The position numbers and the translations under genes were made by a program. Below are positions 1-64,000 of a stretch of DNA of 64,000 nt, one piece after another. Source of the DNA: an uncultured virus (IMG/VR IMGVR_UViG_3300008108_000012) (Duplodnaviria > Heunggongvirae > Uroviricota > Caudoviricetes). The notes under the pieces were generated by a model. It worked only from the letters and a program-made list of their open reading frames with translations. It had not been told where the DNA came from and ran no database searches. The stretch lies in IMG/VR virus record IMGVR_UViG_3300008108_000012, one strand, 5' to 3'. Each line of letters begins with the position of its first letter. Within the stretch, counting starts at the first letter, position 1.

Positions 1-666
1 TTTGACATGTTTGACGGCTGTACTACATTGCAGTCTGTATCTTTACCTGACACTGGTGCGGTTTTGGACATGGGATTTATGTTCTTCTTATGTACTTCCT
101 TGCAGTCTGTATCTATACCTAATACTGGTGCGGTAACAAACATGTCATTGATGTTTTATGTTTGTCCTTCTTTACAATCTGTATCTCTACCTGACACTGG
201 TGCAGTTTTGGACATGTCAGCCATGTTTTATGACTGTACTTCCTTGCAGTCCATATCTCTGCCTGACACTGGTGCGGTAACAAACATGTCATTGATGTTT
301 AACACCTGTACTTCCTTGCAGTCCATATCTCTGCCTGACACTGGTGCGGTAACAAACATGAGTCAGATGTTTGGCAACTGTCTTTCTTTGCAGTCTGTAT
401 CTAACCTAAATGGTAATGCAGCAACAGGCAGTAGTGCCTATAGCAACATGTTTTCAAATTGTCGTTCCCTGCAAAGTATCTCTGCAATAAACATGAAATT
501 TACCCACTCAATCGGCAGCCTCAAAATGAGCGCAACAGCATTAAACGCATATTATACAGCACTACCAACAGTAACATCACGAACATTGACAGTAACAGGT
601 AACTGGGGAGTCGCAACAGACAACCCGTCTATCGCTACTGCTAAAGGATGGACGGTAACAGGATGA
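1..666 (+). CDS. BspA/DUF285-like leucine-rich-repeat surface protein, 5' partial (probable tail fibre or receptor-binding protein)
   Basis: About five tandem 25-aa repeats of the type CTSLQSxSLPDTGAVTNMSxMF; C-terminal cap IATAKGWTV; ORF open at the window edge. Confidence 0.75.
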   Translation, partial: FDMFDGCTTLQSVSLPDTGAVLDMGFMFFLCTSLQSVSIPNTGAVTNMSLMFYVCPSLQSVSLPDTGAVLDMSAMFYDCTSLQSISLPDTGAVTNMSLMFNTCTSLQSISLPDTGAVTNMSQMFGNCLSLQSVSNLNGNAATGSSAYSNMFSNCRSLQSISAINMKFTHSIGSLKMSATALNAYYTALPTVTSRTLTVTGNWGVATDNPSIATAKGWTVTG

Positions 667-881
667 GTGGGTTCTACAAACTTGACGGAGAAATAGTTCT
701 TCACGGACCAAACTTTGTTCTTAACGCAAACTACGAGTTGCGAGCAGAAACAAAAGATAACCATGAATACCCTGTTGATGGGTGGTATTGGTTTGACACA
801 GAAAAAGATGCTTATTCATTTTTTAATGTAAAAAAAACTGAGGAAGAACCACCTGCACCCTTAGTTCGCCCCAATGATTAG
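663..881 (+). CDS. Small tail-fibre-associated hypothetical protein
   Basis: ATGA overlap with the upstream stop; MSGFYK...YPVDGWYWFD. Confidence 0.65.
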   Translation: MSGFYKLDGEIVLHGPNFVLNANYELRAETKDNHEYPVDGWYWFDTEKDAYSFFNVKKTEEEPPAPLVRPND

Positions 882-951
882 TGTCATTACCTGCACATAC
901 AACACGCCACCCGATGTACTAGCCCGAACATGGGCATCGCTCAAAAAATAA
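874..951 (+). pseudogene. Truncated N-terminus of a GT2 (GT-A) glycosyltransferase
   Basis: Translates MISVITCTYNTPPDVLARTWASLKK*, matching the GT2 N-terminal ISVIxxxYN pattern; stops after 25 codons. Confidence 0.6.
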
Positions 952-985
952 CCCAAACTGAAGAGAACCTTGCTAGTATGCCACC

Positions 986-2056
986 ATGCGCTTTCATGTA
1001 GTTTCATTGCCGCACACAAACACAACAGAAGACTTTACGGCCTGCGCCTACACGGAAAAAGTCCGCAAGTTCTGCATAATGATGAAAAATCTTGGGCATA
1101 CGGTATACCTTTATGCCGGAGAATTCAACGAGGCTCCATGCGACGAGCATATTATGTGCATAACCGAGGAAGAACGACTAGAAGCGGTAGGAGGAAAACA
1201 CTACTCATCTGCTTCTTTTGACTACACTCTGCCGCACTGGAAAAAATTCAACAAAACAGTCGTATCAGAGATAGGTCAACGGCTAGAGCACAAAGACTTT
1301 ATTTGCCTTATCGCTGGCTATGCATCAAAGCCGATTGCTGACGCATTCCCTCAGGAGCTCAGTGTCGAATTTGGCATTGGATACGGTGGCTCGTTTGCTA
1401 ACTACAAAGTGTTTGAGTCATACGCGTGGATGCATTCTTGCTACGGCTCAAAAGTTACTGACCCACATGCGCTTGATGGTAAGTTTTATGACACAGTCAT
1501 CCCTAGCTATATCGACATCAACGACTTCCCAACACAGGACAAACCAGGAGACTACTACCTATATATTGGTCGCTTGATAGAGCGCAAGGGGTACCAGATT
1601 GCCGTAGAGGTCTGCAAACATCTCGGTAAGCGGCTATTAATTGCCGGTGCTGGCGAACCTCCTGAGTACGGAGAATATGTCGGAATTGTTGGCACAGAGC
1701 GTCGAGCTGAACTGATGGGCGGAGCAATAGCAACATTCACACCGACAATCTACGTGGAGCCTTTTGGCACTGTAGCCGTAGAGGCTATGGCATGTGGCTC
1801 TCCAGTTATCTCGACAGACTGGGGGGCTTTTACTGAAACAGTTATAGATGGGGTCACTGGGTTTAGGTGTCACACGTTCCAAGAGTTTATAGACGCTGCA
1901 ATTAACGCGTCATTACTAGATAGAAAAGCCATAGGAGAATACTCGAAGAATAGATACGGCCTGGACGCCGTTGGTCTTATGTATGACCGATATTTCAGAC
2001 GTCTTCAGACACTATGGGGTGCTGGATGGTATGAACTGGGAGAAGCTACTCAGTAG
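986..2056 (+). CDS. GT4 (GT-B fold) glycosyltransferase
   Basis: YIGRLIERKG and EPFGTVAVEAMACGSPVI (E-x7-E) motifs. Confidence 0.9.
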   Translation: MRFHVVSLPHTNTTEDFTACAYTEKVRKFCIMMKNLGHTVYLYAGEFNEAPCDEHIMCITEEERLEAVGGKHYSSASFDYTLPHWKKFNKTVVSEIGQRLEHKDFICLIAGYASKPIADAFPQELSVEFGIGYGGSFANYKVFESYAWMHSCYGSKVTDPHALDGKFYDTVIPSYIDINDFPTQDKPGDYYLYIGRLIERKGYQIAVEVCKHLGKRLLIAGAGEPPEYGEYVGIVGTERRAELMGGAIATFTPTIYVEPFGTVAVEAMACGSPVISTDWGAFTETVIDGVTGFRCHTFQEFIDAAINASLLDRKAIGEYSKNRYGLDAVGLMYDRYFRRLQTLWGAGWYELGEATQ

Positions 2057-2279
2057 TTATTGCGTGCCATTTCCCGATAGGGCATTCTGCTGCTGCGAGT
2101 TTTGTCTTTAGCTTCATAAAGCAACCGCATTGGGTGCATTGCTTTGTTGTTCGCCTAAGATAAGGACACCGGTTGCAGATAGCGAATCGAGATTCTTCTA
2201 CTTCAGCCGAAACATACTCTGTGTCACTTTTAAAAAAATCTAGTGGCGTTGGTTTTTTATCGTTTTTCATTTTTGCCAC
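2046..2279 (-). CDS. Small Cys-rich metal-binding protein
   Basis: RFAICNRCP...QCTQCGCFM..K.KL....CPIGKW. Confidence 0.7.
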   Translation of the reverse strand: MAKMKNDKKPTPLDFFKSDTEYVSAEVEESRFAICNRCPYLRRTTKQCTQCGCFMKLKTKLAAAECPIGKWHAITTE

Positions 2280-2300
2280 CTATGCACAGCAATTGTCGGT

Positions 2301-2606
2301 TTACGAAATTTCCCCAACCGCTTCAAAACCTTCCAGGTCCGGAAGAATAAACTCTGTTCCGTTCCACGGGGTTCCTTCTTTTACTGGCGGATGATTTATA
2401 AATTCGTGTTCTCCATCAAATAGGCTTGCGAATGTCACGTAGTCAGGAATGAATAATTGCGGCAACCCTCCAGGGGCATCCTGTCCCCTTGATATACACG
2501 CAACGGCTTTACCATTCTTCACTGCGACTATAGACATTTCCGGAGCAACACCGTCAATTTCTGAATTGTGCTGAAAAAGCATCAGCATGTAGTGGGTTCT
2601 TTTCAT
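2301..2606 (-). CDS. Hypothetical protein (tail-associated)
   Basis: 101-aa ORF co-directional with and immediately downstream of the FN3 gene. Confidence 0.55.
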   Translation of the reverse strand: MKRTHYMLMLFQHNSEIDGVAPEMSIVAVKNGKAVACISRGQDAPGGLPQLFIPDYVTFASLFDGEHEFINHPPVKEGTPWNGTEFILPDLEGFEAVGEIS

Positions 2607-2617
2607 CGGTATTCCTT

Positions 2618-4387
2618 TTATATGTATCTTTCGGTTCTATACCTATACGTTATACGAAGATATGTTTCTGGAGTCTGACCTGCAGCCCAGTCCCCCGTGA
2701 TTGTTCCACCTCCGATAACTGAATACCTGTTTGTATTGTTTGTTCCGACAGGCCAGCCTAAAGCTTCATTTTCGATATTGACATTTTGGTCTGCGTGGTC
2801 CCATGTCGCGCTTCTCCACACATTGTTTCCCGTACCCCAGGAGCTGCCGCCGTTAAGTGCAAGAAACGTCGACGAGCCGCCACCGGTTCCGGTTGAAGAA
2901 GTTGCAGAAGATAGGCCAACTGATGGGTTTCGTCCCGAGGTGATGGTGTTGATAACTGGGGAAGACTGAGAGACTCGCGCATAGACAATGGCACTTCTGA
3001 CACTTTCTGTCGGAGTCGAATACCAGTCATAATATTTTCGAGTCATACTTCCTCCAGTAACGGTTATAGGTTCCGTATCCCAGGTTGTATTGGTGAACTC
3101 AGGCCAATAGTTTCCACTATCTGTAGTTAGCGACGCTGTAGCAGAACGCGAGTAACCTTCTGAGTTAAACGTTGTTACAGTTACAGACACCACCATACTG
3201 AGACCTATGCTAGTTGTTCCAGAATACCCTGGGTAAGTGGAGACATCTAGGGTTTGGTTCGCGGCAGTTGTCCAGTTGTATGTTGGCGGATTGAAGTTTT
3301 GTCCATAAATAAAATCACCACTAGTGGACACATACACTTCGGTTCTATCGTAGTTTTCGCAAGCTGTTGGTGAAAGGGTTATGCGTACTGGTCTCTTAAA
3401 CCAAGTATTCGAATCATACCTATTTCCATATCCCGGCAACATTGCAATCGACACTCCTGGGGCAGCAAATCCAGGGGTTGACCCAGCTGACTTCGCAGAA
3501 TATAAACCGTCGCCGGCAGCATTATATGCCTGTACTCGACCTTTTAATTCCGTTCCGTTTGCGACAGTAAAGGTGTAACTAGTGGACGTTGTTGTAGTCG
3601 TTCCTGTCCAAGATGCACCATCATTTGTAGAGTATTCAACCCTGTACCCACTAATCGCGCTTCCTCCATTGCCGGGAGCACTCCAACTGATTGTGAACCG
3701 CCTATCACCCGAAGAAGACGATGGAGTTCCAACCTGGTCAGGTGTCGTATACGGTGTTGCCGATGGTTCGTTGGAGCCTGCTCCACCTCCGCCTACGTTA
3801 ACGCCTCTGACCTGAACTGTATATGAAGTTCCGTTAGCTAAGCTGCCGACATCCCACGGCCCAGTTGTGCCGGATAGCGAAATATAGTCTCCGTATGCGC
3901 TCCCGCCGCTTTTTATTCTGTATTGATACGAAGTTACAGCCCTACCATTCCCCGATGCTGCGGCGGATAATGTTATGCGCAGAGTTTGTGAAGATTGTCT
4001 AGCAACAGATATTGTCGGCGCGCTAGGAACAGTAAACGGAGTGGTGCTGGTTGATAGAGGGTCGGACTCCAAACCCCCACCTAAAACGTTAGCTGCGCGA
4101 AGTTTTACATAGTATTTCTGGCCATTTGTTAGTCCGCCAATTGTTATTGGCGACACTATGTCTACAGGAGAAAGGGATGTCCATTCTCCATACGTGACTC
4201 CGTCGTCCGTTGATAGCGCATATTGATAGTTTGTTATATCTAGTCCGCCATTAAAAGACGGCGTGGTAAAAGAAACTGTCAGCTGTTGATTCCCCTCGAT
4301 AGATGACAGATTGGTTGGCAAGCCAGGAACCGTTCCACCGCCGAAGAAACCTCGAGCAGATTGTCCCCTAGATGACAGGAATGGCAT
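2618..4387 (-). CDS. Fibronectin type III repeat protein (virion/tail)
   Basis: Three FN3 domains (P..P.........L.V.[FW].P...GG..I..Y; GL.NG..Y.V..RA.N..G); Ser/Thr/Gly-rich. Confidence 0.85.
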   Translation of the reverse strand: MPFLSSRGQSARGFFGGGTVPGLPTNLSSIEGNQQLTVSFTTPSFNGGLDITNYQYALSTDDGVTYGEWTSLSPVDIVSPITIGGLTNGQKYYVKLRAANVLGGGLESDPLSTSTTPFTVPSAPTISVARQSSQTLRITLSAAASGNGRAVTSYQYRIKSGGSAYGDYISLSGTTGPWDVGSLANGTSYTVQVRGVNVGGGGAGSNEPSATPYTTPDQVGTPSSSSGDRRFTISWSAPGNGGSAISGYRVEYSTNDGASWTGTTTTTSTSYTFTVANGTELKGRVQAYNAAGDGLYSAKSAGSTPGFAAPGVSIAMLPGYGNRYDSNTWFKRPVRITLSPTACENYDRTEVYVSTSGDFIYGQNFNPPTYNWTTAANQTLDVSTYPGYSGTTSIGLSMVVSVTVTTFNSEGYSRSATASLTTDSGNYWPEFTNTTWDTEPITVTGGSMTRKYYDWYSTPTESVRSAIVYARVSQSSPVINTITSGRNPSVGLSSATSSTGTGGGSSTFLALNGGSSWGTGNNVWRSATWDHADQNVNIENEALGWPVGTNNTNRYSVIGGGTITGDWAAGQTPETYLRITYRYRTERYI

Positions 4388-4388
4388 G

Positions 4389-5300
4389 TTAGAACCTAGA
4401 TTGACTAATGAATGCTGTGTATGCGTCAGTTCCGGTCTTTATCAACGTAATGGTGTAGCAATCAACAGAGCTGGCATTTCCGGATGGTGAAACATTTCCA
4501 CCAAACCACTTAGATGTAACTGCCCCCGTAACTCCATCTACCGTTATTGACGAAAGCTTATGTGCGGAGGTTCCGTTTGTGGCGAACAAAGCAAACGTCA
4601 CTGCCTGCCCTGTTGTCAGCATTGAGTTGAGGGTTGTTGACCCATCACCCCGTAGATTCCATATCCAGTTTGCTGAAGTGTTGGCCGTGAAGTAATGAAC
4701 ACTGCCGTCTTTGATATTGATGTCTACGGTGCCAGTCAGGGCAGTTGTATTTATAACAACTTTCTCAACTATTTCTTCTATTTTTGTTGTCCCTGATAAA
4801 GACAGGTTTTCCGCTAGTTTGCTGGAAGTTACCGCAGCGGCCCCTATTTTGTCGACCGTAACTGCTTCGTCGTCCAACTTCGCTTCAGTAACAGAACCAT
4901 CTACTATTTCTGCTTCTGATACGGCCGTCATCCAGGACAACAGATAGGTATCTATTCCGGTCTTTGTCAAAGATGCTCTTGACCACCTATGGGTCAACGT
5001 TGTCAAAGAGCCTTCTGAGTTAATTACAACTGATGGAGCGCCAGTAATCGACAACGAGCCCGTGCCGCCATACACAATTTCTATTGAGTCTCCATTAGCA
5101 ATAGCCAAACCTGTGGGTATTGTCAATGTAACTGGATTGGAGTTGCTGGTAAAGATAAGGATGTGACCGACGTCATCTGTCTCAAGAGTGTATGTAGACC
5201 CGGAAACTGTTGACACCGGGTAGTTGTATGTGCTCGCCTGGAGCGTATTCATCTGTGATGCCGTCAAAGTTTGACCGGCAGAAAATACCTGAAGAGCCAT
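4389..5300 (-). CDS. Tail fibre-like structural protein
   Basis: N-terminal FSAGQTLTASQMN; AVTxxKL repeats; beta-rich C-terminal domain. Confidence 0.7.
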   Translation of the reverse strand: MALQVFSAGQTLTASQMNTLQASTYNYPVSTVSGSTYTLETDDVGHILIFTSNSNPVTLTIPTGLAIANGDSIEIVYGGTGSLSITGAPSVVINSEGSLTTLTHRWSRASLTKTGIDTYLLSWMTAVSEAEIVDGSVTEAKLDDEAVTVDKIGAAAVTSSKLAENLSLSGTTKIEEIVEKVVINTTALTGTVDINIKDGSVHYFTANTSANWIWNLRGDGSTTLNSMLTTGQAVTFALFATNGTSAHKLSSITVDGVTGAVTSKWFGGNVSPSGNASSVDCYTITLIKTGTDAYTAFISQSRF

Positions 5301-5360
5301 TTTTTCCTCGCGATAAGCGTTTTGCTAATTATACAACGCTGAAACTATGCGAAAATGTAG

Positions 5361-5648
5361 CTATTTTAAGAAGTGCTTGACAATTGCTGTACACGCCAGA
5401 ACCACCCACAACACGTTGAACAGAATGATTGTGGGCAGCGTTTTTACAGTTGATGACCAAATCAACGCAATGCTGCTTGCTATCGCAAAAATATAAAGCC
5501 ACCAAAACTGCTGCTCAAAAAGCAGGCCGGGGAAAATGATTGCAATCTTCGTTGCAAACCCCCAGGCTTCAACTGTATTAGCCCGTGTCCAGTATCCGCG
5601 TTTTGACATAGTTTTGACGGCATTGGAAACCGCATAAAAGAATTTCAT
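5361..5648 (-). CDS. Small membrane protein
   Basis: About three hydrophobic segments. Confidence 0.65.
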   Translation of the reverse strand: MKFFYAVSNAVKTMSKRGYWTRANTVEAWGFATKIAIIFPGLLFEQQFWWLYIFAIASSIALIWSSTVKTLPTIILFNVLWVVLACTAIVKHFLK

Positions 5649-5730
5649 TCTCCAACACTACACGGTGTCGCACCTTAGTTAACAGTCTGGCTAATGCTAA
5701 AATTAGCTACCGTCTTTTCTTTGGAGAACT

Positions 5731-7662
5731 ATGCGTTTACATGTCCGTCGTGGCGCGTGGATTTATTTTGCGCTTATTTTATGGGTATCCGTAGGCCCCT
5801 TCATGACGGGCGCATCAGCACAATCAGAGCCAGGATTAACCGTAACCATTTACAACAACTTTGGCTACAATGGCTCTCCGCCTCTTCCAGCAGTATCCGG
5901 AAGGCCGTCTGTTGGTCAGATGACCGTTTCGAGGGTTGAGCAAAACTTTGACCAGTCTCCACCTTTTAACTTATATGAGGACTTCATTGTCCAATACGAA
6001 GGCTATGTGACATCTCCGGTTTCTGGGACATTTAATTTTTTGCCCACAGCAGATGACGGTACAAAGCTCTACATAGATGATGTTCTGGTCCAGAACGACT
6101 GGAGAGACAAGGGTGGCGGAGGAGCGGTTTCCGATGCTGTTACTTTTGAGGCCGGAGTTTCTAAGAAATTCGAGATGTGGTTCTACGAAAACGGTGGAGG
6201 AGCATGGACAACTCTTTACTGGAACATAAATGGTGGATGGGAAGTTGTTCCAGATAGCGCATTTACAAAACAAGTTGCCACCACAACCACTACAACATTG
6301 GCTCCGTATTTTAACCCTCCAACAAACCTAACCGCGCTTGTCGTTGAAGACAACCAGGTAAAGCTCACATGGGAGGCCGGAGAGCCAAGCAACATAGAGC
6401 CACACATGTGGAACATCACGTGGTTTGAGATGGATTCCGGAGAACGGAGCGGTGGTTGGGGGATTTGGACGTACGCCAACACGCTTACTGCCACTATTAC
6501 TTTGGGTTCAGACACTTCTGGTTATGGGGACACCCAATTTACTGTTAGCGCGGGAACTGCTGCGTGTGTTGGGGAAGGGCAAGGCTCGTGTTTATATGGA
6601 CCACCTGCAGTCACTGATATAAGCGTTTCTGTACCTACTACAACTACCAGCACTACAACTACGACCAGCACTACTACGACTACAGAGCCCGAGCCAGAAA
6701 CCACTACAACTACAGAGCCCGAACCAGAAACAACTACTACAACAGAGCCTGAACCAGTATTGCCGGAGGAACCAGTTGCAGGACCAATTTCCCCTGAAAC
6801 GACAGAAGTCGAAGTACCACAACAAGAAGAACCAACGGAAACGCCGCCAACCACAGACGCGCCGGCACTAGAAGAGGAAACGCAAGCGTCGATTGATGAA
6901 CTAGACACAGAAAATGTATCTACCACCGCTTTGTCAAATGCTGTATCAAACATAATCGACAGCATTGCCAACCCTGACGAGCTAGGTGAAGCAGTTAATG
7001 ACATATTAGATAAGCCTCTGACTGACGAACAATTCACCGCTGTTATAGATGAAGTCTTTTCTGAGCCATTATCCACTGAAGAATTAACAAACGTCCTTGA
7101 TGCAGTCTTTGATGAACCGCTTTCTGATGAAAAGTTTGACGAAGTTATATCCACGGTTCTCGACCAACCCCTGACTGACGAACAATTTGCTGCCGTTATC
7201 GATGTTTTGGAGAACGACAGCATCACCGAAGAACAGGTCGCCAGTGCGGTCGATTCCGTTTTAGAAAACGGTGTTACAGAAGACCAGGCCACAGAGCTTG
7301 CCACGAGCGCAAAAGTCTTGGAAAGTATTGATGGCGAGCAGGCTGCTGAGATTTTCGCCGCTGTTGATATTGCCGAGGTAACCCCAGAAGAAGCTGCTCA
7401 ACTTGTCGAGGCTGTCCAAGATGCCCCTGCGGAAGTTAGAAGTTCTTTTGAGGAAGAAATAAACGTCTTTGATGGGGTTGTTGACACTTATGTCCCACTT
7501 GACTCAAATGTCAGCGTAGGCGTACGTCGCGTCATAATAGCAGCTACTACTGTATTATCTATTACGGCATTACCTACTAGTCCATCGTCTGGCAGTTCCG
7601 GTGGAGGTTCTGGCGGTGGTTCCAGTGGTGGGCCGAGCGACAGCGGGAGAAGACGCAAATGA
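5731..7662 (+). CDS. Secreted PA14 + FN3 domain protein with Thr/Glu-Pro linker and acidic helical repeats
   Basis: Signal-like N-terminus; PA14 motifs ADDGTKLYID and YENGGGA; TTTTTEPEPE repeats; repeated L[ST]DE[QK]F..V...V. Confidence 0.8.
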   Translation: MRLHVRRGAWIYFALILWVSVGPFMTGASAQSEPGLTVTIYNNFGYNGSPPLPAVSGRPSVGQMTVSRVEQNFDQSPPFNLYEDFIVQYEGYVTSPVSGTFNFLPTADDGTKLYIDDVLVQNDWRDKGGGGAVSDAVTFEAGVSKKFEMWFYENGGGAWTTLYWNINGGWEVVPDSAFTKQVATTTTTTLAPYFNPPTNLTALVVEDNQVKLTWEAGEPSNIEPHMWNITWFEMDSGERSGGWGIWTYANTLTATITLGSDTSGYGDTQFTVSAGTAACVGEGQGSCLYGPPAVTDISVSVPTTTTSTTTTTSTTTTTEPEPETTTTTEPEPETTTTTEPEPVLPEEPVAGPISPETTEVEVPQQEEPTETPPTTDAPALEEETQASIDELDTENVSTTALSNAVSNIIDSIANPDELGEAVNDILDKPLTDEQFTAVIDEVFSEPLSTEELTNVLDAVFDEPLSDEKFDEVISTVLDQPLTDEQFAAVIDVLENDSITEEQVASAVDSVLENGVTEDQATELATSAKVLESIDGEQAAEIFAAVDIAEVTPEEAAQLVEAVQDAPAEVRSSFEEEINVFDGVVDTYVPLDSNVSVGVRRVIIAATTVLSITALPTSPSSGSSGGGSGGGSSGGPSDSGRRRK

Positions 7663-7868
7663 AATATGTCAAGAAACTTATGTCAACACTTTTAAGTGAG
7701 TTTCACGCCCTTGCTTGGACTCTTGCTGGAGCAGTAACCGTGCTTATTACTCTTTCTGGAGCAACCCAGCAGCAAGGTCTGTGGATAACCCTAATAGCGC
7801 TATGTGTGCATTTGTTCGGAGTCACATGCAAGGCGTTCTTTAATAAGGAAGATAATGAAAACAATTAA
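7659..7868 (+). CDS. Small two-TM membrane protein
   Basis: ATGA overlap with the upstream gene; two hydrophobic helices. Confidence 0.65.
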   Translation: MKYVKKLMSTLLSEFHALAWTLAGAVTVLITLSGATQQQGLWITLIALCVHLFGVTCKAFFNKEDNENN

Positions 7869-9288
7869 AACAATTAGGAATCTTTTTTTGTGCGTTGCTG
7901 CACTATTTGCTGTTGTTGCAGTGGCAGTACCCACGCAATATAAAGACGGAAAATTAATCGTAGGCAGTGTCGCTAAGGCTTCTGGGTCAGGCGGCCCGAT
8001 TGTTCTCGACGGCATGGACCCAATCTGCCATGCTGCGTATAATGAAAACACCGACCAGTACATTGCAAAAGTAGTCAAAAGTGTTTACGACCAGTCTTTA
8101 ATGCCTGGAAACAACGGCAAAATTGCAATACTCGGTACTGGGACAACGCCCGGTGGATGTGGTGGCGACTGGACATCTTTGTTAACAACAAAGTTTTTAA
8201 CACAGTTTGGAACGCTTGCTTCAGGACTCCAGCCCGAGGTTCAGTTTATAAACAGCACTACCGACCTGAATGCTTTTTTCTCTTCCGGAATAACATCGAC
8301 TCCACCGAAAATGCTATGGATTCCAGATGACTGGTCCAGAAGCGATGAGGTCAACTCAATATTTACTACTAATGCTGAAAAAATTGCTGACTTTGTTAAC
8401 TCTGGCGGTGGATTGTTTTCCAGCTACAACCCTTATGGCTGGCTGACAGCGCTGCTTCCGAGTGCGGTTTTTAACCTTGGTGGTTGCAATGGTGGTCCAG
8501 ACGCAACGGCTGACGGAATCGCGGATTTTGGATTGAGTAACTCAATAGTTGCCGCATGCTGGCATGGATATTTTACTGGAAACGTTGGAACACTAAAAGT
8601 CCTTGTTGACTATCCGTACCCAGACCCAACTAGCACTCGTAAGGCAGTTTCAATTGGTGGTGGCTCCGTATCTCTTCCTAGCTCATTCACTCTGGCAATT
8701 AGTCCTGCCAACCCATCAGCCGGAACTCCACTCACAATCACAGCAACAGCTCAAACAATTGCTGGAGCCCCACAAGCCGGAGTAGTAGTTAGCATGACTG
8801 TTAGTAGCGGTCCAGATGCTGGACGGAATTTTACTGCAACAACAAATTCTTCAGGAATCGCCACAATAACTGTAAATACATCTTCGACTGGAACAAACGT
8901 ATATACGGCGACAGCCACTGTAAATGGCGTTGTCAAGACTGTTTCTACAACCGTCACATGGAGCCCTGCCCCCACTACTACGGCTGCACCGACTACCACT
9001 GCTGCCCCAACTACGACCCTTACCCCCACGACCACCCTCGCCCCAACCACAACAATTGCGCCTTCAACTACCGTCGCTGTAACTACTACTGATGTATCAA
9101 CTACAACTGCTCCAGAAGTAGCAATAGTTGCGCCCACAACTACTGTTCACGACCACTCAACCCATAGCCATGGCCCTCTTCCAGCAACTGGGGCTAATGC
9201 ATGGAGGCTTTATTTAATGGGACTTTGCCTACTATGCCTAGGTTCGGCTATTTATCTTTCCAGACTGCTTGTTAAGTATAAAAATTAA
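7855..9288 (+). CDS. Secreted Ig-like (Big-1) protein with LPxTG sorting signal
   Basis: RBS AAGGA and ATG at 7855; signal peptide; Ig-like segment (ATTNSSGIATI); PTTT repeats; LPATG + hydrophobic helix + basic tail. Confidence 0.75.
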   Translation: MKTIKTIRNLFLCVAALFAVVAVAVPTQYKDGKLIVGSVAKASGSGGPIVLDGMDPICHAAYNENTDQYIAKVVKSVYDQSLMPGNNGKIAILGTGTTPGGCGGDWTSLLTTKFLTQFGTLASGLQPEVQFINSTTDLNAFFSSGITSTPPKMLWIPDDWSRSDEVNSIFTTNAEKIADFVNSGGGLFSSYNPYGWLTALLPSAVFNLGGCNGGPDATADGIADFGLSNSIVAACWHGYFTGNVGTLKVLVDYPYPDPTSTRKAVSIGGGSVSLPSSFTLAISPANPSAGTPLTITATAQTIAGAPQAGVVVSMTVSSGPDAGRNFTATTNSSGIATITVNTSSTGTNVYTATATVNGVVKTVSTTVTWSPAPTTTAAPTTTAAPTTTLTPTTTLAPTTTIAPSTTVAVTTTDVSTTTAPEVAIVAPTTTVHDHSTHSHGPLPATGANAWRLYLMGLCLLCLGSAIYLSRLLVKYKN

Positions 9289-9365
9289 CAACTATAAGGT
9301 TCACAGTGTTGTAAAATATAGCTATGCGCTCTCGCATACGTTCGCTACGACCTGTGAGGAAGAAA

Positions 9366-10169
9366 ATGAAGTATCCATACAAAAAGTTGGTGTTGCCTAA
9401 AGAAGTGGAAAAAGTAGGCAACGGCAAGTTGACGCCAAAAATGCTCAAGAAGGTCAAGACTGGCGGAATCATGTGGACTGAGGCTGCTGACGCATTCAAC
9501 CTTATGTATGACGCAGCATTGGCTGCTGGGTTCAAGCTTCGCAACGTAGGTGACTTTAGGCCTTTTGAAGGTCAATTGGCCATGTTTAAGGACCGCTATA
9601 GCGAGAAAGACCTTGGCAGAAAGCCACAGGTTACCCGTAAGTACGAAGGCAAAACCTGGTACCTAAAGCCCGGCAAAGCCCCAAGCTCGACACCCGGCAA
9701 CTCAAACCACGGATTTGGACTAGCGATTGACCTTGGCTATGAAGCTAAGGGTGCACTTACATCAATGGGTGGTAAATGCTTAGAGTGGATGTGCGAAAAC
9801 GCTCCCAAGTACGGTTTCTACCTACAGGGCGACGACCCTAAGTCTCCAGAATTCGAGGCTTGGCACTGGCAGTATGTATGTGGGGACACCCCTCCAGCCG
9901 CAGTGTCGGGTGGAGCCCCAGCCGCTGCAGCGCCGGCTCCTGCTGCCGCTCCAGCTGCTCCAGCCCCAGGTGCCCCAGCATTCCCCGGAGAACTTGATGT
10001 TGGCTCCAAAGGTGGAGCAGTAAAGCTCGTTCAGGCAAAAGTTGGCGCTAAGGAAGATGGAGATTTTGGACCCGGAACAGGTGCGAAAGTTTCTGCATGG
10101 CGCGAAGCTAATGGGTTAGGCAAGGGAACCAAGGTGGGACCAAAGACCTGGAAGGCGATGTTCGGCTGA
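9366..10169 (+). CDS. Endolysin: M15 (VanY-like) peptidase plus peptidoglycan-binding domain
   Basis: SNHGFGLAID and EAWHW zinc-binding motifs; Ala/Pro linker; DGDFGPGT PG-binding motif. Confidence 0.85.
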   Translation: MKYPYKKLVLPKEVEKVGNGKLTPKMLKKVKTGGIMWTEAADAFNLMYDAALAAGFKLRNVGDFRPFEGQLAMFKDRYSEKDLGRKPQVTRKYEGKTWYLKPGKAPSSTPGNSNHGFGLAIDLGYEAKGALTSMGGKCLEWMCENAPKYGFYLQGDDPKSPEFEAWHWQYVCGDTPPAAVSGGAPAAAAPAPAAAPAAPAPGAPAFPGELDVGSKGGAVKLVQAKVGAKEDGDFGPGTGAKVSAWREANGLGKGTKVGPKTWKAMFG

Positions 10170-10185
10170 TAGCCGACAGACTTTC

Positions 10186-10434
10186 ATGGAAGCAGTGTAC
10201 GTTGCCCTTATTAGTGCCGTCGGTGGCGTGATTATTGCCATAGTCGAGTCTGGACGCAGAACCAGCAGGGCAAGGTGGGAAGAAAACAAGCAAGACCACA
10301 ACTTCGTCGTCGACAAGATTGACACCCTCGGTAAGTCTCTAGGTATTTCGATTGACCGTGTTGAAAAAGGCGTAGAGCGGACAGAGCAAAAAATCGACGA
10401 ACATATCCGCGACCATGCAAAAGGAGAGGTCTGA
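10186..10434 (+). CDS. Holin-like or lysis-associated membrane protein
   Basis: N-terminal TM plus coiled coil ending HIRDH; directly after the endolysin. Confidence 0.55.
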   Translation: MEAVYVALISAVGGVIIAIVESGRRTSRARWEENKQDHNFVVDKIDTLGKSLGISIDRVEKGVERTEQKIDEHIRDHAKGEV

Positions 10435-10670
10435 TGGCCGGCAAGAAACCAGCAAAACCAATGGCAGGGCAGTCCAAACAAGCCCCAGAAAACCCCGCTA
10501 TCTATGGTACTCAAGTCATGTTCATGGGCTCAAAGCTTGCGAAGTTCACATGCGATAAGTGTGGTAAATCGATTGTTCGCGGAATGATTCGAGTTCTTGG
10601 TGACACCAGTTACTGTTCAAAAGCCTGTGTGACTTCTGTCACCAAACAAAAAGAGGAGATGTCTCAATGA
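10434..10670 (+). CDS. Small zinc-finger protein
   Basis: CDKCG...YCSKAC. Confidence 0.6.
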   Translation: MAGKKPAKPMAGQSKQAPENPAIYGTQVMFMGSKLAKFTCDKCGKSIVRGMIRVLGDTSYCSKACVTSVTKQKEEMSQ

Positions 10671-10945
10671 AAACTTTTCTATCTCTTATAGGTAGGGTCG
10701 CTGCAGTTTTCGGCAGCAGTGCGCTGGCTGCTGTTGCAGGTGGAGCAGTCTTCGGCGTCGAGCTATGGAAAAGCGCTGCAATCGCCGGCGTGATGGCTGC
10801 AGCAAAAGTTACCGAGTCTCTGCTTAAGTCTTACGCTGATGATGGGGTGTTAGATAAAGAAGAAATTTCCCAAGCTTTTGGTGGAAATAATTCAATGACT
10901 ACTGCCAAGAAGGCACGCAGAAAAGCTCCAGCCGAACAGGTATAA
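10667..10945 (+). CDS. Holin-like membrane protein
   Basis: Two hydrophobic helices and basic C-terminus; located in the lysis cluster. Confidence 0.55.
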   Translation: MKTFLSLIGRVAAVFGSSALAAVAGGAVFGVELWKSAAIAGVMAAAKVTESLLKSYADDGVLDKEEISQAFGGNNSMTTAKKARRKAPAEQV

Positions 10946-11037
10946 TATAAGTGGGCCTTGGTGCCCGTCAAGGGGATGCAGTAGTTTTTTTAAATTTATC
11001 TGTTGTTGTCTCCCCTTATAACTACTAAAGTATCTAC

Positions 11038-11220
11038 ATGACTACTTTGCGACTATCTATCCTGCTTCGCGATATGGAAATTCCAGCGTCGCGCAGAGAC
11101 ACCACAAAGCCAGAGAATCTCCGCTGGATGCTCCGAAACCTACGCATTCGCAATCTGGAGAACCCATGCATCAGCGAAGCCATCACGCTTCTCAAGAAAG
11201 AAATAGATAAACTTCAGTAA
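11038..11220 (+). CDS. Hypothetical protein
   Basis: 60-aa ORF whose stop overlaps the next start (TAATG). Confidence 0.55.
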   Translation: MTTLRLSILLRDMEIPASRRDTTKPENLRWMLRNLRIRNLENPCISEAITLLKKEIDKLQ

Positions 11221-11537
11221 TGGAAAAGGAAATGACGTGGCACAATGATGGCCACTCCCTCGAATTCATTATTGATAAATCCAACCTGATTATCTCCGCC
11301 GTCAATTGCCCGGCAGAAGAAGGCAAATGCAGGAACCGCCACGGCGCGTGCGTATTTAAGCTGTTCATTGACATCTATGGTCTTGAATGCAATGTCGGTG
11401 TAGTGAGCGCTGAACCGTTGCTTGAGTTTGCGTGGGCGTTTATCGGTGATTTCGACAATCCCCTAGAAGCATCTCAGTTGTGGATTATCCCCACAAAGGA
11501 CGAAATCTTCTCAGCGTGGGCTGAAGCCCAAAATTAG
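11220..11537 (+). CDS. Hypothetical protein
   Basis: 105-aa ORF coupled to the previous gene. Confidence 0.6.
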   Translation: MEKEMTWHNDGHSLEFIIDKSNLIISAVNCPAEEGKCRNRHGACVFKLFIDIYGLECNVGVVSAEPLLEFAWAFIGDFDNPLEASQLWIIPTKDEIFSAWAEAQN

Positions 11538-11968
11538 AACGGTTCGCTCTCGATAGCAGCCGAAACTGCCTGCTGAAGGTACTTGATATCAGCAAGGTTG
11601 AGAAACTTGTCTACATCAACTGTGTACATATTTTTGTTCTGAACTTTTGTCTTTGCTACGAGCTTCATTTCAGTCAATTGGCGTATGGTTTTCTGGACTG
11701 CAGCCTCGGAAATACCAAGATAAATTGATAAAGCCCGCTGCGTCATCGAAGGCTCCATTAGAAGCGTAATGAGCATCCGCGCCGGCGCTGTCAACATCGA
11801 TATGCCGTCTGATGCATATTGGGCACTTTTGCCGTCTAGGGCCTTAGCTATTTCTATAGCGAGCTCTTGTGGGGAACGCTTATCTGATATTCCCTTTTTA
11901 ATGATTACTTCTAGGGGTTCTGTCATGCCCCCGTATTCCTTGCGTCTCTTATCTATTGACATTTCCAC
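11534..11968 (-). CDS. Winged-HTH (MarR/AsnC-like) transcription regulator
   Basis: MTQRALSIYLGISEAAVQKTIRQLTEMKLV HTH-wing pattern. Confidence 0.75.
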   Translation of the reverse strand: MEMSIDKRRKEYGGMTEPLEVIIKKGISDKRSPQELAIEIAKALDGKSAQYASDGISMLTAPARMLITLLMEPSMTQRALSIYLGISEAAVQKTIRQLTEMKLVAKTKVQNKNMYTVDVDKFLNLADIKYLQQAVSAAIESEPF

Positions 11969-12043
11969 TATCCTTGACTGGCGAACATATGTTTGTACTA
12001 GTATTATTCATCAATGGCAATCCATGCGGGAGGGTGATTATCT

Positions 12044-12346
12044 ATGAGCATACACGCCAAGTCAGAACAACCAACTTCACTAAAGGACAAGCTAGCAAGT
12101 TTGACCGTACATAGTGCAGGAGCATGCGCGTTTGGTCGCATTGCTAATGATTTAGATGATGAGACACGCCAGGCTTTATTTGACGCAATGCGTAGTCCTG
12201 CAAGTTCGAACAGTATCTGCAATAGCCTTCGTGAATCAGGGTTCAATATTGCACGTTCAACAGTTGTACAAAAACGGGCTTGCTTTACAGCGTCCGGCTC
12301 AAGCCGGTGCGAATGCTTCCCAGATATGTATGCGGAGGAAATATAA
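12044..12346 (+). CDS. Hypothetical Cys-containing protein
   Basis: RBS GGAGGG; adjacent to the phosphoesterase gene. Confidence 0.65.
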   Translation: MSIHAKSEQPTSLKDKLASLTVHSAGACAFGRIANDLDDETRQALFDAMRSPASSNSICNSLRESGFNIARSTVVQKRACFTASGSSRCECFPDMYAEEI

Positions 12347-13522
12347 ATGGCAGCAAAAAAACTTGCGGATAATCTCAAGCAGTTATCCACAGAGCAAGAA
12401 CGCAAGGACCAACGTTCCAAGGTCCTGGGTGATATCGCTCAGATGTTGGAACGCAAAAACATCAGCCTGGAAGAAATTGGCAGCATCAAACGTGTGTCGC
12501 TGTATCAATCCTTGACAAAAAACGAAGAAGGTGACGCTGAGGTACATGACCTTGTGGCTCTCCAATTCTCGCCGGCCTTTGAGGATGGACCAAAGTGGCC
12601 CGTTATCCACCAAGGGCCAGCGGTGCAATTACCAAAAGTCAAGATTCCCAAGAAGCGTACAAAAGGCTTCAAAACGTGTGTGATAGTACCTGATATCCAG
12701 ATTGGATATTTCCGTAATGCGGAAGGTCAACTTGAACCTACCCATGACGAGCGTGCTATCAGTATTGCGCTGGCCATCATCACGGACATCCAACCAGACC
12801 TTATCGTGTGCGTTGGCGACAACCTTGACCTTCCAGAGATGGGCAAGTACATCACGTACCCGGCATATGCACAGACAACGCAGGCGGCAATTGACGCTGC
12901 AACGAAGCTTTGCGCACAAATGAGAGCGGCAGCACCAGGTGCAGTAATACGCTGGTTGGCAGGAAACCACGAAGAGCGCCTACCAAAGTATCTAATTCAG
13001 AATGCTGCGGCAGCCTATGGACTCCGTAAAGGGATGACTCCAGACTCTTGGCCAGTAATGACTGTTCCTTACCTCTGCCGTATGGATGAATTTGGGGTTG
13101 AATACTTCCCTGGCTATCCCGCATCACACTGCTGGATAAATGAGAAGCTCCGTGTTATCCACGGGGACAAGGTTAACTCCAATGGCATGACGGCTACACG
13201 GTACCTCAATAACGAAAAAGTGTCTGTTATCTATGGACACATTCACCGTATCGAGATGGCCTACAAGACTCGCGAGGATTACGACGGTCCAAAGACCGTG
13301 ATGGCAGCATCTCCTGGATGTCTCGCTCGTATCGATGGCGCTATTCCGTCAACAAAAGGCGGAGTAGACCTAGATGGACGCCCCCTTGTGCGCCACGAAG
13401 ACTGGCAACAGGGACTCGGTGTCGTGACCTATGAAGACACGGGCGAACACAAGTTTTCTTATGAATCTGTGCTGATTTACGACGGTTGGTGCGCCTTCCG
13501 TGGCACAGAGTATAAGGTCTGA
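12347..13522 (+). CDS. Calcineurin-like metallophosphoesterase
   Basis: PDIQ, GDNLD, GNHE, HG and GHIH motifs. Confidence 0.85.
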   Translation: MAAKKLADNLKQLSTEQERKDQRSKVLGDIAQMLERKNISLEEIGSIKRVSLYQSLTKNEEGDAEVHDLVALQFSPAFEDGPKWPVIHQGPAVQLPKVKIPKKRTKGFKTCVIVPDIQIGYFRNAEGQLEPTHDERAISIALAIITDIQPDLIVCVGDNLDLPEMGKYITYPAYAQTTQAAIDAATKLCAQMRAAAPGAVIRWLAGNHEERLPKYLIQNAAAAYGLRKGMTPDSWPVMTVPYLCRMDEFGVEYFPGYPASHCWINEKLRVIHGDKVNSNGMTATRYLNNEKVSVIYGHIHRIEMAYKTREDYDGPKTVMAASPGCLARIDGAIPSTKGGVDLDGRPLVRHEDWQQGLGVVTYEDTGEHKFSYESVLIYDGWCAFRGTEYKV

Positions 13523-13568
13523 CGAAAAGCGCGCGCATTCTAAACCGCAACGGTAAGCAAAGGCAGCG

Positions 13569-14213
13569 ATGACCACCATAATAGGAATACAAGGGGACGG
13601 ATATGCCCTAATGGTAGGAGACTCACGTATCTCTGATATAGGGAGAGACGGTGAGATTCTTTCTACCAGTACTTTGGGTGGTGGTGTTAACAAGATTGCC
13701 AATACGAAGCAGTTCCTACTTGGTGCTGCTGGGGACTTACGAGCAATAAATCTGTTGACTCATGCTTTTGTTCCACCACCGCCACCGGTGGGTACCGGGA
13801 AGAAGCTAGACGCCTTCATGACCCTAAAGTTCATACCCGAACTACGCTCATGCTTTGATGAACACGGATATTCCTTACCCGAAAGGGACTCAAGCCAACA
13901 TGTAGCCGAACACGGTTCAACCATCATGGTTGCCGTAAACGGGATTCTGTACATCGTGGACAGTGACTATTCATGGATTATCGACTCATCTGGCCTGTTT
14001 GCCATAGGTAGTGGGGCACAGTATGCCCTAGGAGCCTTACAGGTATTGGTGAATGGCAAGAAGCTAGAACTGCAGCAGGCGAAGAGGGTAGCCCTAAAGG
14101 CTATTGCTATTGCTGCGAAGTATGACCCTGGAACTGGGGCTCCATACTCAACCCATATACAAGAACCTACCACCAAGCCGAAAGGTCAAAGTGGAACTAG
14201 AAGTACCCGATGA
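13569..14213 (+). CDS. Proteasome-beta/HslV-like Ntn protease
   Basis: N-terminal MTTIIG, GDSR, K and AIGSG motifs. Confidence 0.8.
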   Translation: MTTIIGIQGDGYALMVGDSRISDIGRDGEILSTSTLGGGVNKIANTKQFLLGAAGDLRAINLLTHAFVPPPPPVGTGKKLDAFMTLKFIPELRSCFDEHGYSLPERDSSQHVAEHGSTIMVAVNGILYIVDSDYSWIIDSSGLFAIGSGAQYALGALQVLVNGKKLELQQAKRVALKAIAIAAKYDPGTGAPYSTHIQEPTTKPKGQSGTRSTR

Positions 14214-14535
14214 AAATGATGGATTAGAAGTACCTGAGCCTCCATCAGAACGTGATATACAAGATAACGGGTGGATGTTCTACGCAAACTGTAAGGGACG
14301 TACGAACGAGATGTTCCCGAAGGGGCATAAGGACATCAGCTACATACCTGGGGCAAGAGCCTTGTGTGACGGGTGCTTCGTGAGAACGCAGTGCCTTAAC
14401 TATGCGCTGGAGTTCCCTGTGGCGGATATGCACGGCATATGGGCAGGGATGACTAGCAGGCAGCTAGCAGCGGAACAGAGGCGTAGGGGAATCACTGCAG
14501 TTAGACCCACTCTCAGTCAGATGTGGGGCGATTGA
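14191..14535 (+). CDS. whiB: WhiB-family transcription factor (copy 1)
   Basis: C...CxxC-x5-C plus GIWAG; GTG start at 14191 chosen (start uncertain). Confidence 0.85.
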   Translation: MELEVPDENDGLEVPEPPSERDIQDNGWMFYANCKGRTNEMFPKGHKDISYIPGARALCDGCFVRTQCLNYALEFPVADMHGIWAGMTSRQLAAEQRRRGITAVRPTLSQMWGD

Positions 14536-14536
14536 A

Positions 14537-14875
14537 CTAAGTTCCCCTGACGCCGCATTTTTGGCAGAACTGCATGTTTTGTAGTTCCTCCCACACCGGC
14601 TCGCAGTCAGTCTTCCCGCACGGTTGGAGTATTACTTCCCCCACCATGTAGGCGCGAATCTGGTCAGCAGTCGTCGGCTTTGGTGCGGCGGGTGGCGGCG
14701 CGGGTGGTAGACCCCGGGATTCTCGTACTGCTTCATACAGCACCGTCGAGACCCACTGGTTTATCCGTGCTTCGCCACAGGCGTCGAGTATGGCGTTCTT
14801 CAGCCAGCCCGGTATTTGGACAACCAGGTTGTACTTACCGTCTGGTAGCTCAGCGCGCTGGGGTGTCCGAGACAT
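14537..14875 (-). CDS. Ribbon-helix-helix-like protein with C-terminal Cys motif
   Basis: LVVQIPGWLK... N-terminus; FCQKCG at the C-terminus. Confidence 0.55.
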   Translation of the reverse strand: MSRTPQRAELPDGKYNLVVQIPGWLKNAILDACGEARINQWVSTVLYEAVRESRGLPPAPPPAAPKPTTADQIRAYMVGEVILQPCGKTDCEPVWEELQNMQFCQKCGVRGT

Positions 14876-15029
14876 CTTTGTCCACGAGCGTCAAGAGATA
14901 CTCCGTGATTGTCATGTCGTAGGCGTCTGCCATGTCGACTATCCGGTTCTTGATGTCGGCGGAGACGCGCATGGTTATCGTCGTTTCGCCGGCCGCGTGC
15001 TGTGGCGGCCTACCCATCCTCTTGCGCAT
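14850..15029 (-). CDS. Ribbon-helix-helix (CopG/Arc-like) DNA-binding protein, 59 aa
   Basis: Below the ORF-track cutoff; MRKRMGRPP...TITMRVSADIKNRIVDMADAYDMTITEYL. Confidence 0.65.
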   Translation of the reverse strand: MRKRMGRPPQHAAGETTITMRVSADIKNRIVDMADAYDMTITEYLLTLVDKDVSDTPAR

Positions 15030-15043
15030 GGCAAGAGATTACT

Positions 15044-15514
15044 TTACGGAATCAGTTTGTAGTGGAGCTTTTCCCATTCACGCACTTGCTCCTGGTAGGC
15101 TTCCGAGAAGAATGTTCGGTCTCCATTGGTGTTCACTGCGACGGAGGATATGCCTCCCATCAGGCGTACGGTGGCGAGCACGCAGGGATGATACTTATCT
15201 TCAGCGTAGGTGCCAGAGGACACTGATTCTGACAGTGAGCGGACCTGACCCCACGCTTCGACAGGAGAGGGAGCCGGCGGCAATTGGCTGCACGCCTTCA
15301 GTACGGCTTTCCGAATCTGACCTGGACGCGGCATGTACGTGTCGTGCAGGGCTGCGGTCGATATGGCTTGTACGACGGCGGCGTACTCCAGGTCAAGAAT
15401 AAACTCAGCCCAGGCGCGCAGAGCAGCCTTCTTGGGGGCATCTGAGCTAGGCAGGCGGTCGTTCCAGTGTGAGTAGAGAAGTTCTACTGCTTTGACTACT
15501 TCGTCCTTGGTCAT
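15044..15514 (-). CDS. Replicative helicase loader/inhibitor-like protein (G39P-like)
   Basis: AW.....DL.Y..V..AI.......MP.PGQIR pattern; next to an initiator-like gene. Confidence 0.6.
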   Translation of the reverse strand: MTKDEVVKAVELLYSHWNDRLPSSDAPKKAALRAWAEFILDLEYAAVVQAISTAALHDTYMPRPGQIRKAVLKACSQLPPAPSPVEAWGQVRSLSESVSSGTYAEDKYHPCVLATVRLMGGISSVAVNTNGDRTFFSEAYQEQVREWEKLHYKLIP

Positions 15515-15873
15515 TCTTCCTCCACCGTCGGCTTGTACATACTAGCGAATTTCTTGACGCGCCAATCATCGCGGAAGATGAGCTCGAGTGACGTGTACTG
15601 CTTGCCGAGGTCATTCCCACCCATGTGGAACTCGGACTGAGAGCATCCCAGTACTGCCTTGATGGCTTTCTGTGCTCCGTGGCCGGCGATGCCGCGTGTG
15701 ATGGCCTGGCGGCGGCTGTGGGTCAATTCAGGGCGGCGGCCGCGACCCGACCAAAATGTATCCACCCAAACAGTAAAGACCTCGAGTATGGAACTTTCTG
15801 TCACGGAAGAAAAGTATGGGAGATTTTCTACCTGAACTTTTTTACCCGACAATTTTTTGTGCGCCAAAATCAA
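15511..15873 (-). CDS. Replication initiator C-terminal-like protein
   Basis: LT..R...I.......G...AI.AV.GC..S.FHMG.N...Y..LELIFR pattern; start uncertain. Confidence 0.5.
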   Translation of the reverse strand: MILAHKKLSGKKVQVENLPYFSSVTESSILEVFTVWVDTFWSGRGRRPELTHSRRQAITRGIAGHGAQKAIKAVLGCSQSEFHMGGNDLGKQYTSLELIFRDDWRVKKFASMYKPTVEEE

Positions 15874-15891
15874 TTACTCCTTCTACCCGAC

Positions 15892-15960
15892 AATTAGTAC
15901 TACAACATATTGGTAGGGAGTTGTAGTACTAATTAAGACTTATCTTACTCATAAGACTTA
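15892..15960. repeat. Perfect 15-bp inverted repeat plus TAAGACTTA direct repeats in an AT-rich intergenic region (candidate origin)
   Basis: AATTAGTACTACAAC 15892-15906 / GTTGTAGTACTAATT 15920-15934; TAAGACTTA at 15934 and 15952. Confidence 0.7.
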
Positions 15961-16396
15961 ATCTATTTACTATTTACGGTTCTAACACAATCAGCGCTAG
16001 CTGATGTCTTAGAATCCAATTACTGTTCAGTACTGTTACCCACCCCCCTATAGTCCCCCCTCCCACGAGGCAGAAGAGTACTAAAAATGAATTAGGGCAG
16101 CACAAATAACGTTGCTGGATTTTGGGCAACGTTTACTGAAGGTTTTAGGCCGGCCTTCGTATGTAGGGGGTGAGCGTAGCAGGCTCGAGTGGGTCACGCA
16201 ACCATGATGTGGGAATTTCTTTGAGCTCTTCCGCCACCGTCAAATGCTAGCCAGCGCTGCGGGCTCGACAGCCCCGACATCCCCGAACATGTGTTCGTAA
16301 TGGTGTACTCTATTCCCCGGGAGGTCCCCTTCCCTCCTAGAGGGTTAAGAGTCCTAGTTGCAGCTTGTGGGTAGGTTGGCTGCACTAGGGCTCCCC

Positions 16397-16882
16397 TCAC
16401 ACCAGTTCTTTTTCGAACCAGCCGTGATTGAGCATTATGCCGATGGCTGCGTAGCCGGCGACATCGAGGATGTTGTCTTTAATCGATTCGTTCTGGGGCT
16501 CTGCAGCTTTTAGGATGAGGTGCTCGAGGCGTGCAATCTTGTCATGGCAGCGCACGATGACGCCGTAGGTCCCAAAGCGGAGAATGTTGTTGTGGCCGTA
16601 ATCGCGCTGCTTACGGATTAGCGTGTCAATTAGCTCCTGCGGTGTAAAGCTATTTCCAGTGTTCGTTGCATAGCGGTAAGCCGTGCGGCCGACGCCGGCC
16701 CAATGAAGAGAAGTACTCTCACTTTCCTTGTTACGCGAGAAGTCTTCTTCGAGGTAGGTAAACGCGAGACGAAGCTCGGCGATAACTATCGCGGGAGGCT
16801 GCTTCGGGAAGTCCATTATCTTCTCGACAGCCGCTGCGGCCGCGTCATTCCAGGTTTCGATGGGGTTAGTTAATGTGTTCAT
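16397..16882 (-). CDS. DUF1599/Nmad1-like nucleotide-modification-associated protein
   Basis: LIRKQRDYG...G..VR..DK.ARL...ES..D...D.AGYA pattern. Confidence 0.75.
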   Translation of the reverse strand: MNTLTNPIETWNDAAAAAVEKIMDFPKQPPAIVIAELRLAFTYLEEDFSRNKESESTSLHWAGVGRTAYRYATNTGNSFTPQELIDTLIRKQRDYGHNNILRFGTYGVIVRCHDKIARLEHLILKAAEPQNESIKDNILDVAGYAAIGIMLNHGWFEKELV

Positions 16883-17187
16883 GCGGTAATACTAGTTCTT
16901 CCGCCACCGTAAAAGAGTTGTACTAGGAACCTTTTTTGGTGGGTTTCTTCTCCAGGATGGCACCAGGGCCGCCAGATAGGAGCTCCATGGTCTGGGGCTT
17001 TCCAGTGTGAGACTTCTTGTTTGCGCAAACAGGTGGAGTCGAGACAGAGACCATCAACTCCACCTTGTTGCTGCACTTTGGGCATTTCCATGCGAACCTC
17101 TTAGACATGGTCCGGGATGGTAGCACCATTTTTGTCAACTGCAGGTGAATAGCGCTACGACGGCCAAAGCGAATATCACTGTGGCCA

Positions 17188-17499
17188 TTATTGTTCGCCT
17201 GCCAGGCTGCGGATGTACTGCAGAATTTCATGACGTTTCTCGTCTGGCTGGTCTGCGTAGACCTTGAACATGATGCTGACGAAGCTCTTAAGTACCTCGA
17301 GCATGCAATCGTTCAGCAGCTGGCCAGCTTCATCGATGAGGTCTTCAATCTCGTCGACGGTCCCAGCAGCGATAATTTCACGACGCCCAGGGTGGTCGAG
17401 GTGCACGCAGCGGATTTGGGGGCTCAGTGGGAACCCCTTCTTTTCCAGGGAGTCCCAGATATAGAGGTCTTCATATGGGTTGGGCATGTCATCAAACAT
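17188..17499 (-). CDS. Hypothetical protein
   Basis: RBS AAAGGA; 103 aa. Confidence 0.6.
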   Translation of the reverse strand: MFDDMPNPYEDLYIWDSLEKKGFPLSPQIRCVHLDHPGRREIIAAGTVDEIEDLIDEAGQLLNDCMLEVLKSFVSIMFKVYADQPDEKRHEILQYIRSLAGEQ

Positions 17500-17516
17500 G
17501 TTGTTCCTTTCTGTAG

Positions 17517-17756
17517 TTACCAGTGCCGCCAGCTGCGGCCCCAGCGGGGAGATGTGTTACGTAGGTAGCGCGCAAAGCGCGGGAGAATCTTTTCCACAAC
17601 CTCGGGGATAAAGATGTGGACAAAGATGTCGAGGCAGCGAATAAAACGACAAGGGCTGCCGAGTTTAAATCGACTTACTGGGGGGAGTTCGAAACGCGGT
17701 AGTTCACGGAGGGTTTCCTTGAGAGTCAATTCACGTGTCAGCATTTGGTGAGTCAT
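17517..17756 (-). CDS. Hypothetical protein
   Basis: 79-aa ORF in the leftward gene run. Confidence 0.5.
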   Translation of the reverse strand: MTHQMLTRELTLKETLRELPRFELPPVSRFKLGSPCRFIRCLDIFVHIFIPEVVEKILPRFARYLRNTSPRWGRSWRHW

Positions 17757-17769
17757 AGTAGCTACTTAG

Positions 17770-17997
17770 TTATGTAATTACAACCTCTTCCACCACCGTA
17801 AAAGAGTTGTCAGCGCTTTTTGGCAGTGGGAGTGTCACTGGCTCCAGGGCCAGAAGGAAACGTTCGACGCTCGAGAGGATTGTCGAGACGTCTTCGGGTG
17901 AGAAAGGTTTGTCAGTCACTGCCAAGGCGGCCGCATGCGAGATGCGTTCTTGTAGTAGCGCTGCAGCGATGACTATCTCGTCGTAGATGTCATCCAT
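17770..17997 (-). CDS. Hypothetical protein
   Basis: Overlaps the upstream gene; its 3' end contains a copy of the 14-mer. Confidence 0.55.
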   Translation of the reverse strand: MDDIYDEIVIAAALLQERISHAAALAVTDKPFSPEDVSTILSSVERFLLALEPVTLPLPKSADNSFTVVEEVVIT

Positions 17998-18232
17998 TTT
18001 CAGGCTCGTCTTTCATCACTCCATACTCCAGAACAGCGTCGAAGACTTCGCCACGCAAACTGTTGAAGGAAACATCTTCCAACTCTGAAACAATCATCGC
18101 CCACTTTTCTGCAGGCAACCACATTTCGTCGTCGGGGTCAAAGTCGAACGACTCTTTGTCAAACAAGAGCACAAAGACGTCGTCGTCGTCATGCATCTCA
18201 TTGATGGCCGCTTTCAGTTCAGAAATCTTCAC
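17990..18232 (-). CDS. Hypothetical acidic protein
   Basis: Coupled ORF in the leftward operon. Confidence 0.6.
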   Translation of the reverse strand: MKISELKAAINEMHDDDDVFVLLFDKESFDFDPDDEMWLPAEKWAMIVSELEDVSFNSLRGEVFDAVLEYGVMKDEPENG

Positions 18233-18543
18233 TTGTACTCATTTCCATATTCGCCTAGGTCACCTGTGCGATTGATTGCTGGGTAAACAGGTCCGTAGCC
18301 ATTTTTGTCGAGCAGGTCGCTGACCATTTCTAGACACTCTCCGTCGGTCGCTAGTTCTCCGTCGATGCGCACAATGCGAATAATTTCCTTGATGATTTCC
18401 TCAGGCGTCATGAGCAACTCTTTCTCTAGTTGTTTTTCTACTTCTATGCACGCGTTACACATTTCTTCTTCACACGTGCAGTTGTCAGGTATCGGGAATT
18501 CCCAAACATCAGCGGGGATGGGAATGTTGTGTACCGCTCTCAT
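18229..18543 (-). CDS. Hypothetical protein
   Basis: 4-bp overlaps with both neighbours. Confidence 0.55.
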   Translation of the reverse strand: MRAVHNIPIPADVWEFPIPDNCTCEEEMCNACIEVEKQLEKELLMTPEEIIKEIIRIVRIDGELATDGECLEMVSDLLDKNGYGPVYPAINRTGDLGEYGNEYK

Positions 18544-18770
18544 TGTTCTTGCAACACTTCATCTAGCGCTTCATAGTCGAGCGATTCGTCTAACCAGGCT
18601 ACGCCGTCTGGGGTTCCTGCTGACGTGTACACAAGATAGTTAGTTGCGAAATCACGGTACGTCACTTCCTTATCAAGGCTTATGACCATGTTGTACAAAA
18701 ATTCGTCATTCATTAGCCACAAGGCCACGTTCCACGTTGCGTGGTTTTTCCATCCGTTGTAATCGCTCAT
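18540..18770 (-). CDS. Conserved phage hypothetical protein (YNGWxNxxTWNVALW family)
   Basis: MSDYNGWKNHATWNVALWL...TPDGV; ATG at 18770 overlaps the upstream stop. Confidence 0.7.
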   Translation of the reverse strand: MSDYNGWKNHATWNVALWLMNDEFLYNMVISLDKEVTYRDFATNYLVYTSAGTPDGVAWLDESLDYEALDEVLQEQ

Positions 18771-19237
18771 GCATCCACTCCACAGTTTGCGCAATACGAG
18801 TCGTACTCGTGATTGCATAAAACCTTCTCAATAATTTTTGGCTCCACTGTGCCGTAGTCAAGGCTGTAACAGTGAATCTCTACAGGGTCGTTTTCTTTAG
18901 CGACGATGACGTAGATGTATTCCGCATAGCACTCGATTGCTTCTTCAAACGTCTTTATGAACGGTTCGTTTGGCGTATCGGTGTAATACTTGCCCCAGTA
19001 TTCTTTTATCTCTATGTGGTTGCCGAACGTGTCGTCATCTTCTTGCTGAAATGGGCTAAGGAAAGACCAGCCGTTATGTTCGTCAAGTAGGACACGACAT
19101 GTTGTTTCGTACCCGTCACGACGGATGAACTCGGAAAGAACGCCCATCATGTGTGTGGGGTATCCATCCCAGTGGACATAGCGCCCCTCTAGTTCGCCGT
19201 TTTCCAACTGGCGTGCAACAACTGAACGAGTTGCCAT
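18767..19237 (-). CDS. Conserved phage hypothetical protein (YxHWDGYP family)
   Basis: MATRS...YVHWDGYP...EYIY. Confidence 0.7.
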   Translation of the reverse strand: MATRSVVARQLENGELEGRYVHWDGYPTHMMGVLSEFIRRDGYETTCRVLLDEHNGWSFLSPFQQEDDDTFGNHIEIKEYWGKYYTDTPNEPFIKTFEEAIECYAEYIYVIVAKENDPVEIHCYSLDYGTVEPKIIEKVLCNHEYDSYCANCGVDA

Positions 19238-19398
19238 TATTCTTCCCCCTTTATGATTTCGACGGTGATGTTTTCCATGTGTGGACCAAAATCTTCTGTG
19301 TTGCGATTGCTATAGAAGAAATCGTCAATCATGCAGTTCAGCACCTCGTACGGGTCTACCTCGTCTGGTACCGACAGTTTGATAAGAATCTCTTTCAT
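19237..19398 (-). CDS. Hypothetical protein, 53 aa
   Basis: MKEILIKLSVPDEVDPYEV..., coupled to its neighbours; below the ORF-track cutoff. Confidence 0.5.
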   Translation of the reverse strand: MKEILIKLSVPDEVDPYEVLNCMIDDFFYSNRNTEDFGPHMENITVEIIKGEE

Positions 19399-19401
19399 TG
19401 T

Positions 19402-19554
19402 TTATTCCTCTTCTTCGTCGTCTGGCATACAGTTGATGCAGGTGTAGATGATGATTGCGGGCTTGACATCGTCTTTGATGCTCAGCATCCCGTAGTACGG
19501 GTTCCAAGTGTCTTTGCACTTGTGGCAGTTCCAGTAGGTCAGTTCGCCTGACAT
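19402..19554 (-). CDS. Small zinc-ribbon protein, 50 aa
   Basis: MSGELTYWNCHKC...CINC; RBS AAGGGG. Confidence 0.55.
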   Translation of the reverse strand: MSGELTYWNCHKCKDTWNPYYGMLSIKDDVKPAIIIYTCINCMPDDEEEE

Positions 19555-19658
19555 GTGTTCCCCTTTGATAGTTAGTAGTTAGTAGTTGTGGGGTGCACGC
19601 TACACCCCACTTAGCCATTTTTGCAAGTGGCTACTGCTAGATTATTTTGTGACTTTGG

Positions 19659-19868
19659 TCACGCCATAACTTTGACACGGTGGCGCTCCACCCATACCTC
19701 GCCCTTGCCGTTTAGTGGCTTGACGAGATAGTCAATGTGTCCGAAGCGGACACGCACGTCAGCAATCTTCACGCCGACGTCTAGCCCTTCCATTGAAAGC
19801 ACGCCGACTTCACCACGTGCTGTCTCAGGCTTGATTTTCTCTACCTGCTGTTTGTCATAGGTTTCCAC
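19659..19868 (-). CDS. Hypothetical protein
   Basis: RBS AAGGAG with GTG start. Confidence 0.6.
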   Translation of the reverse strand: METYDKQQVEKIKPETARGEVGVLSMEGLDVGVKIADVRVRFGHIDYLVKPLNGKGEVWVERHRVKVMA

Positions 19869-20062
19869 TGCTTCTCCTTTTCTGTAGTGGTGACCTAAAA
19901 GTTATCCAGTACACCTGACAAACACAACACGAAAGGCCAAACTTTTCTCGAGGGCCACGTGTCATCCACCACCGTCTGGTTGTAGCCCCGTTACCGGCAG
20001 CGGCCCCGCGGGGCTTCTGGGGTTCCGCCGCAGCCGGCAGCCGGTCGAGTAGTGTCAAGAGT

Positions 20063-20443
20063 ATGAACCGATGGGACAAAAACATTCAAGCACTATCCGC
20101 CTATGTTGCCGAGAACGGCACAGCACTCGTACCGACCTCGTACAAATGTTTAGTGGACGGCGAGACGGTATCGCTGGGGTCGTGGGTGACCTATGTGCGT
20201 ATCAAGTACCGCGCTGGAACGCTTCAGATGGAACGCATGGCTCAGATGGAAAACTTCCCTGGTTGGACATGGGGTCCTTGTAAGCCTGGACCGATGGGTA
20301 ACCCTGACCGTGACAAGCAGATGGTCGCTATGCGTCAGGCTGGCAAGTCACTCCAAAGCATCGGAGACGAATACGGCTTGTCAAGGCAACGAGTTCATCA
20401 AATCCTAAATCGCATGGGACATCGGGAAACCGCTAGTGCCTAG
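20063..20443 (+). CDS. Helicase-associated (HA)-like domain plus sigma-70 region 4-like HTH protein
   Basis: W.....L..Y....G...VP.....LG.WV...R; SLQSIGDEYGLSRQRVHQI. Confidence 0.7.
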   Translation: MNRWDKNIQALSAYVAENGTALVPTSYKCLVDGETVSLGSWVTYVRIKYRAGTLQMERMAQMENFPGWTWGPCKPGPMGNPDRDKQMVAMRQAGKSLQSIGDEYGLSRQRVHQILNRMGHRETASA

Positions 20444-20660
20444 ACACCCTGAAGTAAAAAAAGAACCACGACCATCTCTACTTATCGCTTTAGGCGGAGT
20501 AGGGATAGCGGGTTCTTTTTATGGAAGTATTCTTTGGGTTGTGTTGTGGTTTGTTCGTTCTGCTGACATCGCAGAATGGAACGCCCCTTATTGGAAGTGT
20601 GCTATGACTGCCCTTGCCGTAAATGCCTTGCGCCTTTACGACAAAAAGGTATTCGACTAA
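20436..20660 (+). CDS. Small membrane protein
   Basis: Hydrophobic segment; overlaps the previous gene. Confidence 0.5.
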   Translation: MPRHPEVKKEPRPSLLIALGGVGIAGSFYGSILWVVLWFVRSADIAEWNAPYWKCAMTALAVNALRLYDKKVFD

Positions 20661-20695
20661 GCCTCTTCCGCCACCGTCAAAGAGTTGTCCTCGTC

Positions 20696-20920
20696 TTATT
20701 CGGACTGACGGAACACCATCAGTCCTGCGACTGCTGTGCTGTCAATGTGCGTTGGGTCTGCGAGTGCGATACCTGTCACCCACGCTTCTTTCGGTAGTGG
20801 CTGTGTCGGGTCATCACCCACAATGCCACGCACCTTCTGTATCGCTTCGCTAATCGCTTCGCCATCTGTGTCGGCTTCTACATCTACGCCGACCATGACC
20901 TGAACACGGTACTTTGCCAT
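20696..20920 (-). CDS. Hypothetical protein
   Basis: RBS AAGGA before MAKYRVQV. Confidence 0.6.
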   Translation of the reverse strand: MAKYRVQVMVGVDVEADTDGEAISEAIQKVRGIVGDDPTQPLPKEAWVTGIALADPTHIDSTAVAGLMVFRQSE

Positions 20921-21087
20921 TGTTTCCTTCTTTCTGCCCGTACCTTCCATACGGGTCGGGTGTCTTTCGTGCCTCTACGGGCTTCCTGTGGGGCGAGTTC
21001 AGGCGAGTGAGTGGCTGAAAGGGGGAAATGCCACCCACTCGCCACGCAATCGGGCAGGCTCACTACTGCGAACCTGCCCGATACGGT

Positions 21088-22623
21088 CTAGCGATAGGTG
21101 AGTTCGTGACCTGTCACGCTCTCGTACACACCTTTCATGTGTGACGGAACGATGGACTTCACTTTCTCGCCCTTTGACATGGCTTTCAGCATTGTGACTG
21201 CCTGCTCAGGTGTCTCACAGGTGTAGATACCGTGACGCTTGATGAGTGCCACGCACTCCATCACTAAGTCCTCACCCCAACTGTCACCCTTGCCTGTGAC
21301 CCCACCATCGGTGACCCAAATGACAGGGGAAGTATTGCGCTGACGCTTTCCGATAGCCCAACGCAAGGCAGGTGCGTCCACTCCGTTGCCACCGTTCGGT
21401 GACGGAAGTTCTTTCACGCACTTGCCCTTGTTGGCGACCACATACAGGTTCGGGCGACTACTGCGCCCACCTGAATACTGCGCCACGAGTGCTGACGGTG
21501 CGCTCAACACCATCTCCATCACTTCATCGTGTTCCAGCGACATAGAACCACTCGTGTCAATGAGTACCACGCCACCTGCGCCCTTCACAGTACGGTCAAA
21601 GATACGGCGTTCAGGGTCGGTGAGTAGGCGAGACATACGGCGTGGGTTACGCCCTGTCTGCGATGAGACACGCTTGCGTCCGATAGCACCCATCACATTA
21701 CGCTCTAACGCTGGTGTGGAGATACGCAGTTCTTCCCACAAGGTCGCACGACCTTTCTTCGGGATAGTTCCACGACCCCAACGGTCATGTGTGAAGTTCT
21801 CGCTTGCCTTCTCTGTCGGAGACTTGCCATCTTCATCTTTGACTTCGCCTGACGGTGCGCCTTCGCCCTCTTTGCCTTCGCCCTCTTTTTGTGGCTGTGG
21901 CTTTCCTGTGGGGTTGTCACACAATGCGCCGACTTGTTCCTCTACCCACTTTGCGTAGTTCTCCACATAGCCAAATCCTGACAGGTGGAGACGAGAGTGA
22001 GTGGCGTGGAGTGATGGAGTAGAACGCTGGTTGTCCATTACAGAGCGAAAGTAGTTCTCGCCTGTGTGGGAAATCGTCTCCAACAGTTTCACCCACGATG
22101 GCTCGTGCTGTGCGACACCACGCAAGTATTGTTCGTATCCTGCCGTGCCACGAAACGCAATAGCGTCCATCACGCACGAGAGAAAGTCGCCCACCTCTGC
22201 TGTGCGCTTTCCTGCGAGATACTCGCTTCCGTCTGAAAGGTGAGTTGTTGGCTCAAATCCTGCGTAAGAACACAGGACATTGACACGCAGTTCCTCGCAC
22301 ACTACGAGCGTAGGTGCTTTGGCGTAGCCACGAGCCACCCACTTCTCAAACTGCTTCGCCGTAGGTGACACCTTTGCGTGTGTCATCTCGTGCGCTCGTA
22401 TCACGCGAGAATGTTCGGTGTCGTACATCGGCACACGCATCTCACGCAAGGTGACTTCCGTTGCTGGTTCACCACGCTTGGGTTGGACATTGACAATGTT
22501 CCAACGCTTCTCTGCGTCTTTCGCTGTGTTGTCTCCACGAGACAACATCTCAGGCTCAGGGTACTGTGGCGTAGTACCCTGAGCGATGTTCGCCGTAATC
22601 GGCGTTCCGTTTGACTTGCTCAC
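21088..22623 (-). CDS. VWA-domain protein with N-terminal HExxH motif (MoxR/CobT-like partner)
   Basis: AHEMTH; MIDAS motif DTSGSMS; VTDG. Confidence 0.8.
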   Translation of the reverse strand: MSKSNGTPITANIAQGTTPQYPEPEMLSRGDNTAKDAEKRWNIVNVQPKRGEPATEVTLREMRVPMYDTEHSRVIRAHEMTHAKVSPTAKQFEKWVARGYAKAPTLVVCEELRVNVLCSYAGFEPTTHLSDGSEYLAGKRTAEVGDFLSCVMDAIAFRGTAGYEQYLRGVAQHEPSWVKLLETISHTGENYFRSVMDNQRSTPSLHATHSRLHLSGFGYVENYAKWVEEQVGALCDNPTGKPQPQKEGEGKEGEGAPSGEVKDEDGKSPTEKASENFTHDRWGRGTIPKKGRATLWEELRISTPALERNVMGAIGRKRVSSQTGRNPRRMSRLLTDPERRIFDRTVKGAGGVVLIDTSGSMSLEHDEVMEMVLSAPSALVAQYSGGRSSRPNLYVVANKGKCVKELPSPNGGNGVDAPALRWAIGKRQRNTSPVIWVTDGGVTGKGDSWGEDLVMECVALIKRHGIYTCETPEQAVTMLKAMSKGEKVKSIVPSHMKGVYESVTGHELTYR

Positions 22624-22629
22624 AATGCC

Positions 22630-23370
22630 CTACTTCTGTGGGGTCATTGTGTTGATAGCGATAGCGTCCACCACGCTCTTAGCACGGTCACGGAAAACCA
22701 TTTGCGCCGCCTTTTTTGTTCCGAGTGCTGTACGCAGTTGGTCAAAGGCGTAGAACGCACGGAGAGAGATACGGCGTTCGCCTGCGTCTGCCATCTGACG
22801 GGCGTAGTCACGCAAGTCCTCGCTCAGACGGGCGAGTGCTGACGGGTGTGGCTCGTTGATACGGATACAGACGGGGAAACGGTCTTTGAGTGCCATTGGT
22901 AGGTCGCTCATCTGCTCAATGTTCGTGGTCATCACCACGCTGAAACCTGCGTTGGGGCGCAATACCTGACGGGTCTGTGGGTGTTCCCACTTTGCGCTTT
23001 CAGGGCTGTCTGTCATCGCCAGCAAGGTTGCGAACACATCGCCACCTGCCTTGTCAATCTCGTCAATAACGAGACGACCACCTGTGTTGCCATCGCCCTT
23101 CCACGCACGGATAGCAGAGCCTTCCAGCCACGACCACGAGCCGTGGTCATTTGGTTGCCAGCAACCTGTTACATCTGCGTTGGTCATGTCATCGGTACAG
23201 ATGAGACGGTGTGCGCCTGCTTCGGTGTTGCCGTATGTCAAGCCTGCGAATGTCTTGCCTGTTCCTGGCACTCCAAACAGAATGAGACGGTCTATGCCTG
23301 CTTCCAGCGCATCATTGACTTCTTGCCAGCAGGCAGGAAGTGTGGTTGTTGTGTCTTGGACACTTGTCAT
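22630..23370 (-). CDS. MoxR/CobS-like AAA+ ATPase
   Basis: Walker A GVPGTGKT; Walker B VIDEID; ALKDRF; ISLR. Confidence 0.85.
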   Translation of the reverse strand: MTSVQDTTTTLPACWQEVNDALEAGIDRLILFGVPGTGKTFAGLTYGNTEAGAHRLICTDDMTNADVTGCWQPNDHGSWSWLEGSAIRAWKGDGNTGGRLVIDEIDKAGGDVFATLLAMTDSPESAKWEHPQTRQVLRPNAGFSVVMTTNIEQMSDLPMALKDRFPVCIRINEPHPSALARLSEDLRDYARQMADAGERRISLRAFYAFDQLRTALGTKKAAQMVFRDRAKSVVDAIAINTMTPQK

Positions 23371-23407
23371 TGGTTTCCCCTTTCGTGGGAGTTTGTTGTG
23401 GGTGTGA

Positions 23408-23436
23408 AGTGTAGCCACATTGTTAGTGGCACACAA
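23408..23436 (-). promoter_or_regulatory. Sigma70-type promoter of the AAA/VWA operon with a palindromic spacer
   Basis: TTGTGT-GCCACTAACAATGTGGC(17 bp)-TACACT on the minus strand. Confidence 0.55.
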
Positions 23437-23521
23437 CCTTGTTAGCCATCATTTCTAATGGCTCTCTATGTGGGGTGGGCGAGCATCTGCCGTGTCTCCC
23501 ACCCCACACGAGACTTTGTGA

Positions 23522-23935
23522 CTAGGCGACCTGCGCTGTGTCGGTGGACTTGGACTTTGCCTTCGCATCAGGCGAGATGGCTGTGGTACGCACCTGTGAG
23601 TAGGTGGTGACCTTTGTGATGGTGTCTGCGACTTCTTGTGAGACGATGCCCACCTGAACTGCGCTCTCCAACATTTCACCGTCCACTACGGGCTTGGTTA
23701 CTTTCTTGTAGGTGGCAGGCTTCACGAGCATCGCCAACTTGTCTGCGTCATAGGACTTACGCTGTCCGTCCACGATGGCGACTTTGATGCCGTCCACAAC
23801 GCTTGTGTTGATGCCTGCGATGGCGAGTGCTTCACGCAACGCCTGCTCTGCTTCCTTCTTTTGTGCTTCTGCCTGTGCGCTGGCTTCTTTTGCCAACAGG
23901 TACAGGCGTGTTGCTTGCTCTACTGAGTGTGTCAC
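23522..23935 (-). CDS. Hypothetical coiled-coil phage protein
   Basis: RBS AAGGA with GTG at 23935; hairpin downstream at 23471-23504. Confidence 0.65.
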   Translation of the reverse strand: MTHSVEQATRLYLLAKEASAQAEAQKKEAEQALREALAIAGINTSVVDGIKVAIVDGQRKSYDADKLAMLVKPATYKKVTKPVVDGEMLESAVQVGIVSQEVADTITKVTTYSQVRTTAISPDAKAKSKSTDTAQVA

Positions 23936-23978
23936 GGCATTTCCTTCTTTCTTGGTAGGTGTCAAAGTGACAATGTGT

Positions 23979-24033
23979 ACCTTACAGGTGTCAATGGTAG
24001 TTGTCAATAGGTTTCTGTGTGTCGTTTGTCACA
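23979..24033 (-). promoter_or_regulatory. Leftward promoter with upstream box TGTGACAAACGACAC
   Basis: TTGACA(24002-24007)-17-TAAGGT(23979-23984); box at 24019-24033. Confidence 0.75.
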
Positions 24034-24380
24034 CGCCTACCGACCTTGCCATCGGGCTGTTTGGTACAGGGTGAAAGATACAGGGTGTAAGGCACAGGCA
24101 CAACACTCACACAACATCTTTCTTCTGTGTCTGTTGTCACAGGGTCGGGCAGGCGCACAGGTACGCACACGCACGGGCAGGCGCACACACGCACGGGCGC
24201 AGGGGGCTTCTTCCACCACCGTCAGCCTTGTGAGCCCCGTTGGGCGAAGACGGCTCGCGGGGCTGTCACCCCAGATGTCGCCCCAGAAGTCGCATCTGGT
24301 TCAGCCGAAGTTTGGACTTGCTCAAAGTTTGGGGTTAGTCCGACTGTGATGTGTCCTATGTGATGTGTCCGACTAATCCC

Positions 24381-24425
24381 TGTGACAAACGACACATTGA
24401 CATTGTGCCTTACACTCTGTAACTT
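24381..24425 (+). promoter_or_regulatory. Cassette promoter with box
   Basis: TGTGACAAACGACAC-A-TTGACA-17-TAACTT. Confidence 0.8.
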
Positions 24426-24459
24426 GTAATCACCTACTAGCCCACGAAAGGGGACAGAG

Positions 24460-24915
24460 ATGACCACATCATCACCTGTGCGTATGGCAGAACTTGCCCA
24501 GCGCACACTCACTATGGAAGGGGGCGAAGGCTTCACTATGGAACAGGCGATACTGTTCGCATACTGCGCTGACGGTTTCCGTCTTCTCGCAACAGCAGAA
24601 GACATTTACGAAGCGTTGGAGAGCCTTCCACACATTCAGTCGCTCAAAGAAGACGACCAAGGCATTGGCATCATCACAACAGGTTGGGCTGCGCCACTCG
24701 GTGACAACGGAGAAGTAGAAGGCGCACCAAGCGCACACCCTGAGCGCAAGCGTGTACGCCTTTGCTCGTGCGTTGAGCGTGGTGGAAAAATGGGGTCGGC
24801 TCTCGCCTTTGAGACTGACCCTGACGACCTCGTGACAGACGAAGGCAACGGAACAGGCTCACTCGCTAACGCCTTGCTCTCTGCTCTCAACGCACTTCTC
24901 GCCAAGAACAACTAA
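24460..24915 (+). CDS. Cassette hypothetical protein
   Basis: RBS AAGGGG; flanked by promoter and terminator. Confidence 0.75.
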   Translation: MTTSSPVRMAELAQRTLTMEGGEGFTMEQAILFAYCADGFRLLATAEDIYEALESLPHIQSLKEDDQGIGIITTGWAAPLGDNGEVEGAPSAHPERKRVRLCSCVERGGKMGSALAFETDPDDLVTDEGNGTGSLANALLSALNALLAKNN

Positions 24916-24938
24916 ACCACAACCCACTTCCAACAGTT

Positions 24939-24972
24939 AGCCCTCACTTGCCTCGGCAGGTGGGGGCTTTCT
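24939..24972 (+). terminator. Intrinsic terminator
   Basis: AGCCCTCACTTGCC-TC-GGCAGGTGGGGGCT-TTCT. Confidence 0.7.
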
Positions 24973-25112
24973 GCTGTCCCCGAACTTCCCCACGAAGGGT
25001 CTTCCACCACCGTCAAAGTAGTGAAGACGGGGGTCGGTAGCCCCGGCGGGTTTTATTTAGGCCAGATAGTTCTGATGGCCGCTGCGCTGATGGCCGTGAT
25101 GGTAGACAAAGC

Positions 25113-25153
25113 AAAACCCCCTGCTTCGCCAGCGTGAGACGAAACAGGGGGTT
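25113..25153 (-). terminator. Intrinsic terminator of the leftward cassette
   Basis: AACCCCCTG...CAGGGGGTT stem with an A-run on the + side. Confidence 0.6.
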
Positions 25154-25176
25154 GAGCGTGACAGGGGTAGGAAAGA

Positions 25177-25458
25177 CTATCCCTTGTCGGTCTGTTGAGA
25201 ACGGTAGAAGTCCATAGCGGGGACAGACATCTGCCCTTTATCTTCCAGTTCACGGGCGAACTTGACAAGGATAAGACCCATGCGCTCGTCATCTACCAAG
25301 TGATAGTGGAAGAAACGGTGCTTGGTGATGTCGTGTAGAACAGCCATGACAGCGTGTTCCCCCGTTGAGGCAAGCGTGTAGTAATGCTCGTAAAGCGTTT
25401 CCACTATTTCTTCATCTGTCCAGTATCGCCAACTGGCGAGGTCTACTCGTATGTCCAT
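25177..25458 (-). CDS. Cassette hypothetical protein
   Basis: RBS AAGGAG before MDIRVDL. Confidence 0.65.
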   Translation of the reverse strand: MDIRVDLASWRYWTDEEIVETLYEHYYTLASTGEHAVMAVLHDITKHRFFHYHLVDDERMGLILVKFARELEDKGQMSVPAMDFYRSQQTDKG

Positions 25459-25661
25459 GTATCTTCTCCTTGTATTAGACCGAGTGATGAGCCGTTGTCC
25501 CACTTGACATGAACAGTACCCATGTCGTCAATGTAGTCCACAACGCCTTCGTCACCACTTTGTAGTTTCGTGTATGGGTCTGAGCAACGGATAAGGCGCA
25601 CCCGCTTTCCAGCAAGTGCGCCCTTCACCCATTCGTTTGCGAGTTGGTCAATGCGTTTCAT
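25443..25661 (-). CDS. DUF4314-like protein
   Basis: G.RV.L....DPY..L..GD.G.V..IDD.GT.HV.WD.GS.LGLI.G.D. Confidence 0.8.
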   Translation of the reverse strand: MKRIDQLANEWVKGALAGKRVRLIRCSDPYTKLQSGDEGVVDYIDDMGTVHVKWDNGSSLGLIQGEDTWTYE

Positions 25662-26254
25662 TAGCAAATCTGAAAGCCACCGCAGTTTGCTAAGAAAGTA
25701 GCGAACTCACGGACATTCTTCTTGTCAAACGGATAGTTCTTCGCAAAGTGTTGCTGACCGCCAGTTCCCCCACAGGCGTTACATTCTTTGGTTTCTTCCA
25801 GCCAGCCTTCGGGCTTCTCAACAGGTGTGTAGGTCGGCAAACAACCATTACCTTCGGTGGCTATCTCGTTGGCAAAGGCTTCCGCAATGCTGTATTCCAC
25901 AGAAGGCGTGTAGTCGCCATTGTTGTCGGGGTTGGTGTACCAAGTGCGCTTACCAGTCGCCTGACAATGAACACAGGGGCGAATAGGCAAAGACGCAAGC
26001 CACTCGTTGCGTGTCTGCTCGTAGTTGTCCAGCGTTCCGTCACGCAGGCTCTTGCGTAGAACTTTGGCAAGTTCCTTCGCATCTTCTCCGTCAAGCCCGT
26101 CTCCGTCATTGGAGTATCCGTTCTCAACCATGCTCGTAAGTTCAGGTGCGACAAACTCGCAGAACTCCCACAGGGGACGCCACCACCACACATTGTTGCG
26201 GAAGTATTCGCCCTTTTCATTCTTTGGGTCTTGCCCAAATACGTCCATTCCCAT
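25661..26254 (-). CDS. Conserved phage protein with DnaJ-like zinc finger
   Basis: YFRNNVWWWRPLW; CVHCQATG and CNACGGTG; FL..CGGF.IC. Confidence 0.75.
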   Translation of the reverse strand: MGMDVFGQDPKNEKGEYFRNNVWWWRPLWEFCEFVAPELTSMVENGYSNDGDGLDGEDAKELAKVLRKSLRDGTLDNYEQTRNEWLASLPIRPCVHCQATGKRTWYTNPDNNGDYTPSVEYSIAEAFANEIATEGNGCLPTYTPVEKPEGWLEETKECNACGGTGGQQHFAKNYPFDKKNVREFATFLANCGGFQIC

Positions 26255-26388
26255 TCCGTTCCCCTTATCTATTAGGTGTTGAGTGGGCGGGTGTGCCTTC
26301 CCTACGACATACCCCCTTCCCTTCTAGTCCCCCTACGGGCAGGTCGCTTGCGAACTCGTAGGCTAGTTGGGTCGGTTGCCCACATAGA

Positions 26389-26432
26389 AGGGTACAGGTG
26401 TCAAGCACAGTTAGCAAGTGTCATTTGTCACA
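26389..26432 (-). promoter_or_regulatory. Leftward cassette promoter with box
   Basis: TGTGACAAATGACAC-TTGCTA-17-TACCCT on the minus strand. Confidence 0.75.
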
Positions 26433-26705
26433 GAACAGGTGTTCGGTGAGACACATTTGGTGCGACTGTCTCGTGAGACTAACTGGGGGAAAGTGTCTCA
26501 GACTGGGAGAAGGGTCTTCCACCACCGTCAAAGTCCTGTGGGAGCCCCGCGGGACAAAAATCCCGTCCGGGACTTCCGCCCCATCTGTGTTGCCATCGGC
26601 GACATCGGCGACATCGGGTTGCGTTGCTTGCCGACAGCCACTAAGGTATGCCCATGTCATTAGTCTCTATTGTTGTAGTCATCGCACTCATCGCATTGTT
26701 CGCAA

Positions 26706-26759
26706 GTGGCTAATGTCACACAATAACTATTTGACAAGTGGCTACTAACTTTGTAGTCT
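26706..26759 (+). promoter_or_regulatory. Cassette promoter with inverted box
   Basis: GTGGCTAATGTCACA-10-TTGACA-17-TAGTCT. Confidence 0.7.
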
Positions 26760-26788
26760 TAGATTCTCAACTCACAAAAGGGGGAATC

Positions 26789-27145
26789 ATGACTGATTCT
26801 GTCATTGAGTGGGAAGAGGTGAGCAACACTTCAGACGAAGTGGAGTGGGACTTTGCGACAGACTTGTTCGCTGAGGTTGCCAACACGCTCATTGCCCATA
26901 ATGAGGAACTTCACGAAGGCGACACTTGGTGGCGCATTGAGGGATTCCCATTGTGGAGTGGTGGGCTTGACGGTATTTTCCACGCCGATACGCCGATGAA
27001 GTTGTTGGAAAGTATTACCGTTCGTTCGGAATGGTCATTGCGCTACACGCTTGACCCCGAAACAATGGTGCTTACTTGTCACCTCTCTCACCACGATGCA
27101 AGCGGAACTTTTACGGTGAAGGCAATGCCTAATCCAGACCGCTAA
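26789..27145 (+). CDS. Cassette hypothetical protein
   Basis: RBS AAGGGGG; ATG at 26789. Confidence 0.7.
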   Translation: MTDSVIEWEEVSNTSDEVEWDFATDLFAEVANTLIAHNEELHEGDTWWRIEGFPLWSGGLDGIFHADTPMKLLESITVRSEWSLRYTLDPETMVLTCHLSHHDASGTFTVKAMPNPDR

Positions 27146-27167
27146 CAACTGAACAACACGGCGAACT

Positions 27168-27196
27168 GCCCGTCTCCGAAAGGGGGCGGGCTTTTT
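27168..27196 (+). terminator. Intrinsic terminator
   Basis: GCCCGTCTCC-GAAA-GGGGGCGGGC-TTTTT. Confidence 0.8.
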
Positions 27197-27360
27197 GCTT
27201 GCCCAACGACTGCCCGTGCGCCGTCTCCCGCCACCGTCGGAAGGTGCGAGCCCCGGACGGTCGCATCGCAGCGCGGGGCTATCGGGCGCATCTGCGCCGT
27301 CGCCACTCAGTTTCGTCGCCACCTGCCAACTCGCCACCTGTCTGTCACCCCTGTCTCGCC

Positions 27361-27404
27361 TGTGACAAACGACACTTGACAAACTGTGTTATCGCCTGTA
27401 TCTT
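27361..27404 (+). promoter_or_regulatory. Cassette promoter with box
   Basis: TGTGACAAACGACAC-TTGACA-17-TATCTT. Confidence 0.8.
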
Positions 27405-27447
27405 CTACCTTGTAATACACACCAACTACCCATAGGGGGGTACACAA

Positions 27448-28023
27448 ATGGAAGAAGAACAGACACCATCTGAACTATTGGCTTCTGTAATCGCTCGCGC
27501 GATGGAAGTCAAGTACGAGATGTGCGTGGACAACAATGGAATGTGCGATACGCCACCTGTACTGCTCGGTGAACTACCGACAGGCGAAGGCTTCATCGCA
27601 CCCGACTACAACGATGGACACCCAACCGACACCTTGCCGTTGATGCTGTCAGCACTCGCTGAAACGATGATGGCACAGTTCTCATCGGTTCAATGGAAGT
27701 GGCTTGCGTATGTCGTAGAAGGCTACGCAAAGCCAACACACGAAGGGGTGGAGAGCCTGCCCGAAGATTGGAGCCGTGGAATGTACGAAGAAGAGTACAA
27801 GACGAACCCAACAAGCGATGTGCGTGAAGGGCTTATCGTGGGTCTGTATCCGTGGGAAGGACAAGCCATCGGAACAACCGTGTTCTATCGCTACAACGAC
27901 AAGGGCTTGCCTGTCTATGACGAGCCTGAGATGTTGGAAGGCGAGATGGAAGGGACTGTCGCAGACATCTTCAAGGCGTTCACGATGGCGTGTAAGACAA
28001 TCACCAACGCCAAGAACAACTAG
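27448..28023 (+). CDS. Cassette hypothetical protein (apparent paralogue of 47665-48294)
   Basis: RBS AGGGGGG; shared K..CV...G..D.P, V.EG[YW] and S.V.E.L motifs. Confidence 0.75.
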   Translation: MEEEQTPSELLASVIARAMEVKYEMCVDNNGMCDTPPVLLGELPTGEGFIAPDYNDGHPTDTLPLMLSALAETMMAQFSSVQWKWLAYVVEGYAKPTHEGVESLPEDWSRGMYEEEYKTNPTSDVREGLIVGLYPWEGQAIGTTVFYRYNDKGLPVYDEPEMLEGEMEGTVADIFKAFTMACKTITNAKNN

Positions 28024-28040
28024 ACCGTACCCCCTACGGA

Positions 28041-28083
28041 AGGGGGGTCGCCTGCCAAGTACGGTGGGCGACCCCCCTTTTTT
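28041..28083 (+). terminator. Intrinsic terminator
   Basis: AGGGGGGTCGCC...GGCGACCCCCCT-TTTTT. Confidence 0.8.
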
Positions 28084-28164
28084 CGTGTACCCAACCAGCC
28101 CTCTTCCACCACCGTCAAAGCAAACCCGTTGCGCTTAGCAGCCCCGCCCGGTATTATTTATGAG

Positions 28165-28386
28165 ATGTCGTACGTTCGCTATGTGTGTGAGTTCTGTAAT
28201 CACGAAGTCCAGCCAGGGCAAAGTGGAACAATGAAGTTGGTGTTGGCGTGGGTGCGTTCAGACAACAACACAGGAATAAAGGGTGTGAAGAACCAGCACA
28301 AGTACGCTCATTCCATCTGTGTGGAAACAGAGACTAAGCGTGGTGGTAAGCGAGAAGGCTCAAACGGCGAGCAGACGCTGTTTTAG
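28165..28386 (+). CDS. Small zinc-binding protein
   Basis: CEFC...HSIC; TATTAT 7 nt before the ATG (leaderless-like). Confidence 0.6.
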   Translation: MSYVRYVCEFCNHEVQPGQSGTMKLVLAWVRSDNNTGIKGVKNQHKYAHSICVETETKRGGKREGSNGEQTLF

Positions 28387-28429
28387 AGTGCGAACAGCAA
28401 CGCAATCGCAACGAGAACGATGATGGCAG

Positions 28430-28819
28430 TCACTTTGTATCCTTAGATACGAGCACCCAGCCACCTTTGCCGTCTCCGATGTAGGTCTCTTTGCCTTTCC
28501 AACCCCAAGCCCAGCGACAGCATGAAGGGTCAAGGGTACAGTCATCATTACTGTCAAAGTCAGCGTGATGAATGAAGTTCGGGTGACAGCCACCACGAAG
28601 TTTCTCTCCGAGCAACGGAAAAGCATCTAGAAGTTTGACAACGCAGTCGTGACACATACTGATAAAGCGACTTTCATCGCTACCAAGTAGGACGCCCACA
28701 TTGTCGTCAAAGCCACCGTAGTAGCCGAAGTGGTCAATAGGCAAAGACCAGCCCCCGTCAGGAAGGCTGTCTTGTTGTGTGTTCGGTTGCTCTACACCAC
28801 AGGTATCGCAGGTAATCAT
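28430..28819 (-). CDS. Cys-rich cassette protein
   Basis: CDTC...GYYGGF.D...CHDC. Confidence 0.65.
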   Translation of the reverse strand: MITCDTCGVEQPNTQQDSLPDGGWSLPIDHFGYYGGFDDNVGVLLGSDESRFISMCHDCVVKLLDAFPLLGEKLRGGCHPNFIHHADFDSNDDCTLDPSCCRWAWGWKGKETYIGDGKGGWVLVSKDTK

Positions 28820-28827
28820 TGTGTCTT

Positions 28828-29031
28828 TCAGGGTTGGTAGATGTTGTACCCGTATGGGTCGTACAGAGTTGTCGTGGTCTCACACGGGTAGTGAAAATAC
28901 TCGCAGTCAGGGACGCCTTGTTTCTCATCTCCGATAGATGCGATAAGAAATAGAGTTGCGCCGATGAGAGTTGTCCAAAAGACAAACCTCACGAACGAAC
29001 GCACCTTGTAATAGATAGGTGGGTGGCTCAT
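28828..29031 (-). CDS. Small membrane protein (paralogue of 32613-32810)
   Basis: YYKVRSFVR, TM segment, PDCEYFHYPC...DPY. Confidence 0.7.
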   Translation of the reverse strand: MSHPPIYYKVRSFVRFVFWTTLIGATLFLIASIGDEKQGVPDCEYFHYPCETTTTLYDPYGYNIYQP

Positions 29032-29237
29032 TCCTTCTCCCAACTACGGAAGTATTCAGGGTCGCCGACCCAAAATGCGCCTTCACCATTTGCCTTGTTC
29101 AGCCATTCGTCAAGGTTGGCATGAAGGAAGGCACGGTACCCCTCGGTCACCTCATCTGTGTTGTGCTTACAGATGTCCGACTGAACATTGTCGCCATCGG
29201 CATTGGTGTAGATGATTTCTCCACAGAACTCTTTCAT
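29028..29237 (-). CDS. Cassette hypothetical protein, probably leaderless
   Basis: ATG lies 7 nt after -10 TACCAT. Confidence 0.6.
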   Translation of the reverse strand: MKEFCGEIIYTNADGDNVQSDICKHNTDEVTEGYRAFLHANLDEWLNKANGEGAFWVGDPEYFRSWEKE

Positions 29238-29244
29238 GGGGTGA

Positions 29245-29288
29245 ATGGTACAGGTGTCAAGCACACATGACAAGTGGCAGTTGTCACA
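29245..29288 (-). promoter_or_regulatory. Leftward cassette promoter with box
   Basis: TGTGACAACTGCCAC-TTGTCA-17-TACCAT on the minus strand. Confidence 0.75.
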
Positions 29289-29494
29289 TCGTTGAGAGAC
29301 AAGCAAGGGTGAGGTCGTCAAGACGGGGACACATCACGATGAGTTCTTCCACCACCGTCAAATCTCTCTGGGAGCCCCGATGGGCCGCTGCGGCCGTCCG
29401 GGACTTCCGCCCGCACTCGTGCGCCTGCGCCCGTGCGCCCGTGGGAGTTTCTCGGCTCGGCTGTCGGGGTTGGCTCGGACTGCCTCGCCTGTCG

Positions 29495-29538
29495 TGTGAC
29501 AAACGCCACTTGTGTTAGTGCTGTGTTGCCTGTACCCT
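29495..29538 (+). promoter_or_regulatory. Cassette promoter with box
   Basis: TGTGACAAACGCCAC-TTGTGT-17-TACCCT. Confidence 0.7.
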
Positions 29539-29559
29539 GTCAGGTGTAAGGGGGTGATT

Positions 29560-29922
29560 ATGAAAGCAACCAAAACAGACCTATCGCTTATGGCGTTACT
29601 CTGCTCAGACCGTGAAGGTCGCCCGTGCGATACGGGCGAAGTCTTAGCCCAAGTGGGCAAGATGAACTTTCTCGCTGTGTGCGGTGGCAAGTGGGCGAAG
29701 GTTTACGATTCAGGCATGGAGACTGTCGGCGTGTTGATGCTCTGCGGAGAATCTCGCGCGGTGGAAGTCGTGCTAGACCCGTGGGATACCTACACAGTGC
29801 GCCGTGTGCGCCTTGTGACCCGTGGAGAACTGAAGGGTTCAATCGTTGTGGAGTCGCAAGTTTCAGATGTCTATTGTGACAACTTGAGCGAAGTCGTCTA
29901 TTCCGCTTCCTGCTGGAAGTAA
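29560..29922 (+). CDS. Cassette hypothetical protein
   Basis: RBS AAGGGGGTG; ATG at 29560. Confidence 0.7.
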   Translation: MKATKTDLSLMALLCSDREGRPCDTGEVLAQVGKMNFLAVCGGKWAKVYDSGMETVGVLMLCGESRAVEVVLDPWDTYTVRRVRLVTRGELKGSIVVESQVSDVYCDNLSEVVYSASCWK

Positions 29923-29944
29923 CCAACAACCAAAACAACCGAGC

Positions 29945-29978
29945 AAGCCCGCCGTGTGCCCCCCGCACGGCGGGCTTT
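29945..29978 (+). terminator. Intrinsic terminator
   Basis: AAGCCCGCCGTG...CACGGCGGGCTTT. Confidence 0.75.
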
Positions 29979-30397
29979 GCTTTGCCCGTGTGCCTGTGAC
30001 CTTGACCCTTGCCCGTGGTGCGCCGTCTTCCGCCACCGTCAAAGTAAGTGAGATGGGGGCGAGAGCCCCGCTACCCCGCCCCCATCAAGCTCAGCTCAGC
30101 TCGACGGGCACGCTCAGCTCGAGGATTTTCTGCGTTTGTTTTTTGAAAAAGTCACGCTGCGTGGTCAAAGTTTGTCAAAACTCACGGAGAGTGGTCATTT
30201 TTGCTCGACTTTACTTTTTAGTTCGAGAAAAAGCAAGCGAAGAGGGCCAACTTCCGGCTTTCTGGCCAGATGTCCCTGGCAGCCCCGATGCGGCCGCACG
30301 GCCGTCCGGGACTTCTGCCCAGATGGCATCGCCAGACGGAGTTGCTCAGGTTGTCCATCGCTCTTGCTCGGTCAAGCCAAACTCGTGCTCGTCTCGG

Positions 30398-30442
30398 TGT
30401 GACACACGACACGTTGCGACTGTGGCGTACAGGGTGTAGTTT
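30398..30442 (+). promoter_or_regulatory. Cassette promoter with box
   Basis: TGTGACACACGACAC-G-TTGCGA-17-TAGTTT. Confidence 0.7.
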
Positions 30443-30464
30443 GCTATTACCTAAGGAGGGGTTT

Positions 30465-30677
30465 ATGCCGGAGTTCTATCCGGAAGAAACCAAAGTCCAA
30501 AAGTCAAAACGATTTGCTAAATCCCAAGGAAAGATAGTAAAAGCATTTAGTCACACAAAGTGTGGTAGGTGCGGAACCATCATTGGTGAAGGCGTTGAGT
30601 GTATTTGGCTCAATGGAAAAGGTTGCTTCCACAAGCAAGGCGAATGTCCAAAGAAAGAAGAACAACAAGAAGAATGA
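30465..30677 (+). CDS. Small zinc-finger cassette protein
   Basis: RBS AAGGAGG; CGRCG..I..G...W.....H....C. Confidence 0.7.
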   Translation: MPEFYPEETKVQKSKRFAKSQGKIVKAFSHTKCGRCGTIIGEGVECIWLNGKGCFHKQGECPKKEEQQEE

Positions 30678-30724
30678 CAGCGTTGATAGTTGCGCTGGCA
30701 GTTCTTTTATTGTTGGCAATCTGA
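30674..30724 (+). CDS. 16-aa hydrophobic micropeptide MTALIVALAVLLLLAI
   Basis: ATGA overlap with the upstream stop; ends just before the terminator. Confidence 0.55.
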   Translation: MTALIVALAVLLLLAI

Positions 30725-30727
30725 ACG

Positions 30728-30760
30728 AAAGCCCGTCACAGAAATGTGGCGGGTTTTTTT
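30728..30760 (+). terminator. Intrinsic terminator
   Basis: GCCCGTCACA-GAAA-TGTGGCGGGT-TTTTTT. Confidence 0.8.
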
Positions 30761-31160
30761 GTGCCCGTCTTCCACCACCGTCAATGTAAATGAGACTGGG
30801 TCATCAGCCCCGCTGCTAACCCAGTTGATGTCCAGCATCTGAGTTCCTCACGACGTACGACATCGGATTATCAACTTTGTTTTCTTTTGTTTTTTGGAAA
30901 ACGCTCACTCTGCGTGGTCGGAAAGTCAAAAAGTTCACGGAAAGTGGCAAAAACGAAGCGAAAGTCAAGTTCTTTGGAGTTTTTTGCTTGGCGCAAGCCC
31001 CCGTCGCTCACCCGTCGTACGTGCGATGGGTTTTCCCCGCGGTAGCCCCGTTTACCCAGTGCGGGGAAACGGGACTGTTCCGTGGTTTCTGGCCCTGGAC
31101 GGCCCGGCGGCCCGGAAGTCGGACTGGCGCAGCGCAACTCGGACTGACCTGAGGCTCGGC

Positions 31161-31205
31161 TGTGACAAACGACACTTTGACATTTGCGCTTGACACCTGT
31201 AGCCT
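31161..31205 (+). promoter_or_regulatory. Cassette promoter with box
   Basis: TGTGACAAACGACAC-T-TTGACA-17-TAGCCT. Confidence 0.8.
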
Positions 31206-31225
31206 GTAGGCAAGAAGGGGGGGAA

Positions 31226-31393
31226 ATGAAGTTTTATGCCAACATCACGCTCAACATAGATGAGTTTGATGCAGATAACGAAGAAAAAGCAAAAGAAATA
31301 ATAGATTCGTACATCACAAGCCTTGCAAACACTGAAGATGAAAGTCTTTCGTGGCAAGAAATGAACTACGAAGTGAAAGAAGCCACTGAATGA
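31226..31393 (+). CDS. Small acidic cassette protein
   Basis: RBS AAGGGGGGG; ATG at 31226. Confidence 0.65.
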   Translation: MKFYANITLNIDEFDADNEEKAKEIIDSYITSLANTEDESLSWQEMNYEVKEATE

Positions 31394-31446
31394 GCATCGC
31401 CATTACGGCGTTTACTCTTTTTTTGTTGTTCTCCGCCGTGAACTAA
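31390..31446 (+). CDS. 18-aa hydrophobic micropeptide MSIAITAFTLFLLFSAVN
   Basis: ATGA overlap with the upstream stop; ends just before the terminator. Confidence 0.55.
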   Translation: MSIAITAFTLFLLFSAVN

Positions 31447-31451
31447 GAACC

Positions 31452-31484
31452 GCCCGTCCCTGAAAGGGGGCGGGTTTTTCTTTT
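31452..31484 (+). terminator. Intrinsic terminator
   Basis: GCCCGTCCCT-GAA-AGGGGGCGGGT-TTTTCTTT. Confidence 0.8.
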
Positions 31485-31606
31485 CCCCGTCTTCCGCCAC
31501 CGTCGTAAAAGTGCCATCACGAAGGTCGTGAGCCCCGCTGATTTACCAGATGCTCGTGTCTGGTTCGCCAGACAAACCGTGAACTTCGGCGACTCCAACT
31601 CGTGCC

Positions 31607-31650
31607 TGTGACAAACAACACTTGACACTCCTTGTGCTGTTCAGTACACT
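31607..31650 (+). promoter_or_regulatory. Cassette promoter with box
   Basis: TGTGACAAACAACAC-TTGACA-17-TACACT. Confidence 0.8.
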
Positions 31651-31657
31651 CGCCCGT

Positions 31658-31942
31658 ATGCAAATAATCACCACTATCAACGAACCGATACCTTTTATCG
31701 GAACGGTTGATGAAATGTTAGCCAACTACAACACTCACCTATGGTGGCAAGACCCCGAATCGTGGGAATCGGTATGTGACCGCTGCGCCTGTAAAGGTTG
31801 GCACAAGGCTGCCAAGTATCCGTGTGGGACAGAGCCACCTCGCCGTGATGTCGTTGTGTGGGTTGATGCAGAAGGTAATCAGCATCGCAACCACCCGACC
31901 CTTGCTGCTTTGGGTATCGCTAGCGATGAGATTGTAGAGTGA
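31658..31942 (+). CDS. Cys-containing cassette protein, probably leaderless
   Basis: ATG lies 7 nt after the -10 element; THLW...CDRCAC...YPCG. Confidence 0.65.
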   Translation: MQIITTINEPIPFIGTVDEMLANYNTHLWWQDPESWESVCDRCACKGWHKAAKYPCGTEPPRRDVVVWVDAEGNQHRNHPTLAALGIASDEIVE

Positions 31943-31989
31943 CCGCTGTCATTTTGACGGTTGCTGTTTTCTTGCTGCTTGCTGTCTAG
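31939..31989 (+). CDS. 16-aa hydrophobic micropeptide MTAVILTVAVFLLLAV
   Basis: GTGA overlap with the upstream stop; ends before the terminator. Confidence 0.55.
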   Translation: MTAVILTVAVFLLLAV

Positions 31990-32003
31990 TAGATAATCCA
32001 CTT

Positions 32004-32032
32004 GCCGCCCTGCTTAGTCGTGGGGCGGCTTT
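32004..32032 (+). terminator. Intrinsic terminator
   Basis: GCCGCCCTGC...GTGGGGCGGC-TTT. Confidence 0.7.
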
Positions 32033-32547
32033 GTGCTGCCCGTAATCGCCTCGCATCGCCGTCTCTCTGCCCGTCTCGGCGACTTGCGGCTTGATGGTGT
32101 CCCTAAATACCCTGCTTCCAACCTGAGCCTTTCTAGATGTCTAGCGTTGCTCAAAGTTGGAACATCTCAGCCCGTCTTCCGCCACCGTCAGTTTATTGCG
32201 GGTAGTCGCGGGGCTCTCGAGCGCCAGCCGCACGGGGAGTTGCACGGGCGGCAGACCTCAGATGGCATCGGCTTTCGGGCAGTTTTTCGGTTTTCTTATT
32301 TTTTTAGAAACTGAAAAACCCGAAATCCTTTATTTTGGCGACTTCACGAACTTGACTTTTGAGTTTTTCGTGTTATGTTGGCAAACTTTGCCACACCCCC
32401 TTCTTCCGCCCGCGTTAGCCCCGTAAAGCTCGAAGAGCTGCACGGGACTGTCAGTCTTCTGGACGACGGAGTTGTTCTTCGGCTTCGGCTTGTTGCTGGC
32501 TCGGCTTGGAACTTCGGAAGGCTTCGCAACTTTCTTTTCGGAAAGAC

Positions 32548-32576
32548 TTGACATCGTGCCTTGTTGCTTGTAAGGT
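32548..32576 (+). promoter_or_regulatory. Sigma70-type promoter (no box seen)
   Basis: TTGACA-17-TAAGGT. Confidence 0.7.
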
Positions 32577-32612
32577 ACAGGGTGGGTGGAGTGCCTAGCG
32601 AAAGGAAATGCT

Positions 32613-32810
32613 ATGTACTACTTCGTACGCTCGTGCGTGCGCTGGGGTTTACTAATGCTCACTCTTACTCTTGCTGTTTTTGGTTGTTCCAAACTCGCAA
32701 GCATAGATGAGACGGAAATACCTGAGTGCGAGTACTTTCACTATCCCTGCCCGTGGGATACGACAGTACCCGACCCTTATTTTGACCCAACAACAGAGAT
32801 AGGGGGGTGA
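32613..32810 (+). CDS. Small membrane protein or lipoprotein (paralogue of 28828-29031)
   Basis: RBS AAAGGA; YYFVRSCVR, TM segment, PECEYFHYPC...DPY. Confidence 0.7.
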   Translation: MYYFVRSCVRWGLLMLTLTLAVFGCSKLASIDETEIPECEYFHYPCPWDTTVPDPYFDPTTEIGG

Positions 32811-32811
32811 G

Positions 32812-32865
32812 ATGGTTGCCGTTGTGGTTGCTTTGACAGTTTTTGCTTTATTGTCGGTTGGATAA
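32812..32865 (+). CDS. 17-aa hydrophobic micropeptide MVAVVVALTVFALLSVG
   Basis: RBS AGGGGGG; starts 1 nt after the upstream stop; ends before the terminator. Confidence 0.55.
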   Translation: MVAVVVALTVFALLSVG

Positions 32866-32878
32866 ATACCCGAACACG

Positions 32879-32909
32879 GGGGCGCATCGTTATTCGGTGC
32901 GCCCCTTTT
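32879..32909 (+). terminator. Intrinsic terminator
   Basis: GGGGCGCATCG-TTATT-CGGTGCGCCCC-TTTT. Confidence 0.8.
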
Positions 32910-33031
32910 GTTTTGCCCGAACTCAGCAACCTGCTTGGGTGTTTTTTCTGCTTCGCAGTCCCGGCTCCAAACAAGAGCCTTGTTTGAAGCCCCGGAGTTG
33001 TTATTTTGTGTTGTCGCCGTAGAATCTACAT

Positions 33032-33376
33032 ATGCCAACACAGAAACTCTGGTCGGACCGCCACCCGGATTATGGAGTGCCTTATAAGGTCATCCAAAGA
33101 AATTCCTGGGCCGAAACCATTTTGAGCTACGCAGCTTTTACCGTGCGAGTCCGTCCACCCGGATATTTCACACATGATAGTTACTGCGAGTTCAGGATGG
33201 GAAACCTGCCGCGCAAAGAGTCATTCCAGTCAGCCATCAAGAAGCTTGTTGGTCTGGGGTATTTAATCGAGACATCGCCAGGTAGCTACCAAATAACATC
33301 AAAGGGGCTAGACGCCAACCTGCGCATCTCGAGACGAAACGCTAAAGCGCGTAACCGCATTGCCGACGAGGATTAA
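33032..33376 (+). CDS. Winged-helix-like protein
   Basis: AIKKLVGLGYLI......YQITSKG; TAGAAT shortly before the ATG. Confidence 0.6.
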   Translation: MPTQKLWSDRHPDYGVPYKVIQRNSWAETILSYAAFTVRVRPPGYFTHDSYCEFRMGNLPRKESFQSAIKKLVGLGYLIETSPGSYQITSKGLDANLRISRRNAKARNRIADED

Positions 33377-33690
33377 TACTTTCTCCACTCGCCTTCGTTG
33401 TCGTCGTTGCCATCCCAGTAGGTACAGACACTTCCTAAATGCTTTGCGGCAACGTCGATGGCGGGGAACTGCTTGGAGAGAGCCTCGTGCAAGTTTTCCA
33501 GCCACCCGGCACACCATATGTCTTCTGACATGTAAGCCATGAGGCGTGGCATCATCCATCTGACCGCCTGGAGTAGTTCGAGGTACTCAATTGTATGCGG
33601 GTCATTTTTGTAGCCAGCATTAAGAGCCACGTGCAGTTCGGTCCAAGACCGTGCTACGTCTTCAGGGTCATAAAAACGCTCTTCGCTCAT
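33373..33690 (-). CDS. Hypothetical protein
   Basis: RBS AAGGA; 105 aa. Confidence 0.6.
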   Translation of the reverse strand: MSEERFYDPEDVARSWTELHVALNAGYKNDPHTIEYLELLQAVRWMMPRLMAYMSEDIWCAGWLENLHEALSKQFPAIDVAAKHLGSVCTYWDGNDDNEGEWRKY

Positions 33691-33728
33691 TGTTTTTTAT
33701 TCCTTAGCGGATTAGAATTGATATCGCA

Positions 33729-35684
33729 ATGGATGATAGCACTCTCTTTTTATGGGACGACCACCTAGCGGCGTCCTTCCCTTATAACGCTGAGCAAGTA
33801 GCGCAGGTGAAAGCTGTGCCGGGGGCAAAGTGGGACAAGGTCGCCAAAGTATGGCGCATACCGATGACCAGTCTTCATGAAGCCAGGGTGTTTGCCGAAC
33901 TACATCGGTTCAAAATCGATAACGAAGTTCTCAAGTTCAACCTGCCGGAGTCAACCAACAAGGCTCAGGGTGTTTATGTCGACGATGATTGGGTGTACCT
34001 AAGTTTCAATTACGACCCGGTAAAGGTTCGGTCGGTTAAATCGTTGCCATCAGTAACATGGCACCCACCAACCAAAGCGTGGCGTGTACCGCTTGCTGCC
34101 ATCCACGACGCCATCGCATGGGCAGAGAAGTTCGATGAACCCATAGCCGAACGTGTTCGAGCTATTGCTGGGGTTATGGAGCGGAGCAAAAACGAAACCA
34201 TTGCGGCGTCACGAGCAAAAGATGCGGAAATCGAAATACCAGGACTGCAGGGCAACCTTCTGCCGTACCAGCGAGCCGGAGTTAAGTATGCCGCCAATGC
34301 GCGTCGTTGTTTTATCGCAGACGACATGGGGCTTGGAAAAACCATGCAGGCCATCGCTACTCTTGAATACGTTCACGATTCCTACCCAGCCGTAGTTGTA
34401 TGTCCTCCGACACTGGTGCTCAACTGGGCTAAGGAGTACGAGAAGTGGCTCCCACACAGACGGGTTGCAACGGTAACAAACCGCAAGGACCTGCCGGAGC
34501 CGGGCACTTATGATGTTGTCGTTGTGGGGTATAGCAATATTGACCACTGGCAAAACCATCTTAAGGGCCATCGGTCATATGTGTATGACGAGAGCCACTA
34601 CGCAAAGACGCCAACAGCAAAACGTACCAAGGCGGCCATAAAGATGGCGCGTTCCGCTCCCAAAGAAGGAATAGTTCTGTGTCTAACCGGCACGCCAATC
34701 ACAAACCGACCAGCCGAATACGCGGCTCAGCTTGACATCTTAGGTAACCTAAACAAATTCGGTGGCCTATGGGGTTTCTACCGACGATACTGTGCGGCTT
34801 TCCGTGACAGATTCGGGCAGTGGCACATCGACGGCTCGTCTCACCTTGATGAACTCAACGACATGCTGCGTAGTCAGTGCTACATCCGTCGTATTAAAGC
34901 CGATGTTCTCGAAGAGCTGCCGCCAGTTCGCCACTCAAAGATTGTCGTTGCGCCCAACCCGACAGCCATGGCCGAGTACACCAAAGCCGAAGATGACATT
35001 ATTGAATACATGGCCAATCGCGCTAAAGAGTTGGCTAAAGAACTCGGCAAGTCTCCATATTCCGCTGCTGTCGTAGCCCGCATCAAAGCAGAGTCAAACG
35101 AACACCTAGTTCGCATTTCTGTTCTGCGCCGACTAGCCGCAAAAGCGAAGATGGATACAGTCTTTGAGTGGATTGATGGCAAGCTGGCCGGTGGCGACAA
35201 GGTTGTTGTCGCTGCACATCACCGCGAAATTGTCGACCTCATTGCAAAGAAGTATGGGGGCTTGAAAATTCAGGGTGGCATGAAGGTAGAAGAAGTCGAA
35301 GAGAACAAGCGCATCTTCCAAGCTGAATCCATTGACGAAGCACCCGTGATGGTGCTCTCGATTCAGGCTGCCAAGACAGGTCACACACTCACGGCAGCAC
35401 AGGATGTTGTCTTTGTAGAAATGCCATGGACACCTGCTGATGTTGACCAGACCTACAGTCGGTGCCATCGCCTTGGGCAGAAAGGCTCAGTGATGTCCAC
35501 ATACATTCTTGCCGAGGGAACTATCGACGAAAAGATTTATGGTCTTATCGAATCAAAGCGCGACGTTGTGAATCAAGCAACCGAAGGTAGCGATGTAGAA
35601 TTTAGTGATGGAAACCAACAGCTTGTGCTCGATTTCCTTGCCGAAGGCCTGCGCCGGAGCAAGATGAATGGAGTGGATGGATGA
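33729..35684 (+). CDS. SNF2-family helicase with HARP-like N-terminal repeats (SMARCAL1-like)
   Basis: DDMGLGKT, DESH, LTGTP and Q..SRCHRLGQ motifs; two VK.[VL]P...W....K.W repeats. Confidence 0.9.
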   Translation: MDDSTLFLWDDHLAASFPYNAEQVAQVKAVPGAKWDKVAKVWRIPMTSLHEARVFAELHRFKIDNEVLKFNLPESTNKAQGVYVDDDWVYLSFNYDPVKVRSVKSLPSVTWHPPTKAWRVPLAAIHDAIAWAEKFDEPIAERVRAIAGVMERSKNETIAASRAKDAEIEIPGLQGNLLPYQRAGVKYAANARRCFIADDMGLGKTMQAIATLEYVHDSYPAVVVCPPTLVLNWAKEYEKWLPHRRVATVTNRKDLPEPGTYDVVVVGYSNIDHWQNHLKGHRSYVYDESHYAKTPTAKRTKAAIKMARSAPKEGIVLCLTGTPITNRPAEYAAQLDILGNLNKFGGLWGFYRRYCAAFRDRFGQWHIDGSSHLDELNDMLRSQCYIRRIKADVLEELPPVRHSKIVVAPNPTAMAEYTKAEDDIIEYMANRAKELAKELGKSPYSAAVVARIKAESNEHLVRISVLRRLAAKAKMDTVFEWIDGKLAGGDKVVVAAHHREIVDLIAKKYGGLKIQGGMKVEEVEENKRIFQAESIDEAPVMVLSIQAAKTGHTLTAAQDVVFVEMPWTPADVDQTYSRCHRLGQKGSVMSTYILAEGTIDEKIYGLIESKRDVVNQATEGSDVEFSDGNQQLVLDFLAEGLRRSKMNGVDG

Positions 35685-35833
35685 CGCCGAGTGGGAAACC
35701 GAGTGGCAAATCTTTTTCATGCTTGAAAACGGGCTTGTTGAATATTTGGGAGACAATGATGACGGTGAGCCTCTCTTTAGGATTACCCCAGCGTTTCTTG
35801 AATTCTCACGCATAATCGTTGATATGTTTGACG

Positions 35834-36277
35834 ACGATGAAGATTAATAAGAAGAGCGCGCCACAGCGTAATGTCGTTGACATCATAAAGACCGGAAGCT
35901 GGGGAAACGTTGAGTATCTCCATAGACTCGAATGTGGACACACGGAGATACGTAAGCGACATGCGTCCACGAGCGCTATCTCATGCACCGGGTGCGTCAA
36001 GGCGCAAATAGCTCAAGAAACCCTAACTCAGCTCGCTGTAAAGCCAACCGTCTTTGTGGACGTTGCTGACATACACGATGAACTTGCTACAGAAATCGCA
36101 TCATACGAGCAAGACATTGGACGAACCAGGGCTTCTTTGGCGGCAGCACTTGGGGTTACTGTGGCGGATGTTGAGTTGATTGTTACCGAAAGCGATAACG
36201 GGTCACTAAGCGTCTCTCAGGCGATGGTTTTTCTCGGACCTTCAGCTATCAACAATCTCATCAAATCGGTCAAGTGA
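35834..36277 (+). CDS. Hypothetical zinc-binding protein
   Basis: LECGH...CTGC; start uncertain. Confidence 0.6.
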   Translation, partial: TMKINKKSAPQRNVVDIIKTGSWGNVEYLHRLECGHTEIRKRHASTSAISCTGCVKAQIAQETLTQLAVKPTVFVDVADIHDELATEIASYEQDIGRTRASLAAALGVTVADVELIVTESDNGSLSVSQAMVFLGPSAINNLIKSVK

Positions 36278-37393
36278 CTCGTCTATTTGTGCCTGAATTG
36301 TGTACGCACGAGTGCCCGGCCCAATAGGGGTCACAGAACTGATGTTGAACTCATGGATGAGAAGGTTGCGTACTAACCAATGCAACGGGTAAGAGCGCGG
36401 GTCCTTGTTGTGTTTCTTGCGGAACTCTGAACAGTAAGCCATGGCTCTGTTGCGGAGGCCAGGAGTAACTACGTTCTCCTCAATGCAACGACGAACACCT
36501 TCCCAACCACCAGATGCGTACTGCATGATTCTGGCATCTAGGTCGTAGTCTGCCCAGAGTCGCCGTTGGGCGTCGATGTGGGGGAAGCATTCATAGAGTC
36601 GGTCATAGAAATCTGGCTCCGTACGGCAGACATCATTGAGTCTTCGAATTGCCACAGCATGGAGAGGTATACCAACCCGGGTATTAGACCCTGTAAGTGC
36701 AGCGAGGTCATAGTACTCACAGTACGACGCACCGTGCTCCTCAGTAATGAATTTAAGCACATCATCGGTTGTCCAGTCATATATAACTTTAGCAAACCGA
36801 AGAGGTATGTTTTTCTTCATCTTGTAGGGCGTCACGATGTAGTTCTCGTGGAGCTTTTGCACGCACGAGCGATAGCGAATCATTGATTCATTTGCACGAA
36901 CACCCGTGATGAACGCGACTCGACCCTTCTTGCCCTGCATTGTGTAGTAGTCGATTGACTGTGGCAGCACTTCTTTGCGGTCTAGGCCAAAATGTTCTGC
37001 TGTGATTGCCCAAGGTGGCATCTCGCGGACCAATCGCCCTTGCGATTCGCGGTATGGAGACCAAAGCAAGCAGTACTCTCGGCGTCCAAGAACCCACACC
37101 TCTTGACCTGATGGCAAGCAATACCACTCCATGTCAACCCAGTCGTAGTTGCGTACTTCTTCAATAAACTTCACTACAGCAGGAGAGACCATCTCTTCGT
37201 CGCGAAAGATAACTTTCACGGGCCCAAGACCACGCTCTTCGTGTATCTCCTTGGCGAGGTACAGCACAGCCGTGCTGTCTTTCCCGCCGGAGAACTGGAC
37301 GCATACAGTGTCAAACGTGTCGTACACATGGCGCATACGCTCTCGCGCTGCATCTACACAGTTGATATCAAGGAATAATCGTTGGCGTGTCAT
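36242..37393 (-). CDS. PAPS-reductase-family protein (YbdN/IbrA-like)
   Basis: PP-loop FSGGKDS; GVRANES..R; IYDW...DV. Confidence 0.85.
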   Translation of the reverse strand: MTRQRLFLDINCVDAARERMRHVYDTFDTVCVQFSGGKDSTAVLYLAKEIHEERGLGPVKVIFRDEEMVSPAVVKFIEEVRNYDWVDMEWYCLPSGQEVWVLGRREYCLLWSPYRESQGRLVREMPPWAITAEHFGLDRKEVLPQSIDYYTMQGKKGRVAFITGVRANESMIRYRSCVQKLHENYIVTPYKMKKNIPLRFAKVIYDWTTDDVLKFITEEHGASYCEYYDLAALTGSNTRVGIPLHAVAIRRLNDVCRTEPDFYDRLYECFPHIDAQRRLWADYDLDARIMQYASGGWEGVRRCIEENVVTPGLRNRAMAYCSEFRKKHNKDPRSYPLHWLVRNLLIHEFNISSVTPIGPGTRAYTIQAQIDESLDRFDEIVDS

Positions 37394-37812
37394 GCCGACA
37401 CTATTTCTGGCCAGACGTATGGTGCTTCTGGGTCATCCGTCCACCCCCATTGGGAATAAAAAGACGGGTCTTTGCGGAGAAGATTAGAGCGGTGTGAACT
37501 GTGTACAGATTCATCTCCCCACCAGAATGGCAGGTCAGTAGCGTCTGCTTCTCCATAAGAAAGAAGCTTGTCACGACACGTGTCTTTGTAGCCAAGGTCA
37601 AGCCATGCATCACACATAGCGACTCCATAGGCAATCAACCCGTTGACATTGTCTGCCCACATCTTCGCAGCAGGATGGTTTTTCCACCCGAGTGACACTT
37701 CAAGGTTGCAACGGACGAGCTGAAGAGTCTCAACACGTTGCTTGCCAAGACGGCGGTAGTCAAGAACCTTTGCTGACTTCTGAAAGTCTGCGTAAGGAAC
37801 AAATGTTTGCAT
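37390..37812 (-). CDS. MSMEG_6728-family / pyrimidine-dimer DNA glycosylase-like protein
   Basis: MQTFVPY.DF..SA..LD.RRLGKQRVE; HPA..MW; SHRSNLLRKDP. Confidence 0.85.
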   Translation of the reverse strand: MQTFVPYADFQKSAKVLDYRRLGKQRVETLQLVRCNLEVSLGWKNHPAAKMWADNVNGLIAYGVAMCDAWLDLGYKDTCRDKLLSYGEADATDLPFWWGDESVHSSHRSNLLRKDPSFYSQWGWTDDPEAPYVWPEIVSA

Positions 37813-38063
37813 TACCCCTCCTGGGTGTTAATAGCGCGCAGTTTTGAGTATGCGTGTTGGTAAGCCTGTTCAAGGCTGTCTCCGGGCTCACACTTTGTAG
37901 TTGTTCCTGTCGTGAGACTATGAGCATGGATTGTGAACTTGTTATTAGAAAAATGGATGACGTACTCATAGTTGTTGAGAACAAACCACTTTGTGTATTG
38001 AGTAACGGTAGAGCTGTCGCTAGAAACATACTCTTTGTGGCCGTGGCCGTATTCGACAGGCAT
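37812..38063 (-). CDS. Hypothetical protein
   Basis: RBS AGGAAGGA; coupled to the next gene. Confidence 0.6.
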   Translation of the reverse strand: MPVEYGHGHKEYVSSDSSTVTQYTKWFVLNNYEYVIHFSNNKFTIHAHSLTTGTTTKCEPGDSLEQAYQHAYSKLRAINTQEG

Positions 38064-38170
38064 ATTTTCCTTCCTGGAAGTCCACCGCCGGGAGTTCGAA
38101 CTTTTCCCGACGGTGGTACAACCGATTATAGCGAGCGCGCCTCACTGGACGCGATTATCGCTATGGGTAT

Positions 38171-39202
38171 TTAGTGCCAGCTCGCTGTTGGGCTGAGAGG
38201 CGAGGTGTTTACTGATGGGAACTCAGTTGAGTCCTGTGACCATGGGCGCACAATCTGGAGTTGGTCGCCATTAACCCACTTGTTGAATGCTGTGATGATG
38301 GTTGCTGCTTCCAAGACGTTCTTGCCTGACTGGCCTTTACGCTTCGAGCCGCCACGACCAAACCACTGGCGGAGAGCCAAGGCTGGGTTACCAAACGACA
38401 GGCCAGCACCTGTCTCGATTGCGTGACAGAACTGAGCAACCTCGATACCGCTGTGACCAGCTTTCTGACGTTCCTGGAGCATCACGCAGTAGGCGATAAC
38501 CCATGCGCTATTGACGCCACCAACAACAGAAGTAATGCGGCTGGAAACTGAATGCGCTTCCTGAAGCAAGTCATGGTTATCGTCAACGAAACGCAGGATG
38601 TCTTCTGCTGTGACAAGGTTCAGCGTGGAGCGAACGGTTGGGCTGAATCCAGCTTCCATTGCTACGAGGATACGTGCAGCGGGCTGAATGTTGTGGGTGT
38701 TCTTGTATCCAGCAACGGACAGAACGTCGGCGTAGCTACGAGTCTTGCCACGGTCAATCGTGGAGAAGACGTTGTGCGGAAGACCCAGAACAAGGACTGT
38801 CTCGAACGAAATGCCTGCAGCCACGCATGCACTCAGACGGTGCTGGCCATTCAAAAGAACCAAGGTGTTGTCTGCCTTGACTCCTACTTGGATTGACTCG
38901 CCGTTGAACACATACTGCCCGCGAGTAAGCACGTCTGCATACTGCTTGACACGTGCATGGGACAATGGACGGTTTTCCCCGTTGATGGTCTCCAGCATTG
39001 CTTGGGCAAGCTCTGGGTTAACAGTTGCCTTCATGACAGAGCCTGGCTGGGTGAGAGACATGACGACGATGTCATTCATTGTCAGCCCACGGCTGTCTTG
39101 ACGATATGAGCCGAGGGTTTGGACACCTGTGCTCGCAATTTTCACGGTGTCTGCCGTGCCAGTTGCGGATGTCTTCGCCGCATCGGAACCATTGGTACTC
39201 AT
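38171..39202 (-). CDS. ParB/Srx-like (DGQHR-type) domain protein
   Basis: NR.L....V..YA.....G......ESI...LLNGQHRL.A; ID.G..RS..D. Confidence 0.75.
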   Translation of the reverse strand: MSTNGSDAAKTSATGTADTVKIASTGVQTLGSYRQDSRGLTMNDIVVMSLTQPGSVMKATVNPELAQAMLETINGENRPLSHARVKQYADVLTRGQYVFNGESIQVGVKADNTLVLLNGQHRLSACVAAGISFETVLVLGLPHNVFSTIDRGKTRSYADVLSVAGYKNTHNIQPAARILVAMEAGFSPTVRSTLNLVTAEDILRFVDDNHDLLQEAHSVSSRITSVVGGVNSAWVIAYCVMLQERQKAGHSGIEVAQFCHAIETGAGLSFGNPALALRQWFGRGGSKRKGQSGKNVLEAATIITAFNKWVNGDQLQIVRPWSQDSTEFPSVNTSPLSPTASWH

Positions 39203-39349
39203 AGGTTTTCCTTCAAGTAAGGCTTCAGCACTTTGCCGAAGCTGGATATAGGATAAACACGAGTTTGAGAGATTTGCAACCCCCATATCACAAAAATTCT
39301 TCCGCCCCCCGCAAACCCTTGCTGCTATTGTGACTCCAGGTGAATTTAT

Positions 39350-40378
39350 ATGAGTCATGAACTGGATTTCACAAAAAACGGCAAGGCTAGAATGGCTTAT
39401 GCCCTCGGTGGAGACAGGGTTATTCCCTGGCATCGACTTGGGGCTCCCATGGAGGGTTTGCAGACGGTTGACGCCATGCTTCAGGCTGCAGAGGCCGACT
39501 ATGACGTGCTGCTGACACGTGTAGCAGCAGTGGACGACAATGGCGAACTGATACGCAATTCCGATGGTTCCGTAGTTCTCATCGATGACAGCCGGGCAAC
39601 AGTACGTCAGAATTCTGATGGGTCTATTGAGCCACTCGCAACGGTTGGAACCAGGTATGTGGTGCGTCAGAACAGGGAAGTTCTAGAGCGAGCCATCGCT
39701 GTAGTTGGGGCGTCTCCAGACGATGCGGTAATGGATACTGTTGGTTGCCTAAGGGGCGGAGCAAGATTCTTTGCAACCATTGAACTGAGCGCTACCTTCA
39801 TTGACCCTGCAGGTGTCAACGACAAAGTGGCTCGCTATCTAGTTGTGTCGACTGGCCATGATGGCGTGTGGCCTATCCGGTATGCCAACACAGATATCAG
39901 GGCCGTATGCAACAACACAGTCGTGCTTGGTCTCAAGAATGCACAGCGTGTATTCACAGCACGTCACACAAGAAACGTTGACACCGTTATAGAAGACGCC
40001 CGCACTGTTCTGCACCTCTCGACAACATGGTCCGATAAGTTCCGCGCTGAAGCGGAAAGAATGCTTGCTATAAGTGCGCCATTACGCAGTAAAAAGCTTA
40101 GCGATGTATTGAATGGCGTATTCCCTGCGCAGCGTGATGAATCATCTAGACAAAAGAAGAACAGGGAAGAACTGCTCGACCAGGTTCTGGGAATCTATGT
40201 GAATGAACGCAACGCCGGAAGCTACGGATTCAACGGCTGGTCGCTGTATAACGCGGTGGCGGAGTACCTAGACCACAACAGAACTGATGACAAAGTAAGC
40301 AATGCCATCGCGTCAATGGACGACACATCAAGTGTTACTCAGAAAAAGTTGCTTACACACTCCTTGGTGCTAAACTAA
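39350..40378 (+). CDS. DUF932 / TIGR03299-like phage-plasmid protein
   Basis: MSHE..., PWH.LG, Y...QN, HDG, R.VC.NT, RHT and W..YNAV.EY.DH motifs. Confidence 0.85.
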   Translation: MSHELDFTKNGKARMAYALGGDRVIPWHRLGAPMEGLQTVDAMLQAAEADYDVLLTRVAAVDDNGELIRNSDGSVVLIDDSRATVRQNSDGSIEPLATVGTRYVVRQNREVLERAIAVVGASPDDAVMDTVGCLRGGARFFATIELSATFIDPAGVNDKVARYLVVSTGHDGVWPIRYANTDIRAVCNNTVVLGLKNAQRVFTARHTRNVDTVIEDARTVLHLSTTWSDKFRAEAERMLAISAPLRSKKLSDVLNGVFPAQRDESSRQKKNREELLDQVLGIYVNERNAGSYGFNGWSLYNAVAEYLDHNRTDDKVSNAIASMDDTSSVTQKKLLTHSLVLN

Positions 40379-40382
40379 GGGA

Positions 40383-40859
40383 ATGTCTTTCCGTGATTTT
40401 TTCAATGACGATATGTTCGACTGGGAAGACGACGACGACGATATTGAAATAAGCACAGACTCTCTCTCTGAAGAAGAGATGGAAGAGATGGAAGATGCTT
40501 GGATTCTGCACCGGCAGCGTCAAATAAATGCCTTTGTCAAGGCAGCCTTCGAAAACGATGGTGCTGCTGCGATGACAGACCTGCTTTTGTCTATCGAGAA
40601 ACAAACCAACTGGCGTCTAGAGATAATCGCAGACAAAGACGGTCTGGAGTCAATGACATTCCACAAGTATGACGGATTTGACCCGCTGCTGTGGGAGCAG
40701 TTCATCAACTCAGATAGCTACAGAGACATGGTTTACGAAATCACGGCTGTGTCAAATAGACGCGCGCAGGAATTTGTTGAGCGCTATCTGGGAATCAAAA
40801 CATCAGCCCGTGAAAAAGTTGCGTACGCGTTCCGTCGTATCGCAGAAATATTCGACTAG
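40383..40859 (+). CDS. Hypothetical acidic protein
   Basis: 158-aa ORF in the operon. Confidence 0.65.
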   Translation: MSFRDFFNDDMFDWEDDDDDIEISTDSLSEEEMEEMEDAWILHRQRQINAFVKAAFENDGAAAMTDLLLSIEKQTNWRLEIIADKDGLESMTFHKYDGFDPLLWEQFINSDSYRDMVYEITAVSNRRAQEFVERYLGIKTSAREKVAYAFRRIAEIFD

Positions 40860-40914
40860 TTATTGCATTTCGCATAAAGCTCAACTATCCTTCGTAGTTC
40901 AACCGAGGAGGGTT

Positions 40915-41235
40915 ATGTCGGGTATTCGTTGGGTTATTCCATTTGAGGAGCAACCGCCACAAGACGGTGCATGTATCGGTTATCCGGTTGACTGGTGGTT
41001 TCCCGAGCGTCACGCCAGAGGTGCACGCGCGCGCGACACTGTTGTTGCAAAAGAAATCTGTTCGGGTTGTCATGTGCGCAAAGAGTGTCTAGAGTATGCA
41101 ATCTCAGCCCAGGAGCAACATGGCATCTGGGGTGGATTAAATATTGATGCACGAGAACAAATAGCCAGACGAAGAAAAGCTGACGGCACACTCAAACTAT
41201 TTACAAAGATTGCGATTCATGAGCAATATCTCTAA
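40915..41235 (+). CDS. whiB: WhiB-family transcription factor (copy 2)
   Basis: RBS GAGGAGG; C...CxxC-x5-C; GIWGG. Confidence 0.9.
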   Translation: MSGIRWVIPFEEQPPQDGACIGYPVDWWFPERHARGARARDTVVAKEICSGCHVRKECLEYAISAQEQHGIWGGLNIDAREQIARRRKADGTLKLFTKIAIHEQYL

Positions 41236-43006
41236 ACCCGTAGACACAGTCCTTAGTCTTCTTGAGGGAGTGCGCCAAACAGGCCGCAACCAATGGATGG
41301 CGCGTTGCCCTTGTCGCAATGATGACCAGAACCCTTCGCTTGCTATTTCGCAGAACGACGAGGGGACAGCACTAATGCATTGTCACCGTGGTAATTCTTG
41401 TTCGCTTGATGAGATATGTAAGTCAATCGGCCTAGAGGCACGCGAGCTTTTCTCAGAGAGTGACGACGACTGGGTTCCTGCCCCTAAGTTTCAACCAGAC
41501 ACCCGTAGTGCATCTACTAAGCGCAACGTAGGTAAGAAGATTGAAAAGGTATACCCGTATTACAACGAAGAGGGCACGCTTCTATATGAGAAGGTGCGCT
41601 TTCGCTTGGATGATGGCGGAAAATCATTTGCTAATCGTCAGCCGGACCCAGCAAATCCAGGGGAATACATCTGGAACCTGAAAGAGCCGCTTGTGCGTCG
41701 TGTTCTTTATCGTCTTCCTGAAGTAGTTAAGGCAATTGCAGCAGGTGAACCCGTGTGGCTTGTGGAGGGCGAGAAAGACGCTGACACATTGGCCGATATG
41801 GGTATCTGTGGGACAACCATGGATAGCGGCGCAGGAAAGTGGGAGCAGTCATACACCGATGTTCTCTCTGCAGCGCATGTAGAAATCATTGCCGACAATG
41901 ACGAAGTGGGTAAACAACATGCTTTGGCTGTAGCGGCAAAGCTTCAGGCTGCTGGTGCTCGAGGTTGCAACATATGGATGTCGCCAACAGCAAAAGACAT
42001 TACTGACCATATTGTGTCTGGGAAAGATATTGACGACCTGATTGAACTTGGTTTTTATGAGCGCGCAGAGACAATGCCGCAGCTAGAAGAGCCAACAGAA
42101 GACACGACAGAAGACAGTCTTCTTGAGCAAATCATTGATGTATTTAACAAGAATAAGCTGACTCTCCAGCAAAAAATTAATCGCTCTGTCGTGTTGTTAA
42201 ATAGCGCAGACACACAGCACGTAACAGGTCAGCCAGGACGACTAGTTAACTGGCAAGAGTTTCTTCAGGAGGCAGAAGATGATTCATATGATTGGGTTAT
42301 TCCAGGCATTCTCGAACGCAGCGAACGCGTTATGGTCGTCGCGGCCGAAGGCGTCGGCAAGACAATGTTGGCCCGCCAAGTCGCAATCTGTGCAGCGGCT
42401 GGGATACACCCATTCACCTTCCAGAAAATCCCACCCGTCCGAACGCTAACTGTTGACCTAGAAAACCCTGAGCGCATTATCCGCCGAACCTCGCGTAGCA
42501 TCATGTTGCAGGCCATGAAACATTCAGGGGCAAAGCACGTAGACGCACATATGCTGATGAAGCCAGACGGCTTAGACCTAACAAGCACAAAAGACCGCGT
42601 TCTGCTGGAGTCCTACATTGAAACCATTAAGCCTCAGCTCATCTGTATGGGGCCGATGTACAAGTCCTTTGTTGACAGCGGCACCCGCACTAGCGAAGCA
42701 CTAGCGATTGAGGTGGCAAAGTATTTGGACATGATTCGTGACGTCTATGGCGTTACCTTGTGGCTTGAACATCACGCTCCCTTGGGGTCCATGGGTTCAC
42801 GTGACTTGCGCCCGTTCGGTTCGTCTGTCTGGTCACGTTGGCCTGAGTTTGGTCTTGCTCTAACACCAGACCCAACCAATCCTGGGGGATACGTCTACAA
42901 CGTTGGGCACTTCCGTGGAGCCCGTGACCAGCGTGATTGGCCAAAGCAGATGGCTCGTGGCACAGATTGGCCCTTTGTGGTACTAGAATTTAGTAAACAC
43001 TCTTAG
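41219..43006 (+). CDS. Primase-helicase (Zn finger + TOPRIM + RecA/AAA_25-type helicase)
   Basis: CPC...CHRG..C; VEGEKD; ADND..G; AAEGVGKT. Confidence 0.85.
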   Translation: MSNISKPVDTVLSLLEGVRQTGRNQWMARCPCRNDDQNPSLAISQNDEGTALMHCHRGNSCSLDEICKSIGLEARELFSESDDDWVPAPKFQPDTRSASTKRNVGKKIEKVYPYYNEEGTLLYEKVRFRLDDGGKSFANRQPDPANPGEYIWNLKEPLVRRVLYRLPEVVKAIAAGEPVWLVEGEKDADTLADMGICGTTMDSGAGKWEQSYTDVLSAAHVEIIADNDEVGKQHALAVAAKLQAAGARGCNIWMSPTAKDITDHIVSGKDIDDLIELGFYERAETMPQLEEPTEDTTEDSLLEQIIDVFNKNKLTLQQKINRSVVLLNSADTQHVTGQPGRLVNWQEFLQEAEDDSYDWVIPGILERSERVMVVAAEGVGKTMLARQVAICAAAGIHPFTFQKIPPVRTLTVDLENPERIIRRTSRSIMLQAMKHSGAKHVDAHMLMKPDGLDLTSTKDRVLLESYIETIKPQLICMGPMYKSFVDSGTRTSEALAIEVAKYLDMIRDVYGVTLWLEHHAPLGSMGSRDLRPFGSSVWSRWPEFGLALTPDPTNPGGYVYNVGHFRGARDQRDWPKQMARGTDWPFVVLEFSKHS

Positions 43007-43014
43007 GGTATCCA

Positions 43015-43653
43015 ATGACCGAAAAATCCAACAGCTTGACACGCGAGTTCTTAGCCGAGCGCGACTTGAGAATCTTCAAGATGCGCCAAGCTGGCGTGCC
43101 CCATGGGGAAATAGCCCGTAGGTTCAGTATTACTACTAAGGCTGTTACGAGCGCTATATCTAGACAGTTGGAGAAACTGAACCAGGAAGCCCTGTTGGCC
43201 TACCCGGAAGTTCTTCGCATGGAGCTTGAGCGCCTGGATGCTCTTCAGCAAGCAATTTGGCCAATGACGCAGCATCGCAAGGTAACACAAGACGATGGAA
43301 CAGAAGTCCAGATAGAACCAGACCTAAAGGCCATCACGTCCGTCTTGTCAATCATGGATAGGCGCGCAAAGCTTCTAGGTATGGACCAGCAGAACGTTAA
43401 TGTGAACGTAGACATTGGGCAGAGAATTCCAGCCCGTGCTGTGTTGGCCGGCGCTCTCCCTAGGTCGGCAGCAGAAGAGTTCAGCCCTGAGTCAGAAGCG
43501 CGCAAGATGCTGGAGTTGATGGGCAAATCGGGTGTTATGCCCGCGGATTACGTTGATTCAATACTTAACAAAACTAAACAACTAGAGAACATCCAGGTAG
43601 ACGATGACATCGTTGATGCCGAGGTGGTGGAGGAAAGGCTTCCCGATGAGTGA
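43015..43653 (+). CDS. HTH protein, terminase small subunit-like
   Basis: R.AG....EIA; ELERLD; RRAKLLG.D; IVDAEVV tail. Confidence 0.55.
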   Translation: MTEKSNSLTREFLAERDLRIFKMRQAGVPHGEIARRFSITTKAVTSAISRQLEKLNQEALLAYPEVLRMELERLDALQQAIWPMTQHRKVTQDDGTEVQIEPDLKAITSVLSIMDRRAKLLGMDQQNVNVNVDIGQRIPARAVLAGALPRSAAEEFSPESEARKMLELMGKSGVMPADYVDSILNKTKQLENIQVDDDIVDAEVVEERLPDE

Positions 43654-43957
43654 AGACAATATCGAAGCAGCAATGGATAAGGTGGCAGACTCTATTACTC
43701 CCACCCGAAAGAAGAACACAGGAACTTCTCCTGGTGAGCCAACACAGAAGCAGGTATTGGTCCGTGTCACAGAGTCTGACCATAAGCGCTGGCAGGAGTC
43801 GGCCGAAAAGACTGGCATGTCCATGGCGGAGTTCATACGCCTAGCAGTTAATGACGCCTGCGCCAAGACCGGAGAGTGTCAACACCCCCTAGAAAGTCGC
43901 AAATCATACCCGTGGGCATCATTTTGTCTCTTGTGTAACACCCGTCTTAGTGGTTAA
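43646..43957 (+). CDS. Ribbon-helix-helix protein with C-terminal Cys motif
   Basis: VLVRVT......W...A...G.SMAEFIR; C.HP...C..C. Confidence 0.7.
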   Translation: MSEDNIEAAMDKVADSITPTRKKNTGTSPGEPTQKQVLVRVTESDHKRWQESAEKTGMSMAEFIRLAVNDACAKTGECQHPLESRKSYPWASFCLLCNTRLSG

Positions 43958-43965
43958 ATAGATAC

Positions 43966-44199
43966 ATGAGTAATCAAGGCGCAGACAAGGTAAAAATTAT
44001 CCTCGATGGTTCATCTCTTCGTGCAGAAAAGCTGTCTGAGCGCGTGGGGCAGGCGTTCTTTAATATCCTGCATGTCAATTACCCAGAAGTAGCTGATTCT
44101 ATACGTGGTTCTGAATACGACCCATTTCACCTTGATTCAGTGAGTGATGCGACGCAAGACAAGGTCGCTGAGTTAATAAATGAGGCTGGCATACAATGA
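43966..44199 (+). CDS. Hypothetical protein (R.GQA.FN family)
   Basis: RVGQAFFN.L....PE.A..IRG...DPF. Confidence 0.65.
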   Translation: MSNQGADKVKIILDGSSLRAEKLSERVGQAFFNILHVNYPEVADSIRGSEYDPFHLDSVSDATQDKVAELINEAGIQ

Positions 44200-44513
44200 A
44201 TGAACTGACAGACAAGAACTTCGATGCATTTATTCGCTCGTCAGACAAGCCAGCAATCGTAGACGTATGGGCTTCATGGTGTGGCCCGTGTTCGTTCTTT
44301 ACTCCAATCATTGAGGAAGTTGCCCGTGAACATGCGCAACATATTTCTGTTGGGACACTAAACGTTGATGACTACCCGGAGATTGCGCAGCGTTACAGCG
44401 TTATGAGTATCCCTACGGTCTTAGTATTTGTTAATGGTCGGGTTGACAAACAGGTTGTTGGCGCGTACCCTAAAGACAAATTCGTAGAACAAATCAGCCA
44501 ATACCTCGGTTAA
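44196..44513 (+). CDS. trxA: Thioredoxin
   Basis: WCGPC active site; SIPT. Confidence 0.95.
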   Translation: MNELTDKNFDAFIRSSDKPAIVDVWASWCGPCSFFTPIIEEVAREHAQHISVGTLNVDDYPEIAQRYSVMSIPTVLVFVNGRVDKQVVGAYPKDKFVEQISQYLG

Positions 44514-44520
44514 CAGGCTC

Positions 44521-44593
44521 CGGTCTGTAACTCAATTGGCAGAGTAACGGGCTTTTAACCCGAGAGTTGTGGGTTCGAGTCCCACCAGACCGA
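44521..44593 (+). tRNA. tRNA-Lys(UUU)
   Basis: Cloverleaf CGGTCTG/CAGACCG; anticodon TTT; TTCGAGT T-loop. Confidence 0.9.
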
Positions 44594-44912
44594 CAGGAGT
44601 ATTTATGAGCAAGAAGACTGACATCATACGCAAGGCTCTCAACAACAAGGGAATCCCGATTACCAATGGAATCCCTGAACATATTGAGACAGCGTTGCGC
44701 CTAAACGGTTACAAGATTAAGAAACGTAAGCACAAGCACAATGCCAATTGATGACATCAAAGACAACAGCATCATAATATTGCGCTGCTGTCGAGACTGG
44801 CCGTGTCATGTGGGCGAAGCTGCATACATGAGTGGGCGTTGCGGAATATGTCGTCGTATTCCTGGGGTAGTCTGGGAAAACTACCCTCAGGAACTATACG
44901 CCCGTAACCGTG

Positions 44913-46838
44913 TTAGCGAACTGGACACGCTCCTGTAGAGCAGTCGTCTAGGTCTAGAAGACCACCCGTGGCAACCTGCATCGGAACACTCATGTCCAAC
45001 TTGGAGACAAGCTTCTCATATGTCTGTTGGTCAATCTCTTCGTATGGGGGAAGAGGGAAGTTGTGGTCTGCGTGCAACAAGAATGACACTGACTTAACAC
45101 CCGTGTCATAGTTTTTCTCCAACCACTCTTTGATGCCGGCGAGCTCTTCCTTGCGGTAGTACACAGTCACTGACACCGCGTTGTCAGCCCACACTGTTTG
45201 CATGCGCTTGACCCATTGCAGTTGCTCGATTGCTGTCATTTCTGCAGCAAGTACTGAACCCTCTGGTGATTCGCAAGGGAATTCAACAACATAGCGTGTA
45301 TGGTCTTCGCGACCGTCAAGGCCGATGTCCCACTGCACCTTGTGCCCGCGAGCACGACATGCCGCAACAAGCGGGTCGGCAGCACCAAAGCGAACGCGAC
45401 GGATGTAGTACTTGGCGTATGCAGGGTGAATACCTGGCGTAACACCTGGGAGAAGAGAGAGAGTACCCGAAGGCTGAACCGTCGTTAAACGAACAGACGT
45501 AGGTAGTCCATTCTTCTTGGAGTATTCCTTGTCGAGTGCTTCAAGCTTTTCGTATGCAGGAGACAGCCATGAAATCTTTTCTTCTGAGCACTGCAAGACG
45601 CCCGTGATGCTTTGACCAAGACGAGCGTTCTTGCGAACAATCTCTGTCGTCTTTTCGTATGGGTAGTTCATGCGTGTAATGCTTTTTTGAACGACATAAA
45701 GAAGTTCAGATATTTCACACAGTTGTTCGAATGAATCGATGTTTGGAAGGAACAATGTTGACAGGTTGCAGGACTCTCCGTCTCCAAGACCAATCTCTGC
45801 ACATGGGTTAAAGCCTTCGATGGTGTTGTCCACTTTGCGCTCACCAAGACGCCCGTATGAGCGTGCAAGACGACGATTGACGAGACCATATGGCTCGCCT
45901 GAACCGTCGTATCCCTTCCATAGTTCTGGAAGAATCTCATCGAAGTGGTCTGCATAGATACTGTTGTTGGAGTTGGCACGATATGCCGGAACATTACCCG
46001 TAGACCAATTCTTTGCACGAAGGAACAGAACATCGTCTGGGTCGCCAATAGCAATCTGTGCAGAGCGACGTGATGAGCCAGAAACAACAATCTTTCCAAT
46101 GATGTTGCAGATGTCAAGAACATCGATGCTGCGTAGCTTCTTGCCTTCGCGGTTCTTCATTACCTTGCAAATATCTTCGATGCCATCAATGAGCGCGCCA
46201 GGTCCGCTTGCTGTTCCACCAAATGTCTTGAGTGGTGCTCCAAATTCGCGAACCAGAATTGTGGAGTATGAGAAAGACTTACCCGTGTCGAAATATGACT
46301 TCAACACACTATGCAAAAGACGACGCCAGCCAGTACGGCTATCTGGAACGATGATGTCTGCATCGTTGGTGCGTTCGTGAGTAATTGATACTCCTGTTTT
46401 GACCTTTGGAAGTTCGTGAATCTTGGAACGCTCTACAGAGAAGCCAACGCCGCCACCAAGCATGAGGTAATCGAATAGAAGTTCGAAGTCTTCTACCTTC
46501 TCGATGTTTGTGAAGTAGCAGTTGTTTAGCGATGTGCCACTGAACTGCTTAACCAATGGTGTGCCAAGCTGCCACAGCGCGCGACCTGACAGAGAGCAAC
46601 GTAGATAGAACATGTGGTCGAACAGCTTCTCTGCTTGTTCTTGGCTAAGTGGTGCACCAATTTCAATAGCACCATCAATAGCCCGTACGATACTTTCTGT
46701 CCAAGTTTCGTTGCGACCAAGACCTTCGACAGGACGGCTGTACGTTCTCAAGTACACCACTTCACCTAAACCGCCAAACCCCCAAGGAGTTTGTTTCTGT
46801 GAATATGAAGATAGGAATTCTGGTGTAAATGCTGACAT
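44913..46838 (-). CDS. nrdJ: Class II (adenosylcobalamin-dependent) ribonucleotide reductase, monomeric RTPR type
   Basis: SGR.LW, NNC, GGGVG, RRSA, NPCAE and PSGT motifs; C-terminal CSTGACPVR. Confidence 0.9.
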   Translation of the reverse strand: MSAFTPEFLSSYSQKQTPWGFGGLGEVVYLRTYSRPVEGLGRNETWTESIVRAIDGAIEIGAPLSQEQAEKLFDHMFYLRCSLSGRALWQLGTPLVKQFSGTSLNNCYFTNIEKVEDFELLFDYLMLGGGVGFSVERSKIHELPKVKTGVSITHERTNDADIIVPDSRTGWRRLLHSVLKSYFDTGKSFSYSTILVREFGAPLKTFGGTASGPGALIDGIEDICKVMKNREGKKLRSIDVLDICNIIGKIVVSGSSRRSAQIAIGDPDDVLFLRAKNWSTGNVPAYRANSNNSIYADHFDEILPELWKGYDGSGEPYGLVNRRLARSYGRLGERKVDNTIEGFNPCAEIGLGDGESCNLSTLFLPNIDSFEQLCEISELLYVVQKSITRMNYPYEKTTEIVRKNARLGQSITGVLQCSEEKISWLSPAYEKLEALDKEYSKKNGLPTSVRLTTVQPSGTLSLLPGVTPGIHPAYAKYYIRRVRFGAADPLVAACRARGHKVQWDIGLDGREDHTRYVVEFPCESPEGSVLAAEMTAIEQLQWVKRMQTVWADNAVSVTVYYRKEELAGIKEWLEKNYDTGVKSVSFLLHADHNFPLPPYEEIDQQTYEKLVSKLDMSVPMQVATGGLLDLDDCSTGACPVR

Positions 46839-46905
46839 AGCCTTGCTTTCTGTTGGAGGTCCCTTGTTTGAGAGACTCTATTCTACAACAGCACCCGTAA
46901 GCAAG

Positions 46906-47223
46906 TCAGTCTAGAATTCCCAACTCTTTTGCTTTGTCAACTGTGACATAACTTCCTTTGTGATGCACGATTACGCGAGCTTTAGTGAACGGAGTTATTT
47001 GTCTGTCTTCGTATATATTCTCTTCAACTAAGACTGTTTGTGTGTCTTTCATTGTTTCAAGAGTGCTGTCAGTAAATGCGATGTGATTGATACCAACTGC
47101 TTCGTTGTCTTCGTGTTGTGCGCAGTCTCCTGTTGGATGCTGGCACACAGGGCATGCGTCACGTCCTGCTCTGAGGATGGGGATGCCAAAGACAGTGTCC
47201 TGATTGCGGAATGCGTCGCTCAT
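46906..47223 (-). CDS. Hypothetical protein
   Basis: CPVC.HPTGDC motif. Confidence 0.6.
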   Translation of the reverse strand: MSDAFRNQDTVFGIPILRAGRDACPVCQHPTGDCAQHEDNEAVGINHIAFTDSTLETMKDTQTVLVEENIYEDRQITPFTKARVIVHHKGSYVTVDKAKELGILD

Positions 47224-47256
47224 TAAATAATGTTACACGGGGTTACCCGTGAGCCT

Positions 47257-47607
47257 TTAGCGTTTGAACCAGGCTAGGAATTTCTTCTTGACGCTTGCTG
47301 GCTTGACATCATTTGCGTAGATGACTTTACCATTAACTGTTGCACTGACGTCTGCTGTATCGCTCTGGAATACATTCCAAATGACATCGGCATCAACAGT
47401 GCTTGTTGTGGTGCTTGTCTGAGAAACCTTGGCGACCTTCTTCGGCGCTGCCTTCTTCTTGGGCGCAGGCTTCTTAGGTGCGCTCTTCTTGGGAGCACTG
47501 TCTTTTGCTGCAGCTCTTTTAGCTGGCACCTTCTTGGCAGGTGCTTTCTTTGCAGCGGCCTTCTTCGCAGGGGCCTTTTTGTCTGTCTTCTTCTTTGGTG
47601 TTGCCAT
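47257..47607 (-). CDS. Histone H1-like Lys/Ala/Pro-rich DNA-binding protein
   Basis: Repeated KKAPAKK units; start uncertain. Confidence 0.7.
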   Translation of the reverse strand: MATPKKKTDKKAPAKKAAAKKAPAKKVPAKRAAAKDSAPKKSAPKKPAPKKKAAPKKVAKVSQTSTTTSTVDADVIWNVFQSDTADVSATVNGKVIYANDVKPASVKKKFLAWFKR

Positions 47608-47664
47608 AACGGATACATTAGTCGCCAAATCACACCCGTGGCGTAACTAGGCTAGTATGGCTAA

Positions 47665-48294
47665 ATGGGACAGGCCAAATATCCTCATCGCCTAGACAAG
47701 TTGGCTGTATCGCTACTGAGTGCTGTGAACGCCAAGGAGCAGTGTGTCAAGCAATACGGCATTGGCGAAGACCTGCCTATGTCAATCTTCTGCTGGAAGG
47801 AAAACGGGCTAGAGCTTGTGCTGTCGTTGGCTCAAACTCCTGAGACGAGAGACCACACAGAGCGGTTCAAGCGTGTGAGCGAGGCTATATGTATCGTCAA
47901 GAAGGGATGGGGCGTAGACGCCTTTACGATGGTGTCAGAGGGCTGGGTAAGTACCAATCCTGAGGCAACGTCAGGTAGGGAGCTGAGCGAAGTCTACGTT
48001 GAGAAAGACTCACCCGTAAGCGAATGTTTGGCTATAACTCACGTAGAAAACGACGAAGTCACCTTCCTGGCTAAGCCTTATAAGCAGCTATGGGGAAGGA
48101 AGGTTGAATGGGAAGAGGAGCTGTACTTTCCTGGCAAGACGCTGGTCAGAGGACAGGACGCTATGTATCCAAACCTATTCGCCAGAGTGCTGGACGAGGT
48201 GGCCTACGAGGAACCACCTGAGGACGAGGAGACGTACTACTCCTCACTGAGTAACGGGCTGTCTGATAAAGGCTTCGCTTGCGAATGGATGTAA
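47665..48294 (+). CDS. Hypothetical protein (apparent paralogue of 27448-28023)
   Basis: AKEQCV..YG..EDLP, VSEGW and SPVSECL. Confidence 0.7.
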   Translation: MGQAKYPHRLDKLAVSLLSAVNAKEQCVKQYGIGEDLPMSIFCWKENGLELVLSLAQTPETRDHTERFKRVSEAICIVKKGWGVDAFTMVSEGWVSTNPEATSGRELSEVYVEKDSPVSECLAITHVENDEVTFLAKPYKQLWGRKVEWEEELYFPGKTLVRGQDAMYPNLFARVLDEVAYEEPPEDEETYYSSLSNGLSDKGFACEWM

Positions 48295-48314
48295 CCCGTA
48301 TCGCCCGTGGGCTT

Positions 48315-48785
48315 CTACGGTTCGAACTGCGGAGGGATGCGGCTATCGTTCTTGATGAATATATCTGCGATGTGTATCGCTTCACGAGGTATCGTGCCTG
48401 AGTAGGTATAGGACACGAGTCCTTCTGGGAGTGCGCCGGCCTTAGCAGCCTGCGTCTCGCTCTCGTTGATAGACAGCTTATCTATATCTAATCGACGTAC
48501 GTTTATTGCTAACACCTGTGCTGTGGTGAAGCTCTTCTTGTCTATGTTCGGCGTCTTTACACCGTTTACGTCGATTATCGTTATTTCGCCTATGCGGGAG
48601 AAATCTCGTATCGCGACGAATCCTGCTGCGAACTGCGGTTCGTTCGTCAAATTGACCACGCCATCAGTATTGTGTTGCAGTCCTGAGACGAGTATGGCGT
48701 CTACTGCGTCGGGGAACGTAGCGTGGTACAGCGTCTCTGGGAGTGTCGTGTTGTCCAAGATACACAGCCTTTCTTTATATCGCAT
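48315..48785 (-). CDS. ADP-ribosyltransferase/KptA-like fold protein
   Basis: LYHAT......IL..GL....V.LT; Y.G.IP..AI. Confidence 0.55.
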   Translation of the reverse strand: MRYKERLCILDNTTLPETLYHATFPDAVDAILVSGLQHNTDGVVNLTNEPQFAAGFVAIRDFSRIGEITIIDVNGVKTPNIDKKSFTTAQVLAINVRRLDIDKLSINESETQAAKAGALPEGLVSYTYSGTIPREAIHIADIFIKNDSRIPPQFEP

Positions 48786-49094
48786 CGTATATATTGTGCT
48801 GAATACAGCCTAAGGGTGGCGGCCTCAACTGTCAATAGCAAACAAAAGTATAGTCACACGGTAGGCGCGCCGGCCTCAACTGTTGTTATCACTTATGGCT
48901 TAACTGATAATAGCGCGACCCCCTATTATCACTTCGCCACTACGGGGCTCTTGTAAACTTTCTCGTCGCCGTCGGTGTGTGTGTGGGAGCGTACGATATT
49001 GTTTACAACTCCCATGTTTCCGCTGGATTTATCCAAACTCCGCTGCTAGAGTAGTGCTATGTTCATCCAGACAGCAAGGCGTAAGTAGCAGCCA

Positions 49095-49167
49095 GCCCTG
49101 ATAGCTCAATGGATAGAGCAACAGACTTCTAATCTGTAGGTTGTAGGTTCGACCCCTACTCAGGGCG
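49095..49167 (+). tRNA. tRNA-Arg(UCU)
   Basis: GCCCTGA/TCAGGGC acceptor stem; ACAGA-CT-TCT-AA-TCTGT. Confidence 0.92.
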
Positions 49168-49171
49168 CTTA

Positions 49172-49251
49172 GGGTCCGTGGCGGAATTGGCAGACGCGCT
49201 GGTTTTAGGTACCAGTTCTACGGAGTGAGGGTTCGAGTCCCTCCGGGCCCA
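49172..49251 (+). tRNA. tRNA-Leu(UAG)
   Basis: CTGGT-TT-TAG-GT-ACCAG; variable arm present. Confidence 0.9.
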
Positions 49252-49252
49252 C

Positions 49253-49474
49253 ATGAAACACATTATCCATGTTCATCAGCAGAAGATTCGTAAGTCTCTT
49301 GACGCAATCATCGACCGTACGTACAAGGGCTCTACTCACCATCGCCGGCTTGAGATTATTTGCCCCTGTGGTTGCGACGCTGTGGCGGCAACAGTCGTTC
49401 AGTCAGATACCCCTGACTCGTGTGGTGCGCGCGTATGGATTGAGGCCCAGGAGACAAGACAGATAAGCATATAG
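49253..49474 (+). CDS. Hypothetical protein
   Basis: IIHV.Q..IR...CGARVWIE phage-type motif. Confidence 0.65.
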   Translation: MKHIIHVHQQKIRKSLDAIIDRTYKGSTHHRRLEIICPCGCDAVAATVVQSDTPDSCGARVWIEAQETRQISI

Positions 49475-49648
49475 AGCTTCTGTCATTAAGCATTGGACCG
49501 TTGCTGAAAAGAAGTCCGATGGACGATAAGTCATTACTCATTTTGTGGATACCATTACTCATTTTGTGGATACATTGTGGGTACATAAAAAATGTGTGCG
49601 ACCGGCATGTTCCTGCTAAATTTATCGAAACACAAGAAGGGAATTGGG

Positions 49649-49954
49649 ATGAATGTAACCGACATCATAAATAAGTTGGCAATAGAAGGCGAGCTGTTCG
49701 ACGACTGGTTTACCGATAACGACGGGAACGACTATTTCCCGGGAACAACCATGCTCGAGGCTGCTGAATGCATACAGACCCTTCGTGCGCAGGTGGAAGA
49801 GTTGCTGCCGTACATGAAGCGCGAGATGGAGTCTTATTTGTCTATTGGTCCACCTCCGGATGGTCATGACGACGACTGCGCAGATTGCCACAGCTACAAA
49901 TCAGCGGTAGAGATACAGCAACGTCTGGCAGACGGGGAGTTTGTTCATGAATAA
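49649..49954 (+). CDS. Hypothetical protein
   Basis: RBS AAGGGA before MNVTD. Confidence 0.55.
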   Translation: MNVTDIINKLAIEGELFDDWFTDNDGNDYFPGTTMLEAAECIQTLRAQVEELLPYMKREMESYLSIGPPPDGHDDDCADCHSYKSAVEIQQRLADGEFVHE

Positions 49955-50020
49955 ATTAAAGCGTCGCTGTGGTGCTGGATAAATTTATCTATACACTGCT
50001 GGAAGAAGAAGGAAATACAG

Positions 50021-50218
50021 ATGAGTGATGATTACACCAAGGAAGACCTACACAAAGACATGGAAGCTTTGCGTAAATTAGGCCTTATAGAAGTTGTTGG
50101 CGTTCGTGAAGACGGCCAATGGCTATGGGGACCTACTCAATCAGCCTTAAACATGACTGAAGAAGAACGCGCTCAGGCTATATATGACTCGTATCAGGAC
50201 GGCTCGTTAGACGACTGA
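50021..50218 (+). CDS. Hypothetical protein
   Basis: RBS AAGGA; L...GLIE..G...DG..LW. Confidence 0.6.
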   Translation: MSDDYTKEDLHKDMEALRKLGLIEVVGVREDGQWLWGPTQSALNMTEEERAQAIYDSYQDGSLDD

Positions 50219-50373
50219 CGGCTCCACCGCATCGAGTAGCTGCGACGCTGTTCGTTTCTGCCTAACGCGAGAATTTGCTCTGTTTCCGGGAGGCTCATTA
50301 TCTTTTCGAGCCGGCGCTTTTGCTTTCTTTCGCGCTCGTATTCTCTGCGCTTGTCCGGGTCACGTATTGGCAT
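50194..50373 (-). CDS. Basic 59-aa protein
   Basis: RBS AGGAGG; MPIRDPDKRREYERERKQKRR; below the ORF-track cutoff. Confidence 0.55.
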   Translation of the reverse strand: MPIRDPDKRREYERERKQKRRLEKIMSLPETEQILALGRNEQRRSYSMRWSRQSSNEPS

Positions 50374-50620
50374 TGTCCTCCTGCGTATCTGCTGATTTCA
50401 TTAAGATATCACGAAGCATGTATGCCATATTGTTATAAACATCGAATGCTGCTGCGAATTCTGATGTCTGGTCTTTCCCTGTGGCCATTTTGTTCATTGT
50501 CAACTCGGCCATTTCTTCGTGGAATATAAATTCACTGATAATTAGGTCAGCAAGACGCTTTGTGTCTATGTCCGTTTTTCTTATTCCAAGGTGTTTTGCT
50601 AGTTGGTCGTCAATTGACAT
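50360..50620 (-). CDS. Hypothetical protein
   Basis: RBS AAGGAG. Confidence 0.65.
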   Translation of the reverse strand: MSIDDQLAKHLGIRKTDIDTKRLADLIISEFIFHEEMAELTMNKMATGKDQTSEFAAAFDVYNNMAYMLRDILMKSADTQEDNANT

Positions 50621-50630
50621 TGTTCTCCTT

Positions 50631-50666
50631 AAACAGAAAAGCCTAGGAGGATATTACCCCCTAGGC
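50631..50666 (-). terminator. Intrinsic terminator immediately upstream of an RBS
   Basis: Minus strand GCCTAGGGGG-TAATAT-CCTCCTAGGC-TTTTCTGTTT. Confidence 0.7.
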
Positions 50667-50753
50667 CGTTCCATACGCGGTGCTGAAACTCGCAGATAAA
50701 GGAGTTGCCGCGCCCTCCAGTATGTGCGCCCTAGCCGAAACTAGGCTCTATTG

Positions 50754-51203
50754 CTAGAGGTCGTACTTATCTGAAAGCATGAGTTCCGACACCTGCGCCG
50801 GAGATAACAAATACCCTTTAGCGGGATTGTCAGAGCTGGCGGCGAAGACCGTTTTCTCCATGGTCGATAAGTTCTTGCGAAGATAGCGCTTTATTCTGTC
50901 AGTTGCAACAACTACGAATGCGCCGTCAAAATGATATTGGTACACCCACCATTTTGCTGTTGTGACGTTGATGCCGCTCAGTACCCAGAGTTCATTTCCT
51001 TCAGCATCGCAGCGGCGTCCAGGCCACTGTTGAGTCTCGATAACCATTTTCCCGTTGCGGTATCGGTCGGTCTTAACTTCTATATGACCGGACGCAATGT
51101 CCTGGATAAATTTATTGATAATCTCTTCGCCCTGCTCACCAAACTCGAGGTCTTTTAAAAAATCCGGAGCGGGTATGTCGTATTTAGGGAAGTATCCAGT
51201 CAT
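50754..51203 (-). CDS. PD-(D/E)XK nuclease-like phage protein
   Basis: DL..G..GE; IEVK.D; G...IE; SGI..T.A.WW. Confidence 0.65.
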   Translation of the reverse strand: MTGYFPKYDIPAPDFLKDLEFGEQGEEIINKFIQDIASGHIEVKTDRYRNGKMVIETQQWPGRRCDAEGNELWVLSGINVTTAKWWVYQYHFDGAFVVVATDRIKRYLRKNLSTMEKTVFAASSDNPAKGYLLSPAQVSELMLSDKYDL

Positions 51204-51316
51204 GCCTACTTACTACCAGGAAATCCCAGAAAACACAACTAATAAAAAAATGGTGGGATAGGTTGCGACAGGTATTTCAAGAGGCTAATATTTGAATCTA
51301 CGAAGGAGGAATTCCA

Positions 51317-51562
51317 ATGACAAAAAAGAAACCACGTTCATACTCGGAGCTCAAGCAATCAGGTGAGGTAAAGCGCGGCCGCAAAAAGACCCAGCTTTCC
51401 GCTAAGGAAATTGCCGACCGCAAGGAGCGCGAGAATCTCGCAAACCGCCAACGTCAGGAAGCACGTCGCCGTGCAGCGATGGTACTGCAGCACAACTACC
51501 GCGATGAGTTCTCTGAGCTTTACCAGCGCGAGCTCGCCAACATTCAGTCCGAAGACAACTAA
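51317..51562 (+). CDS. Basic AT-hook-like protein
   Basis: RBS AAGGAGG; KRGRK. Confidence 0.65.
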   Translation: MTKKKPRSYSELKQSGEVKRGRKKTQLSAKEIADRKERENLANRQRQEARRRAAMVLQHNYRDEFSELYQRELANIQSEDN

Positions 51563-51612
51563 GACTTGTAGCGATGCTGTCTCTGACCATACGAATACAG
51601 GCCTAAATGCAG

Positions 51613-51685
51613 GCCCTTGTAGCTCAGTGGTTAGAGCAGCATCCTTATAAGATGTTGGCCGTGGGTTCAATTCCCATCAGGGGCA
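51613..51685 (+). tRNA. tRNA-Ile(UAU)
   Basis: GCCCTTG/CAGGGGC acceptor stem; GCATC-CT-TAT-AA-GATGT. Confidence 0.85.
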
Positions 51686-51701
51686 CACAGAAGGGAAACT
51701 T

Positions 51702-52016
51702 ATGCCAAACAACAAAGGGACGCTGGGAGAAATACATGTTGGCGGGGATGACTTCGATGTCGTTTACGTCATCTGGCACACATCAGACCCATCAAACAGA
51801 TGGTTCGTTACGGTAGAAGGAACCGGACAGCGAGCAATATTAAAGTCGCTAGTAGATAGACGACCTCACCCTGCAAATCTCGGATATACGCAAGATGCGT
51901 GGACGTACAACATTGTCGATGAAAAGACTTGGTTGAGAATGAACGCCGGCGGACTTCCAATACCACCAAAAAAATTTCTCATTGCGCAGGGTGATGAGAA
52001 AGCATCCGCAAACTGA
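51702..52016 (+). CDS. Hypothetical protein
   Basis: RBS AAGGGA. Confidence 0.6.
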   Translation: MPNNKGTLGEIHVGGDDFDVVYVIWHTSDPSNRWFVTVEGTGQRAILKSLVDRRPHPANLGYTQDAWTYNIVDEKTWLRMNAGGLPIPPKKFLIAQGDEKASAN

Positions 52017-52024
52017 AGGAAAAC

Positions 52025-52630
52025 ATGCCCTACGACCAAAACAACAGATGGGTTAAGCCCAAATTGGCCCGACGTCCAATGACTAATCATGTACGTCCAG
52101 GAACAAGCAAATTAATCAAAGATGACTCAATGAGTCTCTGGCTAGGGCTTCAGACATGGTCTGACTTTGCTCAAAGCCTGCACCAGTACTACTCAACCAA
52201 TGGCGGCTTCACTGAGAAGCAAATGATGTCGGCAGAAAAATTGCGAATCAAAGTTGACCAGAATTATGACCCTTATGGAAAGGGAATTGAGGATGGCGTT
52301 TACATAGATGACGAATATAAATACATCTTCAAAATTTCTCTCGTAACCAACAGCAACGACAAGCAAATACGGTCAGTGAGAAAGCGTTTGATAGAGATGT
52401 CTGGATGGTCGGATGTAAAACTTGCATCAAATAAAGCCACACTGTTTGAGTGCATCAAGACAGGTACATTTCGAATGCTAGACAACGACGAACTGATAGC
52501 AATTGGAAGAAGAACAGGAATATGCTGCGACTGCGGCAAGGTTCTCGACAATCCTCAAAGTGTCGCTGCAGGTATCGGGCCGTATTGTGCAAAGATTCGT
52601 AAATCCCAGAATAAAAAGGAAACGAAATAA
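52025..52630 (+). CDS. DUF6011-like protein
   Basis: C..CG..L..P.S.A.GIGP.C. Confidence 0.75.
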   Translation: MPYDQNNRWVKPKLARRPMTNHVRPGTSKLIKDDSMSLWLGLQTWSDFAQSLHQYYSTNGGFTEKQMMSAEKLRIKVDQNYDPYGKGIEDGVYIDDEYKYIFKISLVTNSNDKQIRSVRKRLIEMSGWSDVKLASNKATLFECIKTGTFRMLDNDELIAIGRRTGICCDCGKVLDNPQSVAAGIGPYCAKIRKSQNKKETK

Positions 52631-52716
52631 ATGAGTGAATTTATATCGATGATTATTGGGCATGTTGCAGTTTTGTGCTGCGGCATTTTTATGGGCAAGT
52701 CTTTTAAATAGTCATT

Positions 52717-52792
52717 GGGCGTGTAGCCCAGCGGCAGAGGCAGGGGACTTAAAATCCCTCAAGCGTGGGTTCGAATCCCACCACGCCCACCA
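52717..52792 (+). tRNA. tRNA-Leu(UAA), short variable loop, encoded CCA
   Basis: GGGGA-CT-TAA-AA-TCCCT; GGGCGTG/CACGCCC acceptor stem. Confidence 0.9.
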
Positions 52793-52793
52793 A

Positions 52794-52869
52794 GCTTCCG
52801 TAGCTCAGCGGATAGAGCGCCGGTTTCCTAAACCGTCGGCCGCAGGTTCGAGTCCTGCCGGAAGCGCCA
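52794..52869 (+). tRNA. tRNA-Arg(CCU), encoded CCA
   Basis: GCTTCCG/CGGAAGC acceptor stem; anticodon CCT. Confidence 0.9.
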
Positions 52870-52870
52870 A

Positions 52871-52945
52871 TGGGGAATGGTGTAATTGGCAACACGCCAG
52901 GTTTTGGTCCTGAAGTTCGGGGTTCGAGTCCTCGCTCCCCAACCA
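52871..52945 (+). tRNA. tRNA-Gln(UUG), encoded CCA
   Basis: CAGG-TT-TTG-GT-CCTG; TTCGAGT T-loop. Confidence 0.9.
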
Positions 52946-52963
52946 ATACAGCAAAAGGAAAGT

Positions 52964-53209
52964 ATGCAATTAGAAACGCTTATTCAATGCCTTCGTAATG
53001 AAGGGTTAAATTTATCCAAAGACGTTGATTCGCCAATTGGTCATATATCTGGTCTTTTGTTGGAGGCCGCCGACGCCATAGAAGAACAGGTGAAACTCGG
53101 TGATGAATTACATACAGCACTGCATCACGCTTTGCAATGTTCGGAACCAGAGTGTTTGAACTTTGATTCTCTATGCGATTGGTGGGAGCTTACGCGCAGC
53201 TATTCGTAA
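52964..53209 (+). CDS. Hypothetical protein
   Basis: RBS AAAGGA before MQLET; LLLEAADAIE. Confidence 0.6.
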   Translation: MQLETLIQCLRNEGLNLSKDVDSPIGHISGLLLEAADAIEEQVKLGDELHTALHHALQCSEPECLNFDSLCDWWELTRSYS

Positions 53210-53853
53210 GGGTTGTTTTCTACAGAACCGATTCGTGTATCTATTCTGGAGCTGCCGCCAGGGTATATGTTGCGTAACCTTTCGCCGTCTGCAGTGGTTA
53301 TTGCTCCACCGTGTATTACTTTGCCAGGGCTAAATCCGTAGCAGGCGTTCACAACATCGCACACGCCAAACATCATGACAGAAATCCTCTTGCGTCGCCA
53401 TTTTGGTGCGGTAGTAATCTGTTGAATCATCGGGTCACCGGCACGCCAGTTAATCATGCCTGCCCATGAGGACATGTACTCTTTTTCAAGAACTTGAGAC
53501 GCCTCTGGGCCGTCTAATACGGTCCCCCAGGGGTATCTGTCGTCTGCGAATCCAAGAAGAATCAAGTGGGCAGGCTGAATGTGTCTCCCATCAAGAAGCA
53601 CAAACCACATTTTTACTACTTCGTCTTCTGGTCCAAAAACTTCTTCACGGTAGTACTTAACTACCAGACGACCTTCAGCGTCGACTTCTCCGCGACCCCA
53701 TTCTGTTGGGTCATTACTTGGCAGTTCTTCGTCAGATGTATACCAACGTTTAGGCTGTGCATCCATTCCAGACGACAACCAGCGGATGTCAAAGAAGCGG
53801 TCGCTAAGTTTTTCACCAGTATCTAATGCGTATGTTGATGGGAATTTTGCCAT
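53200..53853 (-). CDS. Hypothetical protein, possible GNAT-like C-terminus
   Basis: I.T.P.WRRK.I...M; T.DG. Confidence 0.55.
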   Translation of the reverse strand: MAKFPSTYALDTGEKLSDRFFDIRWLSSGMDAQPKRWYTSDEELPSNDPTEWGRGEVDAEGRLVVKYYREEVFGPEDEVVKMWFVLLDGRHIQPAHLILLGFADDRYPWGTVLDGPEASQVLEKEYMSSWAGMINWRAGDPMIQQITTAPKWRRKRISVMMFGVCDVVNACYGFSPGKVIHGGAITTADGERLRNIYPGGSSRIDTRIGSVENNPYE

Positions 53854-53862
53854 ACGGCAAGA

Positions 53863-54558
53863 CTAGTCGTTCCACCACGCTGTCCATGGTTTTGCTGGAG
53901 CAGAAACCGCTTCTGTATCGTGAATGCCTGTGTATGCAACCGAGATTGTGACCTTTGCATCATCTTCGTATCCTGTCCAGTCGCCACCATTGGCGTAGAC
54001 GAACATCTGGAGGAACTCGTCAGTATTCATAACTGCGACATCTGTGGCGTATTTCCGTGCGTTGTACTCAGTTTCGTTATCCCAACTGTTGTTGAACGCA
54101 GTTCCTTTATCAACAAGTGCCACGGCAGTACTGCGAAGGCTTGACACATTGCCGCCGACCCACGAAGAAGAGGCAAATGCACCGATTCGTCCTGCTGCGT
54201 CGTCTGGGTTTCCAAGCCACATTGTTGGCTTCAGGTCTTCGTCAATGCTGCCAGAATATGTGAAAACATCCTCAAACCCCCATACTAGGTCTGTTGGGTT
54301 GTCAATTGCATTGTGCTGTGTCTTGGAGTTCTTTGATTTGATTACAGCCAAAGACAACTTTCTTTCTGTTGTCTCAACATCTACAGTTTCCCCATCGCCC
54401 TGCCATAGACCTGCTGTTGGGCCGTAATTCTGTTGCGTAGTGAACCAGATTTTCTCAATCTTGACTCGGAACGGAAAAGACACATTCAAGAAAGAAGGGT
54501 CGCTGTCTCTGACGGTCCATTCATAGTTGACGATTGATGGCGCAATAATTCCGGACAT
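53863..54558 (-). CDS. Hypothetical protein
   Basis: RBS GAGG; 231 aa. Confidence 0.65.
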   Translation of the reverse strand: MSGIIAPSIVNYEWTVRDSDPSFLNVSFPFRVKIEKIWFTTQQNYGPTAGLWQGDGETVDVETTERKLSLAVIKSKNSKTQHNAIDNPTDLVWGFEDVFTYSGSIDEDLKPTMWLGNPDDAAGRIGAFASSSWVGGNVSSLRSTAVALVDKGTAFNNSWDNETEYNARKYATDVAVMNTDEFLQMFVYANGGDWTGYEDDAKVTISVAYTGIHDTEAVSAPAKPWTAWWND

Positions 54559-54609
54559 GTTTGACCTCGTTCGATATATGAGTACAATACAATTTTAACA
54601 TCCATACAA

Positions 54610-54683
54610 CCGGACATAGCGCAGCTTGGTAGCGCACCTGCTTTGGGAGCAGGGGGTCGTAGGTTCAAATCCTGCTGTCCGGA
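54610..54683 (+). tRNA. tRNA-Pro(UGG)
   Basis: CCGGACA/TGTCCGG acceptor stem; CCTGC-TT-TGG-GA-GCAGG. Confidence 0.92.
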
Positions 54684-54685
54684 CG

Positions 54686-54873
54686 TTAGAGGGCTTGCAG
54701 CATGTACAGCTGTTGGTTAAATGAGGCAAGTAAGAGCGATAGTACTTAAAGCAGAGATTAACGTTAGAGGCATATTAAGGTTATGTGCTGAAAGTTAGGG
54801 TTTACCTAACACCTTGTTTGAGCGTTACTTTGAAGCTGGCTGGAACCGTTACGAAAGAAGCTAAACCCTCTAA
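54686..54873 (+). ncRNA. Candidate structured ncRNA of unknown class, 188 nt
   Basis: Fills the tRNA-Pro/tRNA-Thr gap; ends pair (TTAGAGGG/CCCTCTAA); nested stems and two internal hairpins. Confidence 0.5.
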
Positions 54874-54876
54874 TTT

Positions 54877-54948
54877 GCCCTTGTAGCTCAGTGGCAGAGC
54901 AACCGCCTTGTAAGCGGTAGGTCGTCAGTTCAATCCTGACCAAGGGCT
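54877..54948 (+). tRNA. tRNA-Thr(UGU)
   Basis: GCCCTTG/CAAGGGC acceptor stem; ACCGC-CT-TGT-AA-GCGGT. Confidence 0.92.
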
Positions 54949-54994
54949 CAAAAAATAGTTGACAAAAAACAAAAAAGGGTATAGCCTTACATTT

Positions 54995-55297
54995 ATGACC
55001 TACCTACCTAATACCTGGATGGACTTTTCGCTATGTCGCGGCCAGTCTCACCTATTTTTCCCTTCTCCAAATATTGTGGGGAAAAAACGTGCTGCGCTAC
55101 AAAAGCAAGCATTGGAGATTTGCGCTAAGTGTCCTGTTTCTGAACCGTGTCGTGAATACGGCGTAATGACGCAGTCACTAGGAATATGGGGCGGAGAAAC
55201 TGAAGAGCAACGCGGGGAGCGTGGACTTCCTGTATCAATAGATGTCCAGCGCCGTATAAAGCGCCAGCAAGAAAAAGAAAAATCAGTTATAAACTGA
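54995..55297 (+). CDS. whiB: WhiB-family transcription factor (copy 3), probably leaderless
   Basis: C...CxxC-x5-C and GIWGG; TTGACA(54959)-17-TAGCCT ends 7 nt before the ATG. Confidence 0.88.
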   Translation: MTYLPNTWMDFSLCRGQSHLFFPSPNIVGKKRAALQKQALEICAKCPVSEPCREYGVMTQSLGIWGGETEEQRGERGLPVSIDVQRRIKRQQEKEKSVIN

Positions 55298-55302
55298 CAG
55301 AC

Positions 55303-55375
<73 letters not shown>

Positions 55376-55559
55376 CTATGGAAAATGAACAAAAATTTGC
55401 CGCCGCAGTAGCTATTGTGGCGATTATTCTAGGGTACGTTGTACTCCTGCTGGGCTGGTGACATGAATTTCTACATGTATTTCAGTGGTCTATTTATAGG
55501 CTGTGTCGTCGGTTATTTCATTGGATTTGCAGCGGGAAACAAAAAGCGAAAGAGATGAC

Positions 55560-55799
55560 ATGAGCGAAACAACATGGACATGGGTCCTTCTTGGGATGGA
55601 GTTCCTTGGTGTTTTTGGCATGTGGAATGTCGGCAACAGAAAATGGTGGGGATGGGCTCTGGTGTTGGTGCACTCCCTACCATGGCTTGCATACTCTATA
55701 ATTTTCAATAAGCCTGGATTTATAGCCATGAGCTTTTTATGGATATCTATGCATCTTCGAAACACGGTCAAGTGGTTCCGGGAGCAGCGTCACACCTAG
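55560..55799 (+). CDS. Small three-TM membrane protein (half PnuC/SWEET-like)
   Basis: G.......K.WGW......W..Y pattern. Confidence 0.55.
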   Translation: MSETTWTWVLLGMEFLGVFGMWNVGNRKWWGWALVLVHSLPWLAYSIIFNKPGFIAMSFLWISMHLRNTVKWFREQRHT

Positions 55800-55807
55800 G
55801 GGGTGTT

Positions 55808-56023
55808 ATGGAAATTGTTTTATTGGCGATGTGCATATTTTGCGCGTTTGTTCTCGGACGTCTGACCAACTTTAAGTCAGACAAAAAGACCGAAAAATTG
55901 AACAATGAGCTGCGCATAATGACGGAGTCGCGAGATAGATGGCGCGAAAAATACCTCGTGAAAGTCATGAGAGACAAGCTCGAAGAGCTAAACTGCAGGG
56001 ACCGTGAATCTTATAAAGACTAA
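55808..56023 (+). CDS. TM plus coiled-coil protein
   Basis: RBS AGGGG; N-terminal hydrophobic helix. Confidence 0.55.
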   Translation: MEIVLLAMCIFCAFVLGRLTNFKSDKKTEKLNNELRIMTESRDRWREKYLVKVMRDKLEELNCRDRESYKD

Positions 56024-56120
56024 AACTTTTCAGTTGTTTGCAGCTTGCATTGCATTGTTTGTTGCTGCTAAGTACGGCATCGCGCGCTTAGAGCGTGACC
56101 ACAATGATATGTGGGAATAA

Positions 56121-56873
56121 TTAGAAGTCGGAGTGAGCTTCTATAAATTCGAATAAACGTTCTGCTGTTGTGTCGCCGCCATATACGGCAGAAGACTTTA
56201 GATAACGAATAAAGTCATACCATCTACGTTGCTGTGCAGCAGAATCAAACACCAAAGTGTATTGAACTACTGCTTTTTCTGTTCCGCCGGATGTAATAGC
56301 CGTACTTCCTTGCGACACAGCAACGCCAGTGTCAATGTCCGGCCTTGCCTCAAGCCTCTTCTCTCCAGTACTTGGGTCAAGTGCTGCGACGGCTTCTATC
56401 GGTCTAACTATCTCTGGAGCAACATACCCCTGAACGTAGTCTTCGTCATATTTTTCTGCATGCTCTGACAGGGCGGCTATTTCAAAATCATCCCACTGCA
56501 ACTGTTCAAAAAGATATGAATAGTCATCTGACACGCTAGACAGCATTTCGAATAACGCCGTTTCATCCGTGTGTCCTAATTCAACAGTTCGGTTGTCTGC
56601 AATGGCAAACGCTATTGCCGCTTTGTCGTCGGCATCAAGAACTATTGCCGCCATTTCAGTCCACCCAAGAGACTTGGCCGCCTGTAGTTGATGGTTCCCA
56701 GCAAGAACGGTATAAGTACCATCATCGTTATCTTTCACGACAATTGGCTTTACCTGGCCAAACTCATTGTATGAGGCAGCTATCGCATCAACGTTGCCTC
56801 GTCTGGGGTTTCCTTCGAGAGGTAGCAACGACTCTATTGGGAGAGCAAGGCTAGAAAGACTTTCGTGAATCAT
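56121..56873 (-). CDS. ParB-like nuclease domain protein
   Basis: NPR.G.V.AIA.S...FG...PIVV; AGNH.L.AA..LG; IADNR. Confidence 0.85.
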   Translation of the reverse strand: MIHESLSSLALPIESLLPLEGNPRRGNVDAIAASYNEFGQVKPIVVKDNDDGTYTVLAGNHQLQAAKSLGWTEMAAIVLDADDKAAIAFAIADNRTVELGHTDETALFEMLSSVSDDYSYLFEQLQWDDFEIAALSEHAEKYDEDYVQGYVAPEIVRPIEAVAALDPSTGEKRLEARPDIDTGVAVSQGSTAITSGGTEKAVVQYTLVFDSAAQQRRWYDFIRYLKSSAVYGGDTTAERLFEFIEAHSDF

Positions 56874-57115
56874 AATTCCATATTTTCAGTTGTCTGCAAA
56901 GACAAAGCTACGACGAACTTAGACTCGGATTTAATTTCTATCAACTCTAAGCCGAGGATATGGATAACCGCTCTGGCCAGCTCGCCCATAGAGTTGTCTA
57001 GTTCAATAAGGTCCTTGTCGGACAAGTCTCCAGGGTCCGTCATGTCTAGAAACTCTTCTTTTATATGGTTTTGGATGGCCGAAATGGCCTGGGAAAATTT
57101 CTGGTCGTTTGACAT
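56870..57115 (-). CDS. Hypothetical protein
   Basis: Coupled to the ParB-like gene. Confidence 0.55.
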   Translation of the reverse strand: MSNDQKFSQAISAIQNHIKEEFLDMTDPGDLSDKDLIELDNSMGELARAVIHILGLELIEIKSESKFVVALSLQTTENMEL

Positions 57116-57185
57116 TGCAACACTCTATCACTGGCGCTATAGTTAGTTCCACATCGGCTACGGCCACAACATGAGGAGAAAAAAA

Positions 57186-57668
57186 ATGACTACTCAGGTC
57201 ACATTGATTGGGAACGCCACTGGCGACCCAGAACTTAAGTATTTCCAGAACGGAACAGCAAAAGCCACATTTGGTCTTGCCGTCAACCGTTACTGGAATG
57301 ATGAGAGTGGAGAGAAGAAGGAGCAAGTCTCGTACTTCACAGTAGAAGGCTGGCGCTACACAGCGGAAGACATTGCACGCGTTGTCGAAAAAGGAATTCG
57401 CATTGTTGTCGTTGGCAAGCTCGAGCAGCAGTCCTGGGAAGACAAGGACAGCGGAGAAAAGCGCTCCAAGGTGATTATCACTGCTGACAACATCGGAATC
57501 CACTCCATGGCAATCGAAAGCGTTGAGCGCCGTCGTGGTGGAAACTCTGCTGGAATTGCAGACGACTCTGTTGCGACAGCATCACGCAAGGCACCACAAA
57601 CAGCGGCTAAAAAGCCAGCTCGTCCAGCTGCGCGCCGCGAAGATTTGGCCGACGAAGAACCGTTCTGA
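57186..57668 (+). CDS. ssb: Single-stranded DNA-binding protein
   Basis: LIGN...DPEL; F.V..W; KG..I.V.G.L; acidic tail EEPF. Confidence 0.92.
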   Translation: MTTQVTLIGNATGDPELKYFQNGTAKATFGLAVNRYWNDESGEKKEQVSYFTVEGWRYTAEDIARVVEKGIRIVVVGKLEQQSWEDKDSGEKRSKVIITADNIGIHSMAIESVERRRGGNSAGIADDSVATASRKAPQTAAKKPARPAARREDLADEEPF

Positions 57669-57677
57669 GCCTCGGAT

Positions 57678-57709
57678 ACCGGCTGTGACTTTGGTCACAG
57701 CCGGTTTTT
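57678..57709 (+). terminator. Intrinsic terminator after ssb
   Basis: ACCGGCTGTGAC-TTTG-GTCACAGCCGGT-TTTT. Confidence 0.8.
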
Positions 57710-57857
57710 CCATATATAACAAGGACTTCAGGGCGGAATATTGTTAACTGTTACCTAAATAAGGTGCAACAAATTCTGCCCTTGGGGTATAATAGATAGA
57801 TAAGTATTAACTAGCCCGGTGCGCCGGAGTCATATTCGCCGAACAAAGGAACGAACA

Positions 57858-59060
57858 TTGGATAAAGCAAAGCGTGTATTCGCTATCCTCCTGTTAAGTA
57901 TTGTTGTTATTGGGACAGCACCGGCAAAGCTGTCCGCCAGCCCTTCTTTAGGAGAGGGGGTGGTTAGCCGGTCAGCACTTGATTCGCGTGCATGGGAGAC
58001 CCCCACTAGTTCTTCAAATTTTGACCTTCGAAAATCGTCCACAGAACGCAAGCACGCATACCCAACAGATGAATTTTGGGACAAGCTAGCCCAGTGCGAA
58101 ACAGCGCAGAATTGGCAAAATGGCGGTCGATGGGCTGGTGGTCTCGGAATCATGAACAACAGCAAATTCCCCAAGCGAGAAATGGGGACATGGGAGCGTT
58201 TTGGTGGAGAGCAATTTGCCCCCACCCCAGACAAGGCAACGCGAGAAGAGCAGATAATTGTCGCTAACCGTATTGCCGTTGAGGGCTACCAGCAGTTGGT
58301 TCAGCGTGACCCAGATTGGGCGCGACGCCAAGGTGTCCCAGCTCAGTACCTGTGGGACCAAAACCCAGTTGGTCTCGGCGGCTGGGGTTGCTATAAGTCC
58401 AAGTCAAGCGGTAAATACCGCATGGACAAGCCAAAGATGTACTACTACGAAAACTACAAAGATGTTGTGCACTTTAAGTTTACGATGAACGAAAAGAGTA
58501 AAGCGGTTCACGACTTGCAGGTCTTTTTGGGACTAAAGGTGGACAGCTGGTACGGGCCAAAGACTCGTCAAGCGCATCGTAAATACATTAAAAAACACAA
58601 TATCCAGACGTACGACACAATTCCTTACTTGTCCGGTGGGGTTACAGCACAAAGTGTTAGCAGCAATAAAACTGCTCCAGAAAAACGTTGCCCGAAGTGG
58701 GAGAAAATGCTCAAGCAATACAAATTGCCTGTTAAGGATTTTTCTTACATCATGTGGCGAGAGTCGCGCTGTATTTCCAAAGCCATTGGCTGGAACTACA
58801 GAAAAGGGATGAGCCATAAGGACTGCAATCTTGCCCCTGCAGTTCAATACAAAAAATGCAAGGCCGTGAAGTCGTACGACAGTGGTCTATTGCAAATTAA
58901 TAGCTCATGGGTAACGGTAACGGCGCAGGTCTGCAAGTCAAAACGAGGAGATATGACAGTTCTCCTCAAGCCTGAATGCAACATTGCTGTCGCTCTGCAC
59001 TTGTACAATAATGGTGGAATGCATCATTGGAAGGCCACTTCTGGCCGGTATCCGGAGTAA
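57858..59060 (+). CDS. Secreted dual lytic transglycosylase: Rpf-like + PG-binding + SLT-like domains
   Basis: WDKLAQCET..NW...GGL; ATREEQI.VA; VD.WYGPKT; RESRC...DSGLLQIN; start uncertain. Confidence 0.8.
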   Translation: MDKAKRVFAILLLSIVVIGTAPAKLSASPSLGEGVVSRSALDSRAWETPTSSSNFDLRKSSTERKHAYPTDEFWDKLAQCETAQNWQNGGRWAGGLGIMNNSKFPKREMGTWERFGGEQFAPTPDKATREEQIIVANRIAVEGYQQLVQRDPDWARRQGVPAQYLWDQNPVGLGGWGCYKSKSSGKYRMDKPKMYYYENYKDVVHFKFTMNEKSKAVHDLQVFLGLKVDSWYGPKTRQAHRKYIKKHNIQTYDTIPYLSGGVTAQSVSSNKTAPEKRCPKWEKMLKQYKLPVKDFSYIMWRESRCISKAIGWNYRKGMSHKDCNLAPAVQYKKCKAVKSYDSGLLQINSSWVTVTAQVCKSKRGDMTVLLKPECNIAVALHLYNNGGMHHWKATSGRYPE

Positions 59061-59267
59061 AGTAATGGGCGTGTACTCGAGAGCTAATAAAATCGAAAAA
59101 CTTGAAGTAAAGCATATTCACTTATGGTTCGGAGAGCGAATCGATAAAGATGACATTTCAATAGTGGATGTCACTGTCTGTGCTTGGGTTAACCCACCCA
59201 AGGAACAGATAACACACAATAAAGAACTCGTAACATGCGATTCATGCATAAGAAGGGCAAGATAAAA

Positions 59268-59549
59268 ATGGTAGGGAAAGACGCTCCAAACATGGACCAC
59301 TCACACTACGAAAAGAAAGAAATTTCTTTTAAAGAGTGGATGTCTATGGGTATTGCACGTGGATGGGCTGGTCCGCCAGTGTGTTATACACACGATGGAT
59401 TACCAACATCGCCAGGCGAAGATGAAGAGTTTGATGAAGGATTGGACCCGTGTATTCATATTATTCGTCTCTATGAAGACGAGGAACATCGTGCCTCGAT
59501 TGAAGAATCCCACTCCCCTTCACAATGGCGTAACCATTACTTAAAGTAG
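59268..59549 (+). CDS. Conserved actinophage hypothetical protein
   Basis: W...G...GW.GPPVC.THDG.P...DPC.H..RLY. Confidence 0.65.
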   Translation: MVGKDAPNMDHSHYEKKEISFKEWMSMGIARGWAGPPVCYTHDGLPTSPGEDEEFDEGLDPCIHIIRLYEDEEHRASIEESHSPSQWRNHYLK

Positions 59550-59618
59550 CTCCACCGCATTATTCTCGCGTGCTGTATTATTGTGTGGGGACAATCCCAC
59601 CGACAATAAGGAGCTCAA

Positions 59619-60011
59619 ATGCCGGCAACAATTCCATTTTCAATTTTCACTCTCACATCAGACGAGGTTTTAGCAACAGGTACGAAGGCACGCATGGTAG
59701 CCCCATGTGACGGCAAAATCGTAAAAGTTACAGCTGCTCTTATCAGCGCATCTGTAGGTTCTTCTGTGATTCTCGATGTGAATATCGGTGGAACAACAAT
59801 TTTCACCACTCAGGCAAACCGCCCTACAGTGGCGGCAGCTGCAACAACTGCAACAACTGGAACTGCACAGGTTGTTGAGTTTTCAGCCGGCGATGTAATC
59901 ACTGTAGATGTAGACCAGGTTGGTTCCGGTACTGCTGGTACCGGCTTCACAGTCGCAATTGCCTACGAAGACAAGGACTCGGCTTCCACACACGCCATTC
60001 AGGGTCTCTAA
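59619..60011 (+). CDS. Virion structural/decoration-like protein
   Basis: RBS AAGGAG; AGDVITVDVDQVGSGTAG. Confidence 0.65.
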   Translation: MPATIPFSIFTLTSDEVLATGTKARMVAPCDGKIVKVTAALISASVGSSVILDVNIGGTTIFTTQANRPTVAAAATTATTGTAQVVEFSAGDVITVDVDQVGSGTAGTGFTVAIAYEDKDSASTHAIQGL

Positions 60012-60028
60012 TACCCGACAAGGAGAAT

Positions 60029-60059
60029 GGCCCGGGTGTAACAGCCCGGGCCTTTTTCT
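60029..60059 (+). terminator. Intrinsic terminator
   Basis: GGCCCGGG...CCCGGGCC-TTTTT. Confidence 0.75.
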
Positions 60060-60342
60060 ATTTATTGGTTATGTCGCCAATTTGTCGCGCAATCTGCCCT
60101 ACAGAAGGGAGATAGCTAGATATACCGGCGTTAGATACTTCTCCATCCTTTGCTGATATAGCTTTGGAGTACCCAATCCGTCGGGAAGACTCAACTTCTT
60201 CTAGGCGATTAAGATAGAACTTTAAACTGTTGGTTATGGATTCAATTTCGCGCTTAAGGAAAGCTATTTCTCTTTCTAGTGCGTCTACTTCATCTCTTAT
60301 TTGGCCCGATATGTCGTCAGAGCCACGCTTTGATTTTCTCAT
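60058..60342 (-). CDS. Coiled-coil hypothetical protein
   Basis: Heptad pattern; coupled to the upstream gene. Confidence 0.55.
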   Translation of the reverse strand: MRKSKRGSDDISGQIRDEVDALEREIAFLKREIESITNSLKFYLNRLEEVESSRRIGYSKAISAKDGEVSNAGISSYLPSVGQIARQIGDITNK

Positions 60343-60695
60343 TTATAACCTTTGACTACTCCGTCAGGAATGACAGCAAACCTGCATTTTCCATTAGATT
60401 CTACGGGCATTGCCAGGATTTTGCAAGAGCTTCCGCCCTCGTACAGTACGCAGTTTGAGCACTTAACCCCGATTGAAGCTTTCTGGTTTTCAGCGGCGCT
60501 TTTATATCCGGCCCATATGCCTTTGCCGTCTTGGTTGAATTTGCCGTGCCTTTTGGCAATTGAAACCAAAGCTTCAGCCAGTTCTTTTTCTTCTTGCTGG
60601 AGTACGGGTGCTTGCTCTGTGACCTTGACTATCCTTATATTGCCTCCGCTCATTAGGGATGCAATGATGTTCATAATTGCGTTGCTATCTTTCAT
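60339..60695 (-). CDS. HiPIP-like four-Cys protein
   Basis: Y...KCSNC.LY.....C.......NGKC. Confidence 0.55.
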   Translation of the reverse strand: MKDSNAIMNIIASLMSGGNIRIVKVTEQAPVLQQEEKELAEALVSIAKRHGKFNQDGKGIWAGYKSAAENQKASIGVKCSNCVLYEGGSSCKILAMPVESNGKCRFAVIPDGVVKGYK

Positions 60696-61090
60696 TTGAA
60701 TTCCGTCCAAGTCTTATTGCCGACGCCATAATATTCTCTCGCTAGTCCTGATTGAATTATGTCGTTATTCAAGCATGCTGTAGCTGGGTCATTTACGTCT
60801 TCAGAGCTGTATATTTTTGCCAAGATTCTGCCGTATTTATCGTTTTTGTCTGGGATTGTGTTCACATATACCCATTTATGACTTGTTAGCCAGTCGGAGG
60901 TAAAGTCCTTGGCTTTAACACCAAGAGCTTTTTCTTCTTTGTTTGATGTTCTCGACTCTGGGGTATTAACGCCATACAGACGAACACGTATTTTGTGGTG
61001 TATATCAAACCCTAGGTCTATACGCAAATCTAGCGTGTCACCGTCTATTACCTTAAGTACTTCGGCACCGTACCAATATCTTTCGTTCAT
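60692..61090 (-). CDS. Thermonuclease (SNase) family nuclease
   Basis: VIDGDT, VRL.GV.TPE, DKYGR.LA and GLA motifs. Confidence 0.9.
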   Translation of the reverse strand: MNERYWYGAEVLKVIDGDTLDLRIDLGFDIHHKIRVRLYGVNTPESRTSNKEEKALGVKAKDFTSDWLTSHKWVYVNTIPDKNDKYGRILAKIYSSEDVNDPATACLNNDIIQSGLAREYYGVGNKTWTEFK

Positions 61091-61112
61091 ATAGCAATTA
61101 TCCCACAAAAGC

Positions 61113-61138
61113 AAAACCCCCGGGTTTTATCCCGGGGG
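61113..61138 (-). terminator. Terminator after the capsid gene
   Basis: CCCCCGGG/CCCGGGGG stem with a U-run on the minus strand. Confidence 0.65.
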
Positions 61139-61162
61139 CCCTACTATTGATTTTGTTTGTTA

Positions 61163-62506
61163 TTAGGCAGTTGGTGCTGCGTCGAAGTCAACCTTGACGA
61201 ATGCTTCTGGACGCTTCACTGCAAGAGCAAGACGCTGCTCAGCAAGAACCACAATTGCGTTGCGCACGAAGAAGTCTGCGTGCTGCTCTGAAATGCGGAT
61301 GCTTGCCTGCTCGCGGTCGTACAACTGTGCGCCGGTGCCGAAAGCTCCGACGAGAGCTGTGCCCTCTGCGATTGCTGGGGTGTCGATAACTGGCATGCGC
61401 CAGATACGCTGTTCTCCACCAAGAGCTACCGAGACAGCAACGAGGTACTGACCCTGGTCGTCCTTTGCGAGTTCCATGTCTTCCCAGTCGTTCGGGTGCA
61501 AGACCACGCCTGTTGGCTCGTAGTACGAGAGGAATGACAGTGTCGCAGCACGACGGATTGCGTCAGCCTTGTTGTCAGCAACTGGCAAGTGAGCACCTTC
61601 GGACCATGCGTACTCCTGGATGCCCGTGGTCTGAAGAACACCCTGAAGGTTCTCGCCGGTGCCGTCACCGTTAAGAATTTGAGAGTCCTCAAGAAGACGG
61701 AGACCGTACATGAGTTCGTTGTCGATAATGCTGCGGAGCTGTGGCTCGTCTGCAAGAACGTTGCGGTGTGCAGCTTCCCAGTGTGCAAGTGTGCGTACTG
61801 GGGCTTGCTCACCGACGAACACCATGCTCGACTGTGGCTTAGCACCAAAAGCAGTATTGCCACCATTGCGCTCAGCAACTGAAGCAGCAGCATTTGTGCC
61901 GCCGCCGGCGCTTGTGAAACCAAGCTGGCGGAAGTACTCAATGACAGCAGCTGTCGTTGTGCGGGTTGGGAAGAGGTCACGAACGCGCTTGGTACGTGTT
62001 GGCGGGGTGACGATTGGGTCACGCTGAATGGTACCGAACGAACCAGGTGTTCCTGATGGAAGTGCTGAGTAAACGTCCTTGACGCCGTAGTTTGTCAGTG
62101 ACAAACCAGCCTGCCAAGGCGAAATCATGTTTGCACCATTCTTGCCACCCTGAAGTGACTTGAACTCTGGGGATTCGGTGAACATTTGACCAATTGACTT
62201 GAAGCCCATATCGCGAGCTGCTTCGTATAGTGCATTTTCTGCACTCTTGGCGTTGTATTCAACTGCGACAGAGTTACCCTCTTCGCGGCTCCATCCGTCA
62301 ACATCCTTCATCTGCTCTAGGCCATCGATGAGGCTGCGGATTTCACGGATGTCGCGCATGTTTGAATCGAATGCGGACTTTTGTTCTGAAGACACAACAA
62401 CTGTGCCATCTTCAACCTTGAACGAATCAGCAATTGACTTGTTCTCGGCCATTTTTGTTCTGAGTGCGCCTTGTAGTTCGCGTACTCTTGCTTCGTCGTA
62501 AGACAT
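61163..62506 (-). CDS. Major capsid protein, HK97 fold
   Basis: Coiled-coil delta domain; E..IL.GDG.G..L.G; F.RN......E.R...V.RPEAF. Confidence 0.93.
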   Translation of the reverse strand: MSYDEARVRELQGALRTKMAENKSIADSFKVEDGTVVVSSEQKSAFDSNMRDIREIRSLIDGLEQMKDVDGWSREEGNSVAVEYNAKSAENALYEAARDMGFKSIGQMFTESPEFKSLQGGKNGANMISPWQAGLSLTNYGVKDVYSALPSGTPGSFGTIQRDPIVTPPTRTKRVRDLFPTRTTTAAVIEYFRQLGFTSAGGGTNAAASVAERNGGNTAFGAKPQSSMVFVGEQAPVRTLAHWEAAHRNVLADEPQLRSIIDNELMYGLRLLEDSQILNGDGTGENLQGVLQTTGIQEYAWSEGAHLPVADNKADAIRRAATLSFLSYYEPTGVVLHPNDWEDMELAKDDQGQYLVAVSVALGGEQRIWRMPVIDTPAIAEGTALVGAFGTGAQLYDREQASIRISEQHADFFVRNAIVVLAEQRLALAVKRPEAFVKVDFDAAPTA

Positions 62507-62649
62507 TTGTCTTTCTCCTTAGAAAGTTTGGATTTTTGGAATTTTGGGTCAGATACATCTGCTTAGGTAAGCACCCAGCTCCTGTTTCCTGATACCTAAT
62601 GTACCAAACCTAATATCTGTTGTAGTGGAAGTATTGCAAGAAAACAGTA

Positions 62650-62835
62650 TTAATTTGGAACTTGTAAAGCGTCGCCAGATTTAGCTAAATCGTTGGCAGC
62701 AAAGCGCATTCGCCAGTACATGGCGATGTTTTCTGGAGTTTGTTTGACACCATACTTAGACATATCTTCATCTCGTATTGCAGCAAGATAAATCTTTTCA
62801 ATGTCATCGGAAAGAATGTTGTTTTCCATCGTCAT
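62650..62835 (-). CDS. Hypothetical protein
   Basis: Coupled to the upstream gene; RBS AAAGG. Confidence 0.55.
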   Translation of the reverse strand: MTMENNILSDDIEKIYLAAIRDEDMSKYGVKQTPENIAMYWRMRFAANDLAKSGDALQVPN

Positions 62836-64000
62836 GCACCTTTTCTTAAAATGTTTGTGACGTTGCCTGTTGTCATTCTGGCTACGTTCACTCCGTCAGG
62901 AATTGGCATTGTGTTGATTATTTCTGCAATTTCTTTATGGGTCAAGTTCGGTCTTGATTTAATCAAACGCTGTACTTCTCTAATTCGTTTGTCAACAAAT
63001 TTTTGTGTCAAGCTTTTTTTAATTTTTCTAGCCGTTTGTTCTTTGTTGGGAAGGCGGTAGCTCTCGAGAATCCCAGCCTTACGCATGCGCGTCAACCGTG
63101 CTGTCCAATCTGTACGGTCCATAAGTATGTCGTACTCGTTCCGTAGCGCCTCTAGGGCGTCGGCGACCTGTAGACCGCGACCGTAAACATCCAGTATGGC
63201 GTCCTGTACGTCTTCCTTGGAGTATCTATCTTTGTCGTAGCGCGTAGCCATACTCCCGGATATTTGACCGCCAGAGTTTTCGGGAAGACGGCGCACAAAC
63301 TGGTTTACGAACCTGGCTCCCTCTTCTGAATACCGCTGCTGCCTTAAATCGACGTTGTAACGCTTAATTGCTTCAGACAGAAGGGTGCTGGCAATGCCCT
63401 TACGTTTTGAATCTGGAGAAATAAAGATGTTTACATTTCCTTTTTTCTCAAGAGGAAGGTCTTGAGGGTAGTGGTAAACAATTCCTTTTAATATTCCTTT
63501 TTCATCTCTCCACAGAAGACAGTCAACCCATTGTCCAGGCTGGAGACCGTTGCCCGTTCCTTTGAAATACGAAAATCCGGGAGGACCTTTTTTGTCAAAC
63601 TGAGAAGCTTGCCCCTTGAATGGCCATGGCTCTCCACCAAGACTTTCTTTTACGTCTTTCCATGGTTTGCCTCTATATTTAGGAGCGTTTCGCATCTCTC
63701 TTCTGCTGTTGAAAGACTCCCAGCCTTCTGCTGGTTGAGTTATTCGACCAGATATTGAGCCACCCATTCTGCCGGAAACGGATACGGGTTCAACAGCACG
63801 TCTGTAGCGAATTCTTGTATCAGGAAGTGTTACGCCATCGTCTTCCCATGCCAATAGCTCTTCGGGGGTAACGCCTTCACCAAACTTGTCTTTGCGCGAC
63901 TTTTTGATAAGCGCCCTAATTTCATCCCGGGTTTTTCTTTCAGAATCGCCTAACTTTCCTCTAAAAATATCGTTTACTGATTCAGAAAGTTTTTTCAGAA
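62832..64000 (-). CDS. Large head-region multidomain protein with a GNAT-like domain, 5' partial
   Basis: Frame stays open to the window edge; ISPDSKRKGIASTLL...YSEEG acetyl-CoA-binding pattern. Confidence 0.65.
   Translation of the reverse strand, partial: LKKLSESVNDIFRGKLGDSERKTRDEIRALIKKSRKDKFGEGVTPEELLAWEDDGVTLPDTRIRYRRAVEPVSVSGRMGGSISGRITQPAEGWESFNSRREMRNAPKYRGKPWKDVKESLGGEPWPFKGQASQFDKKGPPGFSYFKGTGNGLQPGQWVDCLLWRDEKGILKGIVYHYPQDLPLEKKGNVNIFISPDSKRKGIASTLLSEAIKRYNVDLRQQRYSEEGARFVNQFVRRLPENSGGQISGSMATRYDKDRYSKEDVQDAILDVYGRGLQVADALEALRNEYDILMDRTDWTARLTRMRKAGILESYRLPNKEQTARKIKKSLTQKFVDKRIREVQRLIKSRPNLTHKEIAEIINTMPIPDGVNVARMTTGNVTNILRKGA

Follow-up and report, generated by a model that had tools for sequence, protein, structure and literature searches.

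The cluster A mycobacteriophages L5 and TipsytheTRex carry operator and stoperator sites, which are bound by a monomeric two-domain repressor (PMC9283540). T4-type phages carry promoter-early stem-loop (PeSL) cassettes (PMC2839356, PMC4122927), and Microbacterium phages of cluster EC have an 18-bp asymmetric motif repeated between their genes (PMC7302621); these systems are described here as far as the cited excerpts go. We analysed a 14-mer that is repeated in a 64 kb stretch of DNA from an uncultured phage (64,000 nucleotides, referred to as the window). The motif also occurs outside this phage, being common to a clade of large freshwater whiB/cysH actinophages of about 140–160 kb. The interpretation that we favour, and to which we give about an even chance, is that the motif works like a stoperator, as an operator or half-promoter, and that its repeated copies double as crossover points.

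The original prediction listed 16 copies, all on the + strand, and every position proved to be right. A search of both strands of the window with CTTCCRCCACCGTM gave 13 exact matches, on the + strand only, while 100 dinucleotide-preserving shuffles of the window gave none. The other three listed copies, recovered on the + strand when up to two mismatches were allowed, are each off by one base: 15516 (CTTCCTCC...), 19963 (CATCC...) and 27225 (CTCCC...). All remaining matches have two mismatches (six, against 1.1 expected, at 9062+, 13770+, 21395−, 36157−, 59825− and 60430+), and the minus strand holds no full copy, as had been claimed. The spacing from copy to copy is about 0.7–1.5 kb, and the copies are placed at unit borders and not at a regular interval.

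For gene contexts in the window, genes with homologue support in the relative G003 were used, and with these the contexts of the original prediction were confirmed. These lie on the minus strand at 14.5–19.9 kb and 20.7–24.0 kb, and the units at 24–32 kb are mixed. The copy at 15516–15529 (+, CTTCCTCCACCGTC) overlaps the last codons of the minus-strand gene 15511–15873; its reverse complement, GGAGGAAG, stands directly before the ATG of the minus-strand gene 15044–15514 and overlaps the ribosome-binding site. The exact copy at 16228–16241 (+) is intergenic with minus-strand genes on both sides, and two exact copies of the GTA variant, 16898–16911 and 17787–17800 (both +), lie 15 nt and 30 nt upstream of the starts of the minus-strand genes 16397–16882 and 17517–17756 respectively. 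The copy at 19963–19976 (+) is the left border of a unit holding a gene for a 126-residue protein (20063–20443, +) with an HA domain (PF03457) and a sigma-70 region 4 (PF04545), referred to below as the HA + sigma-4 protein. The next, exact, copy (20665–20678, +) occupies the 35 nt that separate two convergent genes, which end at 20660 and 20696.

The six copies that follow are + strand left borders of units designated G to L, and all but that of J are exact. They are found at 24210–24223 (divergent intergenic region; unit G, gene 24460–24915, +), 25001–25014 (between convergent terminators; H, genes 25177–26254, −), 26516–26529 (divergent region; I, gene 26738–27145, +), 27225–27238 (after a terminator at 27168–27191; J, gene 27448–28023, +), 28103–28116 (K, a small + gene ending at 28386 and then minus-strand genes at 28430–29321) and 29346–29359 (divergent region; L, gene 29512–29922, +). 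Four further exact + strand copies complete the series: 30027–30040 after a terminator-like hairpin (29962–29974), 30769–30782 after a terminator hairpin, 31491–31504 after a terminator (31452–31475), and 32176–32189, the last, about 1.5 kb before a helicase gene (33729–35684). The block as a whole adjoins helicase and primase genes. The units have promoters of a separate family (TTGACA, 17 nt, TAnnnT), for example TGTGACAAACGACAC at 24381–24428 (+), with further copies at 27361, 29495, 30398, 31161 and 31607 on the + strand and at 26387–26432 and 29243–29288 on the − strand; in the window their orientation tracks that of the genes. A second short element, AGCCCCG or CGGGGCT, occurs in either orientation (for example at 24233–24239) 21–42 nt downstream of 12 of the 16 window copies, and at about +100 nt from the motif in the inspected contigs of four relatives (19 copies).

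Since the contexts in the window are mixed (convergent, divergent and tandem), motif orientation is independent of local transcription there, as originally proposed. Across the family, however, copies usually stand between tandem genes on the opposite strand. The blocks of G002 and G004 have nearly all of their genes opposite the motif strand, with the copies in the gaps between them, and crude gene calls at 40 non-redundant loci place 100 of 221 copies between two minus-strand genes and a further 29 within the called 5′ portion of such a gene. Polarity in most relatives thus agrees with the dominant direction of transcription. The next minus-strand start codon, on the other hand, may lie anywhere from 0 to 400 nt from the motif. 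Many flanking genes share the motif strand in the window, G003 and G005, and in G002, G004 and G005 genes homologous to those of the window have the reverse orientation with respect to the motif; there is therefore no local rule that ties the motif to the direction of transcription.

These contexts also bear on the idea that the motif acts as RNA, for example by imitating the 3′ end of a tRNA or by signalling ribosome binding or processing. The sequence TCTTCC-R-CCA, which we take to resemble tRNA ends, has R at the would-be discriminator base followed by CCA, and the reverse complement of the 15516 copy is a ribosome-binding site. However, the motif is found in sense, antisense and probably untranscribed contexts, none of the ten tRNAs in the window ends in it, the copies have no common fold, and their distance from start codons is not fixed. 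We consider this explanation very improbable.

Counts over whole genomes gave the same strand bias. Three complete relatives have 9/0, 0/17 and 0/9 copies on the forward/reverse strands, in each case within one block of 16–19 kb (11–13% of genomes of 138–158 kb), and outside its block G001 has a single copy, with one mismatch. In each of 34 multi-copy viral contigs (119 copies in all), the copies share a single strand. When 80 loci were oriented by the HA + sigma-4 gene, the strand of that gene carried 322 copies and the other strand 2; the gene was searched for with a pattern taken from its own HTH, which biases these loci towards conserved HTHs. The canonical motif is missing at 19 of the 80. 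We note that one pair of loci without it, L276 and L279, has a related word that is apparently inverted. When 70 pairs of homologous units from five genomes were compared, identity was 92% over the 14-mer, 59% over the next 14 nt and 69% over the following 60 nt; all 59 copies have CCACCGT unchanged, and the same 14-mer is kept by relatives whose blocks have almost no nucleotide similarity. The comparisons support the view of the motif as a signal that is under selection and strictly polar.

Strict polarity, kept even where genes have flipped, could also indicate a signal at the level of DNA, namely a fork barrier, a Chi/KOPS-like guide, a nick site of the T5/phiKMV type or an injection pause site. 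The copy spacing and the position of the block beside helicase and primase genes are in keeping with this, and known nick consensus sequences are strand-specific. We nevertheless regard it as decidedly improbable. The Chi/KOPS-like signal put forward in the original prediction would act genome-wide, whereas the motif is confined to one block and absent elsewhere, apart from the single imperfect copy in G001; the copies stand at unit borders with irregular spacing, and the promoter geometry described below would be unexpected. Nicking and DNA entry are not supported, as nothing points to them in assembled contigs, which are blind to the ends of molecules.

Read on the bottom strand, the motif is tTGACGGTGGYGGAAGa (consensus tTGACGGTGGcGGAAGA), which consists of a −35-like hexamer, TTGACG, and 11 fixed bases that are conserved as strongly as the hexamer. 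Among 237 unique contexts, TTGACG is followed at 17 or 18 nt by TAnnnT in 27, compared to about 2 at each other offset, although these 27 derive from a few orthologous sites in related genomes and so are not 27 independent cases. Several of them have a start codon 6–7 nt further on. The 16898 copy reads TTTACG, 16 nt, TATTAC on the bottom strand. Judged from sequence, the copies with TAnnnT at 17 or 18 nt appear to be complete leftward promoters. The other 210 contexts have no −10 box at promoter spacing, and none was seen by eye in the ten window copies at 24–32 kb (27225, 28103 and 30769 in detail); promoter function therefore accounts for only a minority of copies. At 20665 the 35-nt gap leaves no room for a promoter.

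The sites with TTGACG and a correctly spaced −10 box, together with the dominant context upstream of leftward genes, could mean that the copies are only remnants or weak versions of a single type of early promoter, with no special binder. T4 PeSLs, which are described in the cited excerpts as conserved promoters that act as crossover points, offer a parallel (PMC2839356, PMC4122927). We think this unlikely, and we also doubt the accompanying proposal that uniformity stems from gene conversion or recombination between copies plus the action of the host sigma-A region 4 on TTGACG. To our knowledge, host sigma factors do not read the spacer of bacterial promoters in a manner that would be expected to conserve the 11 bases after the hexamer as strongly as the hexamer itself. 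Promoter-less copies are intact while their flanks fall to 59–69% identity, and the flanks have not been homogenised, as one would expect from conversion tracts. In addition, the 20665 copy, between convergent gene ends, is retained in G003.

The best candidate for a protein that binds the motif is the HA + sigma-4 protein. The motif blocks of the window, G002, G003, G004 and G005 all have its gene, always on the motif strand, as do three of five further fragments; in several lineages a motif copy follows its stop codon. The structure was predicted with a pLDDT of 84, and for the C-terminal part the best local match among structures is a sigma region 4 in complex with −35 DNA (3n97_A; TM-score 0.73 normalised to the target, over 47 columns). 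Both protein binding and the identity of the binder are inferred.

Alignment of five related genomes showed that whole units have been reshuffled at the motif, with the orders EFGHIJKL, EFGHMJKL, EFJHGOM, EFGHMIJK and EFGHJKIL. The units hardly vary in length, and none is inverted. Of 28 comparisons with different left neighbours, 10 have homology that begins between 17 and 1 nt before the motif start, 4 of them exactly 1 nt before it, and 15 start inside the unit and so cannot place the breakpoint. Four left-border comparisons have homology reaching 46–169 nt left of the motif, 169 nt being the maximum. Where the left neighbours are the same, homology extends at least 90 nt left of the motif in 31 of 41 comparisons. 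At the right ends, 17 of 26 comparisons lose homology 13 to 71 nt beyond the start of the right-hand motif, and none extends further than 71 nt. By this test, which the original prediction had suggested, the motif does partition the accessory block into units whose content and order change at it.

Such reshuffling might be the work of a dedicated integron-like site-specific recombination system, in which the motif is the core site, a phage enzyme unrecognisable by sequence cuts and rejoins there, and the units are excised and inserted as circles. The HA + sigma-4 protein might be the DNA-targeting partner of the enzyme, in line with a weak, sub-threshold match of its HTH to the resolvase HTH_7 family (E 0.007), and the single-strand polarity would be a mechanistic requirement. 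Movement of units uninverted and with their length kept, the onsets of homology so close to the motif, the absolute polarity (322 to 2), and conservation far above that of the flanks even at promoter-less sites are all in its favour, and fourteen bases are short for homologous exchange. Against this, no integrase is found in the window, as originally noted, or in the three complete relatives: searches of G001–G005 for Phage_integrase, Resolvase and Y1_Tnp gave no match, while the positive controls responded. The sole HNH protein is a small one adjoining the terminase in G003, the usual place of a packaging helper, and no inverted repeat or hairpin common to all copies was found. The units have promoters and terminators of their own, and the bottom strand shows promoter geometry. 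Moreover, distant relatives differ in gene orientation with respect to the motif, which is at odds with units that always travel with their site. We therefore hold a dedicated system to be rather unlikely.

The stoperator-like reading that we prefer would treat the 14-mer as the top-strand view of a conserved bottom-strand element, a shared operator or half-promoter of the whiB/cysH actinophage clade. In a block of small genes beside the replication genes, a copy stands at almost every border between transcription units, all in one direction: that of the dominant, probably ancestral, leftward transcription, and opposite to the sole conserved rightward gene, HA + sigma-4. At a few orthologous sites with a −10 box at 17–18 nt, the element would be a complete leftward promoter. 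Copies without this box would most likely be protein-binding sites in the manner of L5 operators and stoperators, for example acting at unit borders as a polar block to leftward transcription. Because 15–20 identical bases stand in direct orientation at every border, they could serve as crossover points for general recombination, presumably through the Rad52-family annealing protein of these phages (G003 encodes a Rad52/22-family protein), so that whole units bounded by two copies would be exchanged, dropped or rearranged from one phage to its relatives, in the way of T4 PeSLs. Counting against this step, 14–20 bases are short for efficient homologous recombination.

L5 stoperators had been set aside as an analogue, yet they appear to be the closest functional one, given the bottom-strand TTGACG, the copies that look like complete leftward promoters, and the agreement of polarity with the prevailing transcription in most relatives. 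Their consensus, which we take to be GGTGGMTGTCAAG, also has a −35-like hexamer on one strand together with GGTGG. As far as the cited excerpt describes them, both systems have many copies of asymmetric 13–14 bp sites, uniformly oriented, at promoters and in short intergenic gaps of actinobacteriophages, with a small protein of two DNA-binding modules that is the known binder there and the suspected one here (PMC9283540). They differ in sequence and in the strand arrangement of the two halves, and the candidate protein here comes from other families. The present phages have no integrase or other temperate sign; their sites lie in one block instead of being spread over the genome, are oriented independently of local transcription in the window, and coincide with rearrangement breakpoints.

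With T4 PeSLs the motif shares the arrangement of short conserved regulatory sequences that flank small uncharacterised genes in a hyperplastic region and act as crossover points where related phages undergo insertion, deletion, replacement and shuffling, and in neither system, to the extent covered by the cited excerpts, is there a dedicated recombinase (PMC2839356, PMC4122927). A PeSL, as described there, is a complete strong promoter plus a terminator stem-loop that points with the genes (PMC2839356, PMC4122927), whereas here only the −35 and spacer are conserved, most copies lack a −10 box, the units have their own, different promoter family, and polarity is kept even against gene direction. 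Host phylum and phage lineage are unrelated.

Like integron attC arrays, the block has sites in one orientation bounding gene units that are reordered uninverted, with gene orientation variable within the unit; unlike them, it has no IntI-type tyrosine recombinase and no attC-like imperfect palindrome, and its units carry their own promoters and terminators. The cluster EC motif resembles the present one in that both are asymmetric (14–18 bp), uniformly oriented and repeated about a dozen times in short intergenic gaps, as far as the cited excerpt goes (PMC7302621). The EC motif is placed there at a set 21–30 (probably bp) from the presumed downstream gene (PMC7302621), whereas in the whiB/cysH actinophages the spacing is loose, the orientation may oppose the local genes, and the copies lie at rearrangement borders.

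The motif is a polar 14-mer for which the original prediction listed 16 sites between 15516 and 32189, all on the + strand, and every one of these positions and orientations was reproduced. The 64-kb window contains 13 exact matches to CTTCCRCCACCGTM, all on the + strand, while 0 of 100 shuffled controls contained any match. The copies at 15516, 19963 and 27225, also on the + strand, were recovered by a mismatch-tolerant search of the window and are each one base off the pattern. No full copy was found on the minus strand of the window. The gene contexts described for the copies were also borne out, using genes that have intact homologues in a relative: the genes at 14.5–19.9 kb and 20.7–24.0 kb are on the minus strand, and the motif-to-motif segments (units) between 24 and 32 kb occur in both orientations. 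The copy at 20665 (+) occupies a 35-nt gap between two convergent gene ends, with no room for a promoter. The motif is a real feature, statistically unambiguous, and it extends through a phage clade. Just left of the block of small genes that carries it, a two-mismatch copy, GTTCCACCACCGCC (13770–13783, +), lies within an HslV-like peptidase gene and may reflect chance or decay of a former copy.

The window comes from a large phage and carries 10 tRNAs along with tail, capsid, replication and PAPS reductase genes. A megablast search of the block against a phage collection gave no match, the remainder of the window matched at tRNAs only, and an Rfam search of the window returned nothing beyond the 10 tRNAs. 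Five related genomes, G001–G005, were compared. G001 is the same phage (99.9% identity) and is therefore uninformative on breakpoints; its sole structural difference from the window is at 14335–14399, where the alignment blocks meet with a gap of about 60 nt in a WhiB-like gene. G003 is a complete relative of 137.8 kb, which encodes two WhiB proteins, an Rpf-like transglycosylase, SSB, ParB_N, a Rad52/22-family protein and APS kinase. This gene set is the signature of the whiB/cysC/cysH freshwater actinophages, which PMC10914622 describes from lake metagenomes. The sequencing runs that contain the block carry lake or freshwater metagenome labels or, in some cases, fungus metagenome labels.

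Several further features of these genomes were observed. G003 has two giant open frames of 2459 and 3462 amino acids (38628–46007 and 50408–60796), the longer of which contains a NUDIX-like stretch and three PHROG families of unknown function, and it also encodes proteins of 1713 (with an exonuclease domain) and 1698 amino acids. The PAPS reductase gene is common to the window (36242–37393, −) and G003, where the regions listed with this sulfur and auxiliary gene observation are 121976–122728 and 124422–125903; the auxiliary metabolic genes of G003 also include APS kinase, a tryptophan halogenase and two 2OG-Fe(II) oxygenases. In the window, a 45–60 nt stretch at 26159–26221, encoding the N-terminus of a 197-residue protein (25661–26254, −), is the sole matching part of many metagenomic contigs, and summed depth in its bin reaches 76 in one run; this short segment seems to be widely shared with other genomes.

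We then considered how the motif is distributed across the family. An exact scan of viral contigs matched at least 188 stretches; the chance expectation for a 15-mer in a collection of that size is estimated at a few hundred matches, and single matches are probably chance. Among multi-copy viral contigs, none of 34 (119 copies) had the motif on both strands. The three complete genomes with terminal repeats (138–158 kb) contain 9, 17 and 9 copies, on one strand each, and every set lies within one 16–19 kb block. This confinement rules out a genome-wide polar signal of the Chi/KOPS type, which the original prediction had entertained; motifs of that type occur throughout the replicon, and their strand bias is linked to replication or to DNA ends. 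Single-strand interruptions at a consensus occur in the virion DNA of T5 and phiKMV-type phages; nothing in the assembled contigs compared, in which molecule ends are not visible, points to the nicking or DNA-entry parts of the same interpretation.

A larger sample was obtained from loci encoding homologues of the HA + sigma-4 protein, the 126-residue product of window 20063–20443 (+). In the best 80 of about 300 such loci, oriented by this gene and counted with up to one mismatch, 322 copies are on the same strand and 2 on the opposite strand. At least one copy is present in 61 of these 80 loci; some of the 19 others have variants such as TTTACGCCACCGTC, and one pair among them has a related word that is apparently inverted. 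In distant relatives, genes homologous to those of the window point the other way with respect to the motif: judged from sequence, genes have been flipped while the orientation of the motif stayed. That the polarity of 322 to 2 held where genes were flipped calls for a constraint other than local transcription.

The arrangement of the units was compared by aligning the relatives. The window and G003 share 70–80% nucleotide identity; the two are collinear over the left part of the block and differ in the order of the units at 24–30 kb, each motif-to-motif unit having one counterpart of nearly equal length. In five clade genomes, the order of units after the common E and F is GHIJKL, GHMJKL, JHGOM, GHMIJK and GHJKIL, and no inverted unit occurs among them. 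Of 28 left borders with differing neighbors, 10 have homology that begins between 17 and 1 nt ahead of the motif (exactly 1 nt in 4) and 15 have it beginning inside the unit, and it reaches at most 169 nt leftward from the motif; where the left neighbors are the same, it extends at least 90 nt left of the motif in 31 of 41. Of 26 right borders with differing neighbors, 17 show homology ending 13 to 71 nt beyond the first base of the right-hand motif, and none shows it past 71 nt; with the same neighbors, it continues to at least 91 nt in 26 of 43. The original prediction held that the motif bounds shufflable cassettes and proposed just such an alignment; since units are permuted and homology breaks at the motif, the result favors the cassette reading. 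About 55 nt of leftward homology beyond the copy at 24210 arises from a low-complexity run of GCACAC/GGGCAGGCGCACA repeats just left of that copy (24138–24200), a similar run being present left of the homologous G003 copy. A flank-pair network over 119 copies gave many one-sided matches and was dropped in favor of the whole-unit comparison, because shared terminators confound it.

Four runs, from four studies, supplied assembled contigs, and these largely keep the order of the window. In the left part, three stretches are replaced (17998–18244, 19242–19264 and 19380–19588), and they are away from the motif. Neighboring PeSLs of T4-type phages exchange with one another to give mini-circles; here, none of the 8 joints listed connects two motif copies. 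One (a single contig, with a 23-nt side) runs from 8 nt past the 15516 copy to 33825, where no copy is near, and the other seven are away from the motif. Among the 24 of 107 loose ends listed, two single-contig ends from one run lie at motif edges (25016 and 28101), and are a weak hint only of breakpoints at the motif.

Shuffling of the units may need no special enzyme, and G003 encodes a Rad52-family annealing protein. T4 PeSLs are a precedent, being regulatory repeats at which crossovers occur without a recombinase (PMC2839356; PMC4122927). An alternative is a new integron-like cassette system in lytic phages with the motif as its recombination site: a protein of no known recombinase family, possibly guided to the 14-mer by the HA + sigma-4 protein, would excise and insert promoter–gene–terminator units in one polarity. 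In its favor are left borders that are sharp, the fact that no inversions occur, and a shared sequence that is short; if it were true, these phages would have an integron-like means of trading accessory genes without any known recombinase. Integrons themselves differ: Phage_integrase (PF00589; the IntI tyrosine recombinase family), Resolvase and Y1_Tnp are all absent from G001–G005, where positive controls responded (in 14 of 14 genomes for PF00589), and in place of the imperfect inverted repeat of attC there is a non-palindromic 14-mer whose copies have no common fold. The sole small HNH in G003 adjoins the terminase. We regard the integron-like system as improbable, and prefer shuffling by general recombination at a site that probably has a regulatory function.

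The bottom-strand consensus of 237 unique contexts, tTGACGGTGGcGGAAGA, combines a −35-like hexamer with an equally conserved stretch. TAnnnT occurs 17 or 18 nt past the hexamer in 27 of the 237, compared with about 2 per offset elsewhere; these contexts come from few orthologous sites, typically two per genome, and are therefore not independent. Some of the 27 have a start codon 6–7 nt further on, which is the geometry of leaderless actinobacterial promoters. No −10 peak is found on the + strand downstream of the motif, and a promoter in the + direction was therefore rejected. In G002 and G004, nearly all block genes are opposite to the motif strand, with the copies in the gaps between them. 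Using crude gene calls made for this analysis, 221 copies from 40 non-redundant loci were assigned to contexts: 100 between two minus-strand genes, 29 within the called 5′ part of a minus-strand gene, 29 between convergent gene ends, 28 between divergent gene starts, 18 between two plus-strand genes, 5 within a plus-strand gene and 12 at a locus edge. The polarity thus fits the dominant leftward transcription of the block, leftward being opposite to the motif strand.

Copies that lack a −10 box are under constraint as well. Across 70 pairs of homologous units, identity is 92% in the 14-mer, 59% in the next 14 nt and 69% in the 60 nt after those, and CCACCGT is unchanged in 59 of 59 copies. The simplest account is that the motif would be an operator common to real leftward promoters and to promoter-less border sites. 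Sites both at promoters and at promoter-less positions have a precedent in the L5 operators and stoperators (PMC9283540). The promoter-less copies may act as a polar block to leftward transcription, which would account for three placements: between convergent ends, behind the HA + sigma-4 gene, and to the right of every + unit.

Three other properties were looked for and rejected. The spacing from motif to start codon is not fixed, being broadly spread, with an artificial peak made by the GTG within the motif. There is no RNA or DNA fold common to all copies, hairpins adjoining the motif at some copies only (z-scores −3.6 to +0.6). A tRNA 3′-end mimic was dropped because no tRNA in the window ends in the motif.

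Other repeated elements are found close to the motif. A second promoter family in the window consists of TGTGACAAACGACAC followed by TTGACA, 17 nt and TAnnnT, and its orientation follows the gene: it is directly upstream of unit genes at 24381–24428, 27361–27404, 31161–31208 and 31607–31650 (+) and at 26387–26432 and 29243–29288 (−), and from its sequence probably serves the units as their own promoter, with an operator upstream. The window contains AGCCCCG or its complement CGGGGCT at 20 places, of which 19 are in the 16–33 kb region (16270–32994). Of the 16 motif copies, 12 are followed 21–42 nt downstream by this heptamer (for example at 24233, 25039, 26543, 28140 and 30064), which lies in a hairpin loop, in a stem, or 5 nt ahead of a TATTAT box. 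In contigs of four relatives (19 copies), it follows most copies by about 100 nt and can face either way. Several relatives (for example locus L096) have an intergenic palindrome close to CTGGATAAATTTATCCAG about 40–60 nt downstream of the motif, which by its sequence looks like the operator of a dimeric regulator.

All genomes examined encode within the block the HA + sigma-4 protein, which consists of an HA domain and a sigma-70 region 4 and is the best candidate for the motif binder. The sigma-4 fold would fit the TTGAC half-site, and the second domain could read the other half. The best local structural match of its predicted structure, a confident model (pLDDT 84), is to sigma region 4 on −35 DNA; the structure search gave no PDB match at E ≤ 0.001, the weak matches being mostly sigma factors, and a PDB sequence search gave nothing meaningful. 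Variants of the protein and of the motif both follow phage relatedness, and the locus search is biased towards conserved HTHs, so that these variants provide no independent test of covariation. WhiB proteins bind sigma-A region 4, and the phage sigma-4-like protein could therefore be a partner or decoy for the phage WhiB proteins. Each genome has several WhiB-family genes (window 14104–14535, +; G003 67583–67882 and 82226–82543), and the PDB matches of the HA + sigma-4 model include WhiB3–sigma-4 complexes.

A search of literature other than subscription journals and supplements did not turn up the exact motif strings. The motif was compared with known systems by its properties. Like the L5-type operators and stoperators, which are asymmetric multi-copy sites of about 13 bp at promoters and in short gaps, it is present in many copies (16 in the window and 9–17 per relative), some at a promoter position and the rest in intergenic gaps. 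The L5-type orientation with transcription holds in G002, in G004 and for 100–129 of 209 classifiable copies, but the + units of the window, G003 and G005 break this rule. L5-type sites also belong with a gp71-like monomeric repressor and temperate immunity, whereas the three complete genomes have no integrase family and the candidate binder matches HA and Sigma70_r4. A T4 PeSL is a complete sigma-70 early promoter with a terminator stem-loop, whereas the motif has a −10 box at promoter spacing in only 27 of 237 contexts and hairpins at some copies only; it resembles PeSLs in that breakpoints of indels, replacements and shuffling fall at the element. The large whiB/cysH phages of freshwater actinobacteria have been seen almost exclusively in metagenomes (PMC10914622). 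Their hosts are among the most abundant lake bacteria, and the motif provides a sequence handle on how these phages arrange and trade accessory genes: it is easily scanned and marks exchangeable units directly in metagenomic contigs, and its polarity despite flipped genes makes it a clean test case. Stoperator-like operators, from temperate mycobacteriophages, and PeSL-like crossover sequences, from T4-type phages, have been described separately; the motif is best filed as joining these two known kinds of element, combined here in a third, unrelated and apparently lytic lineage.

Follow-up and report, generated by a model that had tools for sequence, protein, structure and literature searches.

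The locus raises the question of whether very short open reading frames (ORFs) trailing small genes of an uncultured lake phage are genes in their own right and, if so, what their products would do. The window, i.e. the whole stretch of 64,000 nucleotides analysed, holds four frames which a sequence-only reading had put forward as coupled hydrophobic micropeptides closing four consecutive cassettes. All four are present in the DNA, and translation returned exactly the peptides it had listed.

Micropeptide frames and cassettes in the window

Micropeptide A (16 aa, MTALIVALAVLLLLAI; 30674..30724, + strand) trails upstream gene A (30465..30677, +), which codes for a CxxC zinc-ribbon-like protein of 70 aa, and has orthologues in the related loci L016, L017, L021 and L023. 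Micropeptide B (18 aa; 31390..31446, +), with an orthologue in L016, follows a gene for an acidic protein of 55 aa (31226..31393, +), and micropeptide C (16 aa, GTG start; 31939..31989, +) one for a Cys-rich protein of 94 aa (31658..31942, +). Micropeptide D (17 aa; 32812..32865, +) comes after a gene for a 65-aa protein with a signal- or lipoprotein-like N-terminus (32613..32810, +), a paralogue of which is located at 28828-29043 (- strand); a strong Shine-Dalgarno sequence (GGGGGG) for micropeptide D lies within the end of this gene. Both C and D have orthologues in L016, L017, L020, L021, L022 and L023. The coupling between stop and start is as had been claimed, with ATGA overlaps at 30674 and 31390, a GTGA overlap at 31939 and the arrangement TGA-G-ATG, i.e. 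a gap of 1 nt, at 32812.

While these four frames stand, the count of four does not, as three further copies bring the family to seven in the window. Micropeptide E (16 aa, GTG start; 28383..28433, -) is the final ORF of a leftward operon, overlaps by GTGA the gene for a Cys/His-rich protein of 129 aa (28430..28819, -) and is not followed by a clear terminator. Micropeptide F (17 aa; 17135..17188, -), conserved in L133, is joined by a TAATG overlap to a gene for a 103-aa protein (17188..17499, -) and sits between this gene and a zinc-ribbon-like one. Micropeptide G (19 aa; 26654..26713, +) has no upstream gene and carries its own Shine-Dalgarno sequence, TAAGGT; the promoter of the following cassette comes next, and counterparts are found in L017, L021 and L022. 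It was outside the training set and scored 15.4 bits, against 11.4 for the best decoy. The claimed pattern of a start at the stop of an upstream gene and an end before a terminator thus fits A–D but not all seven, G being uncoupled to any gene and F lying between two. Likewise, cassettes A–D do end in a micropeptide, whereas those at 24460-24915, 27448-28023 and 29560-29922 are without one. The comparison of the upstream proteins with Pfam and PHROGs gave nothing above the cut-off, which leaves genes A, B, C, E and F without a family, and a named family is absent for all 13 cassette proteins. A proposed homology of gene A with a gene of L101 was rejected as not significant (E=4.8).

The claim that the frames end just before a terminator holds for A–D, which are followed on the + strand by intrinsic terminators at 30727..30758 (14-bp stem and T run), 31452..31475, 32004..32029 and 32878..32906, respectively. 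The hairpins begin 2-14 nt past the stop codon, and the ORFs end before, not inside, the terminators; E, F and G have none, so that the count within the window is 4 of 7. Directly past the terminator of A lies a TCTTCCRCCACCGTC (TCTTCC) repeat (30765..30782, +), which is also present at 30023, 31487 and 32172 and at 8 other sites on the + strand. Considered as a possible structured RNA, its 12 copies gave 0 pairs in RNAalifold. A cassette promoter block at 31161..31208 (+) consists of the TGTGACAAACGACAC motif fused to a TTGACA -35 box, and recurs at 30398, 31607, 29495, 27361 and 24381. There are 11 matches to such blocks, compared to 2.3 expected, and 28 terminator-like sites, compared to 13.7 expected; the cassette region also contains the repeat families D1-D12.

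Among the window's micro-ORFs of 13-24 aa, 5 of the 69 located at the stop of a long ORF (at least 45 aa) are uncharged and hydrophobic, as opposed to 4 of the 482 uncoupled ones (Fisher p=0.002); the ORF at 30674 was left out of this test since a longer GTG start is available in its frame. Over all loci examined, 121 coupled hydrophobic micro-ORFs were counted at 6201 long-ORF stops, while the reversed decoys gave 0 at 4475. These 121 sites, from related uncultured phages, represent 37 distinct peptides, encoded by uncharged open frames of 14-19 codons.

Conservation of the hydrophobic frame

Five records assembled separately (L009-L013) contain exactly the same A–E peptides, and the ORF is kept in the orthologous A–E cassettes of L016, L017/20/21, L022/23 and L034/56. 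Broken frames in relatives, named beforehand as counter-evidence, were looked for in the related loci, where the frames stay open. As had been proposed, the copies make up a family of paralogs, which retain their length, start codon and hydrophobic, charge-free character although the DNA has diverged: DNA identity is 27-60% among the window paralogs and 36-60% between the window copies and their L017 orthologues, with a residue identity of 7-33% for the latter and of 66-72% for the neighbouring genes. Among 34 distinct DNA sequences the length is 15-19 aa (the mode for the family being 16), the start codon is present in all 34 (26 ATG and 8 GTG), and a single residue out of 539 carries a charge. 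Versions of 14 aa occur behind one gene in L101, L102 and L107; in L102, this gene is 40% identical to a gene of L034 that there precedes a 17-aa version.

The proposal that selection acts on the peptide and not on the DNA is borne out by codon-position, substitution and simulation data. Codon position 2 of the 34 sequences has 65% T, 28% C, 2% A and 6% G, i.e. T or C in 93% of cases; for T, positions 1 and 3 have 21% and 36%, respectively. Nucleotide differences at positions 1, 2 and 3 amount to 380, 179 and 406, and pN/pS is 0.57 in 10 close pairs (Fisher p=0.0008). In a simulation of neutral mutation, an open, uncharged and hydrophobic frame survives with a chance of 0.004-0.12 per comparison, the log10 chances totalling -16 over 10 comparisons. 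The frames antisense to the ORFs are not kept open, with stops in 18, 20 and 25 of 29. Pooled over all pairs, pN/pS is 0.70, which indicates weak constraint on residue identity, and Shine-Dalgarno complementarity at 29 starts, which are not independent, has a median of -4.4 kcal/mol versus -2.3 kcal/mol for the background (p=2.5e-7), being poor at about half of the starts; the codon-position, pooled pN/pS, simulation and Shine-Dalgarno comparisons share ancestry, and their p-values overstate independence. Taken across relatives, the comparisons show selection maintaining an open hydrophobic frame whose start codon is retained. Given such preservation, it is probable that this uncultured lake phage, like its relatives, encodes genuine micropeptides that act on membranes.

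Sequence comparison shows that the ORFs do not depend on which gene lies upstream: an identical peptide trails unrelated genes in L022 and L023, and the copy that ends the leftward operon trails at least 4 different gene types. An alignment of L022 with L023 gives 98% identity for the 130 nt that begin at the micropeptide start, and 29% for the 90 nt that precede it; in L023, the homology (89%) starts at position 159 and the micropeptide ORF at position 163. Judging from these alignments, one recombination breakpoint is located at a micropeptide start, and this is the only such pair among 30 unique modules. A second candidate for a boundary exchange was rejected, as its DNA is too diverged for BLAST and only an AACAGCG motif after the stop is common. 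The ORF is dispensable, since three window cassettes are without it and, behind E-type genes in relatives, an orthologue is found in 9 of 33 distinct contexts and is lacking in 24.

Because gene callers discard such short ORFs, no annotation of this widespread group of lake phages shows the family, which is conserved, multi-copy and previously unannotated. No description of multi-copy trailing peptides of 15-19 aa in phages was found in the open-access papers searched. If the peptides are made, they would lower the size limit for selected phage proteins, and they are cheap to synthesise and test.

Alternative explanations for the frames

With a probability of roughly 0.6, we read the frames as separately initiated genes for uncharged, all-hydrophobic peptides of 14-19 residues (mode 16), which would be translated, sit in the membrane as a rapidly evolving family of micropeptides linked to the 3' ends of early-gene cassettes, and act in trans. 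The peptide could instead be incidental to a cis-acting device, in which translation up to the terminator masks its 5' arm, or stalls at the stop, and tunes read-through into the next cassette by attenuator or TnaC-type logic. Attenuator leader peptides are encoded by a short ORF in a 5' leader with alternative antiterminator and terminator pairing. The ORFs described here resemble them in being short, rich in branched-chain codons and directly followed by an intrinsic terminator, but they are located at the 3' end of the transcription unit and have no run of a single regulatory codon. Consistent with a cis role, 4 of the 7 window ORFs stop 2-14 nt ahead of a strong terminator hairpin, the start codons of A and C lie within a hairpin that ribosomes on the upstream gene would open, and ORF and terminator are inherited together. 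However, the distance from stop to hairpin, read by eye, varies from about 4 to 20 nt among orthologues, and the MFE and centroid folds of the four ORF-plus-terminator stretches contain independent, free-standing terminator hairpins and no antiterminator pairing over the ORF. Given that no such pairing is predicted and that three copies (E, F and G) lack a terminator, we consider an exclusively cis-acting role unlikely; it also leaves the exclusion of charge and the T or C at codon position 2 unexplained. A related suggestion is that the frames are a by-product of a T-rich DNA or RNA element before the terminators, or of the terminator itself, that happens to read as hydrophobic. Hydrophobic codons do arise from T-rich sequence, but the ORFs stop short of the hairpins, the enrichment in T is confined to codon position 2, start and stop persist at 36-60% DNA identity, and both the neutral simulation and the 0 decoy matches disagree with this reading, which is already disfavoured and very improbable.

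The sequence-only reading had likened the peptides to the Ibs toxins, and the likeness is borne out in size and chemistry (15-19 aa, practically free of charge). In the available text of PMC12648545 and bioRxiv 10.1101/2025.05.26.656083, IbsC and IbsA are peptides of 19 aa that depolarise the membrane or inhibit Fo. Like the Ibs/Sib toxins of enterobacteria, the family would consist of very short, almost wholly hydrophobic single helices with several copies per genome, which is what a type I toxin-antitoxin or cassette-addiction system, with a membrane toxin held by antisense RNA, would predict. Unlike Ibs/Sib, the copies are phage-borne, shorter (mode 16), entirely uncharged, and trail other genes within the same transcript. 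Consensus promoter scans, which may miss unconventional promoters, detected no antisense RNA gene, with neither sigma-70-like nor phage-motif matches on the minus strand at 30.6-33.0 kb. Transcription of the ORFs is shared with the ordinary genes ahead of them and starts from promoters that look strong, no repressed stand-alone toxin gene is seen, two 21-aa extended forms match no Pfam family (E<=10), and addiction would have no obvious use in what appears to be a large lytic-type phage. We therefore consider such a system improbable and take the resemblance to Ibs as physico-chemical only. Even less credence is given to a C-terminal membrane anchor, whereby programmed frameshifting or stop read-through would make the upstream protein tail-anchored. 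Several upstream proteins have charged residues before the junction and an AGGGGGG run lies directly ahead of the TGA of gene D, but G has no upstream gene, and there is no suppressor among the phage's 10 tRNAs, which were the only Rfam hits at the gathering threshold. Every one of the 34 distinct sequences has retained its start codon, and the junction spacing among orthologues (-4, -1, 0, +1, +2, +3, +5 and +8 to +11 nt) runs through all three frames, for which reason a fusion of this type is regarded as ruled out.

Proposed role and relation to known systems

For the preferred reading of membrane micropeptides acting in trans, we infer translation, membrane location, early timing and an effect on the host. 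Translation would occur by re-initiation at the upstream stop (ATGA, GTGA and TAATG overlaps) or from the ORF's own Shine-Dalgarno sequence. As the ribosome exit tunnel exceeds the nascent chain in length, the peptide would be completed before it emerges, and after release would presumably partition into the host cytoplasmic membrane and act there in trans, the seven copies under the repeated promoters of the cassette region summing to a high dose. Because length and oiliness are conserved and sequence is not, the likeliest action would be one of low specificity, either perturbation or depolarisation of the bilayer or loose docking on a host membrane complex, and the outcome would be host takeover or the exclusion of rival phages. 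Hydrophobic 16-mers of this kind could serve as simple natural tools for perturbing bacterial membranes. A helix face of small residues for specific packing was considered and rejected, the periodicity peak being at 120 degrees and not 100; 9253 of 10000 shuffles had at least as much power at 100 degrees. With respect to size, 14-16 residues are short for spanning a bilayer, which counts against the preferred reading.

CydX, MgtR and other small membrane proteins whose genes close an operon are about 30-37 aa long, single-copy, and bind the protein of their own operon. Like the micropeptides, they are hydrophobic, form one helix and are in many cases coupled in translation to the gene before them. 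Here, in contrast, the upstream genes are mutually unrelated, and their exchange leaves the peptide in place.

The gene would be passed on at the head of a cassette 3' module made up of micropeptide, terminator and TCTTCC repeat, a position which would therefore allow new genes to recombine in front of it. The link to the cassette boundary hints at a way in which regions of small genes could remain plastic in large phages. It is possible, if rather doubtful, that the gene is at once a coding "handle" for a mobile terminator module and part of a multi-copy set of membrane-dosing peptides for takeover or exclusion. Were this true, recombination at the start codon would drop new genes into a ready-made expression slot, the arrangement would correspond, in coding form, to PeSL or attC-type cassette boundaries, and the micropeptide genes may rank among the smallest phage protein-coding genes shown to be under selection.

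PeSL cassettes of T4-type phages combine an intergenic promoter with a stem-loop, and unrelated genes are swapped by recombination, according to the available text of PMC2839356 and PMC4122927. The region studied here is similar in its repeated sigma-70-like promoters and terminator hairpins among small ORFan genes, in its plasticity, and in the exchange of unrelated genes at a module boundary, for which there is one case (L022/L023). PeSLs have no coding element, and the words "hydrophobic" and "peptide" have 0 occurrences in the available text of PMC2839356, while the module here opens with a selected micropeptide gene and carries the strand-fixed TCTTCCRCCACCGTC repeat, with spacers of 200-620 nt. 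PeSLs also belong to T4-type myoviruses and involve mini-circles. For the present phage, a megablast search of positions 28000-36000 against cultured phages and a tblastn search with gene E gave no match. No close relative is in culture, and actinophages provide the nearest cultured matches, at 48% for the capsid and 31-36% for the helicase.

Micropeptide ORFs in the window and in related phages

Translation of the four + strand ORFs which the sequence-only reading had placed in four consecutive cassettes (micropeptides A-D, at 30674-30724, 31390-31446, 31939-31989 and 32812-32865) returned the same peptides, and the coupling junctions were confirmed as ATGA (30674 and 31390), GTGA (31939) and TGA-G-ATG (32812). 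The family nevertheless numbers seven in the window, not four. A hydropathy scan of every small ORF and its context gave two more members, micropeptide E (28383-28433, - strand; GTGA overlap with the 129-aa ORF 28430-28819) and micropeptide F (17135-17188, - strand; TAATG overlap with the 103-aa ORF 17188-17499). The seventh (26654-26713, + strand) scored 15.4 bits, compared to 11.4 for the top one of 24,912 decoy ORFs, with a profile trained on 22 other members; this copy has no upstream gene and carries its own TAAGGT Shine-Dalgarno sequence. The 17135 copy is sandwiched between two genes, and a stop in the related locus L133 places the start of the downstream zinc-ribbon-like gene after the micropeptide. 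The terminator expected after each micropeptide is present for A-D, as a strong hairpin with a T run at 30727-30758 (from folding), 31452-31475, 32004-32029 and 32878-32906 (from a terminator scan), 2-14 nt from the stop, but for only four of the seven copies overall. For the sequence past 28383, folding is on a par with that of shuffled controls (z = 0.15), and no micro-ORF was found before the terminators of cassettes 24460-24915, 27448-28023 and 29560-29922. The genes at 24460-24915 and 27448-28023 (+) are paralogous, with a common ...AKNN-stop tail and terminator (repeat D11, 85%).

A search for these frames in relatives found them kept open in related lineages. Among 48 loci recruited via the SNF2 helicase gene adjoining the cassettes, five separately assembled records (L009-L013) have peptides identical to those of the window, while L016 (helicase 98%), L017, L018, L020 and L021 (92%), L022 and L023 (91%), and L034 and L056 (67%) have different peptides of equal length, also uncharged. 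The search with gene E, upstream of micropeptide E, gave 62 loci, from which L057-L061 (100% identical to the window) were left out; the 57 examined (L062-L118) represent 33 distinct contexts, 9 with a coupled hydrophobic micro-ORF (E homologue 45-73% identical) and 24 without. Three distant loci (L101, L102 and L107) have 14-aa versions located one base after a small Cys/His gene stops; the L102 copy of this gene shares 40% identity (E = 1e-8) with an L034 gene followed by a 17-aa version. The copy ending the leftward operon is preceded by genes of at least four types, and in many lineages a short, conserved AACAGCG(T/A)(C/T)T motif follows it even where the upstream gene differs (downstream of 28383 (-) in the window, and in L017, L022, L034, L053, L063, L070 and L102). 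Over all loci except L001-L008, the 6201 long-ORF stops yielded 121 coupled hydrophobic micro-ORFs, representing 37 distinct peptides, whereas the 4475 stops of reversed decoys yielded none. The rates were 16/660 versus 11/1948 (p = 0.0002) in a non-redundant subset of 4 clade and 38 distant loci, which we chose to limit duplicates; like all the other statistics given here, these are drawn from related sequences.

Selection for an uncharged hydrophobic product

The sequence-only reading had argued for selection on the peptide as the DNA diverges, and this is borne out. In 34 distinct DNA sequences (lengths 15-19; starts ATG 26, GTG 8), codon position 2 is T in 65%, C in 28%, A in 2% and G in 6% of cases, positions 1 and 3 are mixed, and only 1 of 539 residues is charged. 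Pairwise differences at codon positions 1/2/3 amount to 380/179/406 (the pairs are not independent). Ten close pairs give a pN/pS of 0.57 (Fisher p = 0.0008); over all pairs, where it is saturated, the ratio is 0.70. When the observed number of substitutions was placed randomly, just 0.4-12% of trials per comparison retained an open, uncharged frame with a mean hydropathy of at least 1.8. The log10 values total -16 across ten comparisons of our choosing, one per lineage and family, a sum which overstates the significance because the lineages share ancestry. Residue identity is low, at 7-60% between window paralogues and 7-33% between window and L017 orthologues; neighbouring proteins of the window and L017 are 66-72% identical. 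Of 29 sequences, 18, 20 and 25 have stops in the respective antisense frames. Selection thus acts on the class of peptide and not on its sequence.

The micropeptides could in principle be extensions of the upstream protein, or their ORFs could serve as cis-acting devices. The distance from the upstream stop to the start differs between orthologues (-4, -1, 0, +1, +2, +3, +5 or +8 to +11 nt), so that all three relative frames occur, which excludes a single frameshift or read-through fusion. No orthologue has lost the start codon, and Shine-Dalgarno complementarity is above background (median -4.4 vs -2.3 kcal/mol; -5 or lower in 48% vs 19%), with family D keeping a G-rich Shine-Dalgarno within the end of the upstream gene or in a 10-nt spacer. 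For A and C, the start codon is predicted to fold into a hairpin that ribosomes from upstream would open, which would fit translational coupling. A cis-acting role fits poorly: the hairpins begin after the ORF stops, so the terminators do not encode the micropeptides; in predicted folds they stand independently, with no antiterminator; the stop-to-hairpin distance, judged by eye, is not constant in orthologues; and three of the seven window copies have no terminator behind them.

The micropeptide gene travels with its 3' module, as seen in one pair, L022/L023, the only exchange pair among 30 unique modules in an ungapped comparison. From L023 position 159 on, the two loci share 89% identity, the micropeptide starting at 163; identity is 98% across 130 nt from that start and 29% across the 90 nt upstream. 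The upstream gene is of zinc-ribbon type in L023 and B-type in L022, the latter a homologue of gene B in the window (E = 3e-8). The ORFs are hence conserved and start separately, and whatever gene lies next to them, the product selected for is uncharged and hydrophobic.

Proposed action and known systems

We consider it somewhat probable (roughly 0.6) that the micropeptides are translated, membrane-inserting and of low specificity, with additive dose. The chain would be completed within the ribosome tunnel and, after release, would enter the host membrane; the dose would sum over seven gene copies, with a low-specificity effect on the bilayer or a membrane complex, as suggested by the low sequence constraint. 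This reading would fit equally well with depolarisation as a means of takeover, with exclusion directed at other phages, or with a host membrane protein being inhibited.

The closest known peptides in chemistry are the Ibs toxins, of 19 aa (PMC12648545; bioRxiv 10.1101/2025.05.26.656083), the likeness being physico-chemical. As to the antisense RNA that defines the Ibs systems, consensus scans of 30.6-33.0 kb gave no candidate promoter opposite the ORFs. In architecture, the module comes closest to the promoter/terminator cassettes known as PeSLs in T4-type phages (PMC2839356; PMC4122927), which likewise mediate gene swapping and are described without a coding element, unlike the present module with its micropeptide gene. 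The open-access literature searched gave no description of trailing multi-copy micropeptides in phages.

The phage and its cassette region

The window is a portion of a large tailed phage with capsid and tail genes, ribonucleotide reductase, primase and 10 tRNAs; an identical virus record of 74,950 bases is rated 50% complete, and relatives are found on contigs of 137-170 kb. Cultured phages gave no nucleotide match. At the protein level, actinophages come nearest (major capsid protein, 61163-62506 (-), 48%, Gordonia and Brevibacterium phages; SNF2 helicase, 33729-35684 (+), 31-36%, Arthrobacter phages), hinting at a possible freshwater actinobacterial host. An array of small ORFan cassettes occupies 15-33 kb. 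None of 13 proteins from it has a family of known function, the sole family match (29560-29922) being a weak one to a PHROG of unknown function.

Flanking the cassettes are repeated elements, namely TGTGACAAACGACAC/TTGACA, intrinsic terminators (28 terminator-like sites vs 13.7 expected) and TCTTCCRCCACCGTC. In most cassettes TGTGACAAACGACAC is fused directly 5' of the TTGACA -35 box (11 matches vs 2.3 expected; sites at 24381, 27361, 29495, 30398, 31161 and 31607 on the + strand, and 24033, 24141, 26432 and 29288 on the - strand), and it resembles an operator or UP-like element common to the cassette promoters. The 15-nt TCTTCCRCCACCGTC has 12-13 copies (12 matches vs 0.02 expected) spanning 15512-32189, at 15512, 16224, 20661, 24206, 24997, 26512, 27221, 28099, 29345, 30023, 30765, 31487 and 32172, on the + strand only irrespective of gene orientation. 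It mostly lies right behind a terminator, is often followed by AAAG, with AGCCCCG 9-26 nt further on, and also occurs immediately after gene stops in the distant L101, L102 and L107. RNAalifold gave no common structure for it; it may be a protein-binding site, a phage-specific promoter or a processing signal.

The inter-cassette spacers 29923-30464, 30725-31225 and 31990-32612 are unusually long (500-620 nt), without a match in Rfam, and unannotated RNAs or regulatory sites might lie within them; further blocks are shared, for instance between 29359-29412 and 30267-30320 (80%) and between 30126-30150 and 30877-30901 (80%). Finally, 32613-32810 (+) and 28828-29043 (-) form a paralogous pair of 65-71 aa with a hydrophobic lipoprotein-like N-terminus, a conserved CEYFHYPC...DPY tail, and orthologues in L016, L017, L020 and L022. 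Their products are candidate envelope proteins, on the analogy of phage exclusion lipoproteins.
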